In this document: in pieces, positions 1-64,000 of the stretch
Layout of the letters: every line of letters starts with the position of its first letter
Numbering within the stretch: the stretch's first letter is position 1
Assembly (NCBI GenBank): GCA_903842445.1
Contig: CAIMLT010000003.1
Coordinates: forward strand, 5,696 to 69,695
DNA from: an uncultured bacterium
GTDB lineage: Bacteria > Patescibacteriota > Minisyncoccia > Moranbacterales > UBA2206
Length of the DNA: 64,000 nt
Reading direction: 5' to 3'
Translations under genes and position numbers: made by a program
Notes under the pieces: model-generated
Database searches by the model: none
Told to the model about the DNA's origin: nothing
Seen by the model: only the letters and a program-made list of their open reading frames with translations

Positions 1-1516
1 TCGTATAAGCCACTGCCATTAATTTTTTTTTAATCCCTGGGGTCTTTATAGCTAAATCATATCCGACTTGTTTTTCCAAATATTTTTTGTCAGTTTTTTC
101 ATCTGCAATATTAATTTCAATTTCAGGAAAATATTTCTCAAGATATTTTTTCGTCATCATCCCCTCTTTGCCATAGCCCAAAATCAAAACTTTTTTTGCG
201 CCAGTTAGCTTAAATTTGGCTGGTAGAGTTAATGCATTATTTGAAGCAAAAACTCTTTTTAAAAGCGTGGCTGGATTTTTTATTTTACCACTAAACTTAT
301 TTATGATAAAACTATCCGCAAAGTTATCCTTGGCTAAAAATATAGCAGCGCGCGCTTCATCAAATGTGCCGACACAATCAAATGGCTTCATTTTTCCATA
401 ACCTAAAATATCCGAGAATGTATCCACTAATTTTTCATCCTTATATAAATTCTTGCCAAAAATTCCTACCAAATCTTTCCTGGAAAGAAAAGCCGAAAGC
501 AATGTCCACACAAAAACACACTTGGGGCATTCTCCACACCAAAGCGTATTTGGCCGTTCTTTGCAGATGCGAAAATTTCGATTGCAACTTGAGAAGATGA
601 AAAAATATTTTTTATATTTAGCAAACATTTCCACGATTCTGATTTCATAATAGGGTCGCAAAAGAGAAAAATATAGAATGTCGGGACAAATAAATTTCCT
701 AGTATAATCTTGGAAAAGCTTTTCAAATTCGGACGATTTACTCCACTGATGGTTAACCTCCTCACCAAGATATTCTATATTGCCAAAATTACTGCTATAC
801 TCATTACCCACGATAACATAAGAATAGTCATAGATAACTGCGGAAAAATAACCCAAAAAAGCAAAGATAGCGGAAATTGGAATGTGTCCATTATGCGCTC
901 CCTCAATTGGTCTCATAATTTTTTCATCCATCTGTCGATTAAGGAACACTTTATCGATATTCATCTCATCAATCACTTTTTCGGAAATTGGATCTTTTTT
1001 TTGTGTTTCGACGAGTAAAGCCGCAACATCTTCTTTTTGTTTTTTCAAAAGTTCAAAAACAACAATTGAGTCCTTCCCTCCACCAATTCCAACGAGTGCC
1101 CTGTTTTTTCTTTCTAGCCTTTGCGCTCCAGGCTTAATTTTTTTATCATATGGAAAGTTAATAAGTCTCCTCGAGCTTATTTTATTGGTATAGAAAAATT
1201 CTCCTAAGCCTTTTCTATAGACTGTATCCCAAAACTCTGCCTGTTCTTTCGAAAGAGCAAAGGAGGTTTTTATTTCAGTTGGCAAATAAAGTTTGTAATA
1301 ACTTATACCCAAAATAAGTTGCACGCCAATCAATAAATTTTCCAAAAGTTCTGGTGGAATTTTAGTAATTGAAAAAGATTTTGGAAAAATAATAGCTTCT
1401 GAATACTTAATCACCTCGTGATTGGCAAACTTTACCTCATATTCAAAAACCACCCTGGCCTTTTTTGGCTCCAGAGTGTGAGTCGTAAATTCAAAAGTTT
1501 TTGGAATTAGCTTCAT
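1..1516 (-). CDS. PP-loop ATP pyrophosphatase domain protein (QueC/ExsB-like SGGxDS and CxxCxxC motifs) fused to a C-terminal Rossmann-like domain; 3' end truncated by the window edge
   Basis: My manual translation of the minus strand from the ATG at 1516-1514 to position 1 gives one open frame of more than 505 aa with no stop, so the ORF track, which needs a stop, misses it. It contains VGIGGGKDSIVV (PP-loop), WCGECPKC and KVLILGYGKEGMMTKKYL (GxGxxG). The ATG sits 1 nt after the stop of the upstream gene. Confidence 0.5.
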   Translation of the reverse strand, partial: MKLIPKTFEFTTHTLEPKKARVVFEYEVKFANHEVIKYSEAIIFPKSFSITKIPPELLENLLIGVQLILGISYYKLYLPTEIKTSFALSKEQAEFWDTVYRKGLGEFFYTNKISSRRLINFPYDKKIKPGAQRLERKNRALVGIGGGKDSIVVFELLKKQKEDVAALLVETQKKDPISEKVIDEMNIDKVFLNRQMDEKIMRPIEGAHNGHIPISAIFAFLGYFSAVIYDYSYVIVGNEYSSNFGNIEYLGEEVNHQWSKSSEFEKLFQDYTRKFICPDILYFSLLRPYYEIRIVEMFAKYKKYFFIFSSCNRNFRICKERPNTLWCGECPKCVFVWTLLSAFLSRKDLVGIFGKNLYKDEKLVDTFSDILGYGKMKPFDCVGTFDEARAAIFLAKDNFADSFIINKFSGKIKNPATLLKRVFASNNALTLPAKFKLTGAKKVLILGYGKEGMMTKKYLEKYFPEIEINIADEKTDKKYLEKQVGYDLAIKTPGIKKKLMAVAYT

Positions 1517-1517
1517 C

Positions 1518-3092
1518 TTAAGAGCGCTTAATCACTTGCCCATTTCTATTTCCATTGTAAACCCCGCCTGCCAAAACAAGTTCTCCATTAATAATGACCG
1601 TGTCCACCCCTTTGGAATATTGATAGGGGTTTTTCACTGTAGCTGGACTTTTTATTTTATCTTGATCAAGAATAATTATATCAGCAAAATATCCTTTTTT
1701 CAAGGATCCTCGCTTTTTAAGACCAAATTTTTCCGCCGGCGCGGATGTCATTTTATAAATAGCACCTTCTAGCGTCAATATCTTATCTTTAATAACATAC
1801 TTTTCCAACACTCGCATAAATGCTCCAAAATTTCGTGGATGCACTCTTTCTCCGGTTTTAGCATGAAAAATATCATAGCCTGACCCATTGGTCGCAATAA
1901 AGGATAACGGATGAGCGATAGCTTGTTTGACATTTTCCTCACTCAAGACTTCCATGGAAGTAACCACCATCCCTTCTGAAGCAACTAAAATATCTATAAT
2001 AGCTTCTTCGACTGATTTTTCTTGATTCTGCGCAATCTCAGAAATATTATGTCGCGCCAAGGTTTTGTTCAATGGTGAAATAGCAATTTCAATCTTAGAA
2101 TAATCAAATTCAGATTCGCGCATCTCTGCAATTATTTTTGCTCGAATAACTGGATCCTTAAGTCTGTGTAGCATTATTTTTTTACCACCCTCACAAATCC
2201 ATGCCGGTAAAAAAGAATAAAGAACCGAGCCAGTTGCGGTGTATGGGTAAACATCGAATGTTATATCGATACCATCCTCTTTGGCTTTTTCAATTAAACC
2301 AAAAACTTCTGTCATCTTCGACCAATTTTTTTCTCCAATTACTTTTAAGTGAGAAATTTGCAGTTTAACTCCAGACTCCCTGGCAATTCGAATGGCTTCT
2401 TCGATTGCTTCCAAAATTTCTTTTTGTTCCGAGCGAATATGCGTAGCATAGATACCGTTATATTTTTTTACAATTTTGGCTAAAGCTAAAAGTTCGTCAT
2501 AAGGAGCTAGCCTTGCGTGGGAATAAATCAATCCAGTTGACATACCAAGCGCTCCTTCTTTCATCGCAGAACTCAATGTTTTGTTTAGAATTTCGATTTC
2601 CTTAGGTCGCATACTGCGCACCTCATCTCCGATAATTCCTCGCCGAAGTGTCGCATGACCGACTAGCGTAGCAAAGTTTGGAGAAATTTTCTTTTCACCC
2701 AAAAATGCCAATAACTCTCTAACTTTGAGCCAACTAACATTTATTTTCTTAACATCAACCCACTTCTGAATTGCATCAATCGTTGCTGGAGTGGAAAGAG
2801 GTGCCAGAGATGTTCCACAATTTCCTCCAACAATTGTTGTTATCCCTTGATAGATTAAGCTTTCCAGATGTGGATTTAAAAATATTCTCCAATATGTATC
2901 ACTATGATTATTCACGTCAATAAATCCAGGACAAACCGTTTTTCCCATTGCATCAATTTCAACACTAGCCATTTCGTCTTGCAAATCTCCAATTTTTTTT
3001 ATTTCATCCTCATTAACACCAATATCGGCGCGATATGCCGGCGCTCCCGTTCCATCAATAATATTGGCATTCCTAATAATGATATCGTACAT
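1518..3092 (-). CDS. N-acyl-D-amino-acid deacylase (D-aminoacylase) family amidohydrolase
   Basis: 524-aa ORF with N-terminal MYDIIIRNANIIDGTGAP and metal-dependent amidohydrolase-like architecture (FIDVNNHSD). Confidence 0.65.
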   Translation of the reverse strand: MYDIIIRNANIIDGTGAPAYRADIGVNEDEIKKIGDLQDEMASVEIDAMGKTVCPGFIDVNNHSDTYWRIFLNPHLESLIYQGITTIVGGNCGTSLAPLSTPATIDAIQKWVDVKKINVSWLKVRELLAFLGEKKISPNFATLVGHATLRRGIIGDEVRSMRPKEIEILNKTLSSAMKEGALGMSTGLIYSHARLAPYDELLALAKIVKKYNGIYATHIRSEQKEILEAIEEAIRIARESGVKLQISHLKVIGEKNWSKMTEVFGLIEKAKEDGIDITFDVYPYTATGSVLYSFLPAWICEGGKKIMLHRLKDPVIRAKIIAEMRESEFDYSKIEIAISPLNKTLARHNISEIAQNQEKSVEEAIIDILVASEGMVVTSMEVLSEENVKQAIAHPLSFIATNGSGYDIFHAKTGERVHPRNFGAFMRVLEKYVIKDKILTLEGAIYKMTSAPAEKFGLKKRGSLKKGYFADIIILDQDKIKSPATVKNPYQYSKGVDTVIINGELVLAGGVYNGNRNGQVIKRS

Positions 3093-3096
3093 TTTT

Positions 3097-4095
3097 TTAT
3101 TTATTACTAATATACTCAGCCATTTCCACTAACCGGTTAGAATAGCCCCATTCATTGTCATACCAACCAACCACTTTCACCAGATTACCGCTTACCATCG
3201 TAAGCGGCAAATCAACAATTGCACTATGTGAATCTCCCCTAAAATCCATTGAAACCAGACCCTCATCGCTCACTGCCAAAATTCCATTCATCCCGTTTTC
3301 AGTTGCCTCGACAAAAGCTTCGTTTATTTCAGAAACAGTAGCTTCTTTTTTTAAATTACAAATAAAATCCACGATTGAAACAACCGGAGTTGGCACGCGA
3401 AGAGAAATGCCATCTAGTTTTCCCTCTAGGTGTTTCATTACTTTTCCAACAGTTTTCGCCGCTCCGGTAGTGGTTGGAATAATACTTAGTGCGGCTGCTC
3501 GCGCTCGACGCAAATCTCTATGTGGTAAATCTAAAATGCGCTGATCATTGGTATAGGAATGAGTTGTCGTCATGAAGCCTTTTTCTACTCCAAATTTATC
3601 ATCCAATATTTTTATCATCGGCGCCAAACAATTAGTCGTGCAAGAACCATTGGAAATAATTGTTTCAGTCTCATCATATTCATTTTCGTTGACACCCAAA
3701 AGATAAATTGGAATATCATCTTTTGGTGGCGCGCTAAGAATAACTTTTTTTGCTCCAGCTGTGAGGTGTTTCCCCGCCTTTTCCCGATCTTCAAAAACGC
3801 CAGTACACTCAAGAACTATATCAATCTCCAGCTCCTTCCAGGGCAATTTTTCCGGATTCAGTTCACAAATATATTTAATTCTTGTTCCATCAATAATAAT
3901 TTCCGAATTTTCTTCATCTATATTCATTTCGTGTTGATAGCGACCATAACTGGAATCATACTTAAAGAGATGGGCGGCGGTTTTGAGATCCATAAGATCA
4001 TTAATTGCTACGACTTCCAAATCTTCTTTTTCAAAGGCGATTTTTAAACTCAGCCGACCAATACGGCCAAAACCATTAATGGCGATTTTTGTCAT
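3097..4095 (-). CDS. gap: glyceraldehyde-3-phosphate dehydrogenase
   Basis: 332 aa with INGFGRIGR NAD-binding start and active-site SCTTNCLAP. Confidence 0.9.
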   Translation of the reverse strand: MTKIAINGFGRIGRLSLKIAFEKEDLEVVAINDLMDLKTAAHLFKYDSSYGRYQHEMNIDEENSEIIIDGTRIKYICELNPEKLPWKELEIDIVLECTGVFEDREKAGKHLTAGAKKVILSAPPKDDIPIYLLGVNENEYDETETIISNGSCTTNCLAPMIKILDDKFGVEKGFMTTTHSYTNDQRILDLPHRDLRRARAAALSIIPTTTGAAKTVGKVMKHLEGKLDGISLRVPTPVVSIVDFICNLKKEATVSEINEAFVEATENGMNGILAVSDEGLVSMDFRGDSHSAIVDLPLTMVSGNLVKVVGWYDNEWGYSNRLVEMAEYISNK

Positions 4096-4130
4096 AAAAT
4101 CAAATATTAACTTATTATAAGCTTATTAAA

Positions 4131-4418
4131 TTATACATCAACATCAGTTATCTTCCAATTAACTCCGCTGGTTTTGATAATTTTAAACTTTGTTTTTTCC
4201 AGGATTGTGTTTTTTGCAATATTTTCTAAACCAAACTTAATATTTTCAATGTTAAGCTCATCAAAATGATTATCATGCTCATGCGCATGTTTGTGATTAT
4301 GCGGAACACTTTTGCTGCCAATTTCTAAGGAAACTGATTTTATTTTCCCCAATTTTTGCGCTAGAGCAATTGCCAAAACTTCATCAACTATTTCTTTGGC
4401 CAAAATGAAATCATGCAT
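4131..4418 (-). CDS. HypA-like hydrogenase nickel-insertion protein lacking the Zn-finger cysteines; His-rich variant
   Basis: The N-terminus MHDFILAKEIVDEVLAIALAQKLGKIKSVSLEIG aligns to HypA MHE...V.L.IG as recalled from memory. The usual CxxC...CxxC is replaced by PHNHKHAHEHDNH. The likely start is the second Met (MHD), which removes the overlap with dfx. Confidence 0.4.
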   Translation of the reverse strand: MHDFILAKEIVDEVLAIALAQKLGKIKSVSLEIGSKSVPHNHKHAHEHDNHFDELNIENIKFGLENIAKNTILEKTKFKIIKTSGVNWKITDVDV

Positions 4419-4419
4419 A

Positions 4420-4797
4420 TTATTTTTTCCATAACCCATGCATATTGCAACAGGCTCTTATCGTGAAATGTTCAGCTTCCAGAAAAAATTCAGCCACAGG
4501 ATCTGTTCCTGGCTCTAGAAATTTTCTGTATGCTCTATGCTCAGTAACAACCTCAATCCATTCAATATAATGTTCGGATTCCATTGGATGAAGAACACTC
4601 CCAACTTGAACAATCAATCCCAAATCGGTCTTTTCCACGATCGGCAAGTGCTTTTCTTGACCTTCTTCAATTTCTGTTTTTTCGACTTCCAACTTCATCA
4701 GTTGTCCACAACAAACTAGCTCTCCTCCACCGAAGCGAACAACTTCAACCATATTTCCACAAATATTACATTCATAGATTTGATTAAGCTCCGTCAT
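4420..4797 (-). CDS. dfx: desulfoferrodoxin (2Fe superoxide reductase)
   Basis: N-terminal desulforedoxin motif CNICGNMVEV...LVCCGQ plus a C-terminal neelaredoxin-type centre (HPMESEHYIEWIE ... CNMHGLW). Confidence 0.8.
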   Translation of the reverse strand: MTELNQIYECNICGNMVEVVRFGGGELVCCGQLMKLEVEKTEIEEGQEKHLPIVEKTDLGLIVQVGSVLHPMESEHYIEWIEVVTEHRAYRKFLEPGTDPVAEFFLEAEHFTIRACCNMHGLWKK

Positions 4798-4830
4798 ATG
4801 TTTTTTAAAATTAGTTAAAAATTAGCTTAT

Positions 4831-6090
4831 TCAGTGAACTGCGCAACTAATACAAGGATCGTAAGCTCGAATAAAAGCACGCAACTTTTTTTCTTTTTCT
4901 TTATCTTTTAATTTTAAAATTTGTGGGATGTATTCAGCAATGTCATCTTCGAGGTTCGAGAGAAATTGGGCAGTTGGAGTAATGATATTCACATTCTTCA
5001 CATAACCTTTGGCATCAACATCAACATGATAATAAAGTGTTCCGCGCGGCGCTTCAATGGCCGCAACACCTACTCCTTCGCAAACTTTATATTCTTTAGT
5101 TATAACCTCATTCAAATCGCTGTTCAAAAGCTCCAGCATAATCCGCTTTGATTCTTCAATTGATTGGATAACTTCCACCATCTGCGCCAAAATATTATGA
5201 AAAGGATTGTAATCTGGAAATGTCCAACCCAAACTTCTCAGATAGTTTGATGCATTATCTCTTAACTTCGCCCTATTATTGTTTATCCTGGCGATTGCTC
5301 CAACCATATAGCTCTGACCATTATGTTTGACGCGCTTAATCACTTCCTTCTGTTTTTGTAATTCTAAAAAGTTATTTTCAAATTTTTTAACTGAAATATG
5401 CAATCCCAAGTTAGAAATAACATCACCGTCATAAATCGCATATTCACCATTCTTACCCAAGGAAATATATTCGGTTACGCGAGAAAATTCCGGGATTTTT
5501 ATTCCTCTAAAAAACTCTCCCAAACTAAGTGCTATTTGCAGAATATCTTCAGAATCCCCAACCAGCTTTTTTAAAGCCTCTCTATCTGGCGCTTTTTTGA
5601 ATCCACCCACTTCATTGGTTAGCGGATGCACGACTCTACCGCCAACTATTTTCACAATTTCCATTCCATATTCGCGGATTTTAATCGCCATTTTTGCCTC
5701 TGCGGAATACTTGCTTATTAGCTCAATGTCATTATTCATATCTAAGAAATCAGCCAGCGACAAAAAGAAAAGATGCAGAGCATGCGAATGAATAAATTGA
5801 GCGTATTCCAAAAGCGTTCGCAATTTTTTAGTTTCGTATGTCACAGAAACCCCCATAGCGTTTTCGAGAGCTTTTATTGAAGTCAGGTTGTGAACTACCG
5901 GACAAATCCCACAAATCCGCTGAGCAATAAGTGGCATATCTTGATATTCTCGCCCAATAAGCACGCCTTCAATTAAACGAACTCCTTCCTGCACTTGAAA
6001 TTTAGCCGACTTAACGTCACCGTTGAGCACGCTCGCCATAAAGCCAGTATGACCCTCTATTTTTGCAATGTGGTTTATTTTTATCTTCAT
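4831..6090 (-). CDS. [NiFe]-hydrogenase large subunit, group 3
   Basis: 419 aa with N-terminal Ni-binding RICGICPVVH. It ends exactly at DPCISCAVH followed by the stop, so there is no C-terminal extension. Confidence 0.9.
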   Translation of the reverse strand: MKIKINHIAKIEGHTGFMASVLNGDVKSAKFQVQEGVRLIEGVLIGREYQDMPLIAQRICGICPVVHNLTSIKALENAMGVSVTYETKKLRTLLEYAQFIHSHALHLFFLSLADFLDMNNDIELISKYSAEAKMAIKIREYGMEIVKIVGGRVVHPLTNEVGGFKKAPDREALKKLVGDSEDILQIALSLGEFFRGIKIPEFSRVTEYISLGKNGEYAIYDGDVISNLGLHISVKKFENNFLELQKQKEVIKRVKHNGQSYMVGAIARINNNRAKLRDNASNYLRSLGWTFPDYNPFHNILAQMVEVIQSIEESKRIMLELLNSDLNEVITKEYKVCEGVGVAAIEAPRGTLYYHVDVDAKGYVKNVNIITPTAQFLSNLEDDIAEYIPQILKLKDKEKEKKLRAFIRAYDPCISCAVH

Positions 6091-6122
6091 AATTTAATTA
6101 TACTTTATTTTTTACAATAAGC

Positions 6123-7052
6123 CTACTCAAACTTGCAAACAGCTTTCAACGCGCTTAAATCATCCGGAGAAAGCTGAGGATTTTCCATGTTTTGATCAGA
6201 GAGTAGATAATACATAATCGATTGCGGATCCTCGACATGTCCAACGCCTAAAGCATGTCCCAACTCATGCACAATCGTCAGGCGCAAATCGGCAAGTTGC
6301 TTAAACTGATACAAGCTGATCCCCTTGCCGTCATAGAGCCCTTTTTCAAATTCCCGTGAGCCGCCATATTTATTTTTGTATGTCGAAACATTAGCGTTAT
6401 ATTCATTCACAACTTTTTGCTCTTTTGAAACTAAAGCATTGGTTTTTCCAGCCAGACCATTCACTTCTGTCCGCTCTTTTTCGAGTTTATCGTATAATTC
6501 ATTAATTGTCTTCTTCTCTTTCGCTAGATCATTATACTCATCCTGCGATCCGCTATTTTTATTCCAATCCGCGACAGCTTTATTATAGTCCCTCAATTTT
6601 TTTTCATAAGCTACCACGTTGGCGTCATATTTTGCCATCTTCTTTTCATAGATTCCGGCTAAGTCCTCATATTGATTAGCAATTTTTTGGTGTGATATTT
6701 CCAACTGGTCTAAATTACTCGCCAATTTATCCGCCGCGTTCGAGGCAACCTGCCTCTCATCAAAAATCAAATTCAGCTTAAACTGAGCATCTGGCTTATA
6801 TTCAAATAAATTCTTCCCCGACTGCGTTTCCCAAATTTTTTCCGCCTCTCGAATCTCTGCCAAAAAATTATTCGCACTCAAATCAAACCTTGGATCAACT
6901 ATTCCAACAGCATATTGAAACGGCTTGGCACACGGCAAACCAATCCCGGTAAATTCCGAAACGGTTTCTCGCACGGAAGTTTTGTTTTGCAAAATTATCC
7001 CCCAAGCAGAAAAGAGAATTATAATAATGAAATATTGAAAAAATTTTTTCAT
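6123..7052 (-). CDS. secreted matrixin-like (M10) zinc metalloprotease with a coiled-coil region
   Basis: N-terminal signal/TM segment MKKFFQYFIIIILFSAWGIIL. HELGHALGVGH zinc site with Met-turn SIMYY near the C-terminus. Its ATG overlaps the stop of the upstream small-subunit gene (ATGA). Confidence 0.7.
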   Translation of the reverse strand: MKKFFQYFIIIILFSAWGIILQNKTSVRETVSEFTGIGLPCAKPFQYAVGIVDPRFDLSANNFLAEIREAEKIWETQSGKNLFEYKPDAQFKLNLIFDERQVASNAADKLASNLDQLEISHQKIANQYEDLAGIYEKKMAKYDANVVAYEKKLRDYNKAVADWNKNSGSQDEYNDLAKEKKTINELYDKLEKERTEVNGLAGKTNALVSKEQKVVNEYNANVSTYKNKYGGSREFEKGLYDGKGISLYQFKQLADLRLTIVHELGHALGVGHVEDPQSIMYYLLSDQNMENPQLSPDDLSALKAVCKFE

Positions 7053-7942
7053 CTTTTTTTTCTTTTGTCTTTTTTTTCTCTTTCTTCCAAATCATCTCTG
7101 AGGCCAAAAATCTCCGTCATATTTTGAAACTGTTCATCACTCATCATATTTTTTAGCATCGCACGCATAGCGGTTACATTTCCAGTTTCCCGAAGTCCGC
7201 GACAACCTTGGCACTGCGCCCTAGAACTTGGGCAAACTGCATTGCACCCACCCAGAATCATCGGACCAAAACAAGGTTTCTTGTCTAACAAAAGACATCG
7301 ATTACCTGCTTTTTTGCATTCCACACAAACCGGCTGATCGGGCAAGGTGGGAATTTCACCTTTGAGTAATTTCGGGATACACTTCAAAAACTCTTCACCA
7401 TTGATCGGACAACCCGGAAAAACAAAATCAACTTTTACAAAATTATTAATCTCACGAATTTCCGGGTTAGTAATCCCTTGTAAATATTTATAGACATGTT
7501 TTATCGTGCTCACTCCTTCGTGATAATTTTTCATCTCGGGGATTCCACCCATCGCTGCGCAATTTCCAAGCGCCACAAGCAGTTTCGCCCTTTTTCTGGC
7601 AGAAAGGAGTGTTTTTTCATTTTCCTTGGTTACCGGATTTCCCTCAACCAAAACTAAATCCAACATTCCGCCATCATCCTCCTCATCTTCAATCAAGCGA
7701 AAATCCACCAATTCAACTTGCTCTGTAAATTCCAAAAAGCGCACGCCAAGATCGAGAAGTACAAATTGGCAACCCTCGCAAGAAGTGAGGCTCACAATCG
7801 CCACACGCGGTTTTCCAGCCTCGACTTTCTTATTGGCTATTTTTGCCACTACGACTTTTTTTGTCTTAACTATTTTTTTAGCTTTAACTGCTTTAGCTCT
7901 CGTAGGTATTTTATTTTTTTCTTCGATTACTTTTATTTTCAT
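7049..7942 (-). CDS. [NiFe]-hydrogenase small subunit, group 3, with a lysine-rich N-terminal extension
   Basis: AIVSLTSCEGCQ proximal-cluster motif and a C-terminal Cys-rich region for additional FeS clusters (CVECKK...C...CNAVCP...CQGC). Roughly 45 K/A/V-rich residues precede the conserved core. Confidence 0.85.
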   Translation of the reverse strand: MKIKVIEEKNKIPTRAKAVKAKKIVKTKKVVVAKIANKKVEAGKPRVAIVSLTSCEGCQFVLLDLGVRFLEFTEQVELVDFRLIEDEEDDGGMLDLVLVEGNPVTKENEKTLLSARKRAKLLVALGNCAAMGGIPEMKNYHEGVSTIKHVYKYLQGITNPEIREINNFVKVDFVFPGCPINGEEFLKCIPKLLKGEIPTLPDQPVCVECKKAGNRCLLLDKKPCFGPMILGGCNAVCPSSRAQCQGCRGLRETGNVTAMRAMLKNMMSDEQFQNMTEIFGLRDDLEEREKKDKRKKR

Positions 7943-8032
7943 AAGAATAGTTTTATTTGTTTTATTTCTCTTTGTATTCTAACAGATTTAACCTGATTTT
8001 AAAAATCCGGCAAATTACTCTATACTTAGCTT

Positions 8033-9193
8033 ATGGAGTTTGAATTTCCCCTAAAACAAAATAAAGTTATTTTAGCGCTTGGTGGAGAATCCGCTGGCAA
8101 TTTTTCGGTTTGCAATAAGGGTAAAGTTTATTTTTCCAAAGATTTTGGCGATTTACTGGTTGAAAGTAACTTAGCAAATTATAAAAAGGCGGTCTTGAAT
8201 TATCTGAAAAAACATAAGTTTAAGCCTGAAATAATCCTAATTGATCTCCATCCGCTTTTTCACACAACCCTTTGGGGCAAAATGCTCACTAAACAATATA
8301 AAGCCGAATGCATCCAAGTCCAACATCACCACGCCCATATTTTTTCCTCTATCGGCGACAGAATATTGCAATCTGCAATCTACCAACTACCTGATAAATT
8401 CTACGCTCTAGCCATGGACGGAACGGGACTTGGAACAGACGGGAAGATTTGGGGAGGAGAGGTTTTTAAAATTAGTTGTCATTCCCGCGCAGGCGGGAAT
8501 CCAGTCTCATATAATTCAGTTTATAAACTAAATTTACCCTTACACGAGAATACAATAAACTATACTGTCGAAAGAATTGGGCATTTGGAAAATCAAATTT
8601 TGGTTGGTGGAGATTTAGCAATTCAAGAACCAGCGAGAATGTTAATTGGAATTCTAAGTAAATTCCTGAACAAATCTGAAATTTATAATCTAACTAAAAA
8701 ATATTATTCCAAAAACGAATTTGAGGTAATTTATAGCCAACTTAGACAAAATTTCAATTGCCTCGAAACTTCCAGCACCGGAAGAATTTTAGATGCCGTA
8801 TCGCTGCTCCTAGGCTTTTGCGGAAACGAGAGAAAATATAAACATGAACCGATTGATCTACTGGAAAAAAATTCCACTAAACCCTATGAACTTAAGCCAA
8901 TTATAGAAAATAATGTTTTATTAACTACGCCGCTGTTTAAATATTTGATTAAAAATCTGCATAAAGATAAAAAAAGACTCGCCGCCATGGCACAGCTTTA
9001 TCTTGCGCAGGGACTACTTAAGATAATTAAATTAGCTGGTAATTTTGACATTTTTATTTCCGGCGGAATTGCCAAAAATAAAATTATTTCTAAATGCTTA
9101 GAATCCAAAGGCGCCTACGCCAGTAAAATCATCCCTCGCGGCGACGCCGGACTTTCTTTCGGACAATTGGTTTATTATTTATTGAATTATTAA
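8033..9193 (+). CDS. hypF: HypF-like carbamoyltransferase, Kae1-like C-terminal domain only (no acylphosphatase, Zn-finger or YrdC domains)
   Basis: 386 aa with LALGGESAGNF, VQHHHAHIFS (the HypF QHHxAH motif as I recall it), AMDGTGLGTDGKIWGGE and RGDAGLSFGQ. It converges on hypE with overlapping stops. Confidence 0.55.
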   Translation: MEFEFPLKQNKVILALGGESAGNFSVCNKGKVYFSKDFGDLLVESNLANYKKAVLNYLKKHKFKPEIILIDLHPLFHTTLWGKMLTKQYKAECIQVQHHHAHIFSSIGDRILQSAIYQLPDKFYALAMDGTGLGTDGKIWGGEVFKISCHSRAGGNPVSYNSVYKLNLPLHENTINYTVERIGHLENQILVGGDLAIQEPARMLIGILSKFLNKSEIYNLTKKYYSKNEFEVIYSQLRQNFNCLETSSTGRILDAVSLLLGFCGNERKYKHEPIDLLEKNSTKPYELKPIIENNVLLTTPLFKYLIKNLHKDKKRLAAMAQLYLAQGLLKIIKLAGNFDIFISGGIAKNKIISKCLESKGAYASKIIPRGDAGLSFGQLVYYLLNY

Positions 9194-10248
9194 CAAATCC
9201 TCGGAATCAACTTCCCTCTCGGCACCTCAATTTTCTTAAGACTCCCAATATTTGTAGCTAAATATAAGCCTTTTTTCTCATTTTCTCGATTGGAAAACTT
9301 TTTCACAAACCCAATAACCTTAGCTTCTGGGTTGAATTTTTGCAAAATTTTAATAACTTTATCGGCATTTTCTTTGGCAACCGTCGCCACAAACCGACCT
9401 TCGGACGGAAAAGAGAACTTATCGATTCCCAAAAGATTTGAAAGCGCAACTGTTTCTTTGGCAAACGGTAATTTGCTTTCTTCAAGAATAATGCGGACTT
9501 TGGATTTTTCGGAAATTTCATTGAGCACCGCAGCTACTCCGCCGCGCGTCGGATCCTTGCAAGCTGTTAGATATTTCGCAACGCTTTGAATTTCTTTGGT
9601 GAGCGGCTGGCAATCACTTTTGATTTTGGTTTTATAATTAAATCTTTTGGAAAGAAGTGCGACGGCGTGCTCGCCAAGATTTCCGGAAGTAATGACAACA
9701 TCACCCGGTTTTGCACCATTGTTTGAAATAATATTTTCCGCAATTCCCACGCCAGAAGTCGTAATTTCAATTTTGTCGAGTTTGCCTTTTTCCGTAACTT
9801 TCGTGTCCCCGGTAACAATCGGCACGCCAGTAATTTTAGAAATCTGCCCAATCGATTGCATAATTTTTTTGAGATCCGCGATTGGAAAACCTTCTTCCAT
9901 CACCACGCTCAAAGAAATCCCGATTGGCACAGCGCCCATCACCGAAAGATCATTTATCGTCCCACAAATCGCGATTTTCCCGATGTCCCCACCCGGAAAA
10001 AAAATCGGATCAACAATAAAAGCATCTGTCGTAAAAACCAATTTCGATTTTCCCCCTCTCCTTAATAAGCCTGCCTGTCCGGTAGGCAGGGAGAGGGCTG
10101 GGGTGAGGTCAAAAACCGCCCCATCATCATTGGTATTTTTCCATTTTTTAGACCTCGGAAAACTTTTTCTAATTTCCGCAATCAACTCTTCGGATTTCCC
10201 GCCACCACCGCCATCTTCTAGCTCCACAAATTCTTTTTTATTATTCAT
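9190..10248 (-). CDS. hypE: hydrogenase maturation protein HypE (carbamoyl dehydratase)
   Basis: 352 aa ending in the HypE hallmark PRIC, with VDPIFFPGGDIGKIAICGTINDL and VTGDTKV. An in-frame insertion of about 10 aa coincides with the palindromic element at 10068-10092. Confidence 0.85.
   Translation of the reverse strand: MNNKKEFVELEDGGGGGKSEELIAEIRKSFPRSKKWKNTNDDGAVFDLTPALSLPTGQAGLLRRGGKSKLVFTTDAFIVDPIFFPGGDIGKIAICGTINDLSVMGAVPIGISLSVVMEEGFPIADLKKIMQSIGQISKITGVPIVTGDTKVTEKGKLDKIEITTSGVGIAENIISNNGAKPGDVVITSGNLGEHAVALLSKRFNYKTKIKSDCQPLTKEIQSVAKYLTACKDPTRGGVAAVLNEISEKSKVRIILEESKLPFAKETVALSNLLGIDKFSFPSEGRFVATVAKENADKVIKILQKFNPEAKVIGFVKKFSNRENEKKGLYLATNIGSLKKIEVPRGKLIPRIC
10068..10092. repeat. 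24-nt palindromic element (stem cctgcct / aggcagg), copy 1, in frame inside hypE
   Basis: agcctgcctgtccggtaggcaggga matches the copy at 12971-12994 at 24 of 25 nt in the same orientation. It encodes ALSLPTGQAGLL. Confidence 0.6.
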
Positions 10249-10275
10249 AATTTGTATTTTTATACTTCCTGTATT

Positions 10276-11322
10276 TTACACCTTAATGAAAAATGTAGGA
10301 AATATTTTTTTGAGTTGTTTTTCAATCTCAAATCCCTCGCAATGCCGCAAAACTCCAAGATACGATTGCAAACTCTTACTGAAAGATTCTACAAAAATCA
10401 AATCTTCCCGTAATAATTTGTGTTTCTGAGAATTTTTTTTGAATATTCTTCTTTTCGTTTTCGTTCGCAAAATCCGGTAATCAGAAAAGTTGACCATTCC
10501 TAGAAAATCAATGCCACTTGCCAGAGTTTTCAAAAAAACCTTATTTGGATGCAATTCCAGCTTCAGTTCATTGGATAAAAACTTTTCAATTTTTGGAATC
10601 TGATTTTCAAGTAAGCTTTTATCTTCCGACAAAAACACAAAATCATCGGCGTAGCGGAGATAATATTTGGCTTTCAGTTTATGTTTTGCAAATTGATCAA
10701 ATTTATTCATATAAATGTTGACGAATAATTGTGAAGTTAGGTTTCCAAGTGGCAAACCTGTATAAATTTTATTTTTGGTGGTAAAACTTTTTATAATATT
10801 TTCCAAAAGATTAATAATATTTTCATCTGGAATATATTCAGCTAGAATTTCCAACAAAATCTGATGATCCATATTAGCAAAAAACTTTTTAATGTCGCAT
10901 TTCAAAATCCAGCAAGTTTTGATATTATTTTTACTGACAATATGGGCATATTCGCGGAATTTATCAATGGCTTTATGTGTGCCTTTTTTGTTTCTGCAAG
11001 AATAGGAATCGGCAATGAAAGTTTTGTCAAAAAAAGGATAGAGAATTCTATATATGGCATGGTGCAAAAGTCGATCGCGCACGCTGGCCTTGTGAATGTC
11101 CCTGGGTTTTGGATCATTGATTTTGAAAGCTTGATAACCGCCGTGTTCATAGGTATGATTGAAAAGATCGCAGTGCAGTGAAAAAATATTATCCATCAGT
11201 TTCATTGAAAATTCTTGCACATCTTTTCTGTTTTTCTTGCCTTTTTCGAATTCTTGCCAAGCCAGAAGTAAGTTTTCTAAACAAATAATATTCTCAAAAT
11301 TATGACTCAATTGAATTTTCAT
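10276..11322 (-). CDS. diversity-generating retroelement reverse transcriptase
   Basis: 348-aa RT with catalytic YADD (LRYADDFVFL) and the DGR-type domain-4 motif GLPLGNLTSQLFVNIYM (SQ in place of the group II QG). There is no maturase/endonuclease domain. Avd, TR and VR lie alongside. Confidence 0.85.
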   Translation of the reverse strand: MKIQLSHNFENIICLENLLLAWQEFEKGKKNRKDVQEFSMKLMDNIFSLHCDLFNHTYEHGGYQAFKINDPKPRDIHKASVRDRLLHHAIYRILYPFFDKTFIADSYSCRNKKGTHKAIDKFREYAHIVSKNNIKTCWILKCDIKKFFANMDHQILLEILAEYIPDENIINLLENIIKSFTTKNKIYTGLPLGNLTSQLFVNIYMNKFDQFAKHKLKAKYYLRYADDFVFLSEDKSLLENQIPKIEKFLSNELKLELHPNKVFLKTLASGIDFLGMVNFSDYRILRTKTKRRIFKKNSQKHKLLREDLIFVESFSKSLQSYLGVLRHCEGFEIEKQLKKIFPTFFIKV

Positions 11323-11323
11323 A

Positions 11324-11713
11324 ATGATACTTCTACTCTTAAAGCCCCCCCCCAGAGGAGTGCCTGCTGTAATTATAAAAGAAAAAGAAACTTATACCTA
11401 TTGGCTAGCTTTGCATCGCAATTTCCCGAAAACTGAACGCTATGGACTTGGAAGAAGAATCGACCAGCTATTCCTGGAAATTCTTGAACTCAGTTTTACT
11501 GCTGCATATTTACCGGCTGATCCAAAAATAATCCTATTGGGAAAAATAATTTCTCGTCTTGATGTGCTTAAATTTTTCTCACAACTCGCTTGGGAAAATA
11601 AATTAATTCCTTCTGAAAAATATCTGGAACTTTCCCAAAAACTGGAAGAAATCGGTCGAATGTTTGGCGGCTGGAGAAAAGGACTTTTGGAAAAGAAAAC
11701 TCCTGCCAAATAA
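11324..11713 (+). CDS. avd: DGR accessory variability determinant (Avd-like four-helix-bundle protein)
   Basis: 129 aa. YTYWLALHRNFPKTERYGLGRR and the C-terminal EIGRMFGGWRKGLLEK resemble the Avd / 23S-rRNA-IVS protein family as I recall the Bordetella phage Avd ending. It is oriented opposite to the RT; the start codon is uncertain because a C9 tract lies at codons 8-10. Confidence 0.75.
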   Translation: MILLLLKPPPRGVPAVIIKEKETYTYWLALHRNFPKTERYGLGRRIDQLFLEILELSFTAAYLPADPKIILLGKIISRLDVLKFFSQLAWENKLIPSEKYLELSQKLEEIGRMFGGWRKGLLEKKTPAK

Positions 11714-11720
11714 GCAGGAG
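11700..11720. other. 7-bp hairpin (ctcctgc...gcaggag) overlapping the avd stop and flanking the 3' end of TR
   Basis: Perfect inverted repeat with a 7-nt loop lying between avd and TR. Confidence 0.35.
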
Positions 11721-11736
11721 AAAAACAGTAGTTTCA

Positions 11737-11845
11737 GAAGAACACCTGGTTGTCATCATTCCACCTATTCGTATCATCGACAGAGTTGGCATTGACGTTC
11801 CAACCATCGTCGTTCCAGTTACAATTCACCGCACGAAGCACACCG
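11737..11845 (-). repeat. DGR template repeat (TR)
   Basis: Near-identical to 12211-12319. In TR-sense (minus strand) it carries A at all 20 positions where VR differs, and it translates in the VR frame to NCNWNDDGWNVNANSVDDTNRWNDDN. Confidence 0.85.
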
Positions 11846-12106
11846 GCATTCTCGAGCAAAGAGCCATCCATTCCACTATCCTTCGAATGCTCTCCGGATT
11901 GTATCGCATTTGGGACATTAAAAGTCCGCCAGCTTTTTGCACCAATTCCTGTATTTTTTTGAAAAGATTATTTTCCATACTATTATGCAAGGCTTGCCCG
12001 GCACAACTCTCGCGAAAAATATCTTAAAGCCATGACACAAAAGCCGTAACCGTTGCGTATCACATGAGTTCATAAAAAGTATAGCAAAAAAATTTGAAAT
12101 AAAAAA

Positions 12107-12152
12107 TGACCCTTTGAATTTTTTTCGATTTTCGAGAAAATTCAAAGGGTCA
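12107..12152 (-). terminator. Rho-independent terminator of the DGR target gene (16-bp perfect stem followed by a T-run on the minus strand)
   Basis: tgaccctttgaatttt / aaaattcaaagggtca with a 14-nt loop. On the minus strand it is followed by ttttttatttc. Confidence 0.55.
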
Positions 12153-12170
12153 AAGTGACAAAGAATCAAA

Positions 12171-12184
12171 GGGACAAGTGTCCC
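12171..12184 (-). other. GC-rich hairpin (gggac aagt gtccc) immediately downstream of the VR and the target stop
   Basis: 5-6-bp GC stem with a 4-nt loop about 10 nt 3' of the stop. This is reminiscent of the cruciform/hairpin needed for DGR homing. Confidence 0.4.
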
Positions 12185-12189
12185 AGAGC

Positions 12190-12867
12190 TTAAGCGGCAA
12201 CAGGAACTCGGAAGAACACCTGGCGGACAGCACGCCACCCATCCGTATCATCGACAGAGCGGGCACGGACGTCCCAACCATCGCCGCACCAGCCACAAGG
12301 CACCGCACGAAGCACACCGTTTTTGTCCCTGATGTAGAAGATGTTGGCATAACCGTTGTTCAAAAGAACGCCGGCTTCACCATTCCGCTGCTTCTCCATC
12401 TGAGAGAACATTTCCGATAAGGTAGTTTCGGCTTTTGCTTCACCACCTATCTCGGCGATGATCAGATCGTCAACCGAGGCTTTTTTCAGTCTGGCACAGC
12501 GAAGTTCCTGCTCACCGATAGGAGTCTCAATTTTGCCATCTTCGCCAAGAAACCACTTCGTGAAATTATCGCCAAGGTAACTGATTTTGACATTAGCCTC
12601 TTTGCTCGTATCAACAATAAACTTATCACGAGCGATAAAATTCACAATTCTTGCTGGAATAGTGACGGTGTTGATCATTTCGAGCAGAATATTGATTATG
12701 CCCTCTGACCAACATTTCTCCTTTCGGAGAAATTTTTTGAATTCCGCAAACCACACTTGGCATGCCTCACCAGATAGTTTTTCCGCCAAATCGCAGATTG
12801 CTCCCAACATTTCTCTTGGAAGATCCACAATCTTACGAACTACTTCACCGAGCATGTCTTTTTTCAT
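12190..12867 (-). CDS. DGR target protein (variable C-terminal C-type-lectin-like region); no signal peptide
   Basis: 225 aa. The C-terminal VR-encoded segment GVLRAVPCGWCGDGWDVRARSVDDTDGWRAVRQVFF corresponds to TR-encoded GVLRAVNCNWNDDGWNVNANSVDDTNRWNDDNQVFF. Confidence 0.8.
   Translation of the reverse strand: MKKDMLGEVVRKIVDLPREMLGAICDLAEKLSGEACQVWFAEFKKFLRKEKCWSEGIINILLEMINTVTIPARIVNFIARDKFIVDTSKEANVKISYLGDNFTKWFLGEDGKIETPIGEQELRCARLKKASVDDLIIAEIGGEAKAETTLSEMFSQMEKQRNGEAGVLLNNGYANIFYIRDKNGVLRAVPCGWCGDGWDVRARSVDDTDGWRAVRQVFFRVPVAA
12211..12319 (-). repeat. DGR variable repeat (VR) at the 3' end of the target gene
   Basis: 20 substitutions relative to TR, all at TR-adenine positions. The 13-bp fully conserved 3' block (ccaggtgttcttc on the minus strand) fits an IMH-like end. 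Confidence 0.85.
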
Positions 12868-12970
12868 GGTCAGTCTCCTTTTTTCTTAAAAAATATTTGC
12901 TTCCAGCTAACCGACATGGTTTTGCCACAGCAGAAAAGATTCATTTTGAAACTAGATCCCCGTATTCACG

Positions 12971-12994
12971 AGCCTGCCTGCCGGTAGGCAGGGA
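12971..12994. repeat. 24-nt palindromic element, copy 2, about 105 nt upstream of the DGR target gene
   Basis: agcctgcctgccggtaggcaggga, a direct copy of the element inside hypE. Confidence 0.6.
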
Positions 12995-13165
12995 TGACAA
13001 TTTATAAAAACCCTTTCTGCTGTGGCAAATCACAAATATTAAAGAACTATCACTTAATAAAAAAGCTTCGCATATTTTCAGTTATATGTCAAACTAAATT
13101 GCCTTTTTTTGGCTTATGCAAAGGTTTTTATCGAAATTTACCAAGAAAAATTACAATTTTTGTCC

Positions 13166-14206
13166 TCAATTATCATATCTATACTCCACACTACAACTCC
13201 CCTCCCGTGAAACCATGCACGCACCTTGTGGATTATCCGGATTACACGCTTTCCCAAAAAGCGGACAATCTTTTGACGAAATAATCCCTTGCAAAACTTC
13301 GCCACATCGACACGCGCTCGGCTTGGTTTTTGTTTCTTTTTTAATTTTTGAAATCAAATCCCGATAAACAAATTCCGCATCATACTCACGATATTTTTTT
13401 CTAATTTTGAGTCCTGAATTTTTTATTTTTCCAAATCCGCGCCATGTGGCATCACTAATTTCAAAAACTTCCGCAATCATTTTTCTGGCTTTTGGATTGC
13501 CATCTTTCTTGACCAATCGCGAATAAGCATTTTCAACTTTTTTTTCGCCGGAAATAATTTGTGTAAGCAATTTATCAATCGCGATGAGCACATCTTCGCC
13601 GGTAAATCCGGCAATCACTTGCGGAATTTTAAATTGCGCGTAAATTTCTGTTCCGATAATCGCGCTAACATGCCCTGGGTTAATAAACCCATCAACTCTG
13701 ATTTTTTTATTTTGAAGCAGCGCTTCCATTGCCGGCGGAAAAAGTTTATGCGCAGAATAAACGATCAGCCCATTTCTAATCGCCCAAGCTGTCATCCCGG
13801 TCGTTGTTTCAAATCCCAGACCAAAAAAAACCAAATTCGGTTTTTCTTTTTTCATTTCGACCCCTTCAGTTATATCATAAACAATATTCACATCCGCGCC
13901 ATTTCTTCTGGCTTCTTCCAAGCTCATTAAATTTCCCGGAACTTGGATTGCGTCGCCATAAACCGCCACCGGAATTCCATGAAGCGCGAGACCAACCATA
14001 ACATCAATATCAGATTGATCAGTCACACAAACCGGACAACCCGGCCCAGAAACTAAAGTTATATTTTTTGGCAAAATATTTTTTATGCCATTTTCCGCAA
14101 TCGCCTCAGCATGCGTTCCGCAAAGCTCCATAAACCACAAAGGTCGCCCAATTTTTTCAGCTTTTTCGTGAATACTTTTTAAAAAATTTTTTAACTCACT
14201 GTTCAT
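13166..14206 (-). CDS. hypD: hydrogenase maturation protein HypD
   Basis: 346 aa with MELCGTHAE, GPGCPVCVT and a C-terminal CPLFGKACNP...GACMVSREGSC motif. Confidence 0.9.
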   Translation of the reverse strand: MNSELKNFLKSIHEKAEKIGRPLWFMELCGTHAEAIAENGIKNILPKNITLVSGPGCPVCVTDQSDIDVMVGLALHGIPVAVYGDAIQVPGNLMSLEEARRNGADVNIVYDITEGVEMKKEKPNLVFFGLGFETTTGMTAWAIRNGLIVYSAHKLFPPAMEALLQNKKIRVDGFINPGHVSAIIGTEIYAQFKIPQVIAGFTGEDVLIAIDKLLTQIISGEKKVENAYSRLVKKDGNPKARKMIAEVFEISDATWRGFGKIKNSGLKIRKKYREYDAEFVYRDLISKIKKETKTKPSACRCGEVLQGIISSKDCPLFGKACNPDNPQGACMVSREGSCSVEYRYDN

Positions 14207-14225
14207 TATTATTTTTTATCATCAC

Positions 14226-14339
14226 GACTTAAGCGTTCGTCCGGAAAAAGTCCGCACGTTCGTTTTTTTTGGCACCTTAAGGCTTTTGATAAAGCAAGAG
14301 AAGAAAAGTCAAAGTAATAAAATTACGCTTTAGTAATTT
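14226..14339. repeat. about 115-bp conserved intergenic element, copy 1 (between hypC and hypD)
   Basis: Roughly 80% identical to 19403-19520. The core is ttcgtccggaaaaagtccgcacRttcg followed by ggcttttgRtaaagcaagaRagaaaagYcaaag. Confidence 0.6.
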
Positions 14340-14345
14340 CAAAAA

Positions 14346-14564
14346 TCACACGCCAGCCTTAAGCTCTGTTTTCAAATACCCTTTCATTTCACTAGCATAA
14401 TCCGCATCCATCTTCTCAATCGCAAAACCCGCGTGCACCATCACATACTCACCAGCTCTCACTGAAACTAAAGAAATATTGATTTCTTTCTGGATCCCAT
14501 CAAAATCAACTGTTGCCAGTTGATTTTTGATAGAAATAATTTTTCCAGGAATAGCAAGGCACAT
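14346..14564 (-). CDS. hypC: hydrogenase maturation protein HypC
   Basis: 72 aa starting with the canonical MCLAIPGKII. Confidence 0.85.
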   Translation of the reverse strand: MCLAIPGKIISIKNQLATVDFDGIQKEINISLVSVRAGEYVMVHAGFAIEKMDADYASEMKGYLKTELKAGV

Positions 14565-14568
14565 ATTA

Positions 14569-15624
14569 TTATAATCTTGTATTATTTTTTATTTTCCCCG
14601 TAACTATTTTCCCCGCGTCTCTCACTAGTCTTGCTACCTCTCGATCAGTTAACACATAATCTAAAAACTCGCTTTTTTGGGCTTTTTTACTAATTTTTGA
14701 AGAAATAAAAAAAGTTCGGATATTTCTTGGATCAATTTTTTCCCGCTTGGCATCCGTAGTTTTAACATTTTTTATTATCTCATCTTCTCTGTTTTTATCT
14801 TCGTCTTTTAAGTTTATAATTCTTTCAAAACCTAAAGCAAAAAATAATTTTTCTAGATTTTGCTCTGGGGTTATGTTTTTTATTTGTTCTTTTATTTTAT
14901 CTAAAATTCCAAAGTCAAAAACTGCGACAGAAAGCTTTTTCAGATCAGATAGATCGCTCGCGATTTTCTCAAGATTATTTTGATCTGTGAGCGCCGCCGT
15001 AGGACACGCTCTGACACACTCACCGCAAAAACTGCAATCTAAAACTTTTTCATATGGCGTCCCCACAATCACATCTCCCGCGCGATTATTAAAGCCAAAC
15101 TTCTTCTCTGGACAAATGCTTATACACCTTCGACATTCCACGCAAAATTCCGAATTTCGAGAAACACACGGATTATCATTTTCCACTACAACGCGCGACC
15201 AATTGTCATGCACTAAATTCAATTCTTCTTTGCTCGTCATCTCGCCACGTCTCGGCACAAAATGAAAGTTTTCAATCCTATATTCTTCCGCCAATTTCTG
15301 GAGTTCACACATCCGATTTTTCTTGCAAGTCACGCATTTCCCCGCGTGATCCGCCCAAAGAAGCTCCAGATTAATCCGCCGAGCCTTTTGGACTTTTTCG
15401 CTTTCGATGAACACTTCCAAACCTTCGCAAACTTTTGTCGTGCAAGAAGTCACTAACTTTTCCGTCTTATTTGTTTCCACCAAGCAGAGCCGACATGCTC
15501 CTCCACGTGAAAGTCCCTCAAATGAACACAGCGTCGCAACCGGAATATTTTTCCGCCGACAAACATCCAGAATAGTTTCTCCGTTTTTTACTGTATATTT
15601 TTTATTATTGATTTTAATTTGCAT
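14569..15624 (-). CDS. HoxU / NuoG-N-terminal-like iron-sulfur protein (2Fe-2S plus two 4Fe-4S ferredoxin motifs)
   Basis: N-terminal 2Fe-2S cysteines (CSFEGLSRGGACRLC), then CVECRRCISICP and CSFCGECVRACP, followed by a C-terminal extension of about 120 aa. Confidence 0.8.
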   Translation of the reverse strand: MQIKINNKKYTVKNGETILDVCRRKNIPVATLCSFEGLSRGGACRLCLVETNKTEKLVTSCTTKVCEGLEVFIESEKVQKARRINLELLWADHAGKCVTCKKNRMCELQKLAEEYRIENFHFVPRRGEMTSKEELNLVHDNWSRVVVENDNPCVSRNSEFCVECRRCISICPEKKFGFNNRAGDVIVGTPYEKVLDCSFCGECVRACPTAALTDQNNLEKIASDLSDLKKLSVAVFDFGILDKIKEQIKNITPEQNLEKLFFALGFERIINLKDEDKNREDEIIKNVKTTDAKREKIDPRNIRTFFISSKISKKAQKSEFLDYVLTDREVARLVRDAGKIVTGKIKNNTRL

Positions 15625-16135
15625 GTTCTATAAATTTTATAACCTTATTTAATAAACCACTTACTGGCTCGTCAGATTTAAGAAATATTTTACTTTCCGG
15701 CATATGTGCATAATCACATCTCATCTTTTCATACTTTCTCTGTCTATCATGATGACATCTATTTCTTTCTCTGTTTTCAAATCGAATCCGCCTTTCTTTC
15801 TCATCAATTTCAAGAACTATCGTATAAATACTAACCCCATACTTCACTTTCCATGTCTCAAAAATCCTTCCCTCTGGTTCAAAGTTGAAAGTAGATTCTA
15901 TAATTACATCAATTCCGCGATTAATATTTTCTTCAGCAAGATCCATGATTGCCTTAACTGAAGGATACCCTAATTTTATACTATCCTCTAGTGTCGACAT
16001 CCTCATCGAATTATACATTGATTCCTTGACTGAATCCTTATGTAAACAAAAAATGCCAATCTTCTCAGATAACTTATCGGCCAAAGTAGTTTTTCCAACC
16101 CCAGGAACTCCGCAAATTATAATAAGTTTACTCAT
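15614..16135 (-). CDS. P-loop kinase / NTPase (AAA_33-like) of unknown function
   Basis: 173 aa with the Walker A motif ICGVPGVGKTTLADKL. It overlaps the hoxU-like start by 11 nt and lacks the HypB GTPase motifs. Confidence 0.55.
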   Translation of the reverse strand: MSKLIIICGVPGVGKTTLADKLSEKIGIFCLHKDSVKESMYNSMRMSTLEDSIKLGYPSVKAIMDLAEENINRGIDVIIESTFNFEPEGRIFETWKVKYGVSIYTIVLEIDEKERRIRFENRERNRCHHDRQRKYEKMRCDYAHMPESKIFLKSDEPVSGLLNKVIKFIEHAN

Positions 16136-16142
16136 AAGTTGA

Positions 16143-17375
16143 TCAGTCTTTTAATATTTCCAATTTATCCACTGCGTCGCGCGTTGCCACCGCCGCAAAT
16201 TTTCCCAAGGGGCAAAAAGTTGTGCTTTCTAGTGTCCACAAAATATCTTGCATTGCTTCCTTATCTCTTTGCGAAATTTCGCCATCTGCTAAACGTTCGA
16301 TAATCTCATTGAGTCGAAAAGTTCCTTCGCGACAAGGAATACATTTTCCACAAGATTCGCGCCGAAAAAATCCAGTCCAGGATAATAGCAAATCATAGAT
16401 ATTTATTGATTTATCTACAACTAAAATTGTCCCTGACCCAAGGGGAATATTATTATTTTTTCCATAGTCTAGTTTTTCATCTAATTCTTTTTCAGTTGCC
16501 AATCTTCCACTTGCTCCACCGACTTGCGCAAACCAAAAATCCTTCCCTCTCGGAAGTCCTCTGCCTAAAGTTTCTATCGCTTCACGAATTGTAATTCCAG
16601 TTGGCGCTTCAATAACGCCTTTATTTTTAACCGCACCACCAAGAATAAAAATTTTTGTGCCCGGACTATTTTTTGATCCGATCGCCGCATATTTTTTTCC
16701 CCCATTTTGAATTATGAAAGGAATATTGGCCACCGTTTCTGCATTATTTATCACTGTTGGCTTTCCAAAAAGTCCCTTTTCAGTTGGATAGGGTGGACGA
16801 ATTTTCGGCTCGCCACGATTACCCTCAATAGAATTTATGAGTGCCGTTTCTTCTCCGCAAATATAAGCACCGGCGCCAGAAAAAATTTCGATTTCTAGGA
16901 AATATTTTGATCCTAATATTTTTTCTCCCAGAAATTTATTCTTCTGCGCTTCCAAAATTGCATTTTCCAAAATATCTTTTTGCGTTTCATAATTTCCATT
17001 AATATAGACATAGGCTTTTTTTGCTCCAATAGTCAAAGCAGCTATAATTATTCCTTCGAGAAGTAAGTGCGGATTATTTTCCACAATCATTCGGTCTTTA
17101 TACGTTCCAGGTTCTGATTCATCAAAATTGCAAATAAAATATTTTTCTTTGATAGAATTTTTTGCCACTACCTCCCATTTCTGTCCAGTTGGAAAACCAG
17201 CCCCGCCGCGACCACAAAGACTTGATGATTTAATTTCCCCTAGGGCTTTTTGCTGATTCATTTTTTCAATGAATTTTTTTAGAGCGGAGTAACCACCCAC
17301 ACCCAAATAATCCTCAATTTTAAGTGGATTAATCTTACCCCAATAATTGGTCAGAATTTTTATATCTTTCATCAT
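16143..17375 (-). CDS. HoxF / NuoF-like NAD(P)H-binding flavoprotein subunit
   Basis: 410 aa with GRGGAGFPTGQKWE, FDESEPGTYKDR, GAGAYICGEETALI and C-terminal 4Fe-4S cysteines (CGKCIPCREG). Confidence 0.85.
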   Translation of the reverse strand: MMKDIKILTNYWGKINPLKIEDYLGVGGYSALKKFIEKMNQQKALGEIKSSSLCGRGGAGFPTGQKWEVVAKNSIKEKYFICNFDESEPGTYKDRMIVENNPHLLLEGIIIAALTIGAKKAYVYINGNYETQKDILENAILEAQKNKFLGEKILGSKYFLEIEIFSGAGAYICGEETALINSIEGNRGEPKIRPPYPTEKGLFGKPTVINNAETVANIPFIIQNGGKKYAAIGSKNSPGTKIFILGGAVKNKGVIEAPTGITIREAIETLGRGLPRGKDFWFAQVGGASGRLATEKELDEKLDYGKNNNIPLGSGTILVVDKSINIYDLLLSWTGFFRRESCGKCIPCREGTFRLNEIIERLADGEISQRDKEAMQDILWTLESTTFCPLGKFAAVATRDAVDKLEILKD

Positions 17376-18863
17376 TTATGTTCCGCTATATTTAACGGGC
17401 ATTGAATATTTACCAGATATTTCGTTCGTTAAGTAATAAAATATATTATCCTTATCTTCTTTTACAACAATATCACCAACAGATTCACGCCCAAGCATGC
17501 TTCTCCATCTTCCACTTTCTAAGTCAATAAAAATTTTCTTATCGCTATAGAAAATATACTTTTCATCAATTGGATGAAAGTCGCTTTGCTTATTTAATGG
17601 ATATTTATTTATCACTCTAAATACTGGATTACTTTTATTGTAAGGATCTTGAGAGATTATAAATACATCATTCATGCTATATTTATCACGATTTGGGTTT
17701 TTGATTCTTAAACTTTCCAAATCAATTCCCACCTCATTTGCATATACTAAACAATATATTTTTTTATTAGAATAAGTAACATTGCTACAATCATTTAATT
17801 TTGGGAAATTTTCTATGTTAGGTTCTATGCTGTTATCAGATACGAACTCCGCCACATTGAGAAGCACATATATCTTTCTATTTTTATCATAATAAAGCTT
17901 GTCTTTTTCATCATCCCAAGAGAATCCCTCTGGAAGAATTTCCTTACCACCATAGCTAAATAGCTTCTTCCTAAATGGAGCTTTTCTGTACACCTCTCTA
18001 TATTTTTTTGATTCAACATCAAATAAAATAAGCACCACATCTTCCGAAGATTCATCGTCATATTGACAGGTCAAATATTTTTCACTAACAGACCATTCGC
18101 ATTTTTCAGGACAAATATGGGAACTAGACTCATGCAACTTCTTTTTCGCCACACAGACATCTAAAATTGGCGTTAAATCGCTCGTCTTATATATATATTT
18201 CTCGAAATTAGGCTTGGTTTTCTTGAAATCAACATCAGCTAAGAAATACGATCCCTTGGGAGAAATAAACTCAAAAGCTAAAAAATTATGCAATTCTGAA
18301 TTATTTCTATCAAAAGTCCTGAGAACATTCCTCTCTGAACCGTCTATTTTACTCACCACAATTGAAGATTTGCTATTGCTAGACTCAACTCCGTTGTCAT
18401 ATTCAATATAATATTCTAAGTATATAAATTTAGCATCTGATTTGATAACATCGTTAAACTCGTACTTCTGATTATATTCTATTTTATATTCCTTCTCTTG
18501 ATTATACCCTGTCGATCCACTTAAGAGTTGTATCCCTAGAGCAACTATGGCCAAAGATGCAGAGCCAATCAGAAATCTTTTTTTAAATTTGTAAAAAAAA
18601 TCTGCTCTATATTTTAAGATTATAAAAATCAATGTAAGCTCAATGAGTAAAAATGAGTAGTAAAATAAAAAAAATGGTTCAAATATACCTCCGGCAACGC
18701 CAAACATATAAATAATTGTTCCGGCACCAAGAAGAGACATCTCGCCACCAAACACATCTCCTATCTCAAGAAGTAGCCCTGTTAGATAAACCACAGAAGA
18801 AAAATCAACAAACAGACAAATGTACACAAGCACGGAAAAGAAAAATATTTTTATATTTTTCAT
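17376..18863 (-). CDS. hypothetical membrane protein (four N-terminal TM helices plus a large soluble domain) within the hox operon
   Basis: 495-aa ORF with hydrophobic N-terminal segments. Its stop abuts the hoxF-like ATG with zero gap. Confidence 0.55.
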   Translation of the reverse strand: MKNIKIFFFSVLVYICLFVDFSSVVYLTGLLLEIGDVFGGEMSLLGAGTIIYMFGVAGGIFEPFFLFYYSFLLIELTLIFIILKYRADFFYKFKKRFLIGSASLAIVALGIQLLSGSTGYNQEKEYKIEYNQKYEFNDVIKSDAKFIYLEYYIEYDNGVESSNSKSSIVVSKIDGSERNVLRTFDRNNSELHNFLAFEFISPKGSYFLADVDFKKTKPNFEKYIYKTSDLTPILDVCVAKKKLHESSSHICPEKCEWSVSEKYLTCQYDDESSEDVVLILFDVESKKYREVYRKAPFRKKLFSYGGKEILPEGFSWDDEKDKLYYDKNRKIYVLLNVAEFVSDNSIEPNIENFPKLNDCSNVTYSNKKIYCLVYANEVGIDLESLRIKNPNRDKYSMNDVFIISQDPYNKSNPVFRVINKYPLNKQSDFHPIDEKYIFYSDKKIFIDLESGRWRSMLGRESVGDIVVKEDKDNIFYYLTNEISGKYSMPVKYSGT

Positions 18864-18888
18864 ATTTTTTATTGTTTAATAATTATTT

Positions 18889-19341
18889 CTATATCCACTC
18901 CGCAAAAATTTTATATATAGAGCTTGCTGTGACCCTCTCATAAACTTTCCTATTGACAATGACGATTGGTCCATCTCCGCAACGCCCAAGACAACTGATT
19001 TTTTTCAATCTTACTTTTGGATTAAATTTATCTCCAACTCTAATCCGAAAATGGTTTTCGATCTCCCGGATGACATTAGTTGATTGACCTAAATTGCAAT
19101 CGCCTCCTGAGCAAACCTTAATCTCCAAATTCGCCGGTTTTTTAGTCTCAACTAAATCATAAAAGCTAGCTGTTTCATAAATCTTAGTGATTGGAAATTC
19201 AAAATACTCAGCAATCTTCTGGGAATCTTTTTCACAGATATAACCAAAATTCTTGCTGATTTTCTTTAGCGCTAAAAGCAAATTCTGCGCTACCGGATCA
19301 AACTCTAGCAATATTTTTTCAACTGTAATATTGTTTCTCAT
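18889..19341 (-). CDS. HoxE / NuoE-like thioredoxin-fold 2Fe-2S subunit
   Basis: 150 aa with CSGGDCNLGQ...CLGRCGDGP cysteine spacing. Confidence 0.8.
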   Translation of the reverse strand: MRNNITVEKILLEFDPVAQNLLLALKKISKNFGYICEKDSQKIAEYFEFPITKIYETASFYDLVETKKPANLEIKVCSGGDCNLGQSTNVIREIENHFRIRVGDKFNPKVRLKKISCLGRCGDGPIVIVNRKVYERVTASSIYKIFAEWI

Positions 19342-19402
19342 ATTTGCATTATACCATGTTAAAAATAAAAACTGAAACTCTTGTTCCAGTTTTTAATATT
19401 CA

Positions 19403-19520
19403 GACTTATGCATTCGTCCGGAAAAAGTCCGCACATTCGTTTCTCTTAGCATACAGAGGCTCTTGGTAAAGCAAGAAAGAAAAGCCAAGGCAAGGAAAAC
19501 ACGCTTTTAGGATTTTTTTT
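19403..19520. repeat. about 115-bp conserved intergenic element, copy 2 (between fba and the hoxE-like gene)
   Basis: Homologous to 14226-14339. On the minus strand it lies upstream of the hoxE-like start. Confidence 0.6.
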
Positions 19521-19565
19521 TGGGCGAATGCGTAAGTCCTGATATGATCAATTTAGCTATGCGTT

Positions 19566-20429
19566 CTAGGCCTTCCCGTCACTACCAAAAATTTTTATTT
19601 TATATTTAACAGTTTCTTTGACAGCGTCTCGCGCGCCTCCCAGAAGTTTTCGTAAATCAAAACCCAACTCGCCCTGATTATTCACTGAGTTAATTAAGCT
19701 ATTCATAAAAGCAATTTGAATCGCTGTAGCAACATTAAAACAACTAACCCCATTTTTAATAGCTTCCGCCACTCGACCGCTTTCCCAATCTGATGCGCCG
19801 TGCAAAACAAAAGGCAGTTGGCAACTTTTATTAATCATTGCCATTCGATCAAAATCTGGCTCGGCTCTTTCCTTGAGAAATCCATGAGCATTTCCGATTG
19901 CCACCGCCAACGCGTCAATTCCCGTCTCTTCCACAAAATTCTTGGCCTGAGCCGGATCAGTCATATATTTATCCCAATCTATATCCTCCATCTGAGCTTC
20001 TCCCAAATAGGGCACGTTACCCAGTTCTCCCTGCACTTCTACTCCTTTTTCATGACAAAAATCAACTACCTTTTTAGTAATTTCCAGATTATCCGAAAAA
20101 ACTTTCCGCGATCCATCATACATTACAGAAGTGAAACCGATAGCCACGGCCCTTTGAATTATTTCAAAGCTTTTCCCGTGGTCCAAGTGAATTCCAATTG
20201 GAATTTCCGACGCATAAAACTCGGCGTCGTTTTTGACTAGATTATAAATTAATCTGCCCCCGGAATATTCCATTACTTTTTCCGTAATCTGAATAATAAC
20301 CGGCGAGCGCATTTCTTTCGCCCCTTCCACAATTGCTCGGGTTGTTTCCAAGTTTACCGTATTAAAAGCACCCACGGCATACCCGCCTTCCTTGGCTTTT
20401 GTTAAAATTTCCTTGACTGAAGCAATCAT
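19566..20429 (-). CDS. fba: fructose-bisphosphate aldolase class II
   Basis: 287 aa with a GYAVGAFN start and HLDHG metal site. Confidence 0.85.
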   Translation of the reverse strand: MIASVKEILTKAKEGGYAVGAFNTVNLETTRAIVEGAKEMRSPVIIQITEKVMEYSGGRLIYNLVKNDAEFYASEIPIGIHLDHGKSFEIIQRAVAIGFTSVMYDGSRKVFSDNLEITKKVVDFCHEKGVEVQGELGNVPYLGEAQMEDIDWDKYMTDPAQAKNFVEETGIDALAVAIGNAHGFLKERAEPDFDRMAMINKSCQLPFVLHGASDWESGRVAEAIKNGVSCFNVATAIQIAFMNSLINSVNNQGELGFDLRKLLGGARDAVKETVKYKIKIFGSDGKA

Positions 20430-20446
20430 GTTTTTATTATCTATAA

Positions 20447-21211
20447 TTAACCATTTATTATTTCCACTATTTTGATAAAACTTCGCGGCGTTAGACTTTC
20501 CTTGCCCACCAAGGCACCCTTCATTCCAGAATCAACACAAATTTCTTTGGCATTATTTGGCGCAACTGACCCACCATAAATAATTCGTATTTTTTCAGAA
20601 ACTCTTAGTCCATATTCTCCAACTAAGAATTTTTTTATAATCAATCTGGCACTCATAACATCATTAGTAGTTGGCAGATGATCCGGGTTATTAGAACTGA
20701 TTGCCCAAACAGGCTCATAGCAAATTACAACATTTTCAATCTGGCCATTTTTAATTCCAGCGAGGCAATTTTTCAGTTGTTTTATAATAACACCGGCTCC
20801 TTCATTTTTTTGATTAGCATCCTCTCCGACACAAAGAACCGGAGAAATTCCATTTCGCAATGCCGCAATTATTTTCAAATTTACATCTTGATCATTCTCT
20901 CGAAGGAAGCGTCTTCTTTCGCTATGTCCCAAAACCACATATTCACAACCAAAATTTTTAAGCATAACTGGGGAAATTTCTCCAGTAAATGAACCCTTAT
21001 CTTCCCAAAAAACATCTAGCGCCCCCCTACTAATTTTTTTATTTTTCCATTTTCCAAGGCCTTCAAGATGAATAAATGGAGGGCAGATAACAATCTCCGT
21101 GTCGGAAAATTTCTTACCAATAAGCTCCTTGTCCAGTCCTTTCAAATATACTTCGCGCTCCAAAACAGACAAGATGTTCATTTTCAAATTAGCAACTACG
21201 ATATTTTTCAT
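20447..21211 (-). CDS. tpiA: triosephosphate isomerase
   Basis: 254 aa with ANLKMN, VVLGHSERR, AYEPVWAI and IIYGGSV. Confidence 0.9.
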   Translation of the reverse strand: MKNIVVANLKMNILSVLEREVYLKGLDKELIGKKFSDTEIVICPPFIHLEGLGKWKNKKISRGALDVFWEDKGSFTGEISPVMLKNFGCEYVVLGHSERRRFLRENDQDVNLKIIAALRNGISPVLCVGEDANQKNEGAGVIIKQLKNCLAGIKNGQIENVVICYEPVWAISSNNPDHLPTTNDVMSARLIIKKFLVGEYGLRVSEKIRIIYGGSVAPNNAKEICVDSGMKGALVGKESLTPRSFIKIVEIING

Positions 21212-21229
21212 ATTACTTATACTTAATAT

Positions 21230-21646
21230 TTAGGTATTTTCTCGCTTTACTTGCCGATAAGTCAGTATAATCTTAACTAGCGAAGTTATGACAAAAATAG
21301 TATAGAATATTCCGATAATCAGGATATCAAATCCACCAGCCATAGTTGCAACCATTCCACCGCCTCGGTTTTGAGAGTTAAATAAAAAAGTGACCAGCAT
21401 AATTACCGGCACAAACCAGAGAGCAAATCTCCACCAAGCCCGAAAAACCTCTTCGCGCATTTTGTAGGTGATGAGAGAAAAGATAAAAACTGGAATTAAG
21501 AAAATAAAGTAAAGCAATAGCCATCCCAGAATACTATCGTCATGTATTCTACATCGATCAGCTTCACATACTAAACTAATTAAAAAAGCTGCGACAAAAT
21601 AAAAAACATACGCCAATGAAATCAGCAAAACACTTTTTTTACTCAT
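21230..21646 (-). CDS. small hypothetical membrane protein
   Basis: 138-aa ORF with 3-4 hydrophobic helices, tightly spaced between flanking genes. Confidence 0.45.
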   Translation of the reverse strand: MSKKSVLLISLAYVFYFVAAFLISLVCEADRCRIHDDSILGWLLLYFIFLIPVFIFSLITYKMREEVFRAWWRFALWFVPVIMLVTFLFNSQNRGGGMVATMAGGFDILIIGIFYTIFVITSLVKIILTYRQVKRENT

Positions 21647-21663
21647 ATTTTTAAAAAAATTAA

Positions 21664-24600
21664 TTAATATTTTACTTCAATCGCGCCCTGCTTAGTCACT
21701 AATGCAGGGATAACCATGCCTGACAATTTCTGTTTAACCGGGCGATTGTCTATATCGTTGTCGTCGTCATTACTATCATCTAATTCTTGCGGCTTGGTCA
21801 TAATAATCGTGATATTTTTTTTGGGTCGATAGTGAGATTCAACGGCAATAGACGCCGTGCGCAAATGAGTCGCGAACATCGCATATGCCACGCCCTTTTT
21901 TCCAGTATTCCAGTTATACCTTGCTACCGTATCACTAAGCTCAGCTATGCTTCCGTTGTAGCTCACAGATTTGAGTTCGACAGCAATTCTCCGCTCACGA
22001 TTTTGCAGTTTTTCCGCATACACTAGAACAGTCGTGTTTCCCGCTTGATCTTTCAGTGTAGCTGTTGTTATTTTCTCTTTTGGTTTTTGATTTTTTTTAG
22101 TTACTTGCGAAGTTGTATATGTTACCGTAGTTGGATTTTCATCAATACCTTCCACGACAATTAAATTGGTTTTGGTATCAAAAAATATTCGAGCTTCCGG
22201 CGGAGTTTGATCGGCTGGTGGCAACGTGACTATTTCGCCAATTTTTGGTTTTAGCGAAAAATCAGGTGTACCGTCACCCGCAAAGTCGATAACTAATGGC
22301 GCGGCGCCTTGAATGGTTCCATCAGCCACTTCCATCGTAACTTTAGTTTTGTCAGAAGTTGGAATGCCCGCAAAAGTTGTTTCTGCTATGACAGCTTCGT
22401 TTTCCACTTCTTGCATTTCCAAAGTAAACGAACCTTCGGCTAGTCCGTCTAAAACTAAAGTATGCGCTGTTACCGCTGGCAAAGAAATATATTGAACTTC
22501 GCCAAAACGCTTATAGTTTGCGCTGGAAATAGTTGAAGCTGTGGCGCTAATTTCATTGCCAGAAGCATCATGAGCTGAAAGAGCAAGTGGTGAATGCAAA
22601 ATGTAGCGCAAGCGTTTTTCAGACTTACTTGCTGGTTTTGAATTTGAAAGATACTTGGGAAGCACTGTGTTTGATTTAGTTAGGATATTATTTTTGATAA
22701 AATTTCGCAGTTCTGAAACCTCCAAAATATCAGCATGCTCTCTTTTTGAAGTAAATACATCATTATAATCATCCAAATCCACCCAAAATCTCTTCACATT
22801 TTCGCTGTCCGCACTCATCGCCAATGCGCTTGGCGCGACGACTGTGCCGTCACCATCAATCACCATTTCCGGCGTATATTGCAACTTTGGTTTTGTTTCG
22901 AAACATTGATTTTGAAAATATTTCACGCATTCCATGCCTGTAAAGTATTTTATCCCTCCCAGCGTTTCCTCTCCAAATCCGGCAATTTGATAAACTGAAA
23001 TAGGGGCTGGAACTGTCCAATTGTCATCCAATGATTGATGAATATTTTCTCCATATGTTAGCAACTGAGAATTGATTTTACTTGGGCTGGAAACATTATC
23101 CGAATCAGCCGAAACTTTATTATCTCCATCCGAGAGAAAACTTTGCAATTTTTCTGAAGTTTTAATTTCAGTGCCATATTTGCCAATAAACGATTGAGTA
23201 AGTGTTCCATCTTCAAATGAAACAACTGGTGTATTTGTTTCACTACCATTACCACCGAAATATGCTTCTGATGGGAGAAGTTGGTAAGCGCTCGGCATAT
23301 TATTCGCTAGTATTCTCGCATTTTTTGGAGAAAGAAAAAGCGTCAACCAATCTGTCGGCAAGCCTTGATCGAAACCATGCAAAAGCCCGCCGATTGCTTG
23401 TGGCGTTCCCGCTTGTGGCACAGCCACAAACACAATTTTATCAATCAAATCCGTGGCTTCCGCTCCCAGTTTGTTGGTTAGAGCTTTCGCAACCAATCCG
23501 CCATTGGAATGAGCAATAATGGTCACTTTGCCAGTTTTTGAGGTACCAGCCAAGCGTCGCAGTTCTTTTATGATATATGGCGCGATTGATTTTCCGGCAT
23601 ACGAAATATGATTGCCCTCTGAAACCATTCCTCCCTCTAAAATATCTTCCAATGTTAAGCGCCAATCATATGGGATGGCCGAATAATCATTGATAATTTT
23701 TTCATCATTTTTCCATTTATTCAAATCAGAAAGAAATGATTTATAGATATTTTTTTGTCCTATGGGTGACACATTAACTTCATCGATCACGTCTCTGGTA
23801 TAGATATCGGAATCCACACTCTTGCCATCCTTGTCTAAAAACAATTTCTCAACATCAACATTACGGTTAGGTTCCCAAAGTTGGTTTTCATCTCCATCTG
23901 CATCTTCCGCATATAGCCGACTGGCTTCAAGTCCCGGCAAGAAAAGAACATTTGATGCGCCACCGACCGTGGCAGTATTTTCAATTTTTGTCGTGCTAAA
24001 GCCAGATAAGGTATAATCACCAACAAGTTTTTCTCCCTCAGCACCAGGCGTTAACTCAGTTTTAGGACCACTGGAATGACCGTACCAATTATTTTTTAAA
24101 ACAACTTTGGTTTTATTTCGCCAACTTGGATCATTTTTTAGAATCATATTGCACTTTTCGGTACAAACTTTACCATAAACACTATAATCATCCGGATAAG
24201 CACTTTTACAATCATTAAAACAATCATTAAACAATGTTTCCCGCAGTCCTGTATTTATGACTTCGGCCGCTAGGGCGGTGTCTTGAGGATTGTTATAAAA
24301 ATTTGAACTTTCAATGTGCAGATAACTCTGCGTGTTCCACTCGTTATAGTTCATATCAACCTCTACATCCTTAAAAGCATTGTTTACGAAATCACAGTTA
24401 TTCATCACAATCTTTCCCGAATTAAGCAATATGGCCGAAGAAGTTACTTCCCTCGGAGCAGCATGAGCAGTTGGAAAAAATATATCCCTAAGATTACTCT
24501 TCATACTAACCCCGCCAATACAATTATCCGTGTCATAAGAATAATAACCACCCATTTGAGAAAATTCTACAAATTCAAAAACAGAAACCGGATCATCTTC

Positions 24601-25080
24601 TGTTTCACCGGGTCCCCCAAATTCAATATTGGGCGATATTCCCAAATAACAACGCGGATCGGAAATTCCATCTTCCGAAAGAACCGGCTGAATTCCGGTT
24701 AATTTAATTTTTTCTTCTTTCGTGCCCCGAGCGATAACATTGCCATAAATATACAAGTGACGTATCGCCAGCTGGGTTCCTTTTTCAATTGTCAGAGTCG
24801 CGCCCCATTCAACATAAATACTTTCGTATTGCGACAGATCGGTTTCTCTATTCCAAGTCGTATTCTCGGTGATATACAACTCTTCGAGTGGCTGCGCTTC
24901 TCCAATTGCCACATTCCAAGAGAAATTTAAAAGATCAATCCGCAAGGGACTGATTACAAAGAAAAAGATTAAAGCCGCAACGCCCAAATTTTTACTTATT
25001 TTTCTCATTTTTTTACCCAACTCACCTAGAATTTTGCCTAGGTTATTTTTTAGAAAATTAATTATTTTTTCCTTAACCAT
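21664..25080 (-). CDS. large membrane-anchored extracellular protein with a lipase-like alpha/beta-hydrolase domain
   Basis: 1138 aa with an N-terminal TM anchor and the GxSxG-type motif VTIIAHSNGGLVAKAL. Confidence 0.55.
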   Translation of the reverse strand: MVKEKIINFLKNNLGKILGELGKKMRKISKNLGVAALIFFFVISPLRIDLLNFSWNVAIGEAQPLEELYITENTTWNRETDLSQYESIYVEWGATLTIEKGTQLAIRHLYIYGNVIARGTKEEKIKLTGIQPVLSEDGISDPRCYLGISPNIEFGGPGETEDDPVSVFEFVEFSQMGGYYSYDTDNCIGGVSMKSNLRDIFFPTAHAAPREVTSSAILLNSGKIVMNNCDFVNNAFKDVEVDMNYNEWNTQSYLHIESSNFYNNPQDTALAAEVINTGLRETLFNDCFNDCKSAYPDDYSVYGKVCTEKCNMILKNDPSWRNKTKVVLKNNWYGHSSGPKTELTPGAEGEKLVGDYTLSGFSTTKIENTATVGGASNVLFLPGLEASRLYAEDADGDENQLWEPNRNVDVEKLFLDKDGKSVDSDIYTRDVIDEVNVSPIGQKNIYKSFLSDLNKWKNDEKIINDYSAIPYDWRLTLEDILEGGMVSEGNHISYAGKSIAPYIIKELRRLAGTSKTGKVTIIAHSNGGLVAKALTNKLGAEATDLIDKIVFVAVPQAGTPQAIGGLLHGFDQGLPTDWLTLFLSPKNARILANNMPSAYQLLPSEAYFGGNGSETNTPVVSFEDGTLTQSFIGKYGTEIKTSEKLQSFLSDGDNKVSADSDNVSSPSKINSQLLTYGENIHQSLDDNWTVPAPISVYQIAGFGEETLGGIKYFTGMECVKYFQNQCFETKPKLQYTPEMVIDGDGTVVAPSALAMSADSENVKRFWVDLDDYNDVFTSKREHADILEVSELRNFIKNNILTKSNTVLPKYLSNSKPASKSEKRLRYILHSPLALSAHDASGNEISATASTISSANYKRFGEVQYISLPAVTAHTLVLDGLAEGSFTLEMQEVENEAVIAETTFAGIPTSDKTKVTMEVADGTIQGAAPLVIDFAGDGTPDFSLKPKIGEIVTLPPADQTPPEARIFFDTKTNLIVVEGIDENPTTVTYTTSQVTKKNQKPKEKITTATLKDQAGNTTVLVYAEKLQNRERRIAVELKSVSYNGSIAELSDTVARYNWNTGKKGVAYAMFATHLRTASIAVESHYRPKKNITIIMTKPQELDDSNDDDNDIDNRPVKQKLSGMVIPALVTKQGAIEVKY

Positions 25081-25688
25081 TCTTTTAAAATCTTAAATAT
25101 AGCCGGTAAAACCGAAACCGCAATTATTCCCATAATTACAATAGAAAAATTATCTCTGATGATAGGAATATTGCCAAAAAAATAGCCTGCCAAAACAAAA
25201 CCAAAAACCCAAACAAAACTTCCGGAAATACTATAAAAAATAAATTTTTGATATTGCATTTTCCCAATTCCCGCCACAAACGGGGCAAATGTCCGAATTA
25301 TGGGCATAAAGCGGGCCAAAAAAACAGTCTTTCCTCCATGTTTTTGATAGAATTCTTGCGTCTGATCAATATGGTTTTGATTGATGGGAATATGTTTATT
25401 GCTGACAATTTTTTTCCCAAAATAAAATCCGATCCAATAATTAATATTATCCCCAAAAAAAGCCGCCGCCAAAAGAAGCGGGGCAATGATTACAACATTA
25501 AATGATCCGGTGGCCGAAAACATTCCTGCCGCAAAAAGAAGCGAATCTCCCGGCAAAAATGGAGTAAAGACAAACCCTGTTTCCGCAAAAATGATCGCAA
25601 ATAAAATGCCATAGGTCAAGCTTCCATAATCAGCGATAATTTCTCCCAAATGGACATCCACATTCAAAATAAAATCGATAAAACCCAT
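25062..25688 (-). CDS. DedA family membrane protein
   Basis: 208 aa with the DedA signature region FLARFMPIIRTFAPFVAGIGKM. Confidence 0.75.
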   Translation of the reverse strand: MGFIDFILNVDVHLGEIIADYGSLTYGILFAIIFAETGFVFTPFLPGDSLLFAAGMFSATGSFNVVIIAPLLLAAAFFGDNINYWIGFYFGKKIVSNKHIPINQNHIDQTQEFYQKHGGKTVFLARFMPIIRTFAPFVAGIGKMQYQKFIFYSISGSFVWVFGFVLAGYFFGNIPIIRDNFSIVIMGIIAVSVLPAIFKILKEWLRKK

Positions 25689-25713
25689 AAAGCTAAATTT
25701 TTTAATTATTAAT

Positions 25714-26751
25714 TTATACTCCTCTTAGATATTCTGCCGCGTCTTCTGGACTGATCGTGATAATCTCAATTCCGGTCGAAACTTCAAACCCCGCCCAAAT
25801 GTTTAGTTTTGGTAAAATTTCAATATGCCAATGATAGTGCGGGTAATCCTTTCCGTCGCATGGAGATGTGTGGATATAAAAATTAAAATCTGGATTATTC
25901 AATGCTTTGTCCAATTTGGCAATCACTTTCTGCAGTGCTTCTCCGCCGGATATCTTTTCCGCCTCCGTCATTCTTTCGAAATATGGCTTGTGCTTTTTGG
26001 GCATAACCCACATCTCGAAATTGGCTCGCGCAGCAAATGGACAAAAAACCAAAAAATCATCATTCTCAAAAACAAGTCTTTTTTGCGCCTCCTTCTCCCA
26101 TTCCAGCATCGCACAATAGACGCAATGTTTGCTTCCTTGATAATACTGTTCTGCTCCATCTAGCTCAGATTTTACATAGGGAGAAATCACCGGAATCGCC
26201 ATCAATTGGGAATGTGGATGCGGAATCGATGCTCCGGCGCTTTTTCCATGATTATGAAAGATATCAATATAGTTGACGGATTTTTTGTTCATCAGATCAA
26301 TGTATCGCGATTGATAGGCATCCAAAAGTTCCGCCACCAAAATCGGTTCCATCCTACCAAGATGCTTCTTATGATCTCTCGTTACAATCACTTCGTGATA
26401 GCCAATACTATCCATCAAAAAATACGGCCCCTCTTCCTTGTACGTAATTCGTCCTCCAGTCGGTCGGGAAAAAGCCGGATATTTATTGGGAAAAACCCGC
26501 AAACTCCAATCGTCATCTCCTGTTCCATAGAGCAAGACATCCTTTTCTTGTCCAGAGGCCACCGGATCACAAAATAAGCAATTGGCCACATCGCGTTCAC
26601 TTTCATCTTCCGTTTCCTTTTTGGCAAATTCATCTGGACGTTTTGCGCGAATAGTCGAAACCACCACCCAATCTCCGGTGATTAAATCTTGACGCAACTC
26701 TGTTGGTTTTGTTTTGTTTTGCTTTGTTTCCAAGAAATTCTTTTTTATCAT
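25714..26751 (-). CDS. galT: galactose-1-phosphate uridylyltransferase
   Basis: 345 aa with the N-terminal CLFCDP zinc motif and the HIT-like HPHSQ active site. Confidence 0.75.
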   Translation of the reverse strand: MIKKNFLETKQNKTKPTELRQDLITGDWVVVSTIRAKRPDEFAKKETEDESERDVANCLFCDPVASGQEKDVLLYGTGDDDWSLRVFPNKYPAFSRPTGGRITYKEEGPYFLMDSIGYHEVIVTRDHKKHLGRMEPILVAELLDAYQSRYIDLMNKKSVNYIDIFHNHGKSAGASIPHPHSQLMAIPVISPYVKSELDGAEQYYQGSKHCVYCAMLEWEKEAQKRLVFENDDFLVFCPFAARANFEMWVMPKKHKPYFERMTEAEKISGGEALQKVIAKLDKALNNPDFNFYIHTSPCDGKDYPHYHWHIEILPKLNIWAGFEVSTGIEIITISPEDAAEYLRGV

Positions 26752-26782
26752 TATTTACGCAAATGCGCAAATCCTGTTATTT

Positions 26783-27583
26783 TTATTTTTTGATATTATA
26801 TTTTCCTGTCATCATTCTCCATTTAACCTGAAAAAGCTCTCTAAGTGTTGAAGAATAGCCACCCAAGCCAGAAGCGCCCACCAGACTTAGCCCGGCGTCC
26901 TCCCAAACCACAGGAACTTGAACAATCTCATATTTCATCTTTCTGGCCAGCATTAACATTTCAAAATCTCCACCCCAACGGTCAACTTGCAAAAGCGGAA
27001 CGATATTGAGAGTGGCTTTTTCAGAAAGAACCTTGAAACCACATTGAGTATCTTCGATTCCTCGCAAGCCCAACATGAATTGAATTAGATAGTTTCCCGC
27101 ATCTCCCATCAACTCCTTCCACCTTGGCTGGTGTTTTTTTATTTTTGAATCACTCAAATCTCTTGAACCAATGATTATATCCTCACCCTTTTCCATCGAC
27201 GCTATAAATCCGTCCAGATTGGAAATTGCCGTTGCTCCATCCGCATCAGTCAAAAGTCGATATTTTCCCTTTGCCTTCAAAAATCCTTCTCTTACTGAAT
27301 ACCACTTGCCTCGATTTTCCTTGCGATCAATTATTTCTAAATTATCGACTAGTGGCGCCAAACTTTTGGAAAACTCGACCGTATTGTCTTTTGATCCATC
27401 ACTCACAACGACAACTTCGTAGCTCCAATTTTTATTTTTGGCATACTTACCAATTTCTTCTATATTTTTTCTTAACTCTTCGCCCTTTCTACCTCCCTCG
27501 TTATAGGCCGGAATAACTACGGAAAGATACACTTGTTCACTCATGATTTTTGAAAAATTATTATTTAATCTAACTACCACCAT
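26783..27583 (-). CDS. family 2 glycosyltransferase (dolichyl-phosphate mannosyltransferase-like)
   Basis: 266 aa with LSVVIPAYNEG and DAD-type motifs. Confidence 0.75.
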   Translation of the reverse strand: MVVVRLNNNFSKIMSEQVYLSVVIPAYNEGGRKGEELRKNIEEIGKYAKNKNWSYEVVVVSDGSKDNTVEFSKSLAPLVDNLEIIDRKENRGKWYSVREGFLKAKGKYRLLTDADGATAISNLDGFIASMEKGEDIIIGSRDLSDSKIKKHQPRWKELMGDAGNYLIQFMLGLRGIEDTQCGFKVLSEKATLNIVPLLQVDRWGGDFEMLMLARKMKYEIVQVPVVWEDAGLSLVGASGLGGYSSTLRELFQVKWRMMTGKYNIKK

Positions 27584-27649
27584 TGTAGCACAAAAAGGCC
27601 TGGGGGTGAAATAAACGATTTATACTAAGCTCCGAAGAGTCAAAATAGC

Positions 27650-30010
27650 TTATTCTCTAATGCCGCTCGACATTGGAACACTATTTGAAGTTATCGGCGT
27701 CATTATCGGCTCTGGATTAGGCACCACTCGGAAATCCGCCTCGCCCTTGAGCGGAATTCGCTTGATCAATTCCAAATTATCCAACTTGTTAATTTGTAAA
27801 TATTGGTCAGAAACGGTATACAAACTATTTTCTATATAGAGTGCTCTTTTTAGACTATTCTCATAGTAGTTATAGTTTCTAGTCGAGTTGTCGATATTTT
27901 GACTGATCTTTCCTTTTAGCTTAAAACCGGATTTATCCACTCCAAAAACCACCGCGCCATCAAACATTTCTTGCCAAGACATTGGCGTATTCATCAAATT
28001 GTTAGTTAGTCTTACTGGAATTACTAATAAATTTTTCTCGCGCGAAAAAAGAAAAGCCTTGTGGTCATTGAGTGCTAGCGAATCACTGCCCGCTGATCCC
28101 AAATCATATTTATCAATTTCACGAGGACGAGAAACGTCACTCACATCAAACAGCGCAAGCTTGAGCCCTTTCGTCGTAACCCCACCCGAACTATTTTCTT
28201 CCGTTTCCTTCCCTAAGCCAATAAGCATTGTGTCATCATAAGGATGGAGATAGCTGGAAAAACCGGGCACCTTAAGCTCGCCTAAAACTTTGGGATTTCT
28301 AGCATCTTTTAAGTCAATCACGAAGAGCGGATCAGTTTGCTTGAAAGTTACCAGGTAAGCCCGATTTTGCATGAATCTAACCGAATAAATCCGTTCACCT
28401 TTTGCCAAATTTTCCACCGAACCAATTACCTTTAAATTATTGTCCAAAACATAGAGATTACTATAAGATTGGCTTTGCTCAACGGCTCTTTTTTGGCTTG
28501 CCATATCGGCCAATCTTTCTGGCCCGCCAGCTCCAAAGCTGTTGAAGGAATAGACTGGAGAAAAGTTCTGATTTTTAGTTGTTGCGATACGAAAATTACC
28601 ACTCTCATCTTCATCCATCGAAAATTGATTAAGCACCGCTCCTGTTACTTCCCCGAAATTTTTATACTCAACCTTATTTTTATTAATTGCTATTTTATGA
28701 ATTACTGTCTTCTCTAGCTCCTTGGAAATATCAACGTATTTCCTCCGCATCTCTTCAGACAACTCTTTCTCTATTTTCTGCCCATCATCTTCAGAAAGAG
28801 TTGAGAGATAGCGCTCAATAACAAGACTAACTTTATTCATTTTTTCTCCCTGAGTAAGAATAGCTTTGTCAATCTCTTCAATTTTTTTGATTTGAGCTTG
28901 ATCATTCGAACTCAAACGAGAGAAAAGAAAATCTTTCGCCACGCCCATAAATAAATCATATTCACTCAAATATTTAGTATAAGCAATGAAGATATTATTT
29001 CGTGAAGCATAAAAATTTTGCTGGCCGGAAAGCAAATAAATCTGATTAGTCAAGCCTTCAGTTTCATCGTCAATATTAATCGCTGCCACATTTACCATAT
29101 TCATTGATTCATATGGCATATCAAAATAATAAACATCCGGACAATCAGAACACTTGGCTAAACTTTGATTGTCATAAATCTCCTTGCCGTCTTCTAGTAT
29201 TCTTGGCACTGGTATTTCTCCATCAAAATATTGGGCGTAAGTCGAAGTGAGAAAATAGACATATCCGCCGATCATCCGCGAATTCAGATAATTTCCTTCA
29301 AAAGCTAAATCGCGAATCTGTTGCGGGTTTTTTTTGTCCGAGATATTGAAAACTTTGAAGAAAGAATAAGGTGATTTGCGTTTAAAATTGCGATAATAGT
29401 CCGCCGTTATAATGTTTTGATCGCCACCAAAAACAACCAACCGATTATCCTTTAGATAAATGCTTTGTGGCATTGATTCGAACTCGATTTTCGACACGAC
29501 CTCCGCACTATCAATCGGATTGGCTCGCGTAATAAATAGCGTTTTATCCGCTACGGAGTAAATATATGTCCCATCTGTTTTCACTAAATCGGCCTCATCC
29601 ACGCCGGCTACTTGAACATTTGTCTGAGAATAATCAATTTCTCCCAACCCTGTTACCATCGATGAATCCTTAGCCATCATCGGGGCAGCCACTTCCATCG
29701 AAGTCATCCCGCCATTATTCATGTAAGCTCCGCCAGTTGAATTTTCTTTCACGAAATCCTGTAACTCTTGATAGTTAGAAAACTTCTTGACTTTAGTTTC
29801 ATTTTCTAATTTTTGCATCAATGAAGTGTTTTGTCTATCTGCATCAATCATCATTGACGTTCTACCGGAACCTTTCGTATAAAAATAGTTTTGCGCGACG
29901 AATAACACTAAAAATAAAAATGCCAAAACTGGCAACATTACTTTCAACTCCCGATTCTTTTTTTCTACAATAGTAGCGGAACCTTCTTCTGGTTTATTTT
30001 GCGTTTCCAT
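27650..30010 (-). CDS. hypothetical membrane-anchored extracellular protein (beta-rich, propeller-like)
   Basis: 786 aa with an N-terminal TM segment MLPVLAFLFLVLFVAQ and no recognisable catalytic motif. Confidence 0.5.
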   Translation of the reverse strand: METQNKPEEGSATIVEKKNRELKVMLPVLAFLFLVLFVAQNYFYTKGSGRTSMMIDADRQNTSLMQKLENETKVKKFSNYQELQDFVKENSTGGAYMNNGGMTSMEVAAPMMAKDSSMVTGLGEIDYSQTNVQVAGVDEADLVKTDGTYIYSVADKTLFITRANPIDSAEVVSKIEFESMPQSIYLKDNRLVVFGGDQNIITADYYRNFKRKSPYSFFKVFNISDKKNPQQIRDLAFEGNYLNSRMIGGYVYFLTSTYAQYFDGEIPVPRILEDGKEIYDNQSLAKCSDCPDVYYFDMPYESMNMVNVAAINIDDETEGLTNQIYLLSGQQNFYASRNNIFIAYTKYLSEYDLFMGVAKDFLFSRLSSNDQAQIKKIEEIDKAILTQGEKMNKVSLVIERYLSTLSEDDGQKIEKELSEEMRRKYVDISKELEKTVIHKIAINKNKVEYKNFGEVTGAVLNQFSMDEDESGNFRIATTKNQNFSPVYSFNSFGAGGPERLADMASQKRAVEQSQSYSNLYVLDNNLKVIGSVENLAKGERIYSVRFMQNRAYLVTFKQTDPLFVIDLKDARNPKVLGELKVPGFSSYLHPYDDTMLIGLGKETEENSSGGVTTKGLKLALFDVSDVSRPREIDKYDLGSAGSDSLALNDHKAFLFSREKNLLVIPVRLTNNLMNTPMSWQEMFDGAVVFGVDKSGFKLKGKISQNIDNSTRNYNYYENSLKRALYIENSLYTVSDQYLQINKLDNLELIKRIPLKGEADFRVVPNPEPIMTPITSNSVPMSSGIRE

Positions 30011-30043
30011 AATTTACTTTTTTATTATTTTATACTTTGCATT

Positions 30044-30757
30044 TTAACACATTTTCAAATATATTTCTCTCTCTTCTTTAGAAAACTTTTCAATCGCGTA
30101 ACGTAAAGCAGTTCGAGGCATTTTTTTTGCATATTTATGCAGAAAGTTAACCTCCTCTTTCTTTTCTCGCTTGCCAATCTCTCGAAGCATCCAACCCACA
30201 GCTTTATGAATTAAGTCATGCCTGTCAAGAAGTAAAATTTTCGCGATTTTCAAAGTATCATAAAAATCTCTATTTCTGATGAATCCCAGAGTGCTAATAA
30301 TTGAAATCCGCCTTTCCCAAAGATTTCTTGAGCTTGCCAGCCTGTACAAAATAGTTCTGTCTTTTTCAAAAAGATAATCCCCTAAAATTTGCGGGGCAGA
30401 CAGGTCAACCAAATCCCAATTGTTTATTCTATTCAAATTTTGCAAATAAAAATCAGCCACCCTCATCTTTTCTCCCAATTCACCTCTTTGGTATTTCAAA
30501 ACCAAAATCACAACAGCCAAAAATCGCAGCTCATGCACTTTTTGTTTCAATAAGTATCTTAAATCCGCAAAACTGATCTTCTCTATATATCTTCGTGCCA
30601 CAATTCTTTGTTTTGGCACAATAATTCCCCAGAAAACATCTCCTTCACCATATTCACCTTTTCCAGTCTTAAAAAATCTGGCCAGAACTTTAGCCTTTTG
30701 TGGATTTTTTAACTTTTTTAAATCAGCCAAAAGACTTTCTAAGATTTGCATAGACAT
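30044..30757 (-). CDS. DNA alkylation repair protein (AlkD/AlkC-like HEAT-repeat glycosylase family)
   Basis: 237 aa resembling the AlkD family throughout (KVLARFFKTGKGEYGEGDVFWGI...). Confidence 0.6.
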   Translation of the reverse strand: MSMQILESLLADLKKLKNPQKAKVLARFFKTGKGEYGEGDVFWGIIVPKQRIVARRYIEKISFADLRYLLKQKVHELRFLAVVILVLKYQRGELGEKMRVADFYLQNLNRINNWDLVDLSAPQILGDYLFEKDRTILYRLASSRNLWERRISIISTLGFIRNRDFYDTLKIAKILLLDRHDLIHKAVGWMLREIGKREKKEEVNFLHKYAKKMPRTALRYAIEKFSKEEREIYLKMC

Positions 30758-30781
30758 AACAAAGACGTATAGGTCAAAAAA

Positions 30782-32362
30782 TTACATTTTCTCTGGTGCT
30801 TCAATTCCGATTAAACGCAAAGTTTCGCCCAAAACAACTTTTGTCGCACTAACTAAGTCCTTTCTTGTTGCTGCAAGTTTTTCTTCTTCACCCAAAATAC
30901 GACAAGCGTGATAAAAGCTATGGAATTTATCTGCCAGCTTTATAGCATAATGAGTAAGTCGGTGAACCTCGTAATTATTGGCAATTTCCAAAATCAAATC
31001 AGGAAAACGCATTAAATGCCTCAGAAGTTCGATTTCTTTTTCATTTTTCAGCAAGGAGAAATCAACTTTCCCCCAAATTTCTCCTTCAACTTTTCTGAGA
31101 ATTCCCGATAGTCTGGCGTAGGCATATTGAACATAAAAAACCGGATTTTTATTGGATTTTTCTTTGGCTAAATCAATATCAAAAATCATTGGTGAATTAG
31201 CACTATAGGCTAAAAAAATAAACCGCACAGCGTCTTTTCCAACTTCATCGATCAAATCTTCAAGACAAATATACTGTCCCTTTCTTTTAGACATCTTAAA
31301 CTCTTCTCCGTTTTTGATCACGGTGAGATTTTGAGTAATCAAAAATTTCACTTTTTCATGATAACCCAAACTCTCCATTGCCCCCTTAACTCGTGCGACA
31401 TCTCCATGATGATCCGCGCCCCAAATATCAATTGCCAAATCAAATTTTCGCATTTGTAACTTATTTAGATGATAGGCAATATCTCCACCAAAATAAGTTA
31501 TCTCACCAGTTGTTTTTTTAACCACTCGATCTTTTTCATCGCCAAATTTTTCCGCCCGAAACCACAAAGCCCCATCTTTTTCATAGAGTGAATCTTTCGC
31601 TTTCAATTTTTCGAAAGCTTTTTTCACTTCACCACTTTTATGTAGTGAGCTTTCACTGAAATATTCATCAAATATTATGCCGAGAGATTCCATGGCTGGC
31701 TTAATCATCTCGTCTAAGATAGTTTTGGTTGCAACCTGCCCAACTAAAAAAGGATCCACCTCTTGATTATTTTTTGCCAGAACATCAATATATTCTCCCT
31801 TGTATTGGGCTTCCTCATCCTTAAGAATCGAGTGTCCTAAAACTTTAATCTGATTGCCAAAATCATTAACATAATATTCTCGCCAAACAGAAAAACCATT
31901 TTTTATCAAAATATTAGCTAGCATATCTCCCAGCGGCCCACCGCGACCATTGCCCAAATGAATCGGTCCAGTCGGATTGGCACTCACAAAATCCAGATGA
32001 ATTTTTTTGTCCTTTCCAAGACTGCCATCGCCATAATTTCCACCGGCAGAATTAATTTTTTCTATCTCCAATCCGCGAGCTTTAGCTGATAAATTAAAAT
32101 TTAAAAATCCTGCGCCTGCCACTTTAATTTCAGAAAAGATATCTTTCTCCGCATCATCCTTCTCTAATTCATTTTTTATAATCTCTGCAATCTCCCGCGG
32201 ATTTTTACCAATTTTCTTGGCAATTTTTAACGCCAAATTAGTTGAATAATCTCCGAATTCTTCCGGCGGATAATTTATTTCGATTTCAGCTTTGGACAAC
32301 AGAATATCCGAAAAAATCCGACTAAAAGCTAACTCTAATTTTTCAATCAATAAATCTCGCAT
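30782..32362 (-). CDS. argS: arginyl-tRNA synthetase
   Basis: 526 aa with SANPTGPIHLGNGRGG and KMSKRKG class I motifs. Confidence 0.9.
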   Translation of the reverse strand: MRDLLIEKLELAFSRIFSDILLSKAEIEINYPPEEFGDYSTNLALKIAKKIGKNPREIAEIIKNELEKDDAEKDIFSEIKVAGAGFLNFNLSAKARGLEIEKINSAGGNYGDGSLGKDKKIHLDFVSANPTGPIHLGNGRGGPLGDMLANILIKNGFSVWREYYVNDFGNQIKVLGHSILKDEEAQYKGEYIDVLAKNNQEVDPFLVGQVATKTILDEMIKPAMESLGIIFDEYFSESSLHKSGEVKKAFEKLKAKDSLYEKDGALWFRAEKFGDEKDRVVKKTTGEITYFGGDIAYHLNKLQMRKFDLAIDIWGADHHGDVARVKGAMESLGYHEKVKFLITQNLTVIKNGEEFKMSKRKGQYICLEDLIDEVGKDAVRFIFLAYSANSPMIFDIDLAKEKSNKNPVFYVQYAYARLSGILRKVEGEIWGKVDFSLLKNEKEIELLRHLMRFPDLILEIANNYEVHRLTHYAIKLADKFHSFYHACRILGEEEKLAATRKDLVSATKVVLGETLRLIGIEAPEKM

Positions 32363-32378
32363 ATACCACTATTATACC

Positions 32379-32795
32379 TCATAAAGCCTTTTTTTGCAAA
32401 AAGCTATCCAAAATTATTCGCGCCGATTCGGCGTCATCAAATCGATTAAGATTACAGACTCCCTTTTCCTTCAGATTCTCTCTGGCAATTTTTGTCGAGT
32501 ATATTTCATCTTGAAAAAAGACTTTGATTTTTTCTTTCCGCAAATTCTCCCCTAATTTTTCTCCCGCATAAACTACCTTTTTATCCCCCGTTCTTTTCGG
32601 CACACCGATTATCACTGCTTCGATTTTTTCTTTCTCGATTGTGCTTAAAATTTTTTCTAAAAATTTTTTATCATTTTTGACAACACCATAGGCAAAAGCG
32701 ATTCGCGTCTCGCTATCGGAAATCGCAAGGCCAATTTTTGACTCGCCATAATCGATGCCGAGAAAATATTTTGTTTTAGTCAATTTTTCTTGCAT
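32379..32795 (-). CDS. ruvX: Holliday-junction resolvase-like RuvX/YqgF
   Basis: 138 aa with LGIDYGESKIGLAISD. Confidence 0.8.
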   Translation of the reverse strand: MQEKLTKTKYFLGIDYGESKIGLAISDSETRIAFAYGVVKNDKKFLEKILSTIEKEKIEAVIIGVPKRTGDKKVVYAGEKLGENLRKEKIKVFFQDEIYSTKIARENLKEKGVCNLNRFDDAESARIILDSFLQKKAL

Positions 32796-32802
32796 AATGA
32801 AA

Positions 32803-33564
32803 CTAAACTCGCGTTAAATTTTCCACACCTTTTTTTGTAACAACAACAGTATCTTCGAAATGCGCGCTCAATTCTCCATCTTTCGTAGCATATGTCCAGC
32901 CATCAGAAAGAATTTTGACATAACGTGTACCCGCATTAATCATTGGCTCAAGTGCCAGCGTCATGCCTTCTCTCAAAATTACTTCCTGGATATTGGTTGC
33001 CTGGTTTGGAATTTGTGGATCTTCGTGAAGCTCTCTTCCAACTCCATGTCCGACCAATTCTCTAATGACTGAAAAGCCCTGTTCTTTAGCGTATCTTTCT
33101 ACCGCTTTTCCGTAATCACTTAATTTAGCTCCGACTTTAATTGTTTTTATGCCTTCCTCTAAGCATTTTTTTGTAACATCCAAAAGATTTTGTGCGCTAC
33201 TCGAAACTTTCCCAACTGGAAATGTTCGTGCCATGTCAGTGATTAACCCTTTATATCTCATACCAATATCTATTTTAACCAAATCGCCTTCACAAATAAT
33301 CCGTTCCTTTTTAGGAATACCATGCACAATCTCATTGTTAATTGAAGCACAAATTGCTGCAGGATAAGCGTTGCCAGGCTCGCCATAGCCCTCAAAAATC
33401 GGTATCCCACCAATATCAAAAACAAGCTCTCTGGCCAGCTTGTTGATTTCAAAGGTGTTTTGTCCAGGAATGATTATCTTGCCGACTTGTTCCATAATTT
33501 GACCCAGAAGCTTCCCACCTTCTCGCATAATCGCTATTTCTTTTTCTGACTTAATGATAATCAT
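32803..33564 (-). CDS. map: methionine aminopeptidase type I
   Basis: 253-aa pita-bread fold with the metal ligands in D..D..H..E..E spacing. Confidence 0.9.
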   Translation of the reverse strand: MIIIKSEKEIAIMREGGKLLGQIMEQVGKIIIPGQNTFEINKLARELVFDIGGIPIFEGYGEPGNAYPAAICASINNEIVHGIPKKERIICEGDLVKIDIGMRYKGLITDMARTFPVGKVSSSAQNLLDVTKKCLEEGIKTIKVGAKLSDYGKAVERYAKEQGFSVIRELVGHGVGRELHEDPQIPNQATNIQEVILREGMTLALEPMINAGTRYVKILSDGWTYATKDGELSAHFEDTVVVTKKGVENLTRV

Positions 33565-34214
33565 AAAGCTTTTATTATATCCTCAAAAACTTCTTCCACG
33601 TTTTTTTCTCCGTTGATTCTGGAAACTAAGTTATTTTTCTCAAAATACTTTATCACCGGAATTGTTTCCTCTTCAAAAATATTCAGCCTTTTTTTTATCC
33701 CTTCTTCCGTATCATCCGCTCTCTGTAGTAATTTACCTAAACACTTAGGACAAACCGGAGCATCATTATCTTCCTCGCAAATTAACGCTTCTTTACAATT
33801 CTCGCAAGAGAATCTTTTGCCTATTCTTTTTAGCGATTCTTCAGAGGAAATATCTACAAAAATAACCCTATCAATTTTTCGACCAAATTCTTTAAGTGCC
33901 AACTCAAAATAGGCAACTTGTTCAACATTTCGCGGAACTCCATCGAAAACTACTCCCTGTTTTCTCCCCAGATCATTTAAGCGAATATGCAAAACCTCTC
34001 GCAAGATCCGACTTGGCACCAACTCTTTTCTCACCATGATAATCTCATACACTTCTTTGCCTAAGTCAGTATCCATTGCAGCAATCTGTCGCAAGGCTTT
34101 CCCCGTATCAAAATGATCCAGTTTAAATTTTTTTGCCAAAAGCTTCGCCTGCGTTCCCTTGCCAGATCCTTGCTGACCCAAGATAACAATATTCATATGT
34201 GCGTAAAAACACAA
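33561..34214 (-). CDS. adk: adenylate kinase with a zinc lid
   Basis: GQQGSGKGTQ P-loop and CENC...CPKC lid. Confidence 0.9.
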   Translation of the reverse strand: MCFYAHMNIVILGQQGSGKGTQAKLLAKKFKLDHFDTGKALRQIAAMDTDLGKEVYEIIMVRKELVPSRILREVLHIRLNDLGRKQGVVFDGVPRNVEQVAYFELALKEFGRKIDRVIFVDISSEESLKRIGKRFSCENCKEALICEEDNDAPVCPKCLGKLLQRADDTEEGIKKRLNIFEEETIPVIKYFEKNNLVSRINGEKNVEEVFEDIIKAL

Positions 34215-34220
34215 AATTCA

Positions 34221-35495
34221 TTAAAAACCTTCGTAGTCTCGCATCGCCAATTGTCCCTGAACTTGTTTAATTGTTTCAATCACAACCGAAACAACAATGA
34301 GTAGCCCTGTACCACCTATGGAAACCGAACCAATATTGGTAAAGCTTTCTACAAAGAAAGGTAGAATCGCAATTAACCCAAGGAAAACTGCGCCAGAAAG
34401 TGTGATGCGATTCATAATGCGATAAAGATAATCGGCGGTATTTTTTCCAGGACGAATTCCTAAAATATACCCGCCTTGTTTTTGCAAACTCTCAGCAATT
34501 TTATTCGGATCAAAAACCACTGCCGTATAAAAATAAGTAAAGGCAACAACAAGAATAAAATAAAATAACCAATAAAACCAGCTACTTGGAGAAAAAAGTG
34601 CACTCATTTTGATGGCAATGTTGGCGACAACCGTATTCGAACTTTTTGTGAGAAAGCCGGCAATCATTCCCGGAAAAAGCATAATAGAAAGTGCAAAAAT
34701 AATCGGAATTACTCCAGCTTGGTTGATGCGCAGTGGCAAATGCGTCGAAGTTCCACCATACATCTTATTGCCTTTAATCCTCTTTGCATAGGAAACTGGC
34801 ATATTTCTTTGTCCTTCGGTCATGAAAACTACAGCTGAAATTGATAAAATTAAAATTGCACCCAAAATCAAATAAGTAAAGATTTGTGATGAATCAGCTG
34901 TCGCATAGGTTTTAGCGATAGTTGAAGGAATAGCCGAAACAATACCCGCAAAGATAATCAATGATACTCCATTGCCAATACCTTTTTCTGTCATTAGTTC
35001 TCCCAGCCACATAAGAAATATCGTTCCGGCTGTAGCGATCACTATCATTGAGACAATACTTACCGTATCACTTGTGGCAATAATTCCTTGGGATCGAAAA
35101 AGTGAAAGCATTCCAAAAGTTTGCATTGCAGCCAAGGGAACGGTTGCAAAACGGGTCCATTGATTAAACTTCTGTCTTCCCGCTTCTCCTTCTTCTTTAT
35201 AAATCTTTTCAAGCTTTGGTACAATCATTGTGAGGAGTTGCATAATAATTGAAGCTGTAATATATGGCCCGACACCAAGCATCACAAGAGAAATACTAGA
35301 TAGGCCTTGTCCAGAAAAAAGATTCAGAAGTCCAAAAAGCTCATTGCTTTCAAAGAAAGTCTTGAGTCGCTCCTGGTCAACGCCTGGAATCGGCACATTA
35401 GCTGCCAAACGAAACACGACCAAAAGAGCCAAAATAAAAAATATTTTATTTCTGAGCTCTTTGATTCGAAAGATTTGCTTAATTTTAGCTAACAT
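34221..35495 (-). CDS. secY: preprotein translocase SecY
   Basis: 424-aa polytopic membrane protein sitting in the rplO-secY-adk context. Confidence 0.9.
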   Translation of the reverse strand: MLAKIKQIFRIKELRNKIFFILALLVVFRLAANVPIPGVDQERLKTFFESNELFGLLNLFSGQGLSSISLVMLGVGPYITASIIMQLLTMIVPKLEKIYKEEGEAGRQKFNQWTRFATVPLAAMQTFGMLSLFRSQGIIATSDTVSIVSMIVIATAGTIFLMWLGELMTEKGIGNGVSLIIFAGIVSAIPSTIAKTYATADSSQIFTYLILGAILILSISAVVFMTEGQRNMPVSYAKRIKGNKMYGGTSTHLPLRINQAGVIPIIFALSIMLFPGMIAGFLTKSSNTVVANIAIKMSALFSPSSWFYWLFYFILVVAFTYFYTAVVFDPNKIAESLQKQGGYILGIRPGKNTADYLYRIMNRITLSGAVFLGLIAILPFFVESFTNIGSVSIGGTGLLIVVSVVIETIKQVQGQLAMRDYEGF

Positions 35496-35517
35496 AGTTT
35501 AGCCAATTTGCTTATTT

Positions 35518-35973
35518 TTATTTCTCCAACTCGACAGATTTCACCTCTCCGCCAACAGCTATAATCGCTTTTTTAACTGCTTCACTAATAAAGATTTCTT
35601 TTTCAAAGACAAATTTTTTTGTCAGCTTCGAGCTACCAAGAACCTTGATTCCGAGAGGAATATTTTTTCGAGCTACTAGTTTCATATTAACTAAAGATTC
35701 CACGCTAATTATAGCACCGTCTTCAAAGTTTTTCTCAATATCCATAACTTGCACGATACTTCTTTTTTTTGTTCGAGAAGTAAACCCTCGTTTTTTCTTC
35801 ATGTGATCAATCAACGTTGAACGTCCACCTTCAAATAACGGATCAACATGGGCACCACTTCGCGCTTTTTGTCCTTTATTTCCCTTGCCGGAATAAGTTC
35901 CTTTCTTACCACCTCGTCCAAGATTTTTCTTCTTCTTTCTTGGTTGACTTAATTGCAAATCCTGTCTTAACAT
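35518..35973 (-). CDS. rplO: 50S ribosomal protein L15
   Basis: 151 aa with a G/K-rich N-terminus. It sits 26 nt after rpsE with no rpmD (L30) between them. Confidence 0.85.
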   Translation of the reverse strand: MLRQDLQLSQPRKKKKNLGRGGKKGTYSGKGNKGQKARSGAHVDPLFEGGRSTLIDHMKKKRGFTSRTKKRSIVQVMDIEKNFEDGAIISVESLVNMKLVARKNIPLGIKVLGSSKLTKKFVFEKEIFISEAVKKAIIAVGGEVKSVELEK

Positions 35974-35999
35974 AAAATTATAATATCAATTTGTATAAA

Positions 36000-36503
36000 T
36001 TAACTAGCCTTCACAATTCGCTCTTTTCTAGTCCTTGATTTACTAAGCATCCCCAAAGCTTCAACTGTTGCTCTTGCAACGTTAAGTTTATTGGCAGTTC
36101 CTAAAGATTTAGAAACGATATCACGAATTCCGGCAAAATCAACCACGGCGCGCACAGCCCCTCCCGCCACGATACTTCGTCCTTCCTTGGCAGGTTTTAA
36201 AATTACTTTAGCACTACCCTTTTTGTGTTCTACGGCATGCGCAATCGTATTATTCTTAATTGAGACTGTGATCATATTTTTTTTGGCATCATCAAAAGCT
36301 TTTCCAATAGCATCAGTCACATCCGATCCCTTGCCGACACCCACGCCAACCTTGCCTTTGCGATTTCCAATTACAAGCGTTGCTCGAAAACGAAAACGTC
36401 TTCCACCTTTGACTACGCGGGTAACTCTAGCTAAATCCAGAAGCTTTTGTTCAAATTCCGGTTTTTCTTTTTTTCCTCTAAATTTTCTATCATTCTTTGC
36501 CAT
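36000..36503 (-). CDS. rpsE: 30S ribosomal protein S5
   Basis: 167 aa with the S5 dsRBD and C-terminal domain in spc-operon context. Confidence 0.9.
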   Translation of the reverse strand: MAKNDRKFRGKKEKPEFEQKLLDLARVTRVVKGGRRFRFRATLVIGNRKGKVGVGVGKGSDVTDAIGKAFDDAKKNMITVSIKNNTIAHAVEHKKGSAKVILKPAKEGRSIVAGGAVRAVVDFAGIRDIVSKSLGTANKLNVARATVEALGMLSKSRTRKERIVKAS

Positions 36504-36512
36504 AAGTTTAGT

Positions 36513-36863
36513 TTAAAATTTTAACCCGCCCTCTCTGGCACCATCAGCCAAAGCCTTAACTTTTCCATGATACCTGTATCCTGCTCGATCAAAAACAACT
36601 TGAGTAATTTTTTGCTCAGCACATTTCTTGGCAATAAGCATCCCTACGGCTTTTGCGCCGACCACGTCGTTTCTCGCTTTTACTGCTTTCGTATCTGCCG
36701 CCACAAGCGTCTTACCAAGAACATCATCTATTACCTGAGCTTTTATAGAAAGTAGGCTACGAAAAACATTAAGTCTCGGCATACTAGCTGACCCAGAAAT
36801 TTTGGCACGCACGCGTTTTTTTCGATGTAATCTTAATCTATTTTGGCTAATTTTATTCATCAT
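36513..36863 (-). CDS. rplR: 50S ribosomal protein L18
   Basis: 116 aa, by operon position and sequence. Confidence 0.85.
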   Translation of the reverse strand: MMNKISQNRLRLHRKKRVRAKISGSASMPRLNVFRSLLSIKAQVIDDVLGKTLVAADTKAVKARNDVVGAKAVGMLIAKKCAEQKITQVVFDRAGYRYHGKVKALADGAREGGLKF

Positions 36864-36881
36864 CTTAATAAAAAATATTAC

Positions 36882-37427
36882 TTATTTGGTTGAGCTGGCT
36901 TTCTTTCCAGCTTTTCTTCTCACTTTCTCTCCGGCATAACGAAAACCCTTTCCCTTGTATGGCTCAACTTTTTTGAGATCTTTGATATTAGCTGCAAATT
37001 GTCCAACAGCTTGCTTGTCGATACCGCTTATAAGAAGTCCGTTGTTATCCTCCAATTTTGCTAAAATCCCATCAGGAATTTCCACTTCAACCGGATGAGA
37101 AAATCCAAGAGCCATCACAATTTTTTTACCGGCAATGCTCATGCGAAAACCAACACCTTGAAGTTCCAGCTTCTTCTCATATCCAACACTCACTCCAATA
37201 ATAATATTATTCACGAGTGATCGAGTTAATCCCCAGATCGCATTAGAACCTCCGTCTTCTTTGGATTTTTTGACAACTATGGTTCCTTCAGAAATTTCCA
37301 CTTTTGCTTCCGGATGAATATTTAAATTAAGCTCGCCTTTTGGCCCCTTAGCTTTCAATATATCACCTTCGAGAGTTACCGTTACTCCACTTGGAATGAT
37401 TATTAATTTTTTGCCTATTTTACTCAT
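36882..37427 (-). CDS. rplF: 50S ribosomal protein L6
   Basis: 181 aa with the two-domain L6 pattern. Confidence 0.9.
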   Translation of the reverse strand: MSKIGKKLIIIPSGVTVTLEGDILKAKGPKGELNLNIHPEAKVEISEGTIVVKKSKEDGGSNAIWGLTRSLVNNIIIGVSVGYEKKLELQGVGFRMSIAGKKIVMALGFSHPVEVEIPDGILAKLEDNNGLLISGIDKQAVGQFAANIKDLKKVEPYKGKGFRYAGEKVRRKAGKKASSTK

Positions 37428-37454
37428 AAAATTGATCCGCTTTTTTAATAAAAA

Positions 37455-37859
37455 TTACCAAACTTCACAAATATATTCTCCGCCGAGTCCTGTTTTTTTT
37501 GCGTCATAATCAGTCATCACTCCTCTAGAAGTTGAAATCAGAGCTACCCCGTAATTATTTTTAACACTTCTAACATCCTTACTTTTAACATAAATCCTTT
37601 GCCCTTCCTTGCTGATTCTTCTGATACCTTTTATCGCTGGAATCTTATTTGTATTGGAAATGATATAATATTTCAAAGCGATTTTTATCACATCAAAATT
37701 ATTCTGTTTATCTTTTGCAACAACATCAACGAAACCTTCTTTTTCCAGAATTTTAGCCAAAGCCATTTTCAATTTAGAAGCGCTAATTATAACAGTTTTG
37801 TGTCCTGCCATCTGAGCATTTCTAATTTTGGTTAACATTTCTGAGATTGGATCTAACAT
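37455..37859 (-). CDS. rpsH: 30S ribosomal protein S8
   Basis: 134 aa with the C-terminal GGEYICEVW-type ending. Confidence 0.9.
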   Translation of the reverse strand: MLDPISEMLTKIRNAQMAGHKTVIISASKLKMALAKILEKEGFVDVVAKDKQNNFDVIKIALKYYIISNTNKIPAIKGIRRISKEGQRIYVKSKDVRSVKNNYGVALISTSRGVMTDYDAKKTGLGGEYICEVW

Positions 37860-37929
37860 ACTCTTTAAAATTCAAAATTTAAAATCAATATCAAACTTTC
37901 TAACTATATTATTTAAGCTGACAAAAAAA

Positions 37930-38115
37930 CTACCAACTTGATCTTTTTACACCAGGCAGTTGTCCAGTGCTTGCAAGCTCTCGAAAACAAATTCGGCAAA
38001 TGTCAAACTTGCGCATATATCCATGCTTTCTTCCACACTTCCAGCAACGTCTCACAATTCGAGTGGAAAACTTTGGTTTCTTTTTTGCTCTAACTTCAAC
38101 TGATAATTTGGCCAT
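37930..38115 (-). CDS. rpsZ: 30S ribosomal protein S14 type Z (zinc-binding)
   Basis: 61 aa with [10 protein letters not shown]...CRIC. Confidence 0.9.
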
Positions 38116-38147
38116 TTTGCTCTATTTAATGCTTATTATATTTAAAA

Positions 38148-38696
38148 CTACTTATCCCGCTTTTCAATCGGGAATCCAAGGAGCCGAAATAACATCATTC
38201 CTTTTTCCTGAGTTCTGGCATTTGTTACAATATTCACTTGCATTCCAAACGTTGTCTTAACTTGCTCTGGCGAAATCTCCGGGAAAATAAGGTGCTCTTT
38301 GATTCCAAGATTGAGATTTCCGCTTTTATCCACTGCGCCAACCTTGATTCCATGAAAATCCCTAATACGCGGAATAGACGCACCAACTAATTTTTCCAAA
38401 AAATCCCACTTTCTTTTTCCGCGCAATGTTACCTTAATTCCGATCTCCAATCCTTCTCGCGTCTTAAAGCCCGCAATTGATTGTTTGGCTCTTGTCATCA
38501 CAGGTTTTTGTCCAGAAATGCTTTTAAGTGAATTAAAAATATCAGCAACAAGCGCGGAATCCTTAATGAATTTTCCAATTCCAATGTTTATAACAACTTT
38601 CTCAATTTTTGGCACTTGTAAAACATTGCTCAAATTCAAGCTTTTCTTCATCTCCACAGCAACTTCAGTCTTATATTTTTCGTAAATTGTTGACAT
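38148..38696 (-). CDS. rplE: 50S ribosomal protein L5
   Basis: 182 aa in spc-operon context. Confidence 0.9.
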   Translation of the reverse strand: MSTIYEKYKTEVAVEMKKSLNLSNVLQVPKIEKVVINIGIGKFIKDSALVADIFNSLKSISGQKPVMTRAKQSIAGFKTREGLEIGIKVTLRGKRKWDFLEKLVGASIPRIRDFHGIKVGAVDKSGNLNLGIKEHLIFPEISPEQVKTTFGMQVNIVTNARTQEKGMMLFRLLGFPIEKRDK

Positions 38697-38722
38697 ACTC
38701 GTCTTTTTAATTAACCTCTAAA

Positions 38723-39046
38723 TTAGATCTCCGTCTTGCATTTCTTGCACACTCGAATTTTTTTCTCACCTTCATTTTTATATCCGATTCTGGCTGACTT
38801 TCCACATTTAGGACAAACCACCATAACATTAGAAATATCAATCTTTCTCGGAATTTCCACCCGTTGTCCTTTTTCACCTTCTTTTTTTGGTTTATTGTGT
38901 TTTTTGAGCAGATTAAGACCTTCTATGACAACTTTCTTCTCAGTCGGATAAACACGCAAAACCTTTCCAGTTTTCCCGCTATCTTTTCCGGCAAGCATTT
39001 TAACCAAATCGTTTTTCTTAATTTTCATATATTTATAATTGTTCAC
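38723..39046 (-). CDS. rplX: 50S ribosomal protein L24 with a C-terminal zinc-ribbon (CPKC...CKKC)
   Basis: KOW motif LVKMLAGKDSGKTGKV. The C-terminus carries CPKCG and CKKCK where typical L24 has no cysteines. Confidence 0.85.
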   Translation of the reverse strand: MNNYKYMKIKKNDLVKMLAGKDSGKTGKVLRVYPTEKKVVIEGLNLLKKHNKPKKEGEKGQRVEIPRKIDISNVMVVCPKCGKSARIGYKNEGEKKIRVCKKCKTEI

Positions 39047-39064
39047 TCTTATTCAATTTCTTAT

Positions 39065-39430
39065 TTACAAAACTTCCGGAGCAAGAGAGGCAATCTTGGC
39101 ATAGCCACGATCGCGAATCTCTCTAGCAATCGGTCCAAAGATTCTGGTTCCCTTTGGCTCCTTAGCTTCAACAATTACAGCAGCGTTTTCATCAAACCGA
39201 ATGTAGGAACCATCTTTTCGACGAAATTCTTTTCTTTGACGAACAATTACAGCTCTCACCTTATCCCCTTTCTTCACCATTCCTCTCGGTTCGGCTGATT
39301 TCACGCTCGCAACAATAACATCTCCAATACGAGCAAAGCGTCTCTTACTTCCACCAAGCACCTTGAAGCATTTAATGACTTTTGCACCACTGTTGTCAGC
39401 TACATTTAATTTTGATTCTGCCTGTATCAT
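39065..39430 (-). CDS. rplN: 50S ribosomal protein L14
   Basis: 121 aa starting [17 protein letters not shown]. Confidence 0.9.
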
Positions 39431-39434
39431 ATAT

Positions 39435-39686
39435 TTAAGCTACTCGATAATTTTTATCCTTACTCATTGGTTTGCAGGGAATTATTTCAACGATATCGCC
39501 GATCTTATATTTGTTTTCTTCATCATGCGCCTTATATTTTTTAGTTGAGCGATATTTTTTTTTGTATTTTGGATGAGTCTTAAGCGTTTCCACCGCAATC
39601 ACAATTGTCTTATCCATTTTATCGGAAATAACAACCCCCTTTTTGCGAGTAATGATCTTATTTTTCTCCACTTGTTGGCTATCCAT
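39435..39686 (-). CDS. rpsQ: 30S ribosomal protein S17
   Basis: 83 aa in operon context. Confidence 0.85.
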
Positions 39687-39696
39687 AAAATTATCT

Positions 39697-39924
39697 TTAA
39701 GCTTGATTTAAACTCTCTTTTCGAATTAGCGTCATTATTCTTGCAATGTCGCGTTTTTCTCCTCTGATTTGTCTTGTCCCTTTAACTTGCTTGGTTGCCA
39801 ATTCAAATCTAAATTTGCGAACATTTTCTTCTTTTTCAGCAAGAAGCTTCTTGAGCTCAATGGTATTCTTTTCTTTCAATTCCTTAATTTTCATAACAAT
39901 TTTCTTATTCTTCTTTAGTAACAA
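39697..39924 (-). CDS. rpmC: 50S ribosomal protein L29
   Basis: 75-aa helical protein sitting between rplP and rpsQ. Confidence 0.8.
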
Positions 39925-40318
39925 ATTTAGTTTTCAAATTCAATTTATGAGCAGCTAGCCTCATCGCCTCTTTGGCAATTTCTATCTTTACTCCATCCAT
40001 CTCGAACATAACTGTTCCGGGCTTTACTACTGCAACAAAATGGTCAACCGCTCCTTTACCTTTACCCATCGGAGTTTCATCACCTTTTTTAGTCATCGGC
40101 TTATCAGGAAAAATTCTAATCCAAATCTTGCCTCCTCTTTGCACATATCTGGTCATCGCACGACGAGCAGCTTCAATTTGACGAGAAGAAACAAGACTAG
40201 CACTAACAGCCTTCAAGCCAAAACTGCCAAAACTGATTGAGTTTCCTCTCATTGCATTACCACGAATTGCTCCGCCTCTCTGCACCTTTCTATGTTTTAC
40301 TTTCTTTGGCATCAACAT
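39905..40318 (-). CDS. rplP: 50S ribosomal protein L16
   Basis: 137 aa starting [11 protein letters not shown]. Confidence 0.9.
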
Positions 40319-40332
40319 ACGCTTTTTCTAAT

Positions 40333-40992
40333 TTAATTCGTTTTTTTAGTATCAAAAACCTCTCCCTTATACAACCACGCCTTGACTCCAATTGCTCCAT
40401 AAGTTGTGAACGCTGTCGCTCTGGCAAAATCAATATTAGCGCGCAATGTATGTAGCGGCAATGTTCCTTTTGACAACCATTCTCTGCGAGACATTTCTGC
40501 GCCACCCAATCTTCCGGACATCTCAATTTTCACGCCTTTGATTAAACTGTTTTTCATCGCTTGCTCCAGCATCATTTTCATAGCTCTCCGAAAGGGAATT
40601 CTTTTCTCTAATTGTTCAGCCACATTTTGAGCCACAATCATCGCGCTTTCTTCAAAATTTTTAATTTCTTGAATTTCAATTCGCAGATCCGCTTTTCTAT
40701 TACTTTTAAAAAAAGTATTTTGAATATAATGCTTGATATCTTCCACTCCGCTACCACCTCGTCCAATAAGAACTCCCGGGCGAGCAGTTTTTATGATAAT
40801 TTTTACAGCTGCCTGCGATCTTTCAATTTCGACTTCGGAGATAAAAGCAGTCTTCCATTTCTTCATCACATCCAAACGAATCTCAATATCTTGCTTGAGG
40901 TTTTTATTATAATCTTTTTTGCTAAACCATTTAGATTTCCAATCTTGGGTAATCCCTAGACGTAATCCAACTGGATTGACTTTATGTCCCAT
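40333..40992 (-). CDS. rpsC: 30S ribosomal protein S3
   Basis: 219 aa with the KH domain and S3 C-terminal domain. Confidence 0.9.
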   Translation of the reverse strand: MGHKVNPVGLRLGITQDWKSKWFSKKDYNKNLKQDIEIRLDVMKKWKTAFISEVEIERSQAAVKIIIKTARPGVLIGRGGSGVEDIKHYIQNTFFKSNRKADLRIEIQEIKNFEESAMIVAQNVAEQLEKRIPFRRAMKMMLEQAMKNSLIKGVKIEMSGRLGGAEMSRREWLSKGTLPLHTLRANIDFARATAFTTYGAIGVKAWLYKGEVFDTKKTN

Positions 40993-41014
40993 AAATATTT
41001 ACGATTAATATAAT

Positions 41015-41590
41015 TTACATCGACTTCCTTCTGAATATCTTATTTTTCCAACTCTTTGGTTCTTCAGCAGTTTTCTTAGTCTTATCAGTGCTCTTTGTTT
41101 TAGTTTCGGATACTTTATCTGTCTTAGCCTCCTTAGCTTCATCTTTCTTCTCGTCTTTTCTTCTTTCTTCTTCTTTTTTTAATTCTTGAGTAGCTTTTTT
41201 AATTCTCTCTGCTTTTTCTTTTTCCATCTGCTCTTTGCTTTTACGATCTTTTCCCTCAACTCTTTCTTCTAAAATAATTCTAACTTTTGAAGTTCGCTTA
41301 AGGATTTGCCCGGCCCGTCCATAAGCTTTCGGCATCCATCTTTTCAAAGTTGGGCCTGCACCCACAACAGCCTCCAAAACATACAAATTATTCTTAGAAA
41401 GCCCAAAATTATTTTCCGCATTTGCAATCGCGCTAAGTAAAAGTTTTTGCATATAACCACTAGTCTTTTTGATTGCCACATCAAGTTGGGCAACCGCCTC
41501 CACTGCGTCCATATCCTTAATCAAATCAGCAACCAATTTTACTTTTCGCGGAGAGATTCTTAAATTGTTTAATTCTGCTATAACTTTCAT
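41015..41590 (-). CDS. rplV: 50S ribosomal protein L22 with a K/E-rich C-terminal extension of about 80 aa
   Basis: N-terminal L22 core followed by a long charged low-complexity tail. Confidence 0.85.
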   Translation of the reverse strand: MKVIAELNNLRISPRKVKLVADLIKDMDAVEAVAQLDVAIKKTSGYMQKLLLSAIANAENNFGLSKNNLYVLEAVVGAGPTLKRWMPKAYGRAGQILKRTSKVRIILEERVEGKDRKSKEQMEKEKAERIKKATQELKKEEERRKDEKKDEAKEAKTDKVSETKTKSTDKTKKTAEEPKSWKNKIFRRKSM

Positions 41591-41602
41591 GTGATTTCTC
41601 TA

Positions 41603-41947
41603 TTATTTCTTCTTAGTCGTATCTGAGGCCTTAGCCGCCTTTGATGCATCCGCTTCTTTTTGCTTTGCGGCTGTTTCCATCTCCTTTTGCATCTTACCTC
41701 CATGTCGCGTAAACTTACGTGTCGGAGAAAATTCACCCAATCTATGTCCAACCATTTCTTCAGTTGGAGTAACGGAAATAAATATCTTTCCATTATAGAC
41801 ACCGAAAGTAAAACCAACCATTTCCGGAGAAATAACTGCAGCTCGAATCCAGGTTTTGATAACGCTTCTGTCTCCCGGTTTCTTATCCAGCACTTTTTTG
41901 ATTAATCTTTCGTCCACATACGGACCCTTTTTCAGACTTCGTGTCAT
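41603..41947 (-). CDS. rpsS: 30S ribosomal protein S19 (with a C-terminal tail)
   Basis: [12 protein letters not shown] start. Confidence 0.9.
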
Positions 41948-41950
41948 ATG

Positions 41951-42784
41951 TTATTTCCGCTTAACTCTTCTTTTAATTATAAACTTATTGCTATATTTCT
42001 TCTTTTTTCGAGTCTTCTTGCCAAGAGCCGGTTTTCCCCAAGGAGTTTTCGGATGCTTAAGTCCGATTCCTTGACGTCCTTCACCTCCTCCGTGTGGATG
42101 ATCAACTGGATTCATTGCAGATCCACGAACAGCTGGACGAATATTAAGCCAACGACTCTTACCTGCTTTTCCGAGATTTATTGAATTACTTTCAAAATTG
42201 CTTGCTTGTCCAATAGTGGCGTAACATTCATTGCTCACAAGCCTGATTTCACCAGAAGGTAACTTTATTTGTGCTGTTTTTTCATCCACGGCAGTTAAGC
42301 TGGCCGAGTTTCCAGCGCTTCTGACGATTTGTCCTCCACGACCGGGAAATAATTCTAAATTACAAATAGTTGTTCCCACTGGAATATTTTTAACCTTCGC
42401 GCGATTACCAAGCTTAACCGGAGCATTTTCGGCAGACATTACTTCTTGACCAGCTCGCATTCCTTCAGTCGCAAGAATATAGCGCTTCTCTCCATCGGCA
42501 TAATTTATAAGTGCAATAAAAGCTTTTCTGTTTGGATCTTTTTCAATCGCAACTACCCGTCCTGGAATTCCAAATTTATCTTGCAAAAAATCCACGATAC
42601 GATATCTTTGTTTATTACCGCCTCCCTGATGTCTCACCGATATTTTTCCATGCGATCGTCCAGCCAACTTTCCTTGCTTGGATAAAAGTTTTTTTTCCGG
42701 TTTTTTAGTTGAAATATAATCAACCTTAACAACCGACATATTTCGACGTCCAGCAGTATTTTTTTTGTAGATCTTGATTGCCAT
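41951..42784 (-). CDS. rplB: 50S ribosomal protein L2
   Basis: 277 aa with the C-terminal HPHGGGEG motif. Confidence 0.9.
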
Positions 42785-42803
42785 ATAACAAGTTTAGACT
42801 AAA

Positions 42804-43118
42804 TTATTTCCCTTCAAAAACATCGATCTTATTTCCCTCCTTCAGGGTTACTATCGCTTTTCGATAACCAGGTTTCCAACCAGGAATTCTGCCTCGACTG
42901 CGAAATTTTTTAGGAATACTGACTGTATTAACCTTTTCCACTTTAACTTTATAAATCTTCTCGATTGCCATTTTAACTTGCAACTTAGTCGCGATAGAAG
43001 ATATTTTGAAGATATATTTATTCTGCTCAATCAGAACAGTCGCCGCTTCAGTTACAATCGGCTCAACGAGAACTCGTGAGAGAATATTTTCCTTATTTGG
43101 GTTTAAGTTATTTTCCAT
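42804..43118 (-). CDS. rplW: 50S ribosomal protein L23
   Basis: 104 aa in operon position. Confidence 0.8.
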   Translation of the reverse strand: MENNLNPNKENILSRVLVEPIVTEAATVLIEQNKYIFKISSIATKLQVKMAIEKIYKVKVEKVNTVSIPKKFRSRGRIPGWKPGYRKAIVTLKEGNKIDVFEGK

Positions 43119-43789
43119 TATTTTGATTCAGCTTGTTTATACTTGTCTTCTAGAAATACTATAGACTCTTTACTCATAAATAAATTCTTATTCCGTAACA
43201 TATCAAGAACATTGAGTTGTGCTGTAAGAATATTTTCCACCTTAGAAAGATTTCTACTCAATAAGCGCAAGTCTTTTTCCTCGTTAGAAAAAGCCAACAA
43301 AGTTTTGCCCCTAACCTTAAAGCTCCGAAACATCGCAGCCACTTGCTTGGTTTTCTTTTCTGTAAAATTAAGCTTATCAATCACAAATATTTCCTTGTCT
43401 TTGAGTTTACCACTCAGAACAGTTGCAATCGCTTTTTGGTTCATCTTTTTATTGATCTTTTGCTTGTAGTTTCTGTCATTATTTGGTCCGAAAACAACGC
43501 CTCCTTTTTTCCAAAGCGGAGTTCTTCTTGAACCAACACGAGCTCTACCGGTTCCTTTTTGCTTCCAAGGCTTAATTCCACTTCCAGCCCTTTCTCCTCT
43601 CGTCTTTGTATCTGCCAAAACTTGTCTCTTGTTAGCATCCATTGCTACTACAATCTGATGCACTAAATCATCATTTTTTGGCAAGCCAAAAACGGAATCG
43701 GAAATTTGCATTTCTTCTATTTCTTTTCCTTCCAGATTATAAACCTTAATTTTTGCCATACTTTTTAAATTATAATGCCTTAACCTCAA
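43118..43789 (-). CDS. rplD: 50S ribosomal protein L4
   Basis: 223 aa in operon position. Confidence 0.85.
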   Translation of the reverse strand: MRLRHYNLKSMAKIKVYNLEGKEIEEMQISDSVFGLPKNDDLVHQIVVAMDANKRQVLADTKTRGERAGSGIKPWKQKGTGRARVGSRRTPLWKKGGVVFGPNNDRNYKQKINKKMNQKAIATVLSGKLKDKEIFVIDKLNFTEKKTKQVAAMFRSFKVRGKTLLAFSNEEKDLRLLSRNLSKVENILTAQLNVLDMLRNKNLFMSKESIVFLEDKYKQAESK

Positions 43790-44324
43790 CTATTCCTCCG
43801 GGTATGCCTGGAATCGCTCCCTTAATCCCAAGAATATTTTTTGCAGTATCAATAAAAACAATCTTCAAATTTTTTGTCGTAATTCTATCTCCGCCCATTC
43901 TACCAGCCATTCTTTTTCCTTTCGTAACATGCTCCGGAAATCCGGAACCAATTGAACCGGGAGCGCGAAGGTCATGCTTATGTCCATGTGTTGCACAGCT
44001 CCCAGCAAATCCATGCCTCTTGACTACTCCCTGAAAGCCTTTTGCCTTACTAATTCCACTAACAATTACTTTTTCATTTAACTCAAAAATCGAAACATCA
44101 ACAGCATCATCTTTTTTGAGTTCGCTACCCTCAATACGAAACTCCTTTTTTTTGGATTTATTCTTAGTTTTGGCGATTTCCATCTGAATCGCAGAATATC
44201 CATCCTTTATCTTTTCCTTGACCAGAGAAACTTTTGAAGAACACTCAAGAAGCGTTACATTTAATGCACCTCTTTCGTCATAGATAGTTGTCATTCCAAT
44301 TTTTTTTCCCAAAATAAATTTCAT
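43770..44324 (-). CDS. rplC: 50S ribosomal protein L3
   Basis: 184 aa with MKFILGKKIGMTTIY. Confidence 0.85.
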   Translation of the reverse strand: MKFILGKKIGMTTIYDERGALNVTLLECSSKVSLVKEKIKDGYSAIQMEIAKTKNKSKKKEFRIEGSELKKDDAVDVSIFELNEKVIVSGISKAKGFQGVVKRHGFAGSCATHGHKHDLRAPGSIGSGFPEHVTKGKRMAGRMGGDRITTKNLKIVFIDTAKNILGIKGAIPGIPGGIVEVKAL

Positions 44325-44474
44325 GGCTTTTTTTGCTAATAATCTGCTAAATAAAATAAAAAACGGCCACTACCAGCCGAGACTCTTGCGAGTTAAGAAA
44401 TTTCTTTCTTAGCTAGATCAGTATCCTTGTCGACGCATCTTCAGTCGCTTGGACTTTAACTAGATTCTTTTTAA

Positions 44475-44804
44475 CTACATTTTAATTTCAATATCCACTC
44501 CTGCTGGCAAATCCAGATTTGTCAAACTATCAATCGTTTTTGGTGTCGGACTCATAATATCAATGAGGCGCTTATGAATTCTCATCTCGTATTGATCGCG
44601 CGCATCCTTGTGCACGAATGTGGATTTATTAACCGTAAACTTGCGAATTTCAGTAGGCAATGGAACTGGCCCAACAATGCTAGCCCCCGATCTTTCAGCT
44701 GTTTCCACAATTTGACGGGCTGACTGATCAATAATTTTATGATCATAAGCCTTAATCTTAATCCTAATTCTTGTTTTTACCTCTTCTTCGTTCTTTGACA
44801 TCAA
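44475..44804 (-). CDS. rpsJ: 30S ribosomal protein S10
   Basis: 109 aa with [17 protein letters not shown]. Confidence 0.9.
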
Positions 44805-44957
44805 TTTATTCGAATTTTTAAATAATTTCCTCTATAATCCAGCGCTACTACTTACAATAAAACAGCTTAGCACAAAACATTTTAACCGTCAAATTTTATG
44901 CAATTTCTTTTTTATTTAAGATAGCGCTAGACAAAGAAAAAACTTGTCTTAAAAAAA

Positions 44958-46151
44958 CTACTTGATAATCTTAGTTGCGACACCCGCACCAACTGTGCGT
45001 CCACCTTCACGAATTGCAAAGCGCATTCCTTCTTCCATCGCTACTGGGGCACCCAAAACAACCTTGAAGCTGATTGTATCTCCAGGCATCACCATTTCAG
45101 TTCCCTCAGGAAGCATGACTTCTCCGGTAACATCGGTTGTTCTAACATAGAATTGCGGTTTATAGCCTTTAAAAAATGGCGTGTGTCGACCACCTTCTTC
45201 TTTTGTGAGAATATACACCTCACATTCAAATTCAGTATGAGGAGTGATTGAGCCAGGTTTCGCTAAAACTTGACCTCTTTCTACATCTTCTTTTTTGATT
45301 CCGCGGATGAGAAGACCGGCATTGTCTCCACTTTCTCCTCTATCAAGAGTTTTGTTAAACATTTCAATTCCAGTTACTACTGTTTTTTGAGTTGGACGAA
45401 GACCAACGATTTCAACTTCTTCATTAATATTAATCACACCTCTCTCAATCCTACCAGTCACCACCGTTCCGCGACCTTCAATTGTGAAGATATCTTCAAT
45501 TGGCAACAAGAATGGCTTGTCAACTTCGCGAACCGGATCAGGAATTTTTGCATCAAGAGCAGCAATTAGATCAATAATTGGTTTTACTGCCTCATCTTCG
45601 ATTGATTTTGATTCTAAGCCCTTTAATGCTGAGCCTCTGATGATTTTTGCGTTTTCACCATCAAACTCATACTTAGTCAAAAGTTCGCGAACTTCTGCCT
45701 CAACGAGATCAATCAACTCGGGATCGTCCACCATATCAACCTTGTTAAGAAAAACAACAATCTCTGGCACATTAACATATTTTGCCAACAGAATGTGTTC
45801 GCGTGTTTGAGGCATAGGCCCATCAGTCGCAGCTACAACCAAAATAGCTCCGTCCATTTGAGCAGCACCAGTAATCATATTTTTAATATAATCGGCATGC
45901 CCCGGACAATCCACGTGAGCATAATGTCTTTTTTCAGATTCATATTCACAGTGAGCGGTAGCAATAGTTATTCCACGCTCTCTCTCTTCTGGAGCTTTAT
46001 CAATTTCGTCAATACCTTTTTCCTTGGCTTGCCCAAGAAAACTGAGCACATGAAGAATTGCAGCCGTTAATGTTGTTTTTCCATGGTCAACATGACCAAT
46101 GGTTCCGACATTAACATGAGGCTTAGTTCTTGTAAATTTTTCTGCTGCCAT
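44958..46151 (-). CDS. tuf: elongation factor Tu
   Basis: 397 aa with [18 protein letters not shown] and NKVD. Confidence 0.95.
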
Positions 46152-46333
46152 ATGTTTTACAACTCATACGCCAGATGTTTTGAGACTTCTTCTTTTGGAA
46201 AAAAAATTAATCCCGCAACAACTTTGCGATTTTTTGTTATTATTAAACTTAATTAGATTTTAACACAAATACTACTTTACCCTAAAAAAATATTCTTAGC
46301 AAATAAAAATTGTGCCCATACTGTGGATAACCT

Positions 46334-46618
46334 CTACATCAAAGGCATACTTTCATAATGCACTTCGTCATTTTTAATCTCACCCAAAGTCTCAAGTTCA
46401 ATCTCAGCTAACTTGTCTTCTTCTTGAGAAAACTTCCAACTAACTATATCATTATTTATCTTATCAACCAATTCTTGCTTTGTCAAACCGGAAACTCCCT
46501 CTTGTTTAATCTTGCGAAATTCGCGGAGTGTGAGAAGAATATAGTGCTCATCCTGATCATTAATGACTGCCCTTCCGCCTAAGAGCTCCAAAGCTTCTTT
46601 GAGTTTCTTGTCTAGCAT
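46334..46618 (-). CDS. hypothetical small protein between fusA and tuf
   Basis: 94-aa ORF with no recognisable motif. It fills the intergenic space, and a possible hairpin plus T-run lies downstream on the minus strand at about 46225-46255. Confidence 0.3.
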   Translation of the reverse strand: MLDKKLKEALELLGGRAVINDQDEHYILLTLREFRKIKQEGVSGLTKQELVDKINNDIVSWKFSQEEDKLAEIELETLGEIKNDEVHYESMPLM

Positions 46619-46752
46619 AAAAAGTCAACTACTTTATTATTTCAACATTAAAATCTTACCGCAGATATTATTTTATGTCAATAGCTTTTTAATTTCAAAA
46701 CAACCCCGAGAAAATCCCAAGGTTGCTTTTGAAGGTCTAAAAAAGTCTTATC

Positions 46753-48840
46753 TTATTTTTTCCCACCAGAAATTTCTTCCGCCACATTTTTTGGCACTTC
46801 GGCATAATGACTAAATTCCATCGCATAGTTGGCGCGACCTTGGCTCATTGAGCGAAGTTGGGTGGCATAACCGAACATCGAAGAAAGTGGTACCTCAGCA
46901 TCAATAATCTTTACCCTAGCATTACCTTCTCCGCGATCACCCATTTCTTTGATAATTCCCCGCTTAGCATTAAGATCACCAACAACATCGCCCATAAAGT
47001 TTTCCGGAGTAATAGTTTGCACTTTCATAATTGGCTCAAGAAGCATCGGCTTAGCTCTTCGACAAGCTTCCTTGAAAGCCATCGATCCGGCAATTTTAAA
47101 AGCCGCTTCTGAAGAGTCAACTTCATGATATGATCCGTCATACACAGTAGCTTTAATATCAACCATCGGGTATCCAGCCACCACTCCACTGTCCATAGCT
47201 TCTTTGGCACCTTTTTCAATCGGTGTAATATATTCTTGTGGAATAATTCCACCTTTGATTTCACTGACAAATTCGAAACCCTTCCCAGGTTCTTGTGGCT
47301 CAACGCGCATCCAGCAATGTCCATATTGTCCGCGACCACCAGATTGTTTAATATATTTACCTTCCGCTTCGGCTTTAACGCGAATCGTTTCGCGATAAGC
47401 GACTTGCGGTTGACCAACATTAGCTTCCACTTTAAACTCTCTTTTCATGCGATCAACAATGATGTCCAGATGCAGTTCGCCCATTCCAGAAATAATCGTT
47501 TGTCCGGTTTCCTCATCAGTGCGCACTTTAAAAGTTGGATCTTCTTCGGCCAATTTTCGCAGAGCAAAACCCATTTTTTCTTGGTCAGCTTTCGTTTTTG
47601 GTTCAATAGCAATTGAAATAACCGGTTCCGGAAAAGTAATTGTTTCGAGAAGAACTGGTTTCTCGATGTCGCACAAAGTATCTCCGGTTGTCGTATTTTT
47701 CATTCCAACTAGCGCTCCAATTCCTCCGGCATAAATTTCAGAAATTTCTTCTCGATGGTTAGCATGCATTTGCAAAATTCGCCCAATCCGCTCTTTTTCA
47801 TTTTTGGATGAGTTTAAAACATAAGATCCGGCTTTTAAAACTCCAGAATAAACTCGAAAAAATGTCAGTTGTCCAACATATGGATCAGTCGCTACCTTAA
47901 AAGCCAACGCTGCAAAAGGCGCATCATCTTGTTGCTTAACTTCCACCTCAATTGTTTCATCACGCACATCAGTCGCTTTAATCGCCGGCACATCGAGCGG
48001 AGATGGTAAGTAATCCACCACAGCATCTAGCACTAATTGCACACCCTTATTGCGCAAAGCCGTTCCCGTAAAAACCGGCACTAGCTTTGTCGCAATTGTT
48101 GCACGACGAATCGCCGCTTTCAATTCATCCTGTGAAATTTCTTCGCCATTCAAAAATTTTTCCGTAAGTGCATCATCAGTTTCGGAAACTTTTTCAACCA
48201 TCTTTTCTCGCCATTCCTTAGCTTTATCTAAAAGTTCTACCGGAATTTCTCCTTCAATCACATCCACTCCCATTTCTCCGGAAAAAGTATAGCCCTTCAT
48301 TTTGATAAGATCCACCACACCGGCAAAATCTCCGCGCTCTCCAATCGGAATTTGTAAAGCAACCGCATTTGGAGTCAAACGATCCCAAATTGTCCTTAGG
48401 GCGTAATAAAAATCAGCTCCTTCTTTGTCAATTTTATTAATAAAACAAACGCGCGGAACGCTATATTTATCCGCCTGACGCCAAACAGTTTCCGATTGAG
48501 GCTCAACGCCTTCCTTGCCATCAAATACCACTACGCCACCATCCAAAACACGCAATGAGCGTTCCACCTCCACCGTGAAATCAACATGCCCAGGAGTATC
48601 AATAATATTCACCTGGCAATCTTTCCAAAAACAAGTTGTCGCCGCTGAAGTAATCGTAATCCCGCGCTCCTGCTCTTGCTCCATCCAGTCCATCGTGGCT
48701 GCACCTTCATGCACCTCTCCGATTTTATGAGTCACCCCGGTATAAAACAACACGCGCTCGGTTGTGGTAGTTTTTCCCGCATCAATATGGGCAATGATTC
48801 CGATATTACGATACTTTTCGATTGGATATTGTCGTGCCAT
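46753..48840 (-). CDS. fusA: elongation factor G
   Basis: 695 aa with [12 protein letters not shown] and DTPGHVDF. Confidence 0.95.
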
Positions 48841-48869
48841 TTTTCTTTTTTATTTATAATAATTTAAAC

Positions 48870-49337
48870 CTACGCAAAATGCGCAAATGCCTTATTAGCA
48901 TCCGCCATTCTATGCACATCATCTCTTTTTTTCATTGCACTTCCGGCTTTGTTTGAAGCTTCAATTAGCTCATCGGCTAATTTCTCGGCCATTTTTTTGC
49001 CTTTCTTGGAAGAAATTGCAGCTTTAAGCCAACGAATAGCCAAAGTCGTGCGCCTTTCGCCCAAAACTGGAACTGGAACTTGATAGTTTGCGCCACCCAC
49101 ACGACGAGATTTCAGCTCTACTAATGGAGCGACATTTTTTAAAGCTTGCTCAAAAATATTCAGTCCGCCTTTTTTAGTTTTCTCGTGAATAATATCAAAT
49201 GAGTCATAAACGATTCTTTCGGCTGTCGTTCTTTTTCCATCTTGCAAAATACTGTTGATAAACTTACCCACCAAAAGGTTGTCGTATCTCGTGTCTGGTT
49301 TAACATGTTTTTTAAATACTCTTTTTCTTCTTGCCAT
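48870..49337 (-). CDS. rpsG: 30S ribosomal protein S7
   Basis: 155 aa, str operon. Confidence 0.9.
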   Translation of the reverse strand: MARRKRVFKKHVKPDTRYDNLLVGKFINSILQDGKRTTAERIVYDSFDIIHEKTKKGGLNIFEQALKNVAPLVELKSRRVGGANYQVPVPVLGERRTTLAIRWLKAAISSKKGKKMAEKLADELIEASNKAGSAMKKRDDVHRMADANKAFAHFA

Positions 49338-49363
49338 AATATTAACAAATTTCTTAAGCTACT

Positions 49364-49783
49364 TTATTTCTTATCTTTTTCTACTTTAGCGCCATATTTA
49401 CTGCGACCTTGTTTTCTATTGGCTACTCCGGCACTATCCAAAACTCCACGCACGATATGATAACGCACACCCGGCAGATCTTTTACACGTCCACCTCTTA
49501 ACATTACGATTGAGTGTTCTTGCAAATTGTGTCCGATTCCTGGAATATATGCGGTAACTTCCATGCCGTTAGTAAGTCTTACTCTCGCAATTTTTCGTAA
49601 AGCCGAGTTTGGTTTTTTTGGAGTGGTTGTGCTAACTTTCAAGCATACTCCGCGCTTAAACGAACTATTGGTGAGGACCGGTTTATTTTTCAAAGTATTG
49701 AAAACATGCTTAAATGCGGGTGTTTTTGACTTGCTCTTGACAGATGTTCTTGCTTTTCTTTTTAATTGATTGATTGTTGGCAT
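49364..49783 (-). CDS. rpsL: 30S ribosomal protein S12
   Basis: 139 aa with MPTINQL start and [10 protein letters not shown]. Confidence 0.9.
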
Positions 49784-49868
49784 GGGAATTTATAAATATT
49801 AAATAATTGCTAATAAAAAAACTGCCAGTTATCTAGCCCAATAAGCATAAAGGAAAGCAAGAAATATG

Positions 49869-50558
49869 TCAAATCGCCACCCTGAGAAATGCGTTAATTG
49901 CGGTGCCAAGAAATATACGAAGTGGCGAAGAAAAAAAGAAAATAAAAAACAAAAGAAGCATAAAGCCAAATTGCTCAAGCATTGCTTGGGTTTCGATTTT
50001 GATTGGAAAAATCGCAAACAATAGTTTTGAGCCATCGAGAGGTGGAATCGGAATTAGATTAAAAAAAGCTAAAAAAACATTAATAATTACCCCAATAATT
50101 AAAAGCTCATAAAATATAGCACTAAATGATCCGGAAATCACCCCGGAAACCGTTGACCATTCATTAAAATTATTAATAATATCTTTCTTGAGGTGCAGTG
50201 GAAGTGCGATAAACCTCGCTCCGATGGCAGCCAAAAGAGCCACCAGCAAATTTATTCCCGGCCCTGCCATCGCCACCATCGCCGGTCCCCATTTTTGGTT
50301 TTTCAAGTTATAGGGATTATATGGCACCGGTTTTGCCCAACCAAAAGCAAAGCCAAAAGAAAGGTACATGAATAATGGCGCCAAAAACGAACCGACTAAA
50401 TCCAAATGGTTAAGCGGATTAGCTGTTAATCGCCCAGCATACTTGGCCGTATTATCTCCCAACCAAAGTGCCATCACGCCATGAAAAACCTCATGAATTA
50501 TAACTGAGTAAAGCAAAATTGCTATATAAAAAATAATCAAAACAATTTCATTAGTCAT
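49869..50558 (-). CDS. M50 family (site-2-protease-like) membrane zinc metalloprotease
   Basis: 229-aa polytopic protein with HEVFHG (HExxH) in the first TM region. Confidence 0.7.
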
Positions 50559-50633
50559 ACAATTTCCTTGCTAAAATTATATTCCTATGCTACCTTATAT
50601 CTTGTAATAAATCAACCATTAACACTTAATTTT

Positions 50634-50807
50634 ATGAGTCGATTTTGTGAAGTTTGCGGACGCGGTCCAGGAACAGGACACACAGTCAGCCATTCTAATG
50701 TGAAAACCCTGCGAAAATTTCAAATCAATTTACAAAGCAAAAAAATTGACGGCGCCAAAACCAGAATTTGCACCCGCTGCATTAAAACAGCTAATAAAGA
50801 AAAATAG
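50634..50807 (+). CDS. rpmB: 50S ribosomal protein L28
   Basis: 57 aa: [34 protein letters not shown]...CTRCIK. The ORF-track entry starts further upstream at a spurious Met. Confidence 0.8.
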
Positions 50808-50828
50808 GTTTTTTTCTTGAAACTAAAA

Positions 50829-50862
50829 AATCCTCCGAAGCGTAAGCCGAAGAGGATTTTTT
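50829..50862 (+). terminator. putative Rho-independent terminator after rpmB
   Basis: An A-run, then atcctc...gaggat stem, then ttttttatt immediately 3' of the L28 stop. Confidence 0.5.
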
Positions 50863-51078
50863 ATTATGCGTCATTCCCGCCCCCGTTTTCACGAGGATAA
50901 ACTCCAGCGGTAATCCAAGTCTCGAGGCTATATTGAAAACATAAAGCTTGCTGGTTAGGCTTGCCTCATTAAACTAGGACGTTATCTTTCTTTCTAAAAT
51001 TATCGAGGCATCTGGTCTATACTTTCTCACTTAGCTTTTGCACTGAATCCCCGACTTCTCGGGGATGACATGAAAAGC

Positions 51079-51684
51079 CTATTCCAAAATCCCATCCAAA
51101 TTTACATCATAAAGAATCTGCTCTTGAACTAGGCGATAGTTGATAATTTCTTCCGGTGCAAACCAAAGATCAATTTCTCTTTCTGCTTCTTCCGGTGATT
51201 CTGAGCAATGAATTAAATTCCTGACCGCACGTCCATCGACACTGGTGATTTCATAGGAATCAATTGTTAAATCCCCGCGGATTGTTCCCACATCAGAAGT
51301 GGTTGGTTCAGTTGTTCCAACTAGCTTTGTCACCACCGCTGTCGCTTTATTACCCTCCCAAATCATTGCCACCACTGGACCGGAAGTCATAAATTTAACC
51401 AACGCTTCAATAATTTCCTTGCCATAATCAATTGCACTTTTGTTCACGGAAAGACCATTGGCTTTGCGTTCATCAATACTGCGACTGCCCTTTTTTTCAT
51501 ACCAAACATCATCTTTATTGTAATGCTTCCAACATCTGTCAGCATCAAGTAGCGTCATTTTCAAACTAACAAGCTTTAGTCCGGTGCGCTCAAAACGCCT
51601 AATTACTTCTCCGATGAGACCTCTTTGCACGCCATCTGGTTTAATAAAAACCATTGTTCGTTCTTTTTTTGGATGCCTAACCAT
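51079..51684 (-). CDS. ndk: nucleoside diphosphate kinase (elongated, about 200 aa)
   Basis: FIKPDGVQRGLIGEVI start and NLIHCSESPEEAEREIDLWF active-site region. It is about 50 aa longer than typical Ndk because of internal insertions. Confidence 0.8.
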   Translation of the reverse strand: MVRHPKKERTMVFIKPDGVQRGLIGEVIRRFERTGLKLVSLKMTLLDADRCWKHYNKDDVWYEKKGSRSIDERKANGLSVNKSAIDYGKEIIEALVKFMTSGPVVAMIWEGNKATAVVTKLVGTTEPTTSDVGTIRGDLTIDSYEITSVDGRAVRNLIHCSESPEEAEREIDLWFAPEEIINYRLVQEQILYDVNLDGILE

Positions 51685-51711
51685 AGATTTGCATTTTTAA
51701 TAAATTATTAA

Positions 51712-52749
51712 CTATTCTTTATTCGCCTCAATTTCCAGTTCCTCCACTTTCTTAAAAATCCCCTTCACAATTTCCGCCTGGATTTTTTTATCACTTTTCA
51801 AAAACGCCTTAGCCGGTTCGCGACCAACGCCCAACTTAACTTCTCCGAAAGAATATGAATTACCTTTTTTCGTTACCACTTCATATTTTACGCCAGTATC
51901 AAGCACATCGCCGGCGGCGGAGATTCCTTCGTTATACATAATATCAAATTCGGCAGTGCGAAAAGGCGGAGCAACTTTGTTTTTTACAATCTTTACTTTC
52001 GTTCGGTTACCCACAATGTCTTCACCTTTTTTGATTTGTGCCGAGCGCCTCACTTCCACGCGCACAGAAGCATAAAATTTCAAAGCGTTTCCGCCAGTCG
52101 TTGTTTCCGGATTACCAAACACTACCCCAATTTTCATGCGGATCTGATTGATAAAAATCACCGTGCAATTTGAACGAGAAATAATCGCTGTTAGTTTTCG
52201 CAAAGCCTGCGACATAAGTCGCGCTTGCCTTCCCATATGACTATCCCCCATATCGCCCTCGATTTCTGCTTTTGGAACAAGCGCTGCGACACTATCCACG
52301 ACAACCACATCAATCGCTCCGGAATTAACGAGAGCATCAACAATATCCAATGCTTGCTCACCATTGTCAGGTTGAGAGATAAGAAGATCATTCACATTAA
52401 CTCCGATTCTTTTGGCATATTCCGGATCAAGCGCATGCTCAGCATCAATAAACGCTGCCACCCCGCCAGCTTTTTGGGTATTCGCAATAATATGCAATGT
52501 CAGTGTTGTCTTTCCTGAAGACTCCGGTCCATAAATTTCCACTACCCGACCTCGCGGAATTCCTCCAATCCCAAGCGCCAAATCCAATGAAATCGAACCA
52601 GTTGGAATAGAGGCCACATCAACATGCTTAATGTCCCCCAATTTCATAATCACACCTTCGCCGAATTTATCTCGAATTTCCGATACAACATTGTCCACGC
52701 CTTTTTCCTGTTCTTTGCTTTTTCCTTCTTTTTTCTCTTCGTCTTTCAT
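51712..52749 (-). CDS. recA: recombinase RecA
   Basis: GPESSGKTT Walker A and the RecA L1/L2 regions. Confidence 0.95.
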
Positions 52750-52839
52750 AATGATTTTTATTAATTTATTATTGTATTATCGTAGGGACAGGTTTAAAGC
52801 CTGTCCGTACTTTCAAACCTGTCCCTACCTTTATAAATT

Positions 52840-53895
52840 CTACTGCTTTTCATCCTCTTTGGCAAAAACCACCCCTTTAATTGATCCTTTTTCTTTTCCC
52901 AGAGTTCCATTATCCTCTCCATTAAGCTTAACATGAGTTGCATTCGCTTGTCCGGAATTGACCACAATCTTATCATTAGCACTGAATTTTTGAATAACTC
53001 CAAAAATAATTGTCCCACTGAAAACTAGATTCCCATCCGTTTCGACGCTAACCCACACCGGCCCAGGATCGACGCTTAGCTCAACTTGCACAGCTTTATC
53101 GGAATAATTTAAAACTCCTTGATCTGATGAATTCTCGTTTGCATTTTCTTCAGTCGCAAATTCAGTCGTTTCTTCCTCGTATTTGGCTTGCAACGTAATG
53201 CTTTCTGAAATTTCTTTTTTAAACTTATTTATAGCCTTAATATGAATAATGTTAATTCCTGATTGTAAGGTTATATTTTCTCTAAATTTTCCCTCGTCGC
53301 TAACTAAAACTAGCTGATCATTAATAAACACGCGCGCATCTTTGTCGGTTTTCCCTTCTACAAAAACCGATTTACCATCAATTTCAGAATTGGATTCTGG
53401 ACTAAGAATGATAAGACGTGGCGTATCGCTAAGCGATCCGGCTTCACGATAAAGATAGAAAAACACACCGACAAACAAAATAGCTAAGATAGACAACACT
53501 ATTTTTTTTGGCGTAAAAATAAAAATGGAAATATCCAGTGGCTTTATTTTAGAATTTTCTTTACCAAAATTCTTACCTTTTTCTAAATTTTTTTTAATCC
53601 CAGTTTCTTTCTCAAAAAGCTTCACTAAACTACTTTCGTCAACACCCAAGAAATCTCCATAACTTTTCAAAAATCCTCGCACATAAACATCAGCGGGAAG
53701 CTCGTCATATTTTCCGTCTTCAAGACATTGCAAATATTCCAACCGAATTTTTGTCACACGCGAAATTTCATTAAGCGCAATTCGTTTATCCGAGCGTAAT
53801 TTTTTCAATTTTTCGCCCAAAGTTAGTGTGCCAACTTTTCTTTTTGTAAAGCCATTTGTCATAGTTTGAAAAACATAATAAAAAATACTGAGCAT
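52840..53895 (-). CDS. RodZ-like HTH (XRE) membrane protein
   Basis: N-terminal HTH (LTLGEKLKKLRSDKRIALNEISRVTKI), a central TM helix and an extracytoplasmic C-terminal domain. Confidence 0.55.
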   Translation of the reverse strand: MLSIFYYVFQTMTNGFTKRKVGTLTLGEKLKKLRSDKRIALNEISRVTKIRLEYLQCLEDGKYDELPADVYVRGFLKSYGDFLGVDESSLVKLFEKETGIKKNLEKGKNFGKENSKIKPLDISIFIFTPKKIVLSILAILFVGVFFYLYREAGSLSDTPRLIILSPESNSEIDGKSVFVEGKTDKDARVFINDQLVLVSDEGKFRENITLQSGINIIHIKAINKFKKEISESITLQAKYEEETTEFATEENANENSSDQGVLNYSDKAVQVELSVDPGPVWVSVETDGNLVFSGTIIFGVIQKFSANDKIVVNSGQANATHVKLNGEDNGTLGKEKGSIKGVVFAKEDEKQ

Positions 53896-53937
53896 TTCAG
53901 AAATTTTATTTTTTGTTTCAATTTTTATTTTTGTTTC

Positions 53938-56316
53938 CTATATCTCCCACTTATCCCGCTTTTCCTGATCACTCACATCATCAGCATAGACTGTTCCAGC
54001 TTCTTCAGGAAGACCATAAATTTCTCTTGCTTTCGCGCCATCTGACGGCCCAACCACTCCTTTTTCTTCTAGGATATCGAGAAGTCGCGCCGCTCTAGCA
54101 TAGCCAACTCGCAAACGTCTTTGCAAAAAAGAAGCGGAAGCTTTTTTGGATTGCATAATTTCTTTTTTCGCCGCTTCATAAAGCTCATCATTGTTATCGT
54201 CATTAAAACCATTGAACTTATCCAATTCAGTTGCCACTGGATCAGATTTTCCAACTGTGATTTCTTCCGCATCATCTTCCGCTATATCCGCGCTTTCATT
54301 CTCGTCTCTAATAAATTTAACGATTTCTTTAACTTCTTTTTCCGTCACAAATACTCCTTGAATTCTTTGTGGCTTAGGAGAGTTGGCAGAAAGATAAAGC
54401 GAATCTCCGTTACCCAGGAGTTTTTCTGCACCAGCCATATCCAAAATCGTGCGAGAATCAATTTGAGTTGCTACTTGAAAAGAAATTCTGGTTGTGATAT
54501 TGGCTTTAATAAGGCCTGTGATTACTTCAACTGATGGACGTTGCGTAGAAACTATCAAGTGAATTCCAACTGCTCGAGCCATCTGCGCAATTCGCACAAT
54601 CGCCCCTTCAACCTCTTTGCCATGACTACCCATTAAATCTGCGAGTTCATCAATCACAATAACAATATATGGAATATTTTTCAAATCTTCTTCACTCACT
54701 TCGCCAGTTTCCGCGTCAACTAACTTTCTTTTCTCGCCACTCTTAATTTTTTCCTTATACGAAATAATATCCCGCACTCCAACTTCTTGAAATAATTTAT
54801 AACGCTTTTCCATTTCACTTACCGCCCATTTTAATGTATTGACAACTTTGGCGTTCTCAACAATTACCGGCGTAAGCAGCTGAGCTATTCCATTATAAAA
54901 CGACAATTCGACACGCTTAGGATCAACCATAATGAACTTTAGATCTTCAGGAGAATTTTGATAGAGTAACATTGTGATTATCGCATTGACACAAACTGAT
55001 TTTCCTGTTCCTGTCGCTCCAGCAACCATAAGGTGTGGCATCTTGTCCAAACTGCCAAAAATATAATTGCCACTCACATCTTCACCCAAAGCAATCGTTA
55101 AGTTGGATTTTCTATTTTTAAACTCTTTGCTCTCCAAAATTGAACGCAAGCGCACAAAAGAAGAACTCTTATTTGGCACCTCGATTCCAATAAGCGATTT
55201 TCCCGGGATCGGCGCTTCAATGCGAATTGGAGCAGCCAAAGCCAAAGAAAGATCGTTTTGCAATGCCAAAATTTTGGCAATTTTAACTCCAACAGCTGGA
55301 CGAAAACTATATTGAGTTACAGATGGGCCGGTTTTAATTTCACCTCTCTCTACTTCAATCCCAAAATTTCGCAAAGCATCCTCGATTAACTGCGCATTCA
55401 AATCCACATCACCACCCTTGGCTACTCCACTAGCTTTTTCCAAAATATCCACCGGCGGAAATTTCCACTTTAAGTTTCTGGATTTTTTATTAACACCATC
55501 GGATAGATCTTTTTTGGAAAAAGAACTAACTTGCGATTCTTCTTCATTTCCAAAAAGATCAGACGAAATAAATTGATCTCGCCCTTCTACGAATTTTATC
55601 TTTCCAATATTTTCTTTCGCTAACATCTCAATTTCTTTTTGCTCATTACGCACTACTTCCAAATCTTTTCTTATCTCAATCTCACCCTCTGATTTCTTCT
55701 CTTCATCATCTTGCTTTTCTATTTCTGTGTTATCATCTTGCAACTCGTTTTCTGACTTTTTTTCCGTCTTATCTCTCTTGAAATGTAAAATTAAATTAAC
55801 AATAGAAAATTCAAAAGCAATGATTACTCCCAAAAGAAGCAACGCTAAAATCACAACTAAACTTCCTGCGTTGCCCAAATATTTAATTCCCGAATAGGCT
55901 ACAGCGTAGCCAACATATCCGCCACCTCTCCCCCCTTCGGCCACCGCATGCATTTTGGCAGCGTCAAAAAACCAATGAAAAAGTCCGGTGATGCTAATAA
56001 AAACTACAAAAAGTCCGGCCAGTTTTGTTACATAAAAAATTGTTTCTTTTCTAAAAAATAAAACCACCCCGGCCAAAATCAAAAATAGTGGAAAAACAAA
56101 TTTCGTCCAGCCAATCGTTTGCCCGACTAACTTATTCAAAAATTCGCCCACCACACCGGCGTAACCGAAAAAACCGAGCAAAACCAAAACCGCCAGAGTA
56201 AACAAAATCACTCCGGACACATTCCTTTTGACATCTGAAGAAATAGAAAAATCGAATTTTTTTTCGGTTGGCTCCTCGAGAGTATTTTCTTTTGCTATCT
56301 TTTTTTTCCGTCCCAT
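53938..56316 (-). CDS. ftsK: DNA translocase FtsK/SpoIIIE
   Basis: 792 aa with N-terminal TM helices, a GATGTGKSV Walker A motif and a C-terminal gamma domain. Confidence 0.9.
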   Translation of the reverse strand: MGRKKKIAKENTLEEPTEKKFDFSISSDVKRNVSGVILFTLAVLVLLGFFGYAGVVGEFLNKLVGQTIGWTKFVFPLFLILAGVVLFFRKETIFYVTKLAGLFVVFISITGLFHWFFDAAKMHAVAEGGRGGGYVGYAVAYSGIKYLGNAGSLVVILALLLLGVIIAFEFSIVNLILHFKRDKTEKKSENELQDDNTEIEKQDDEEKKSEGEIEIRKDLEVVRNEQKEIEMLAKENIGKIKFVEGRDQFISSDLFGNEEESQVSSFSKKDLSDGVNKKSRNLKWKFPPVDILEKASGVAKGGDVDLNAQLIEDALRNFGIEVERGEIKTGPSVTQYSFRPAVGVKIAKILALQNDLSLALAAPIRIEAPIPGKSLIGIEVPNKSSSFVRLRSILESKEFKNRKSNLTIALGEDVSGNYIFGSLDKMPHLMVAGATGTGKSVCVNAIITMLLYQNSPEDLKFIMVDPKRVELSFYNGIAQLLTPVIVENAKVVNTLKWAVSEMEKRYKLFQEVGVRDIISYKEKIKSGEKRKLVDAETGEVSEEDLKNIPYIVIVIDELADLMGSHGKEVEGAIVRIAQMARAVGIHLIVSTQRPSVEVITGLIKANITTRISFQVATQIDSRTILDMAGAEKLLGNGDSLYLSANSPKPQRIQGVFVTEKEVKEIVKFIRDENESADIAEDDAEEITVGKSDPVATELDKFNGFNDDNNDELYEAAKKEIMQSKKASASFLQRRLRVGYARAARLLDILEEKGVVGPSDGAKAREIYGLPEEAGTVYADDVSDQEKRDKWEI

Positions 56317-56704
56317 AAAACTAGTTTACCATAAATCTTAAAAATATAAAAAGCCTTTCCGAAAAGGCTTTTTATAAGCTACCTATTTGCACTTTTTAAA
56401 AGAACCCCGCATTACTCAAAAAGGTGATTGCAAGCGCCGGCATTAAAGCCAGAAGAATCGCAAAATTCATTGTTTCTGCTTCTGCGCTTTCCTCTTCCCT
56501 TTTTTTGCACTCAGGGCAACTACATTCCTCTTTTATTTGTTCCATCTTTTTGTTTTTGTCTTTGCTCGAGAATTAAACTCCCAATCACAAAGATTTTAAA
56601 TAAAATAAAAAGAAAGTGGGCTCACCCACTCTCTTTATTACCTTTATAGTATACACCACCTAAACTAAAAAGTCAAGCCGAAAAAGATTTTCCCGCTTAC
56701 AAGC

Positions 56705-57097
56705 TTACTTCAACAGCCTGTTAACTTTCTTAGACAAGTCGCTTGGCGTAACCCGTGTTTTGACAAGAAATATTTGTATACCCATTTGCTCCACACGCCT
56801 TTGCGTCTCATCATCAACTGAAGCAGATAACACGATAATTGGAATATTTTTAGTTTTTTCTTCTAACTTTAATTTAGCAATCACCTCTTCACCGCTCATC
56901 ACCGGCATTGTCATATCAATGATTAATAAATCAAAATTTTTCGTCAAGGCTTCTTCAAAACCCCAAGCGCCATTTTTTGCAAAAAAGACTTGGAAGCCAT
57001 CTTGCCTTAACTTATCTCCAAACATTTCAATAAAAATTTCCTGATCTTCAATTATCAGAATTCTTTTTCCTTCAGTTTTTTTTCGTGCTTTTTCCAT
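56705..57097 (-). CDS. stand-alone response-regulator receiver domain (CheY-like)
   Basis: 130 aa with ILIIEDQ and DLLIIDMTMPVMSG phospho-acceptor region. Confidence 0.8.
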   Translation of the reverse strand: MEKARKKTEGKRILIIEDQEIFIEMFGDKLRQDGFQVFFAKNGAWGFEEALTKNFDLLIIDMTMPVMSGEEVIAKLKLEEKTKNIPIIVLSASVDDETQRRVEQMGIQIFLVKTRVTPSDLSKKVNRLLK

Positions 57098-57210
57098 AGT
57101 TTTTTTGAAAAACTAAGAAATCCGAATCAGTAAAATTATCCGCCACCTCCTTCTATATCTTTAATATACTCCTATTTTTTGGGAATGCAAGATAATAAAA
57201 AAATTAAATG

Positions 57211-57609
57211 TTATCTGTTCAGATAAGTTATGGTCAGTTGAAGAATGGTGGCAAAGGCAACCCAGAGGAGATATGGGATTTGGATGTAGCTGATCCAGCG
57301 CGCGTGAGGATAAATTGTCACCATCGACCAAATGAGAGTGGCCAAAACCAGCACAATGTCGATGGCGGCCAAAAGATTGTTTTTTAGTCCAAATTGCAGG
57401 GGTGTAAAAGAAAAGTTGAAAATCAGATTGAGGACAAAGGGCAAAACAGCCAAGAAAGGAATTTGTTTTTTGAAAAACATCCAAAAAACTTTCCCGAAAG
57501 AAATGGCAATCAACACATAGAGAAAAGTCCACACTGGACCAAAAAGCCAAGCCGGCGGAGACCAGGTTGGTTTGATTATTTGCGCATACCAATTGGATGT
57601 TTCGTTCAT
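57211..57609 (-). CDS. TspO/MBR family tryptophan-rich sensory protein
   Basis: KPTWSPPAWLFGPVWTFLY signature with multiple TM helices. Confidence 0.75.
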   Translation of the reverse strand: MNETSNWYAQIIKPTWSPPAWLFGPVWTFLYVLIAISFGKVFWMFFKKQIPFLAVLPFVLNLIFNFSFTPLQFGLKNNLLAAIDIVLVLATLIWSMVTIYPHARWISYIQIPYLLWVAFATILQLTITYLNR

Positions 57610-57615
57610 AGTGTT

Positions 57616-58440
57616 TTATTTAATTTTTTTAGTTTGCTTAATGTTAAGAAAATTCTTCTTGGTAGAAATTTTCTTGCCAGTTCTTTTTTCAATATCCTTT
57701 CTGGTACTGCCAGCAACCGCTCCACCTTCCTTGGCATCGCTTTTTAATTTTTCAAAGCCATTTGAATTTCTGTCTTTGTGAATTCTAGTAGTTGTCGCTT
57801 CACCCAGCATCGTGAGAATCAGCTCCAAATCATCCATATGATCACGCAAATTTTCCCGCTTCAAACCCTTGAATTTCTTATAATCCTCTGCCGACATATC
57901 AAAAGTTCCACCCAAAATTTCATTAGTCAAAATCGCATATTCGATTCCTTCCTTTGCTCCACGATTTTTCCATTCGCTGGTCAAACTTTCCCGCACTTCA
58001 ATGCCTCGCATCCGTTTTTCAATCCAACCTTCCGGATAACCCTTAGCGCGATAAATTTCACGGGCACGATTAGCTGCCAGCTCTGGATTTTCAATTTCCC
58101 TGATGCGATCATACCCGACTTTCGCGAGCCATTGTTTAAAAGGTTCAGCTTTGGGTGATGGAACCGATTGAATGATGCGAAGCATTGTTTCCGTGTTGGC
58201 ACAATCAGTTTCGCGCATTTTCCCATCTGGCGCTTCCAGCTTCAACTGTCCGATTTTTTCGGATACTTCAAGATATCCTTCATTTAAGAGCTTTCTCTTT
58301 AAATCGCTCCAGTATTTTCTGGGCCGATCGTTTCCTGCTAAAATTTCAATTGCATCAATAATAGAAAACCACCACTCGCCATCATGCCAAACTTTTCTAA
58401 CTTCCCTGCCTTCAAACAAAACTATTTTTGTGTTTTTCAT
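57616..58440 (-). CDS. Bro-N domain protein (DinD-like, phage-associated DNA-binding)
   Basis: The N-terminus VRKVWHDGEWWFSIIDAIEILAG is typical of the Bro-N domain. Confidence 0.65.
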   Translation of the reverse strand: MKNTKIVLFEGREVRKVWHDGEWWFSIIDAIEILAGNDRPRKYWSDLKRKLLNEGYLEVSEKIGQLKLEAPDGKMRETDCANTETMLRIIQSVPSPKAEPFKQWLAKVGYDRIREIENPELAANRAREIYRAKGYPEGWIEKRMRGIEVRESLTSEWKNRGAKEGIEYAILTNEILGGTFDMSAEDYKKFKGLKRENLRDHMDDLELILTMLGEATTTRIHKDRNSNGFEKLKSDAKEGGAVAGSTRKDIEKRTGKKISTKKNFLNIKQTKKIK

Positions 58441-58456
58441 ACTTTTTTATTTTAAC

Positions 58457-58487
58457 TTATTATAATGATATAATATCATTATAATAA
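58457..58487. promoter_or_regulatory. perfect 31-bp AT-rich palindrome (15-bp arms) about 17-47 nt upstream of the Bro-N gene, overlapping TATAAT-like boxes
   Basis: ttattataatgatat-a-atatcattataataa. This is an operator-like site within the putative promoter. Confidence 0.4.
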
Positions 58488-58621
58488 CTTTATGGCAAGT
58501 ACTCGATGATTTTTTGCCATAAAATTATTTTCCTTTTTAAGCAAAGCGATTCTAGCATGTTTATTACTTTTAAATGCACTGCCTGCATTTCTATCCTACC
58601 CCAAATCCTCTTTTTAGCAAA

Positions 58622-58658
58622 CTAAAAAGCACCTCAATTTCTCGAAGTGCTTTTTCAA
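58622..58658 (-). terminator. putative Rho-independent terminator downstream of rpoC
   Basis: agcacctc...gaagtgct stem followed by a T-run on the minus strand, about 25 nt after the rpoC stop. Confidence 0.5.
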
Positions 58659-58679
58659 AAGTCTGACTATTTTTAACTT

Positions 58680-61600
58680 CTAGTCTTGTCTTTGAAAACC
58701 GGTTCCTGCTGGAATTAGTTTTCCGATGATTACGTTTTCTTTGAGACCTCTGAGTTTATCTTCCTTGCCAGAAACCGCGGCGCTAATGAGCACTCTGGCT
58801 GTTTCTTGAAAAGAGGCTGCTGAGAGGAAGCTTTCCGTGGAAAGCGCAACTTTCGTGATTCCCAGAAGAATTCGTTCACCAGTCGCTTCTTCACCACCTT
58901 TGGCTTTCGCCCTGAGATTTGCTTCATTAAACTCATCAATTTCAAAAATATCACCCGGCAGAAAATCAGAACTTCCTTCAGTTAAAATCGAAACGCGACT
59001 AAACATTTGCCTCACAATCACTTCAATATGCTTGTCATTAATCCCTTCACCTTGCGCTGCATAGACATCTTGAATTTCGCGAGTAATATAGCGATGCACG
59101 GCTTCACGTCCCATCGTAGCATAAAGTTTTTTGAGATCAATATGACCTTCGCTAAGTTGCGTTCCTTTGGCGACCAGATCTCCAACGGCCACGTTCAGTG
59201 TGCTGCCAATTGAAACTTGATATTCTTTCACTAGGTCAACTGTGTCTGTTGATTCAATTTTAACAATCACTGATTTGTCAGCATTTTCAATTTCCACTAC
59301 TTTTCCATCGATCTCAGAAATAATCGCTTCACCCTTTGGAGGACGCGCTTCAAAGATTTCTTCCACACGTGGCAAACCTTGAGTAATGTCCGATCCGGCG
59401 ATACCTCCAATATGGAAGGTTCTCATAGTCAGCTGAGTTCCCGGTTCGCCAATCGCTTGCGCCGCCACAATTCCCACCGCCTGACCAACTTCTACCAAAT
59501 GTCCTCGCCCAAGATCCATTCCGTAACATTTCTGACAAACTCCGCGTGGAGTTTTGCAAGTTGCCACAGTTCGAATCTTAATTTTTTCTGGGGTTGCTTT
59601 CTCAATCAATTCTCCATCTTCTTTTGTAACTAAACTTCCAGCTTTTACAACCACTTCGCCTTTCGCGCCTAAAATATCTTCAGCCAAAACTCGACCCACG
59701 GCGCGACTGGCAAAATTTTGTCCGATACGATCTGAATCTTCCTTGTAGATATATGCGCCTTCCGTGTCTTGACAGTCCTCTTCGCGCACAATCACATCTT
59801 GCGCCACGTCAACAAGTCTGCGGGTCAAATATCCGGCAGTCGCAGTTCGAAGGGCAGTATCAGCCATACCTTTTCTGGCTCCATGAGTTGAAATGAAATA
59901 CTCGAGCACATTCATTCCTTCTTTAAAACAACTCTTGATCGGTAGTTCGATTGTTTCTCCGGTTGGCCCGGCCATAAGACCCTTCATTCCAGCCATTTGC
60001 ACTACCACTGATTCTGATCCACGAGCTTTAGAATAAACCATTGAATAAACTGGCCCTTCCTTGTCCATCGATTCGCGCACACGATCAGTAATTTTATTTT
60101 TTGTATCATTCCAAATTTCAATCACCTTGCCTTTTCTTTCTTCTTCAGTCAAGAGTCCTAAATTATATTGCTTTTTAATCGTTTCGACTTTCTTTTCCGC
60201 TTCATCCATGATTTCTTTTTTGTCAGTTGGAACACTCAAGTCATCCATTCCCCAACTAATTCCTGATTTTGTGACAGATGCAAAACCAAGATTTTTTATT
60301 TCATCAACAAAAATAGCTGTCGTTTCTTGACCGCAAATTTCAAGCACTTTTGCCACTAAAGATTTCAATTCTTTTTTAGTCATTTCATAATTTTGAAAAC
60401 CGATTTCAGCAGGAACAATATTATTAAGTCTAATTCTTCCAATCGAAGTTTCCAATATTTCATTGCCAAGACGAACTTTAATTTTAGCTCGCACATCAAC
60501 TTGACCTAACTCTTCGGCTAAAATCGCTTCGTTCGCGGATCCAAAGATCCGACCTTCTCCCTTAGCTCCAGCTAAAATATGCGTAATATAATAACAACCC
60601 AAAACCATATCCAAAGTTGGAGTAATAATCGGCTCTCCGCTGGCTGGCTTTAAAAGATTTTTTGAAGAAAGCATAAGATTCGCGCTTTCCCAACGCGCTT
60701 TATCAGTCAGTGGCACATGTACCGCCATTTGGTCGCCGTCAAAGTCAGCGTTGAAAGCTGAGCAAACCATCGGATGAATTTGAATTGCCTTGCCTTCAAT
60801 TAAAACCGGCTGAAAAGCTTGGATAGACAGACGATGAAGAGTTGGGGCGCGATTCAAAAGAACATAATGATGCGAAATAATTTCATCCAAAATGTCATAG
60901 GCTTCTTCTGATTCAGCTTCCACCATTTTTCCAGCTGAGCGAACATTATAAGCTAATTCTCTTTCGATTAATTTATTGATAATGAAAGGTTTGAAAAGTT
61001 CCAAAGCCATTTTCTTTGGCAGTCCGCATTGATGCAATTTCAATTTTGGACCAACCACAATCACACTTCGTCCAGAATAATCCACTCGTTTTCCAAGTAA
61101 GTTCTGACGGAAACGACCTTGCTTGCCTTTTAATGTATCGGCGAGTGATTTCAATGGCCTTCTTTGTCCGGTTGAAGCAGCCACACTAACTTGTGATTTT
61201 CGTGCACTGTTATCAAAAAGAGCGTCGACAGCCTCTTGCAACATTCTTTTCTCATTACGCGTAATCACTTCCGGCGCACCGATTTCCATCAATTTTTTCA
61301 AACGATTGTTGCGATTGATAATTCGGCGATAAAGATCGTTGATATCTGATGTCGCAAAACGACCGCCATCTAGCGCCACCATCGGACGAAGATCTGGCGG
61401 AATAACCGGAATGGCAATTGGAAGCATCCATTCTGGTTTCAATTTTGCATTAACTAAACCATTCAAAAGCTTGATTCTTTTCATCACCTTTTTCTTATCA
61501 GTGATCTCCTCCTCGCTTTCAAGCATTGCTTTGTATTTTGTAATTTCCTCTTCCATATTCAACTCTTCCAAAAGCTTCCTAACTGCTTCCGCACCAATCC

Positions 61601-62273
61601 CAGCTGTAAAAACTTGACCGTAACGAGAAGAAAGATTAAAATATTCAATTTCGGAAATAATCTGATATTTGCGCAGTCCTTTCAATTCTTCTTTGGAAGA
61701 TCGATAAATTTCTTTAAGTCCCTCCAGCTTGGAACGTTTTTTTTCTTCTTCATCTTGAAAATTTTTCTCCAATTCTTTTTGCTTGGATTTGACCTCCTGC
61801 TCAATTTGCACCAAAGCCTTTTCCTTTTCCGCTTCATCCACACTTAAAACAACATAGCTTGAAAAATATATCACTCGCTCCAGATCTTGCACGCCCATTC
61901 CCAAGGCTAATCCGATTTTCGATGGCACTCCACGCAAAAACCAAATATGCGAAACCGGAACAGCCAATTTGATATGCCCCATTCGTTCGCGACGCACAAC
62001 ACTTCTCGTCACTTCCACGCCACACTTATCACAAACTATCCCTTTATAACGAATCCGCTTATATTTTCCGCAATAACACTCCCAGTCTCGTGAAGGCCCA
62101 AAAATTTTCTCGCAGAAGAGTCCATCTTTTTCATAGCGCTGGGTGCGATAGTTGATTGTTTCCGGCTTCGTCACTTCCCCATTGGACCACTCCAATATTT
62201 CCGTTGGACTGGCAATTTTAAGGCGCACGCTACTAAAATTGCTGGTTTTAGTATTAGTAATTGAATCCATCAT
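58680..62273 (-). CDS. rpoC: DNA-directed RNA polymerase subunit beta'
   Basis: 1197 aa with NADFDGDQM catalytic motif and a zinc-binding N-terminus (CxxC...CxxC). Confidence 0.95.
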
Positions 62274-62403
62274 AATGAGAACGGTAATTGGTTAATTTAC
62301 AATGAGGTGAAAATATTTCTTTCTCCCCCTATCGCAACTAGCTAATTACTTTAAAAAAATTTTAGAGCTAAATTTATCGAGAAACTTAAATGCCTTAATA
62401 TTA

Positions 62404-64000
62404 CTAAATACTTTCGTCATCTTGATTCACACGCACCTCATCGACATCTTCATTTCCAGAAGCACTGGTTTCATTGAGTTCAACATTAAGACCAAGTCCT
62501 TTAAGTTCGCTAACAAGCACATGGAAAGACGCAGGCACGTTTGGACTTTTGATTGGATCACCCTTGATTATTGATTCATAGGCTTTTGAGCGTCCCATCT
62601 GATCATCTGATTTGATGGTAAGCATTTCTTGCAAAGTATAGGAAGCGCCATAACCTTCCAGCGCCCACACTTCCATTTCTCCAAATCTCTGTCCACCAAA
62701 TTGAGCTTTTCCTCCAAGTGGTTGTTGAGTGATTAGGGAATATGGCCCAATTGAACGCATGTGAATTTTATCATCCACCAAATGATGAAGTTTCATCACA
62801 TACATCACACCCACAGTTGATTCATTGTCAAACATTTCTCCCGATCGTCCATTCACCAAACGCACTTTTCCACTCTCGGGCAGTCCGGCTTTTCTCAATT
62901 CTTCCTTTATTTGTTTCTCAGTAACTCCTTCGAGTGCCGGTGTAGCAGCTTTATACCCAAGCTTCAATGCCGCCCAACCCAAATGAGTTTCCAGGATTTG
63001 CCCAATATTCATACGAGATGCAACACCAAGAGGATTTAAAATCATATCCACCGGAGTTCCATCCGGAAGATACGGCATATCTTCAACTGGAGCAATGCGA
63101 GAAATGACACCTTTATTTCCGTGTCGTCCGGCTAATTTGTCTCCGACTGAGATTTTTTTAAGTTGAGCAACTGATACTTGAATTTGTTGGATCACACCCG
63201 TTGAAAGCTTATCGCCTTGCTCACGAGAAAAAATCTTAATATCAACAACTTTTCCGTATTCTCCGTGAGGGAGATAAAGAGAGCTGTCTTTAACATCTCT
63301 AGATTTTTCTCCAAAAATAGCACGAAGAAGTCTTTCTTCAGAAGTCAAATCACCCTCGCCCTTTGGAGAAATTTTTCCAACTAAAATATCGCCCGAAGCC
63401 ACCTCCGCTCCAATCACAATGATGCCAGTTTCATCTAAGTTCTTAAGTCTTTCTTCGCCGATATTTGGGATGTCTCTCGTGATAAGCTCCGGTCCAAGCT
63501 TGGTATCTCGCACATCGATTGAAAAATCTTCAATATGAATTGAGCTATAACGATCATCTTGCACTAATTTTTCTGAAATAATAATTGCATCTTCATAATT
63601 CGAACCTTCCCATGGAATAAAAGCCACCACAATATTTTGTCCAAGAGAAAGTTCTCCATGATCAGTCGAAGCACCATCCGCCAAAAGTTGACCTTTCTCA
63701 ACAATATCCCCTTTCAAAACTCGCGGAACCTGATTCATTGAAGTAAAAGCATTGGATTTAACAAAGCTTTGCAAATGATAATCGCGCTTGAAATATGGTT
63801 TCTTTACTCCAACCGGAGATTCTTCTTTGATGATGATATGATCAGCATCTACTTCTGTCACTTCTCCAGCAGCGCGAGCAACGACCACCTGTCCGGAATC
63901 AACAGCCGCCTTGTCTTCAATTCCGGTTCCGACAAGCGGAGCTTGCGGTTTAACGCAAGACACAGCCTGACGTTGCATATTTGAACCCATCAATGCCCGA
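62404..64000 (-). CDS. rpoB: DNA-directed RNA polymerase subunit beta, C-terminal part (5' end beyond the window)
   Basis: Conserved rpoB C-terminal region ([26 protein letters not shown]). The ORF runs off the window edge. Confidence 0.9.

Follow-up and report, generated by a model that had tools for sequence, protein, structure and literature searches.

The locus lies at positions 4131-19341 of the window, by which is meant the whole stretch of 64,000 nucleotides that was analysed, from a member of Candidatus Moranbacteria (Patescibacteria, CPR). All of the genes listed there in a preliminary description are present, as judged from coordinates and Pfam/NCBIfam matches. The features, with the conserved flanks, are:

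19566..21211, minus strand: upstream flank (synteny), class II fructose-bisphosphate aldolase (FBA, 19566-20429) and triosephosphate isomerase (TIM, 20447-21211)
18889..19341, minus strand: NuoE/HydC-like [2Fe-2S] subunit, 150 aa (Pfam 2Fe-2S_thioredx 5.5e-28; NCBIfam nuoE_fam 87 bits, HoxE 72.6 bits)
17376..18863, minus strand: 495-aa multi-TM protein between nuoE and nuoF, no Pfam family, genome-specific insertion
16143..17375, minus strand: NuoF/HydB-like core flavoprotein, 410 aa (Pfam Complex1_51K and NADH_4Fe-4S)
15614..16135, minus strand: P-loop kinase (AAA_33/Zeta-toxin-like; Pfam), 173 aa, between nuoF and U, genome-specific insertion
14569..15624, minus strand: U, earlier called HoxU-like, HydA-derived FeS protein, 351 aa (PDB, alignment, model, tree)
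14346..14564, minus strand: HypC (Pfam HupF_HypC 2.2e-25; N-terminal MCLAIPG)
13166..14206, minus strand: HypD (Pfam HypD 4.9e-123)
12190..12867, minus strand: target gene, 225 aa, of a diversity-generating retroelement (DGR), with the variable repeat (VR) 12208-12320 at its C-terminus (TR/VR repeat)
11734..11846, minus strand: DGR template repeat (TR; TR/VR repeat comparison)
11324..11713, plus strand: DGR accessory protein Avd (Pfam bAvd 4e-14)
10276..11322, minus strand: DGR reverse transcriptase (Pfam RVT_1 1.8e-26)
9190..10248, minus strand: HypE, C-terminal PRIC (NCBIfam hypE 326.7 bits, cutoff 251.6)
8033..9193, plus strand: truncated HypF, 386 aa, Kae1-like carbamoyltransferase domain only (Pfam HypF_C and HypF_C_2)
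7049..7942, minus strand: [NiFe] small subunit (SSU), 3b delta-type (PDB SHI delta; NCBIfam ShyD/HydD)
6123..7052, minus strand: membrane-anchored M10 (matrixin-like) zinc peptidase (Pfam Peptidase_M10)
4831..6090, minus strand: [NiFe] large subunit (LSU), 419 aa, 3b-like (PDB SHI alpha; NCBIfam sulfhyd_HydA/ShyA)
4420..4797, minus strand: desulfoferrodoxin, 2Fe superoxide reductase (Pfam Desulfoferrod_N and Desulfoferrodox)
4131..4439, minus strand: mini-HypA-like protein (weak Pfam/NCBIfam HypA match, N-terminus only)
1518..4095, minus strand: downstream flank (synteny), GAPDH (3097-4095) and amidohydrolase (1518-3092)

The gene for the 495-aa protein adjoins the start of nuoF with a gap of 0 nt, the kinase gene overlaps the start of U by 11 nt and the start of the M10 peptidase overlaps the SSU stop codon (ATGA).

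Comparisons of the catalytic subunits point to a group-3b-like pair, and the same assignment in the preliminary description was upheld by PDB and NCBIfam rankings and by an LSU tree. The alpha and delta subunits of the Pyrococcus sulfhydrogenase are the closest to the window LSU and SSU. Against the PDB the LSU matched SHI alpha at 1.6e-60 (208.5 bits, compared with 119.5 bits for the 3d HoxH), while the best match of the SSU was SHI delta (1.6e-35); sulfhyd_HydA/ShyA were the best NCBIfam models for the former and ShyD/HydD matched the latter. The LSU carries RICGICPVVH and, as had been noticed, terminates exactly at DPCISCAVH, as do 20/20 clade relatives, i.e. at the mature C-terminal His. 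Since it is made without a C-terminal extension no endopeptidase is needed, and the HoxW-type protease that was to be looked for elsewhere in the genome is not to be expected. Identity of the LSU is 72-88% across dozens of species and its motifs are invariant. In a neighbour-joining tree of short alignments, rooted on second LSU copies from the 3d-like nuoE-nuoF-U-SSU-LSU clusters of L117 and L153, it falls in a Moranbacteria-specific clade (100% bootstrap) that belongs to a 3b group of 95 leaves (support 100%). The SSU cysteines that had been called extra are present, but all 12 align with those of the P. furiosus delta subunit and are the normal three-[4Fe-4S]-cluster pattern of a 3b delta. 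It also has a Lys-rich N-terminal extension of 45 aa (12-131 aa in relatives).

No tblastn match to the canonical 3b beta or gamma subunits was obtained at E<=1e-3 in the window and 87 related loci (1.49 Mb), in contrast to outgroup loci, where both were found in 43/80 and gamma in 56/80. Jaffe et al. 2020 had earlier reported 3b enzymes of CPR bacteria for which no beta/gamma could be detected (PMC7304191). Valentin-Alvarado et al. 2024 likened Moranbacteria 3b loci to the P. furiosus arrangement (PMC10811913), which conflicts with the loci seen here or may concern different genomes.

In place of beta and gamma there is a conserved nuoE-nuoF-U block, with nuoE as its first gene. NuoE is minimal, and the NuoF-like protein, which has an FMN/NADH site and one [4Fe-4S] cluster, matches residues 120-509 of the 599-aa HydB. 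The partners are thus NuoE/F/G-like, as had been stated, and not canonical 3b beta/gamma; their likeness to 3d Hox-type partners did not hold, as the NuoF-like protein scored highest against HydB/NuoF (368 bits) and lowest against the 3d HoxF of 5xf9 (230 bits), and the supposed HoxU is a decayed HydA.

PDB matches, alignment, Foldseek and a tree show that U descends from HydA, the catalytic subunit of [FeFe] hydrogenases, and no longer has an H-cluster. Its best PDB matches are the HydA of 8a6t and 7q4v, both HydABC enzymes, and in Foldseek [FeFe] hydrogenases ranked first, aligned across about 420 columns. One [2Fe-2S] and three [4Fe-4S] clusters, the ligands of which are all invariant, are followed by a vestigial H-domain lobe without H-cluster ligands, whose residual match is to HydA residues 363-387; alignment with longer relatives showed that all three H-cluster motifs are lost. 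The lobe has been retained: it is folded, as modelled at pLDDT 86-94, and conserved, with a mean identity of 60% among 24 species, compared with 75% for the FeS module. The proteins that likely handle NADH for the [NiFe] pair descend from an iron-only hydrogenase that no longer has its own active site.

A survey of 78 species-level loci revealed three states of HydA at one genomic position, with TIM-FBA upstream in each state. In state A a full HydA (573-606 aa) with canonical motifs (TSCCPSW/MPCTSKKYE/EVMACPxGCxGGGG) occurs without NiFe genes, and reaches the NCBIfam model 'NADH-dependent [FeFe] hydrogenase group A6' (765.4 bits, cutoff 765). State B combines NiFe genes with a degenerate HydA (456-528 aa) that in most members keeps the four [4Fe-4S]H cysteines. 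State C, which includes the window, has NiFe genes and a vestigial HydA (338-354 aa) with 0 of these cysteines, and the [4Fe-4S] relay of state B and of the A. mobile HydA is gone. The hyp/NiFe genes were found beside a degenerate U in 41/44 loci and beside a full HydA in 0/24, among species that are not phylogenetically independent, so that the Fisher p-value serves as description only, and no MAG had two states at once. The U/HydA tree united B and C (87% bootstrap), with the A clade (82%) as their sister group and C branching inside B, which supports a direction from full through degenerate to vestigial HydA; monophyly of state C had a support of only 18% (neighbour-joining, short alignments). 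Mantel tests gave r=0.65 for LSU-U, 0.66 for LSU-NuoF and 0.69 for U-NuoF (all p=0.0005). Four short-U loci depart from the pattern: U is separated from the remaining locus genes in L005 and L006, adjoining a type I R-M system in the latter, it stands alone in L007, where the downstream flank is too short to judge, and L021 has nuoE-nuoF-U with no hyp or NiFe genes downstream. Related genomes preserve intermediate stages of an [FeFe]-to-[NiFe] swap.

Reduced forms also occur among the maturation genes. HypF consists of the Kae1-like C-terminal domain alone, matching residues about 401-754 of the full-length protein, and is 371-500 aa long in 28 relatives, with its opposite orientation kept clade-wide. 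The HypA-like protein, whose true start is probably M8 at position 4418 (MHDF...) to judge from its relatives, has a His-rich loop and no Zn-finger cysteines; the relatives are about 90 aa long with 0-1 Cys, none conserved, and a conserved AHDGHPEH loop. Maturation would then be carried out by a minimal set of HypC, HypD, HypE, the Kae1-domain-only HypF and an essentially cysteine-free, His-rich mini-HypA.

As the preliminary description suggested, this CPR genome does have a mosaic locus, and the synteny comparison that it proposed showed a conserved skeleton, flanks included (GT2-GalT-...-TIM-FBA and GAPDH-amidohydrolase). Not everything that it took to be interleaved is an insertion: hypF, the M10 peptidase and desulfoferrodoxin keep their positions across the clade, and genome-specific insertions are limited to the 495-aa membrane protein, the kinase and the DGR. 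The M10 peptidase, from a small Patescibacteria-restricted family with distant members in unrelated contexts, lies between SSU and LSU in most NiFe loci, and desulfoferrodoxin is a frequent conserved member, present at the window position in many relatives. The 495-aa protein is absent from the nuoE/nuoF junction in the other loci surveyed and is unrelated to the inserts of the closest relative; the kinase between nuoF and U was seen in the window only among the surveyed loci. The LSU does belong to a robust clade whose operon already has NuoE/NuoF/U, hyp genes, M10 and Dfx, but this is not the operon of a canonical subgroup.

We consider it likely that the locus encodes one soluble five-subunit hydrogenase, in which a 3b-type [NiFe] pair is wired to an NADH-oxidising NuoE, core NuoF and U, and which evolved from a resident [FeFe] operon. 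U would derive from a trimeric NADH-dependent [FeFe] hydrogenase, as what is left of its catalytic subunit: the relay clusters and one folded former H-domain lobe, with a putative docking role, are kept, and all H-cluster ligands are lost. We infer that the five proteins form a physical complex specific for NADH, from which electrons would pass to the FMN and [4Fe-4S] cluster of NuoF, into the cluster chain of U and on through the SSU clusters (distal, medial, proximal) to the NiFe site and H2; the final transfer between U and the SSU is putative in state C, where the relay of state B is gone. A 3b alpha/delta pair with hyp genes was probably first added to a resident nuoE-nuoF-hydA operon, after which the [FeFe] site decayed stepwise. 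The enzyme is probably reversible. Because the operon sits between FBA/TIM and GAPDH its role, and the direction of flux in the cell, is probably the re-oxidation of glycolytic NADH by H2 evolution, which needs low ambient H2 and fits a partner-dependent lifestyle.

An alternative is that the locus encodes two neighbouring enzymes: the 3b pair would work with a partner encoded at another site (beta/gamma or a different one), or directly with ferredoxin, and NuoE-NuoF-U would be a separate NADH-dependent oxidoreductase that outlived a dead [FeFe] hydrogenase. The NiFe-free block of L021, the detached U of L005 and L006 and the earlier report of CPR 3b enzymes in which beta/gamma were not detected (PMC7304191) fit this; the nearest outgroup LSU lineages have no identifiable partner at their own loci either, and hypF, on the opposite strand and divergent from SSU, implies at least two transcription units. 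We nevertheless regard it as unlikely, given the tight association of H-cluster loss with NiFe genes, the co-divergence of the NiFe and NuoF/U modules, a gene order that about 45 species share although insertions are frequent, and the lack of beta/gamma matches in 1.49 Mb of related sequence. It is not obvious what a HydA that lacks a catalytic site and yet has all its relay clusters would do by itself, and the NiFe-HydABCSL of A. mobile is a precedent for the combined architecture (PMC8880783). That same HydA-, HydB- and HydC-like, S and L architecture, the bifurcating HydB proteins as best PDB matches of NuoF and the proposal made for CPR 3b complexes (PMC10811913) would suit an electron-bifurcating enzyme (NADH + ferredoxin -> H2) like HydABC or NiFe-HydABCSL. 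Bifurcating enzymes have N- and C-terminal FeS domains, both missing from the core-only window protein, and the extra clusters B2-B5, found by Schut et al. in all true bifurcating members (PMC9304861), are absent. Where those enzymes have GDPGAFMDR the window has SEPGTYKDR, T and K replacing the Bfu-conserved A202 and M204 (PMC9304861); NuoE is minimal, and the state-A ancestor type fits the 'NADH-dependent' A6 model. Bifurcation is accordingly improbable, and the five-subunit enzyme is, by sequence, probably non-bifurcating.

A decaying locus, with the operon broken by repeated insertions and the hydrogenase non-functional in the window genome, might be read from the three genome-specific insertions, the mini-insertions in hypE and hypF, the atypical maturation genes and the further break-up of the locus in the closest species-level relatives. 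It is very unlikely, because all open reading frames are intact, metal ligands are complete in LSU, SSU, U, NuoE, NuoF, HypC, HypD and HypE, and the LSU is strongly conserved; the inserted genes are co-oriented and closely spaced (gaps of 0-27 nt or overlaps), an arrangement that would permit read-through, and the whole clade shares the truncated HypF and the mini-HypA, which are thus not recent damage. The sequence is metagenome-derived and its GC content increases to about 0.42 in the vicinity of the DGR, but a chimera of assembly or binning, which the preliminary description had raised, is hardly credible: the same skeleton occurs in independent ENA, JGI, NCBI and Logan assemblies and in >40 species-level MAGs, GC skew is uniformly negative over the window and synteny on both flanks is that of the relatives.

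The DGR is real and, as had been described, complete. Differences between TR and VR fall on TR adenines in 20/22 cases, 20/28 TR adenines are altered, and every one of the changes hits codon position 1 or 2. The target gene has no Pfam or NCBIfam family. Avd is divergent from the reverse transcriptase, their start codons being 2 nt apart, a layout also found in L021, L049 and L081. Palindromic mini-insertions were seen inside hypE and hypF, the one in hypE being in-frame at 10070-10090.

All of the genes named in the preliminary description of the hydrogenase locus at 4131-19341 were found at their coordinates by ORF listing and by Pfam/NCBIfam scans, so that its observations stood; its interpretation stood in part only. 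Upstream of the block lie TIM and FBA, downstream of it GAPDH and an amidohydrolase, and its genes are in the following order.

Minus strand: nuoE-like gene
Minus strand: 495-aa membrane protein
Minus strand: nuoF-like gene
Minus strand: P-loop kinase
Minus strand: U (HoxU-like gene product, 351 aa)
Minus strand: hypC
Minus strand: hypD
Minus strand: target gene with variable region (VR) of a diversity-generating retroelement (DGR)
Minus strand: TR of the DGR
Plus strand: Avd of the DGR
Minus strand: reverse transcriptase (RT) of the DGR
Minus strand: hypE
Plus strand: hypF
Minus strand: [NiFe] small subunit (SSU)
6123-7052, minus strand: M10 peptidase
Minus strand: [NiFe] large subunit (LSU)
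Minus strand: desulfoferrodoxin (Dfx)
4131-4418, minus strand: hypA-like gene

The source names on the LSU homologues identify the organism as a member of Candidatus Moranbacteria/Moraniibacteriota (Patescibacteria, CPR), and the remainder of the window carries housekeeping genes, including a ribosomal protein cluster, EF-Tu/EF-G, SecY and RecA. No beta or gamma subunit, hypB, endopeptidase, Ni transporter or hydEFG was found within the window and an Rfam scan of its entire length gave 0 matches. A promoter and terminator scan gave counts just modestly above those from shuffled sequences and did not separate transcription units.

The best PDB matches of the LSU (419 aa) were the sulfhydrogenase alpha subunits of P. 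furiosus and T. kodakarensis (1.6e-60, 208.5 bits), followed by Acetomicrobium mobile HydL (168 bits) and MvhA (163 bits), with the 3d HoxH (5xf9_D, 119.5 bits) the weakest of group 3. The top NCBIfam models were sulfhyd_HydA/ShyA, at scores far under the equivalog cutoffs (228 vs 880 bits). Both NiFe-binding motifs, L1 (RICGICPVVH) and L2 (DPCISCAVH), are unchanged in 20/20 relatives, all of which also end, as the window protein does at His419, with the mature histidine. For the SSU (297 aa) the sulfhydrogenase delta subunit was the best match, with 12/12 cluster cysteines aligning to those of P. furiosus delta, and HoxY reached 65 bits only; the FeS cysteines previously regarded as extra are the ordinary three-cluster delta pattern. 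The HoxH-type LSU with single-cluster HoxY that is a feature of 3d was not seen in the window's pair. As far as sequence can tell, the LSU and SSU are a group-3b-like pair, and the authors of HydDB had already assigned a Moranbacteria enzyme to 3b (PMC5037454). Full-length LSU relatives share at least 72% identity inside the clade and at most 47% (the nearest) outside it. A neighbour-joining tree, rooted on the second LSU copies of two outgroup loci with 3d-like clusters (L117 and L153, nuoE-nuoF-U-SSU-LSU), placed the Moranbacteria clade, with 100% support, within a 95-leaf 3b group in which most members have beta/gamma genes. The SSU also carries a low-complexity Lys/Ala/Val-rich N-terminal extension of 45 aa (7808-7942) ahead of the conserved PRVAIxSLTSCEGCQ, the length of which varies from 12 to 131 aa among species (L001-L081).

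The NuoF-like protein (410 aa; median 409 aa, n=67 relatives) aligned only to the HydB/NuoF core, taking in residues 120-509 in the HydB of A. woodii (599 aa) and residues 116-507 in that of A. mobile (597 aa), and is without the added N- and C-terminal FeS domains (clusters B2-B5) of bifurcating BfuB/HydB. It scored 367.6 bits with HydB vs 230.1 with the 3d HoxF (5xf9), the weakest match among those listed. Schut et al. (PMC9304861) found A202 and M204 near the FMN of A. mobile HydB to be conserved in the electron-bifurcating Bfu family and named F182 as a third residue. The A202/M204 region reads GDPGAFMDR in A. mobile and SEPGTYKDR in the window protein; the F182 position could not be mapped unambiguously. 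With the Bfu signature residues absent from NuoF along with clusters B2-B5, the enzyme is probably non-bifurcating.

Among PDB entries, U was closest to HydA of HydABC-type [FeFe] hydrogenases (8a6t, 7q4v) over the N-terminal F-cluster module, with a further faint match to HydA residues 363-387. In NCBIfam the best model was 'NADH-dependent [FeFe] hydrogenase, group A6', with HoxU at only 128 bits (cutoff 333). The invariant ligands (C33/C44/C47/C61, H93/C97/C100/C106, C161/C164/C167/C171 and C197/C200/C203/C207) make up a module of one [2Fe-2S], one His-ligated [4Fe-4S] and two [4Fe-4S] clusters, as in group A6, and the three H-cluster motifs TSCCPxW, MPCxxKxxE and ExMxCxxGCxxGGG are all gone. 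In the predicted structure the C-terminal lobe has a pLDDT of 86-94, Foldseek aligned ~420 columns of the model with [FeFe] hydrogenases vs ~220 with NuoG-type proteins, and mean identity of the lobe is 60% among 24 species with the same short form of U; on this modelling the lobe is therefore taken as a retained domain rather than debris. The HoxEFU-like identity first given to the partners could not be upheld, with HoxF the weakest NuoF match and U both below the HoxU cutoff and sister to HydA. Likewise, what remains of the mosaic 3b/3d placement is the 3b-like catalytic pair, while its 3d Hox-type partners are better matched by HydB and HydA than by HoxF and HoxU.

A search for the usual partners of 3b enzymes was made by tblastn (E<=1e-3) with outgroup beta and gamma proteins as queries. 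The outgroup metagenome loci have the classic beta-gamma-delta-alpha order, confirmed with NCBIfam (sulfhyd_ShyB/HydB, HydG/ShyC, AsrA/AsrB), and as a positive control both subunits were recovered in 43/80 of them and gamma in 56/80. Neither beta (AsrA-like FeS) nor gamma (AsrB-like FAD/NAD(P)) gave a single match in the window and 87 Moranbacteria-related loci (1.49 Mb). In the LSU tree, the ten outgroup lineages nearest to the Moranbacteria clade (L088-L110) are also without beta/gamma at the locus, some of them, e.g. L110, with ample flank, and other 3b-derived clades may thus also use partners other than beta/gamma. Group 3b hydrogenases have been widely reported from CPR bacteria. Jaffe et al. 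(2020) reported CPR 3b clades without detectable beta/gamma, so that an electron-transfer partner had been missing for part of the CPR 3b hydrogenases (PMC7304191), and Valentin-Alvarado et al. (2024) called Moranbacteria loci P. furiosus-like (PMC10811913). The NuoE-NuoF-U module is mentioned in neither study, and a search of the literature open without subscription gave no earlier account of CPR 3b enzymes accompanied by NuoEF and a remnant of HydA.

A survey of U relatives, in which one genome per species was scanned, gave 78 loci, nearly all from Moranbacteria or other Patescibacteria. Mapping of the window proteins onto these loci, coupled with inspection of the U homologues, defined three states.

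States of HydA/U among the surveyed loci: length; H-cluster motifs; [NiFe] and hyp genes
State A: HydA, 573-606 aa; canonical TSCCPSW / MPCTSKKYE / EVMACPxGCxGGGG; none within 10 kb downstream
State B: U, 456-528 aa; xFCPS / SSCxAKK / ExMxCPxGCxxGGG; hyp genes and 3b pair nearby
State C (window): U, 338-354 aa; all lost; hyp genes and 3b pair nearby

The motifs were intact in 28 of the 30 loci with full-length HydA, the remaining two (L057 and L070) failing the strict motif-3 pattern, and one state-A protein (L053) scored 765.4 bits against the NCBIfam cutoff of 765 for NADH-dependent A6 enzymes. No [FeFe] maturases were found within 10 kb upstream of hydA in two state-A loci (L053 and L069). 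In state B the proton-relay cysteine has been lost and the protein stops directly after motif 3, and most members still have all four cysteines belonging to the [4Fe-4S] portion of the H-cluster; in state C the motifs were lost through a deletion of 55 residues, the replacement of a Cys by Lys and a truncation. Genes for hyp proteins and the [NiFe] pair lay beside a degenerate U in 41/44 informative loci and beside a full HydA in 0/24. No MAG contributed two states, and TIM-FBA lies upstream in A, B and C alike. When the FeS module common to all states was used for a neighbour-joining tree with a Woesearchaeota HydA as root, B and C together formed a clade (87%) sister to a state-A clade (82%), with C nested in a paraphyletic B, though the monophyly of C itself had only 18% support. 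Pairwise distances of the LSU correlated with those of U (r=0.65) and NuoF (r=0.66) vs 0.69 for U with NuoF, a co-divergence consistent with inheritance as one unit. There were exceptions to the pattern: in L021 nuoE-nuoF and a short U are followed directly by Dfx-GAPDH without hyp or NiFe genes, and in L005-L007 U stands alone, adjoining in L006 a type I restriction-modification system.

Several known enzymes offer themselves as models for such a locus. The soluble hydrogenase I (SHI, the group-3b sulfhydrogenase) of P. furiosus and T. kodakarensis (PDB 9e1j, 9e15, 9nez, 5yxy) provides the best LSU and SSU matches, with similar subunit sizes, a three-[4Fe-4S] delta and an L2 motif that differs only as DPCISCSVH in P. 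furiosus vs DPCISCAVH here. However, SHI has beta and gamma where the window has NuoE, NuoF and a HydA remnant, its LSU precursors (428 aa) run 4 residues past the histidine whereas the window LSU has no extension, and the Lys-rich N-terminal extension of the SSU belongs to the window protein. The closest functional analogy is with the 3d enzymes HoxEFUYH/HoxFUYH (PDB 5xf9), which are NADH-linked, non-bifurcating and soluble with a NuoE/F/G-type diaphorase, but HoxH and HoxF are the weakest group-3 LSU and NuoF-type matches, HoxY is a single-cluster protein of ~180 aa, HoxU (~240 aa) has no H-domain remnant such as that of U, and HoxH is longer (468 aa in 5xf9 vs 419 aa). No HoxW-type C-terminal extension was seen on the LSU of the window or of 20/20 relatives. 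In 3d enzymes this extension is removed by the HoxW protease.

The closest analogue in design is the NiFe-HydABCSL of A. mobile (PDB 7t2r; PMC8880783, PMC9304861), in which a group-3 [NiFe] S/L pair is joined to HydA, HydB and HydC homologues and the H-cluster has been lost from HydA, as in the window, where the defining set of a HydA without H-cluster, HydB, HydC and an S/L pair is found in one locus. In A. mobile HydA a [4Fe-4S] cluster replaces the H-cluster; at that place a site of four cysteines is still present in the state-B relatives and gone in C. The two differ in that A. mobile HydB has B2-B5 and the Bfu signature residues, both missing from the window protein, in that HydS is a 179-aa single-cluster protein vs the three-cluster 3b type of the SSU, and in origin, which is independent: in the tree U groups as the sister of Moranbacteria HydA, and its score with A. 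mobile HydA is low (83.6 bits). The trimeric group A6 [FeFe] hydrogenases (NF040763) share with the window the nuoE-nuoF-hydA order, minimal NuoE and NuoF and the whole N-terminal FeS module of U. Here, however, U has lost the H-cluster motifs and ~230 H-domain residues, and catalysis would fall to the added [NiFe] pair with its hyp genes. Hyd1ABC of Syntrophomonas wolfei, cited in PMC9304861, is an example of a HydABC homologue that does not bifurcate.

The evidence fits best with one soluble [NiFe] hydrogenase that is NADH-linked, does not bifurcate electrons and uses as its chassis the diaphorase of what was once an [FeFe] enzyme. In one predicted complex the 3b-type LSU/SSU pair would be coupled to NuoE-NuoF-U, the putative last electron hop in state C being from U to the SSU. 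The position of the locus between FBA/TIM and GAPDH suggests a role in the recycling of glycolytic NADH by an H2-producing enzyme. An electron-transfer partner could then be proposed for an entire class-level lineage, the predicted cofactor would shift from NADPH or polysulfide to NADH, and H2 production would be tied to glycolytic NADH recycling in organisms without respiration. As to how the enzyme arose, the case is about evenly balanced that living Moranbacteria keep a stepwise A to B to C swap of the active site on one NADH-oxidising scaffold, starting with a trimeric [FeFe] enzyme (A) and passing through a [NiFe] enzyme with just the four-Cys site left in its HydA (B) to a [NiFe] enzyme with a vestigial lobe of HydA (C), with an origin of the design independent of the NiFe-HydABCSL of Synergistetes. 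If this is true, one or more clades of CPR 3b hydrogenases would gain the electron-transfer partner that has been missing, and the enzymes would make up a new 3b-derived subclass that is NADH-linked, does not bifurcate and has a minimal maturation system of its own. The three states would be a rare instance in which the steps of an exchange of catalytic modules between two unrelated hydrogenase classes, [FeFe] and [NiFe], have survived for comparison, useful for studies of modular redox-enzyme evolution and for the engineering of hybrid hydrogenases.

The maturation genes are also reduced. HypC (MCLAIPG), HypD and HypE (PRIC) are canonical in appearance, but HypF (371-500 aa in 28 relatives) consists of the Kae1-like domain only, matching residues ~401-754 of the full-length protein. 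A similar natural truncation is found in HypF1 of Ralstonia eutropha. The HypA-like protein is ~90 aa long, starts MHDF and is essentially Cys-free, without any Zn-finger cysteine; it has a conserved AHDGHPEH loop, in the window enlarged to a His-rich PHNHKHAHEHDNH, and may be a minimal nickel-delivery protein. Pfam/NCBIfam scans found no endopeptidase gene in the window, an absence explained by the LSU ending at the mature histidine in 20/20 relatives. With no HypB and no protease in the window, a Kae1-only HypF and a Cys-less HypA, the set suggests a lower bound for [NiFe] cofactor assembly.

The standard order in the clade is TIM-FBA-nuoE-nuoF-U-hypC-hypD-hypE-hypF(opposite)-SSU-M10-LSU-(Dfx)-hypA-GAPDH-amidohydrolase. 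Of the genes at first listed as unrelated insertions, the 495-aa protein, the kinase and the DGR are indeed genome-specific, and are the only such inserts in the window's locus, whereas the opposite hypF, the M10 peptidase and Dfx are conserved in the clade. The inserts are co-oriented and tightly packed, so that transcription need not be broken. The closest relative on a long contig has inserts of its own, in an arrangement on which independent assemblies agree: ORFs of 1051 and 181 aa at nuoF/U, a PF05635 gene at hypD/hypE, TrmB and a 372-aa ORF at hypE/hypF and four ORFs of ~500 aa at M10/LSU. The 495-aa protein has no similarity to the 1051-aa insert, and the PF05635 gene is not homologous to the window Avd. 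The membrane-anchored zinc M10 peptidase, which is conserved in most of the clade, has a start overlapping the SSU stop as ATGA, which couples its translation to that of the SSU; distant homologues in unrelated contexts rule out that the family is a hydrogenase-specific factor.

The DGR has an RT, a TR/VR pair with adenine-specific substitutions and a VR at the 3' end of the target ORF, and thus all the features by which a DGR is recognized. It shares RT, Avd, adenine-specific TR/VR and the C-terminal VR with CPR/BPP-1-type DGRs, but differs from BPP-1-type DGRs in that Avd is divergent from RT and the cassette lies within a hydrogenase operon, between hypD and hypE. In this unusual layout (cassette at 10276-12867) the start codons of Avd and RT are 2 nt apart. 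Cassettes with this divergent layout are found elsewhere in the locus, at different junctions, in L081, L049, L048, L043, L046 and L021, which suggests either cassette mobility or an insertion-tolerant hotspot.

Smaller elements were also observed. GC-rich perfect palindromes lie in-frame inside hypF (8480-8501) and hypE (10070-10090); one is CATTCCCGCGCAGGCGGGAATC, encoding HSRAGGNPV, and the other CCTGCCTACCGGACAGGCAGG, encoding LPTGQAG. Their hairpin cores are sporadic in other Moranbacteria loci (L020, L022 and L071; L016 and L017), and an abundant repeat family is ruled out, each being present once in the window and in 2-3/82 loci. A family of 211-239-aa proteins without Pfam match, most with 6-7 cysteines, is absent from the window and lies just upstream of the SSU in L003 (7612-8331), L008, L013, L025, L028 and L031; hypD, hypE and hypF were not found in the locus in five of these six species, L013 being the exception, and the family could be an extra subunit or assembly factor. 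Outside the block, the gene at 21664-25080, between TIM and a VTT-domain gene, encodes a protein of 1138 aa whose alpha/beta-hydrolase core is LCAT/PGAP1-like; in the closest relative this place is taken by just a small Sm_multidrug_ex gene, which makes the 1138-aa gene another lineage-specific insertion.

Follow-up and report, generated by a model that had tools for sequence, protein, structure and literature searches.

A HypF consisting of the Kae1-like carbamoyltransferase domain only, encoded beside hypE in a [NiFe]-hydrogenase cluster of a Patescibacteria genome

The window analysed here, a stretch of DNA of 64 kb from a Patescibacteria (CPR) genome, probably one of the Moranbacteria, holds a [NiFe]-hydrogenase cluster together with hyp maturation genes. 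Among these lies an ORF, hereafter hypF-C, that starts with ATG, encodes 386 aa and has no 5' extension, since an in-frame TAG stands two codons before the ATG. The features of the cluster are as follows:

4131-4439, minus strand: HypA-like protein of 102 aa with an MHD N-terminus, His-rich and without Cys (weak Pfam and NCBIfam HypA matches)
4831-6090, minus strand: large subunit of a group 3, sulfhydrogenase-like [NiFe]-hydrogenase, the client of the CN ligands (RICGICPVVH; ending in ...DPCISCAVH)
7049-7942, minus strand: hydrogenase small (delta) subunit (domain matches)
7943-8032: divergent intergenic region of 90 bp between the small-subunit gene and hypF-C, with no coding remnant of the HypF N-terminal domains
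8033-9193, plus strand: hypF-C, a HypF with the Kae1-like carbamoyltransferase domain only (Pfam, NCBIfam, phmmer against the PDB, AF2, Foldseek)
9190-10248, minus strand: hypE, carbamoyl acceptor/dehydratase, ending in PRIC (TIGR02124, 326.7 bits against a cutoff of 251.6)
13166-14206, minus strand: hypD (Pfam HypD, E 4.9e-123)
14346-14564, minus strand: hypC, starting MC... (Pfam HupF_HypC, E 2.2e-25)

The small-subunit gene and hypF-C are transcribed divergently, while hypE converges tail-to-tail on hypF-C with a 4-nt overlap; the C-terminus of HypE reads EVPRGKLIPRIC and carries the acceptor motif PRIC. Our view of the surroundings covers the 64-kb window for the genome itself, together with 80 related loci taken with 10-kb flanks (at most 21 kb per genome, 1.12 Mb in all). 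In these loci the neighbours of hypF-C are hypE (68 of 80), hypC/hypD (58), the small subunit (50) and the large subunit (43), and a HypA-like gene is found nearby in 24. A 524-aa amidohydrolase of the generic PRK09061 type (1518-3092) recurs in 16 of the 80, and a diaphorase operon holds a 495-aa membrane protein (17376-18863) and a small kinase (15614-16135), neither of which is conserved in the relatives. A retroelement (DGR) is located within the cluster. The hydrogenase large subunit ends at DPCISCAVH, leaving no extension to cleave, and no homologue of HypB or of the endopeptidase (maturation protease) was found in the 64-kb window; taken with a HypA-like protein that has no Cys, these findings lend some support to the minimal maturation pathway that the preliminary description of this DNA had offered as an alternative.

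That description had taken the gene for a HypF reduced to its Kae1-like domain, and the Pfam, NCBIfam and PDB matches, all of which cover only that domain, bear it out. In an HMM domain scan the 386-aa protein matched only HypF_C (PF17788, residues 9-107, E 8.8e-22) and HypF_C_2 (PF22521, E 1.8e-41), and none of the N-terminal domains of HypF, namely Acylphosphatase (PF00708), zf-HYPF (PF07503) and Sua5_yciO_yrdC (PF01300), gave a Pfam match. NCBIfam TIGR00143 (hypF) scored 217 bits, below its equivalog cutoff of 466, with the best stretch confined to model positions 521-739 of 741, and hypF-C is therefore a partial HypF. By phmmer against the PDB, residues 4-147 and 178-379 match residues 393-527 and 531-754, respectively, of the 772-aa HypF of T. 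kodakarensis; overall the protein aligns to about residues 393-761, and 8 residues remain after the Kae1 domain at the C-terminus. The product thus comprises the whole Kae1-like module of HypF and no other part of it. It had also been claimed that 7943-8032 holds no N-terminal HypF fragment, and we likewise found none upstream, in the 64-kb window or within 10 kb in the 80 related loci.

Within the gene, the following features can be distinguished:

8057-8353, plus strand: first Kae1-like subdomain (PF17788, residues 9-107), with LALGGESAGNF, DLHP and the HxxxH metal motif QHHHAH
8417-8461, plus strand: DGTGLGTDGKIWGGE loop, residues 129-143 (family alignment)
8474-8563, plus strand: lineage-specific insert of ~30 aa, residues 148-177, in a hairpin loop (alignment gap against PDB HypFs)
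8481-8500, plus strand: GC-rich palindrome ATTCCCGC-GCAG-GCGGGAAT inside the insert, translated CHSRAGGNP (window-wide comparison, hairpin prediction)
8564-9166, plus strand: second Kae1-like subdomain (PF22521, residues 178-378), with RIGHLENQ..GGDLA, TSSTGRILDA, SGGIAKNKII and PRGDAGLSFGQ (D371)

QHHHAH occupies residues 97-102, and its H98, H99 and H102 are invariant among 28 aligned family members. The DGTGLGTDGKIWGGE loop is invariant in the family alignment too, and its pattern is identical in the HypFs of T. kodakarensis and Citrobacter and in C. necator HypF1; in this loop, D129 corresponds to the acidic residue conserved in the Kae1-like motif of HypFs and is presumably a metal ligand. 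With H98/H102, D129 and D371 invariant, the HxxxH...D...D metal motif of the HypF Kae1-like domain is present, and in a motif comparison the HxxxH, DG.G and GD motifs, which we take to be those of the metal ligands, match the canonical full-length HypFs, as do the ASKHA nucleotide loops. Of the motifs quoted in the preliminary description, QHHHAH and DGTGLGTDGKIWGGE stand as given, while 'GGE..N' is actually GGESAGN, with three residues between E and N, and in place of 'GGLS.GQ' the protein has GDAGLSFGQ; these slips of transcription are trivial, and the matches lie far beyond chance. The AF2 model has a mean pLDDT of 84.8, and the best Foldseek matches to it are the HypF structures 3vti/3vth/4g9i (E~1e-25, TM 0.72-0.76). 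The loop that holds the insert has 12 residues in canonical HypFs and 10-46 in the CPR family (120 homologues), and residues 153-173 within the insert have a pLDDT below 50. A homologous insert is present in one relative (P0009). The palindrome, with a predicted 8-bp hairpin, is single-copy in the window, and dispersed copies of it occur in related loci L042, L058, L067 and L079.

Relatives of hypF-C are encoded in 377 GTDB species genomes. The best 120 homologues are all Kae1-only proteins of 357-458 aa, and most of the named members among them are Patescibacteria, above all Moranbacteria. The name HypF is already attached to these sequences in databases, and we are not dealing with a new kind of protein; a literature search found no paper on truncated HypF in CPR.

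Judging from sequence, we put at roughly three in four the probability that hypF-C is a functional, naturally minimal HypF, that is, a stand-alone Kae1-like, metal-dependent carbamoyltransferase of the ASKHA fold in the CN-ligand branch of [NiFe]-hydrogenase maturation. The C-terminal Cys of HypE (PRIC) would be the carbamoyl acceptor, dehydration by HypE with ATP would yield the thiocyanate, and the CN would then be passed from HypE to the HypCD-bound iron. Since hypF-C has neither the acylphosphatase nor the YrdC-like module, which make carbamate and carbamoyl-AMP, it would have to receive the activated carbamoyl donor from outside. The ACP-Zn-YrdC parts of the Sulfurimonas and Citrobacter HypFs and E. 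coli TsaC gave no tblastn match at E<=1 in the window or the 80 loci, and no YrdC/Sua5, acylphosphatase or carbamate kinase was present among the Pfam-scanned ORFs of the window or linked to hypF-C in the 80 related genomes. A linked partner gene was also looked for by clustering all ORFs of the 80 loci and was rejected, since the clusters comprised only hyp/hydrogenase genes and housekeeping genes (by inspection phosphomannomutase-like, MurD-like, TrpRS-like, RNase J-like and ValRS-like). With no donor gene in the window or linked in the 80 genomes, a donor in trans is therefore something that we purely infer. Our preferred guess, drawn by analogy and more easily doubted than believed, is that the donor may be carbamoyl-AMP supplied in trans by a YrdC-family enzyme encoded at an unlinked locus, for example the housekeeping Sua5/TsaC. 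In t6A synthesis, TsaC and TsaD are separate proteins that pass the labile TC-AMP through solution (PMC9654439), and this division of a YrdC-type adenylate maker (TsaC/Sua5) and a Kae1-type transferase (TsaD/Kae1) between two proteins is functionally the closest parallel to a Kae1-only HypF; the substrates differ, however, being threonylcarbamoyl-AMP and tRNA A37, and hypF-C is not of the TsaD family. Canonical HypF channels its labile carbamate and carbamoyl-AMP internally (PMC6022934), and this speaks against their efficient exchange by free diffusion.

The runner-up to carbamoyl-AMP made in trans, we infer, is use of ATP and carbamoyl phosphate or carbamate by the Kae1 domain itself. Such a domain would be self-sufficient, forming carbamoyl-AMP in its own site or moving the carbamoyl group from carbamoyl phosphate straight to the HypE Cys, an account that we consider unlikely, as we do its corollary that in canonical HypF the three N-terminal domains would accelerate the reaction and not be required for it. 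The lack of any linked partner gene in 80 genomes, nucleotide-binding loops that are invariant despite the missing adenylating domain, and the persistence of the short form in 377 species of reduced genomes, beside a pared-down maturation set, would all fit a self-sufficient domain, but adenylation by a Kae1/TsaD-family enzyme is not known, the step always belonging to a YrdC-type domain in HypF, TobZ and t6A synthesis (PMC9654439, PMC6022934), and E. coli hypF mutants are not complemented by HypF1 alone (PMC5350229). We give similarly long odds to the broader proposition that the Kae1-like domain and HypE are sufficient for the cyanide ligands in Patescibacteria, whether through carbamoyl phosphate or carbamate with ATP in one active site or through carbamoyl-AMP as a by-product of Sua5. 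If it were true, the textbook HypF could dispense with its acylphosphatase, Zn-finger and YrdC domains and with its substrate channel, and with HypB and the protease absent and a Cys-less HypA-like protein, this would be the smallest natural [NiFe]-hydrogenase maturation set.

It is a good deal less probable that hypF-C is the product of a split gene, with an N-terminal half (ACP, Zn-finger, YrdC) encoded elsewhere and joining it non-covalently into an ordinary HypF. The sequence inspected, 64 kb of the genome itself and at most 21 kb per relative, is compatible with such a half, and ORF pairs in the order N-half, C-half do occur in other lineages (L091, L092, L093), but the halves of these pairs are adjacent and overlap by 14-49 nt in different frames, with two of the breaks inside the Kae1 domain, so that they look like frameshifts. 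No N-half lies near hypF-C in the 80 loci. Moreover, when the N-halves of the nearest full-length relatives were combined into a profile, its best 120 matches included no stand-alone N-half with a Patescibacteria label, whereas the C-half search was full of Patescibacteria proteins; the stand-alone N-half matches that we examined were adjacent, frameshift-type splits in other lineages.

Still more doubtful is the idea that hypF-C is a decaying remnant of a degraded hyp cluster, whose hydrogenase would remain unmatured or obtain its CN from a host. The genomes of CPR bacteria are reduced, and the bacteria often live as episymbionts. These traits, the failure to find HypB and the maturation protease, and the DGR within the cluster would all be in keeping with decay, but the catalytic and structural motifs are invariant across hundreds of species at 50-63% overall identity, every ORF of the cluster is intact, and the large subunit retains both CxxC active-site motifs. 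Finally, there is next to no chance that hypF-C is a t6A-type enzyme (TsaD/Kae1) or an O-carbamoyltransferase (NodU/CmcH/TobZ) mis-assigned as HypF: although the ASKHA/Kae1 fold is common to all of these and a few hypF-C homologues carry a precomputed PF02543 label, Pfam gave no match to TsaD (PF00814) or Carbam_trans_N (PF02543) at E<=0.01, Foldseek placed TsaD/Kae1 structures (E~1e-8, TM~0.5) some 17 orders of magnitude behind HypF, a C-terminal YrdC-like domain and likewise a PF16861-type match are absent, and the conserved neighbour is hypE, so that a TsaD or TobZ identity is rejected and the original assignment to HypF, not TsaD/Kae1, is upheld.

The textbook HypF is a four-domain machine that channels two labile intermediates. 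Here the last of these domains is all that remains in a second lineage, which is very widespread and evolved independently; as far as seen, its organisms live anaerobically and have no full-length HypF, no second copy of any kind having been encountered in the 64 kb or in the 80 loci of at most 21 kb. Reading hypF-C as a minimal HypF matters for the question of whether CPR bacteria really mature the [NiFe]-hydrogenases that have been predicted in them, and also for the design of minimal maturation sets with which hydrogenases could be produced heterologously.

Among the known systems, the canonical four-domain HypF (E. coli, C. subterraneus, T. kodakarensis; PDB 3tsp, 3vth/3vti, 4g9i) has the same Kae1-like fold and motifs and the same partner, HypE. 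Lacking the acylphosphatase, Zn-finger and YrdC-like domains, hypF-C is without two of the three HypF active sites and the internal channel (PMC6022934). The nearest full-length relatives of the CPR clade (P0263/L094, P0264 and P0277/L095; 41-47% identity in the Kae1 domain) differ in retaining all four domains in 723-732 aa, and like the CPR clade they lie on AT-rich, small-genome contigs, one cluster of them being labelled Aenigmarchaeota. At L094 the full-length hypF shares the convergent order hypF-> <-hypE-hypD-hypC with the hypF-C locus.

According to the accounts given in PMC5350229 and PMC9100943, Cupriavidus HypF1 has provided an example of the Kae1-only layout since 1998. The HypF1 of Cupriavidus necator (Ralstonia eutropha) H16, a 394-aa protein encoded on pHG1, has only PF17788 and PF22521, like hypF-C, and with its relatives in Burkholderiales and Pseudomonas (~390 aa) it is likewise encoded in a hyp operon beside hypC/D/E. 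It is the only studied Kae1-only HypF and was inactive in anaerobic E. coli (PMC5350229, PMC9100943). The truncated HypF1 "likely requires carbamoyl adenylate" (PMC9100943), and this external need is a question common to both proteins; the separate carbamoyl-AMP source suggested in the preliminary description is thus an idea already proposed for HypF1, and not new. In CPR the puzzle of where the carbamoyl-adenylate originates is posed more sharply, and it lends itself better to testing, since a small genome offers few genes as candidates. C. necator has at least one full-length HypF besides HypF1 (hypF2; PMC5350229, PMC4377017), with three HypF-like places on pHG1 in all, whereas no second copy was seen for the CPR organisms (64 kb, 80 loci), and HypF1 serves the O2-tolerant uptake hydrogenases of an aerobe, whereas hypF-C is found with a soluble group-3 hydrogenase in what is presumably an anaerobic fermenter. 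The two proteins are only ~27% identical, and their placement in one clade is rejected by a neighbour-joining tree (100 bootstraps), in which the HypF1 clade was recovered in 99 replicates, HypF1 with the Azospirillum full-length HypF in 95 and CPR with HypF1 in none. Full-length HypFs of alpha/betaproteobacteria form the sister group of the HypF1 clade (95/100), which the CPR clade never joins. The CPR hypF-C descends from a full-length HypF that lost ~370-390 residues at its N-terminus, an event separate from the truncation in the proteobacterial HypF1 clade; its layout is of a known kind, and it represents a separate, widespread second lineage.

hypF-C occupies 8033-9193 on the + strand of the window and encodes, from an ATG start, a protein of 386 aa; an in-frame TAG lies two codons before the ATG, and 90 bp separate the gene from the divergent gene at 7049-7942 (-). 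The only Pfam matches of the product are to the two subdomain families that make up the Kae1-like domain of HypF, HypF_C (PF17788, residues 9-107, E 8.8e-22) and HypF_C_2 (PF22521, E 1.8e-41). Against the NCBIfam hypF equivalog TIGR00143 it scores 217 bits (cutoff 466), with model positions 521-739 of 741 as the best stretch, and in a phmmer search of PDB sequences residues 4-147 and 178-379 aligned to 393-527 and 531-754 of the 772-aa T. kodakarensis HypF (4g9i), the C. subterraneus and E. coli HypF structures giving weaker matches in the same region. These results bear out the preliminary description of a HypF reduced to its Kae1-like domain, without the acylphosphatase (ACP), Zn-finger and YrdC-like domains. 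The structure was modelled with AlphaFold2 from 28 members of the family (mean pLDDT 84.8, pTM 0.84, pLDDT <50 in residues 153-173 only); when the model was compared with the PDB by Foldseek, the top matches were HypF structures (3vti, 3vth, 3tsp and 4g9i; E 6e-25 to 2e-22, TM 0.72-0.76), with TsaD/Kae1 far lower (E~4e-8 and below, TM~0.5). The motifs DLHP, QHHxAH (the HxxxH metal motif), DGxGxGxDGxxWGGE, TSSxGRxLDA, SGGxxxN and PxGDxGxSxGQ do not vary across the family, and all six are common to archaeal and bacterial full-length HypFs and to HypF1, the Kae1-only HypF of Cupriavidus necator H16. The motifs first quoted for the protein are present, save for two one-letter slips (GGESAGN, not 'GGE..N', and GDAGLSFGQ, not 'GGLS.GQ'). 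A TsaD/Kae1 or TobZ-type identity is out, since there was no Pfam TsaD or Carbam_trans_N match at E<=0.01 and HypF structures match far better. Pfam, the Foldseek ranking and the motifs agree with the original assignment to HypF rather than TsaD/Kae1; the feature is genuine, and its identification as HypF was correct.

The gene sits within a [NiFe]-hydrogenase and maturation cluster:

4131-4439, - strand, HypA-like
4420-4797, - strand, desulfoferrodoxin
4831-6090, - strand, group-3 sulfhydrogenase-like large subunit
6123-7052, - strand, M10-like peptidase
7049-7942, - strand, small/delta subunit
8033-9193, + strand, hypF-C
9190-10248, - strand, hypE
10276-12867, diversity-generating retroelement
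13166-14206, - strand, hypD
14346-14564, - strand, hypC
14569-15624, - strand, HoxU-like
15614-16135, - strand, small kinase (AAA_33)
16143-17375, - strand, NuoF-like
17376-18863, - strand, 495-aa membrane protein, unannotatable
18889-19341, - strand, NuoE-like

The hypE product scores 326.7 bits with TIGR02124 (cutoff 251.6) and ends in PRIC. The large subunit retains RICGICPVVH and DPCISCAVH; it therefore requires an Fe(CN)2CO centre, for which CN must be supplied. The convergent hypF-C and hypE genes overlap by 4 nt on opposite strands, their stop codons sharing the TTAA at 9190-9193. Between the large- and small-subunit genes, and overlapping the latter by 4 nt, lies the M10-like gene, whose 309-aa product is hydrophobic over an N-terminal segment and resembles a matrixin-type (M10) zinc peptidase at its C-terminus; its family occurs near hypF-C in 12 of 80 related loci. 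The genes for the AAA_33-type kinase and for the 495-aa protein, which has predicted membrane segments, interrupt the run of NuoE/NuoF/HoxU-like diaphorase genes; neither product had a homologue in the 80 loci. A 524-aa Amidohydro_3 protein (PRK09061-type; 1518-3092, - strand) adjoins GAPDH and is found <=6 kb from hypF-C in 16/80 loci, with no evident tie to carbamoyl chemistry. The retroelement, which separates hypE from hypD within the hyp cluster, consists of the following:

10276-11322, - strand, reverse transcriptase (RT, RVT_1)
11324-11713, + strand, bAvd accessory gene
11734-11845, template repeat (TR)
12208-12319, VR
12190-12867, - strand, target ORF, 225 aa, no family match

The 112-nt template repeat and the 3' end of the target ORF are 81% identical, and 20 of the 21 TR/VR differences fall at template adenines of the coding (minus) strand. 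The family of this RT is found near hypF-C in five of the 80 loci.

The variable loop of hypF-C carries an in-frame insert of ~30 aa (8474-8563) with a GC-rich palindrome, a hairpin at 8481-8500 (ATTCCCGC-GCAG-GCGGGAAT) translated as CHSRAGGNP. In one homologue, P0009, a homologous insert occupies the identical site; others have different inserts there, with loop lengths of 10-46 aa. Palindromes of the same type occur at dispersed sites in four other Patescibacteria (CPR) loci (L042, L058, L067 and L079). The palindrome may thus be a small mobile element that the protein tolerates because it falls in a disordered loop at the surface.

A word-indexed protein search with hypF-C gave 868 matches, the best 120 of which were all 357-458 aa long, with PF17788 and PF22521 only and 52-63% identity; those named were mostly Moranbacteria, Parcubacteria or Patescibacteria, and one was annotated 'hypF1'. 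Among the GTDB species representatives, a relative is encoded in 377 stretches, and the best 80 mostly carry Patescibacteria labels; the other taxon names on ~10 bins (uncultured Bdellovibrionales, Gammaproteobacteria) look like binning labels. When the ORFs of the 80 related loci were clustered, the families <=6 kb from hypF-C were led by hypE (68/80), hypC/hypD (58/80), the small subunit (50/80) and the large subunit (43/80), followed by GAPDH, HoxU-like, HypA-like and other genes common with the window; recurrent neighbours missing from the window were housekeeping genes. Since the short length and the synteny are kept and the catalytic residues do not vary, an assembly artefact or a pseudogene is ruled out. 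Two differing Kae1-only hypF copies (L043, CAZHTL010000005.1, and L055, CAZHTL010000130.1; 53% and 51% identity to hypF-C) come from a single MAG, SRP231805_co4_149, which bears a Bdellovibrionales label yet has CPR-type genes; they reflect either two clusters or a mixed bin.

In the window the Kae1-like transferase module is intact, as are the HypE acceptor, HypC and HypD, and the hydrogenase is one that requires CN. By the established HypF/HypE pathway (PMC6022934, PMC4506123, PMC9654439), HypF-C would carbamoylate the C-terminal Cys of HypE at its metal centre, and HypE, with ATP, would dehydrate the product to thiocyanate. The ACP and YrdC domains normally convert carbamoyl phosphate to carbamate and then carbamoyl-AMP (PMC6022934, PMC4506123, PMC9654439), a step with no encoded counterpart in HypF-C or its neighbourhood. 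The kept ASKHA nucleotide loops suggest that HypF-C still binds an adenine nucleotide. Carbamoyl-AMP might come in trans from an unlinked YrdC-family enzyme, as in the t6A pathway, where separate YrdC-type and Kae1-type proteins are able to hand over a labile adenylate. Slightly less favoured is a putative reaction of the Kae1 domain alone with ATP and carbamoyl phosphate or carbamate. Against both stand the channelling of labile intermediates in canonical HypF and the failure of HypF1 to work in anaerobic E. coli.

Judged by the window, 80 related loci and a profile search, a split gene, with an unlinked N-terminal half elsewhere in the CPR genome, is unlikely. When full-length HypFs, one of 753 aa from Sulfurimonas and one of 788 aa from Citrobacter, were run against the window by tblastn, the Kae1 part alone was found (8054-9181), and residues 1-400 matched nothing in the 64 kb; as first described, no N-terminal fragment lies just upstream. 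HypF N-terminal halves and E. coli TsaC had no match at E<=1 in the window and 80 related loci (1.12 Mb in total), and Pfam detected no Sua5/YrdC, acylphosphatase, HypF finger or carbamate kinase in 47 window ORFs, the remaining ORFs resembling a ribosomal-protein/EF-Tu/RNA-polymerase block. If hundreds of CPR genomes carried the N-half, a large stand-alone family would be expected. A profile of the N-half (from the full-length HypFs P0263, P0264 and P0277) was searched against 5.8 billion proteins; its best 120 matches were for the most part incomplete HypFs, from archaea, Campylobacterota and other groups. None was labelled Patescibacteria, and a large family of free-standing N-halves of ~380 aa at ~45-50% identity was not among them. 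Three stand-alone N-halves inspected, on unrelated metagenomic contigs (L091, 219-2376; L092, 4043-6231; L093, 6964-9250), each run directly into a Kae1-only ORF that overlaps them in a different frame. The breaks, at the start of the Kae1 domain or within it (two of three junctions inside the domain), look like frameshifts, not organised splits; they could stem from frameshift errors or mark pseudogenes, or else be real splits. The order large(-)/small(-)/hypF(+) in L092 is that of the window.

The remaining maturation set looks likewise pared down. Pairwise tblastn (E<=1e-3, two queries each, of limited sensitivity) found no HypB or HycI/HybD-type endopeptidase in the window or the 80 related loci (1.1 Mb). 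The large subunit (...DPCISCAVH) ends at the His right after its C-terminal CxxC, with no extension, so that cleavage is not needed. The HypA-like protein (102 aa, MHD N-terminus, His-rich stretch HNHKHAHEHDNH), near the cluster in 24/80 loci, has no cysteine and so no Zn site, and may combine HypA and HypB-like nickel handling. The alternative first offered, a minimal maturation pathway, fits these features.

Moranbacteria and Berkelbacteria group 3b hydrogenases have been described with no mention of maturation (PMC10811913), and we found no relevant literature combining HypF with CPR or Patescibacteria; in the library searched, the CPR-wide truncation seems not yet to have been discussed, and databases already annotate the short proteins as HypF. 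An exhaustive HMMER search of 1.84 billion representatives gave 4823 relatives at E<=1e-3 and 126 at E<=1e-30, with full-length HypFs appearing from E~1e-69 (P0263, 728 aa; P0264, 732 aa; P0277, 723 aa; 46-47% identity over matched stretches). Among ten proteins domain-scanned, five were four-domain HypFs (these three, P0274 and P0282), three had YrdC-like and Kae1-like domains only (P0276, P0288, P0280), one was Kae1-only (P0247), and in P0265, a related protein whose cluster includes a member labelled Aenigmarchaeota, a FAD-binding domain replaces the acylphosphatase domain. The locus of P0263 (L094, GC 28%) has the convergent order hypF-> <-hypE-hypD-hypC of the window (identities: HypF Kae1 domain 41%, HypE 44%, HypD 47%, HypC 48%). 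The simplest history would be a full-length ancestor in this order from which the first ~370-390 codons were deleted, at the YrdC/Kae1 boundary, in an ancestor of the Moranbacteria-type clade.

The Kae1-only architecture itself is already known. HypF1 (pHG1 hypF1, L001:10034-11218, 394 aa) likewise consists of the Pfam domains PF17788 and PF22521 and was described as 'an unusually truncated version' of 40 kDa, inactive in E. coli (PMC5350229); such proteins are common in Burkholderiales and Pseudomonas, under the NCBI names 'carbamoyltransferase HypF' or 'Kae1-like domain-containing protein'. For HypF1 a need for carbamoyl adenylate has been put forward as likely (PMC9100943). The initial interpretation of hypF-C is reasonable but repeats this hypothesis, published for a known protein type. 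hypF-C is 27% identical to HypF1, not above its 26-29% identity to full-length HypFs; HypF1 shares 40-47% with full-length alphaproteobacterial HypFs. In a Kae1-domain tree (NJ, 354 columns, 100 bootstraps), support was 99 for the HypF1 clade, 95 for HypF1 with an Azospirillum full-length HypF, and 0 for CPR with HypF1. On these comparisons, the CPR protein is a truncation independent of HypF1, and what is new is a second and very widespread Kae1-only lineage, in reduced anaerobic genomes and with no linked partner.

Follow-up and report, generated by a model that had tools for sequence, protein, structure and literature searches.

Two short hairpin repeats around a DGR cassette as probable solo copies of a dispersed element linked to GIY-YIG nuclease genes

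Several kinds of short hairpin repeats resemble the element described here. Small dispersed repeats (SDR) of 21-27 nt are said to occur in Nostocaceae, and Rickettsia palindromic elements (RPE) are reportedly 100-150 nt long, with RPE-4 and RPE-6 being shorter. NTS and other Ssn-related motifs are hairpin repeats present across distant bacteria that flank genes for the SsnA GIY-YIG single-stranded DNA (ssDNA) nuclease (Chenal et al. 2025, PMC11893778). Among REP elements linked to REP-associated tyrosine transposases (RAYT; REPtrons), REPs tagged with GTAG or with CGTC are described (Di Nocera et al. 2013, PMC3733652). SDR, including SDR5 within HIP1, are mentioned in PMC5861425.

The window analyzed here, a 64,000-nt stretch of DNA from an uncultured bacterium, holds the repeat AGCCTGCCTG(T)CCGGTAGGCAGGGA in two places, 10068-10092 (copy 1, AGCCTGCCTGTCCGGTAGGCAGGGA) and 12971-12994 (copy 2, AGCCTGCCTGCCGGTAGGCAGGGA). 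Very probably, both are solo copies of a dispersed hairpin element tied to GIY-YIG nuclease genes, of the NTS/Ssn or REP/RAYT kind, and neither the ends nor a working part of the diversity-generating retroelement (DGR) that lies between them. Feature coordinates are collected in Table 1.

Table 1. Features of the hypF-hypD region of the window, in window coordinates.
Feature	Position	Strand	Evidence and remarks
Second, different mini-hairpin, NTS/SRM type, TGTCATTCCCGCGCAGGCGGGAATCCAG	8477..8504	+	In frame in hypF; the one place in the window that fits the published SRM pattern
hypE, host gene of copy 1	9190..10248	-	Pfam AIRS/AIRS_C; 7992 homologues; PDB HypE matches
Composite insert in hypE: older palindromic element (CCCCTCTCC...GGAGAGGG plus CTGGGGTGAGGT tail) with copy 1 nested near the loop	10051..10109	+	Codes TPALSLPTGQAGLLRRGG, residues 49-66
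Mini-hairpin copy 1 (21 nt), CCTGCCTGTCCGGTAGGCAGG	10070..10090	+	Inside hypE; minus-strand reading (L)PTGQAG(L); dG -6.5 kcal/mol
DGR reverse transcriptase (RT), between the copies, without functional link to them	10276..11322	-	Pfam RVT_1
Avd-like accessory gene, on the strand opposite to RT and target gene	11324..11713	+	Pfam bAvd; L238 arranged alike
DGR template repeat (TR)	11734..11845	-	Direct repeat with VR; TR/VR mismatches mostly at TR adenines
DGR target gene, with variable repeat (VR) at 12208-12319	12190..12867	-	669 homologues in Patescibacteria
Inverted-repeat structure around copy 2, 109 nt, single copy	12921..13029 (arms 12921-12941, 13009-13029)		Arms 90% complementary; dG -26.8, z -5.3
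Mini-hairpin copy 2 (20 nt), CCTGCCTGCCGGTAGGCAGG	12973..12992	+	Intergenic, leader of the DGR target gene; dG -7.0 kcal/mol
hypD	13166..14206	-	Pfam HypD; directly abuts hypE in relatives

The positions and common orientation of the two repeats, first reported in a sequence-only reading, were confirmed, as were its distances of about 185 nt from copy 1 to the RT and about 105 nt from copy 2 to the target gene: 184 nt separate the end of copy 1 from the RT stop, and 104 nt the start of copy 2 from that of the target gene. Copy 2 is 171 nt from the hypD stop, on the cassette side. That reading had also described the copies as identical at 24 of 25 nt with a variable Y position. The near-identity holds, but the difference is not a substitution; it is a 1-nt indel, the loop T. 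No third copy was found in the 64-kb window, even with four errors allowed. The copies are 2.9 kb apart within 64 kb, a mildly non-random spacing, and of five mini-hairpins detected across the window, four fall in 8.4-13 kb.

A CCTGCCT/AGGCAGG stem closed by a short loop was observed twice in the window, with 0.00 occurrences expected from shuffles. That two ordinary features of the host (in one case a terminator or mRNA-stabilizing hairpin, in the other coding sequence) came to look alike by chance or convergence is difficult to reconcile with this figure, with the identical 20-mer across phyla or with the exact presence/absence difference in hypE described below. Copy 2 is indeed a stable intergenic GC hairpin, and hairpins downstream of genes often act as terminators or stabilize mRNA (PMC3733652), but no T-run follows it on either strand. 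This explanation is extremely improbable for the pair, while copy 2 may still have a regulatory role as a secondary function. The 109-nt inverted repeat around it has no counterpart in the sister cassettes or in any fetched locus.

As had been proposed, hypE reads through copy 1 in frame, and translation of the minus strand gives ALSLPTGQAGLL. The hypE gene is full length with every conserved motif kept. The insertion of about 10 aa noted earlier relative to E. coli HypE is real but larger, with 17 extra residues compared with empty-site homologues; it is composite, and the share of the hairpin is exactly 7 residues. Ortholog alignment showed it to be a lineage-specific insertion, the hairpin being absent in a relative (L121, protein P0006) and the whole site empty in other homologues. 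The orthologous hypE of L121 differs from that of the window by exactly the 21 nt of copy 1: ccctctcc is followed by ttaaaaaggagagg in L121, and by the inserted ctgcctaccggacaggcaggc and then ttattaaggagagg in the window. The insertion point is G^G, with no target duplication. Since copy 1 is the 21-nt form, the hypE reading frame was kept.

The outer palindromic element was found without the hairpin in P0006, P0021 and P0035, where it reads TPALSLKRRGG, and the composite of outer element and hairpin is also present in L072, L124 and L134. In a second lineage (L124), the 21-mer recurs within this outer element, again at that position of HypE but turned the opposite way. Among 114 homologues, the site is empty in 39; the others have different palindrome-coded inserts at that position. 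The AF2 model of HypE shows coil at residues 48-68, with pLDDT below 50 at 54-66. The hypE copy entered a palindromic insert of older date, which itself already lay in a low-confidence connection between two HypE strands.

Pfam confirmed the annotations of hypE, RT, Avd and hypD, and adenine-specific mismatches confirmed TR and VR. Junctions of hypE and hypD without the cassette were found in two relatives, L121 and L122, where the genes are neighbors with nothing between. The DGR cassette is therefore an insertion, with junctions placed by this comparison at about 10249-10275 and 13165. Sister cassettes (L236-L238) occupy other genomic contexts and show 68% DNA identity with it, the homology extending from 12 nt before the target ATG to inside the RT, so copy 2 is outside the shared block. 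A search of the sister cassettes L236-L239 gave no matches to the hairpin family.

The copies had been proposed as boundary or attachment-like repeats of a mobile insertion. In this explanation they would be terminal direct repeats, attachment-like or from target duplication, that arose when the cassette entered between hypD and hypE. The cassette is truly a lineage-specific insertion and the copies do flank it in the same orientation, but copy 1 lies 157 nt past the junction, within orthologous hypE, and the hypE codons from copy 1 toward the RT have orthologous counterparts in hypE genes that are not interrupted. In addition, relatives without any DGR have inserts at the same hypE site (L124 with the very same 21-mer), copy 2 falls outside the homology with cassettes that sit elsewhere and have no hairpin, and the element occurs at no fewer than 120 unrelated loci. 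The DGR cassette is a separate insertion whose true ends match neither hairpin copy, and the terminal-repeat explanation has practically no chance of being correct.

The hairpin beside the VR of a DGR is reportedly a hairpin or cruciform. A role of the present repeat as a DGR cis element had also been suggested; it might, for example, be the VR-adjacent GC-rich hairpin that aids target recognition, or a leader structure in control of the target gene. It is short and GC-rich like that hairpin, copy 2 does lie in the leader of the target gene, and in an Uhrbacteria DGR (L025), the RT of which is 58% identical to that of the window, a copy begins 9 nt past the end of VR/TR homology, the usual position of the VR-flanking hairpin. 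The window copies (10070 and 12973), however, are not by the VR or the end of TR homology, being at least 650 nt from the VR, and downstream of the VR there is a different structure, a perfect 16-bp inverted repeat at 12107-12152 that is unlike the hairpin. The sister cassettes lack any copy, and a DGR RT is nearby in just 1 of 120 genome loci among the matches listed and 1 of 28 viral loci. In the viral stretch L134, the hairpin is 1.4 kb from a DGR RT and far from the VRs. A cis-element function in the window is very improbable.

The remaining suggestion of the sequence-only reading, a miniature repeat family, fits the evidence. The element is a very small GC-rich hairpin with the core CCTGCCTG(N)CCGG(T/C)AGGCAGG, of 20 or 21 nt. 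It was found in at least 120 genome stretches, all with unrelated flanks, which among the matches listed belong to Bacteroidota, Patescibacteria, Nitrospirota, Omnitrophota, Planctomycetota, deltaproteobacteria and Chloroflexi. A further 28 viral stretches, also with unrelated flanks, carry the core, with at least seven copies in one 28.8-kb contig. The earlier reading had itself held that a scatter at many unrelated loci would refute its proposal, and such a scatter is the distribution observed.

Over 156 copies, the preceding base is mostly G (71%) or else A (24%), and the following base is most often G (47%) or T (30%). The hairpin was gained as an exact 20/21-nt unit between a purine and G/T, without target duplication. 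The flanks pair into a stem of at least 6 bp in 10 of 156 copies, compared with 0 of 147 controls, and copies were found nested in other copies (self-nesting in seven loci), NTS hairpins, terminators and tRNA D-loops. The landing site is frequently in or beside the loop of a pre-existing hairpin. Loop nesting and the common HypE site could also reflect tolerance (survivorship) instead of targeting, and the empty HypE site contains no hairpin. Long open reading frames (ORFs) are spanned by 15 of 36 copies of the 21-nt form vs. 11 of 92 of the 20-nt form, and LPTGQAG is the recurrent reading frame of the hairpin in ORFs, some longer than 500 codons.

Of the 120 hairpin loci among the matches listed, 6 have a small GIY-YIG ORF within about 120 nt of the hairpin. 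For the reverse test, GIY-YIG protein similarity alone served to fetch 80 metagenome loci; the hairpin family was present in 71 and within 150 nt of the GIY-YIG gene in 67, the arrangement typical of SRM, in which hairpins flank small single-domain GIY-YIG genes. The partner protein, of about 80 aa, is a single domain (Pfam PF01541, E = 2e-16), with UPF0213 and SLX1 as the nearest PDB chains. A tRNA-Leu adjoins the gene in 53 of 60 loci, the partner genes sit with a duplicated tRNA fragment at tRNA-Leu, and hairpin variants track GIY-YIG protein clades in part. The hairpin family is a flanking motif of single-domain GIY-YIG genes of about 80 aa, mostly beside tRNA-Leu. The association may run in reverse, as hairpins might pile up in the hairpin-rich pseudo-tRNA fragments by GIY-YIG genes. 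The 64-kb window holds neither a GIY-YIG gene of the hairpin-linked family nor a tRNA gene.

GIY-YIG enzymes cleave nucleic acids by hydrolysis and are not known to transfer strands, so cutting by itself fails to explain insertion. RAYT, by comparison, cuts and rejoins ssDNA covalently, and its chemistry would account for insertion better if the hairpin were a GTAG-type REP mobilized by a RAYT of the IS200/IS605 family instead of a GIY-YIG nuclease. A 20-nt palindrome with GTAG, insertion without target duplication and the hairpin preference would all agree with this, and 3 of the 120 loci among the matches listed contain RAYT-like ORFs, two of which lie no more than 140 nt from a copy. Those two RAYT genes, however, have their own conserved flanking hairpins in common, and the GIY-YIG association is much stronger in both directions (67 of 80 in the reverse test). 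The GTAG is internal (CCG-GTAG-GCAGG), at the loop/stem junction and not a terminal tag, and the commonest variant, CCGGCAGG, has GCAG in its place. Moreover, the hairpin crosses phyla, whereas REP families are, as far as we know, normally lineage-specific and not common to several phyla. Mobilization by RAYT is quite unlikely.

If NTS/Ssn and REP/RAYT are a guide, the hairpin would be recognized on ssDNA by the GIY-YIG protein, and a putative partner in this organism may provide cleavage in trans, by which solo hairpins would spread. Selection would then retain copies only where they are tolerated: in the loops of hairpins, in leaders or, read in the LPTGQAG frame, in flexible loops of proteins. 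A more far-reaching proposal, which we regard as tentative and somewhat less probable than its negation, is that an undescribed minimal mobile system exists, with the 20/21-nt hairpin as its non-autonomous form. The autonomous unit of about 0.4 kb, one or more hairpins plus the 80-aa GIY-YIG gene, would settle at tRNA-Leu, duplicating a tRNA fragment and sometimes accumulating in tandem, and the hairpin would be pasted at R^K in exposed hairpin loops without target duplication, in many phyla and phages. It would be tolerated as a 7-codon LPTGQAG loop and occasionally co-opted, for example as the hairpin beside the DGR VR in L025. If this is true, co-option of the hairpin beside a VR could help make new DGR targets.

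Compared with known systems, RPE are likewise palindromes in frame in conserved coding genes, tolerated in surface regions, and the window shares with RPE-like elements the in-frame insert, the otherwise intact gene and the absence in orthologues (P0006/L121). Unlike the 21-nt, cross-phylum hairpin, RPE are longer and restricted to Rickettsia. SDR, likened here by description and not by sequence, agree in length (21-27 nt), hairpin potential, presence/absence at orthologous sites (here L121), copies within copies and the placement of some copies in tandem heptamers (here in 5 of 157 flanks vs. 0 of 277 controls). They differ in having been reported only from Nostocaceae, with no associated enzyme, while the hairpin is far wider in distribution.

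REP/RAYT elements are also GC-rich palindromes, of 20-40 nt and at times intragenic and in frame, with a dedicated gene for an ssDNA-hairpin enzyme flanked by repeats, a part for which the GIY-YIG partner is predicted here. The differences are the GIY-YIG partner instead of a Y1 transposase, the lack of a terminal GTAG/CGTC tag, one sequence across phyla and only two copies in the 64-kb window.

With NTS/Ssn, the hairpin shares the small size, the spread across bacteria, the occurrence at one flank or both of a gene for a small single-domain GIY-YIG protein and a number of solo copies far above that of genes. It has 20-21 nt instead of about 28 and no CGTC tag, and neither window copy fits the SRM pattern HGTCWYN(0-2)YYVSBRHN(0-5)WNVSBRGN(0-2)RNCYNB on either strand. 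The hypF hairpin served as positive control; it is a true NTS/SRM copy in the same window, in a hypF segment that is missing from relatives. The tie to tRNA-Leu with a duplicated tRNA fragment belongs to the present element and is not described in PMC11893778.

The mini-hairpin is a 20/21-nt GC-rich palindrome (forms including CCTGCCTGCCGG(C/T)AGGCAGG), and the two copies noticed in the sequence-only reading were both located as a direct repeat in like orientation, the sole difference between them being one extra T in the loop. Hairpins of the CCTGCCT...AGGCAGG type occur twice in the window versus 0.00 expected from shuffles, and a scan allowing four errors gave no third copy in the window. 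Single-stranded folding of the copies yields -6.1 to -7.0 kcal/mol, with an additional G·T pair possible around the CCGG loop in the plus-strand form, and a search of the entire window against Rfam at gathering thresholds gave no match. Copy 1 is in frame in hypE, with the translation ALSLPTGQAGLL. Annotation together with the comparison of the template repeat (TR) and the variable repeat (VR), whose mismatches fall mostly at TR adenines, confirmed the gene map that had been assumed, and the spacings proposed to the reverse transcriptase (RT) and to the target gene of the diversity-generating retroelement (DGR), about 185 and 105 nt, were measured as 184 nt for copy 1 and 104 nt for copy 2.

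Features of the hyp locus and the DGR cassette, with window coordinates
Feature	Position	Strand	Basis or detail
hypF C-terminal part	8033-9193	+
hypE	9190-10248	-
HypE insert loop	window residues 45-69, about 10042-10116		homologues P0001-P0120
mini-hairpin copy 1, AGCCTGCCTGTCCGGTAGGCAGGGA	10068-10092	+	sequence match
DGR reverse transcriptase	10276-11322	-
Avd-like gene	11324-11713	+
TR	11734-11845
DGR target gene	12190-12867	-	VR 12208-12319 at its 3' end
mini-hairpin copy 2, AGCCTGCCTGCCGGTAGGCAGGGA	12971-12994	+	sequence match
hypD	13166-14206	-
hypC	14346-14564	-

Five mini-hairpins were detected in the window, and all but one fall within 8.4-13 kb. A further small GC hairpin, ATCCCCGACTTCTCGGGGAT, lies at 51047-51066, and this type is also found beside copies in two of the genome loci (L020 and L023).

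Since the copies enclose the target gene, TR, Avd and RT, they had been suggested to be boundary or attachment repeats of the cassette, or a cis element of the DGR. By comparison with related loci, the cassette is indeed an insertion between hypD and hypE. In the closest relatives the gene order is that of the window, but hypD and hypE are direct neighbours, 15 nt apart in L122 and overlapping in L121; this is the cassette-free junction for which a search had been advised. However, the repeats are not at the cassette junctions, which lie directly past the hypD stop (13165) and within the 27 nt separating the RT stop from the hypE start. A further 157 nt separate the latter from copy 1, which is in hypE sequence that is orthologous on either side. 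Sister cassettes with 68% DNA identity and the same layout of target, opposite-strand Avd and RT were found between unrelated genes in other Patescibacteria. The block that they have in common with the window runs from 12 nt before the target ATG to inside the RT, so it excludes copy 2 together with the 286 nt that precede the target gene, and the sister-cassette loci contain no member of the mini-hairpin family. The copies have no structural relation to the cassette, and neither the idea that they delimit the DGR nor the idea that they serve it in cis is supported. Therefore, the repeats are unfit for defining the cassette, and for this window a tempting but wrong reading of the DGR is removed.

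The Avd-like gene is on the strand opposite the RT and the target gene, and as its start is 2 nt from the RT start, Avd and RT are divergent. The same opposite-strand Avd in a sister cassette (L238: target +, bAvd -, RT +) makes this a trait of the cassette family. In addition, a perfect 16-bp inverted repeat at 12107-12152 (TGACCCTTTGAATTTT / AAAATTCAAAGGGTCA), after the VR and about 40 nt past the target-gene stop, may be a terminator or the DGR's own VR-side hairpin. Small mobile DNA has landed recurrently at the hypD-hypE junction (10249-13165): besides the DGR cassette of the window, two NTS hairpins are present there in L124, a PDDEXK_3 gene in L126 and a 23S_rRNA_IVP-family gene in L235, and the junction is empty in L121 and L122. 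The Avd-like gene at this junction of L235 was considered as a remnant of the window cassette and rejected, as it has no significant similarity to the window Avd.

A DGR occurs in one of the 120 listed genome loci with the hairpin, an Uhrbacteria locus (L025) whose RT is 58% identical to that of the window. There, a 20-nt copy at 3289-3308, which overlaps the stop codon of the target, starts 9 nt past the end of the VR/TR homology. This is where the target-recognition hairpin of a DGR is usually placed, just past the VR. By rough estimate this placement is improbable by chance among about 130 copies, although it is a single case. It is a possible co-option of the hairpin by that DGR and does not speak for such a role in the window. 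The copy in a viral DGR locus (L134) is 1.4 kb from the RT, away from the VRs.

What copy 1 represents was clarified by aligning hypE orthologs, as had been proposed for recognizing a lineage-specific insertion. The window protein reads TPALSL-PTGQAGL-LRRGG where the homologue P0006, encoded in L121, reads TPALSL-K-RRGG, and at the insert the DNA of the two differs by exactly the 21-nt hairpin. The insertion point is between two G's, near the loop of an older CCCTCTCC/GGAGAGGG element, and no target bases are duplicated; the hairpin was thus gained as a precise unit. In L124 (P0005, 73% identical), the same 21-mer is found at the same site within the same kind of outer element, in opposite orientation and reading KACLSGRQGEG, and this is an independent insertion. 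The empty HypE site of L235 has no hairpin potential. The locus, with its corresponding empty site, is a clean case of a 21-nt gain in a conserved enzyme.

This position of HypE receives other inserts too. Between DDGA and LVFTTD, the alignment has 8 residues (VFDLGKEK) in 39 of 114 homologues, while the segment is 9-26 residues longer in most of the remaining ones. The extra residues are translated small palindromes of at least six families (RDAINRVST, NVHNGHLMS, NPSPYKGEG, PSTSLGTNFS, TPALSLKRRGG and PHPPRVRGTLSRVQERG), and they are not distributed in line with protein similarity, a pattern suggesting that inserts in this loop were gained and turned over repeatedly. In an AlphaFold2 model of HypE (43 homologues, mean pLDDT 73.9), residues 48-68 form a coil that links strands 43-47 and 69-73, and pLDDT falls below 50 at residues 54-66. 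We read the site as a tolerant loop in which palindromic inserts have accumulated time and again. An NTS/SRM-type hairpin, TGTCATTCCCGCGCAGGCGGGAATCCAG at 8477-8504 (+), is in frame in hypF and codes for CHSRAGGNPV, within a segment of about 22 residues that five relatives lack in their HypF. A second insertion hot spot, some 40 residues beyond this segment, is present in the HypF proteins of L124, L126 and L235, with palindrome-coded segments such as SPSPFGRGWRGAPGEG and HPERSSYSDEVEGS, which the window HypF does not have. Such inserts introduce spurious peptide motifs and small length differences into proteins of the candidate phyla radiation (CPR), and annotators should recognize them.

Copy 2 is enclosed by a 109-nt inverted repeat (12921-13029) with arms of 18-21 bp, a folding energy of -26.8 kcal/mol and a z-score of -5.3, placed in the target-gene leader, past a possible promoter region and ahead of the ribosome-binding site, and absent from the sister cassettes. 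Since copy 1 is nested too, both copies are within larger palindromes. The 109-nt element was also considered as a repeated MITE, which gained no support, as no second copy was found in the window or in the 239 loci.

Dispersal was scanned as an exact match to CCTGCCTG-N(0,1)-CCGGTAGGCAGG, with one genome per species. The core was found in at least 120 unrelated genome stretches, isolates included, and the matches listed span Bacteroidota, Patescibacteria, Nitrospirota, Omnitrophota, Planctomycetota, deltaproteobacteria, Chloroflexi and others. Similarity among the stretches is confined to the 20/21-nt core, with unrelated flanks. Scattering of this kind was the outcome named beforehand as refuting a DGR-linked element, and the fallback of the sequence-only reading, a miniature repeat family, proved correct. 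An assembly artefact was rejected, since the hairpin is present in isolate genomes and in MAGs of many projects, with reading frames kept and with lineage-consistent presence and absence. The viral collection gave 28 further stretches, and phages could carry the hairpin between hosts. The 21-nt form is present at least seven times on one viral contig of 28.8 kb (IMGVR_UViG_3300038551_000082; L129, L131, L137 and L152), where a stretch of 1 kb holds four of the copies.

The matches listed include 156 copies with complete flanks, of which 100 have the 20-nt form and 56 the 21-nt form, with T as the added base in 50. The preceding base in these copies is G (71%) or A (24%) and the following one G (47%) or T (30%), that is, a purine^G/T insertion junction. 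Copies are enriched in hairpin contexts. They are nested within other copies (ccg^gta), NTS hairpins, terminator-like hairpins and CCCTCTCC/GGAGAGGG elements, and the flanks pair as a perfect stem of at least 6 bp in 10 of 156 copies versus 0 of 147 controls. A tandem heptamer context was found in 5 of 157 flanks versus 0 of 277 control segments; copies within tandem 7-8-nt repeats (e.g., gattgcg x4) are seen in L045, L071, L085, L091 and L105. By a crude ORF test, inflated in GC-rich genomes, long ORFs are spanned by 15 of 36 copies of the 21-nt form versus 11 of 92 of the 20-nt form. Ten of the 21-nt cases, some in ORFs above 500 codons, use the LPTGQAG frame as in hypE, and five of the six frames of the 21-mer read open. 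The hairpin thus survives in coding DNA in frame-compatible form.

When the ORFs of the 120 genome loci were clustered for associated genes, a small GIY-YIG protein was found in 6 of the listed loci, each time within about 120 nt of the hairpin. A Bacteroidota isolate, Olivibacter oleidegradans (L016), is one genome with both gene and hairpins. RAYT-like proteins were found in 3 listed loci and adjoin a copy in two; these two RAYT genes have common flanking hairpins of their own, which makes the mini-hairpin a probable bystander beside them. In the reverse test, protein similarity to the GIY-YIG family, with the hairpin unused in the search, gave 80 metagenome loci. Hairpin-family members (up to 2 substitutions and 1 indel) are present in 71 of these 80 loci and lie within 150 nt of the gene in 67, upstream in 51 (typically 20-40 nt) and downstream in 27. 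The association is therefore strong and holds in both directions. The perfect palindrome CCTGCCTGCCGGCAGGCAGG is the commonest variant in these loci and the window's CCGGTAGG form a minority; variants agree partially with protein clades. The partner proteins (about 80 aa) match Pfam GIY-YIG with E = 2e-16 and resemble UPF0213 and SLX1 nucleases in the PDB.

A tRNA-Leu gene directly adjoins the GIY-YIG ORF, in the same orientation, in 53 of 60 loci (examples are L175 at 1900-2340, L201, and L230 at 1900-3660). The ORF is usually preceded by a duplicated 5' tRNA-Leu fragment that bears the hairpin in the D-loop (ggtaga^cgcgc) or in the anticodon stem, and two loci (L155 and L230) contain tandem arrays of tRNA-fragment/hairpin/GIY-YIG units. 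The association could instead reflect an accumulation of hairpins in hairpin-rich pseudo-tRNA fragments. In the nuclease-based reading, the GIY-YIG protein would recognize the hairpin on single-stranded DNA, and its cleavage would enable the hairpin to spread. Neither a GIY-YIG gene of the partner family nor a tRNA gene was found in the 64-kb window; solo copies, including both of the window, would need a partner gene at another place in the genome, or else be relics. A weak point is that a hydrolytic nuclease is insufficient by itself to explain insertion. If the nuclease recognizes the mini-hairpin on single-stranded DNA, it would bring a new specificity to the proposed toolbox of Ssn enzymes and a tractable system for studying the movement of tiny repeats.

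Several known repeats share traits with the mini-hairpin. The palindromic elements of Rickettsia have the same in-frame habit, and the small dispersed repeats of Nostoc described by Elhai in 2008 reportedly resemble it in their length, in being nested, in lying among heptamers and in having empty sites. The searchable literature gave no hit to the 20-mer, to the perfect-palindrome variant or to sub-strings, searches on in-frame palindromes in CPR and on GIY-YIG with tRNA-Leu gave nothing on the mini-hairpin, and no description was found of a GIY-YIG gene arranged with tRNA-Leu and a duplicated tRNA fragment. The closest described system to the hairpin and GIY-YIG pair is NTS/Ssn, in which a hairpin repeat found across distant bacteria flanks a small single-domain GIY-YIG protein that binds the single-stranded DNA hairpin and cuts nearby (PMC11893778). 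The published SRM pattern matches only the hypF hairpin in the window, and not copies 1 and 2. REP/RAYT, palindromes paired with Y1 transposases, together with intragenic REPs, is a second close parallel (PMC3733652), whereas the mini-hairpin has an internal GTAG, which its main variant lacks. The identity of the 20-mer across phyla and its GIY-YIG/tRNA-Leu link add a new motif and a new arrangement of genes to the hairpin-plus-Ssn-nuclease theme. By analogy with these systems, the mini-hairpin probably belongs to the small palindromic repeats that have a dedicated nuclease for their hairpin. Unusually clean among its features are the empty site that corresponds to the hypE copy, the in-frame form of 7 codons, the identity across phyla and the partner gene linked to tRNA-Leu.
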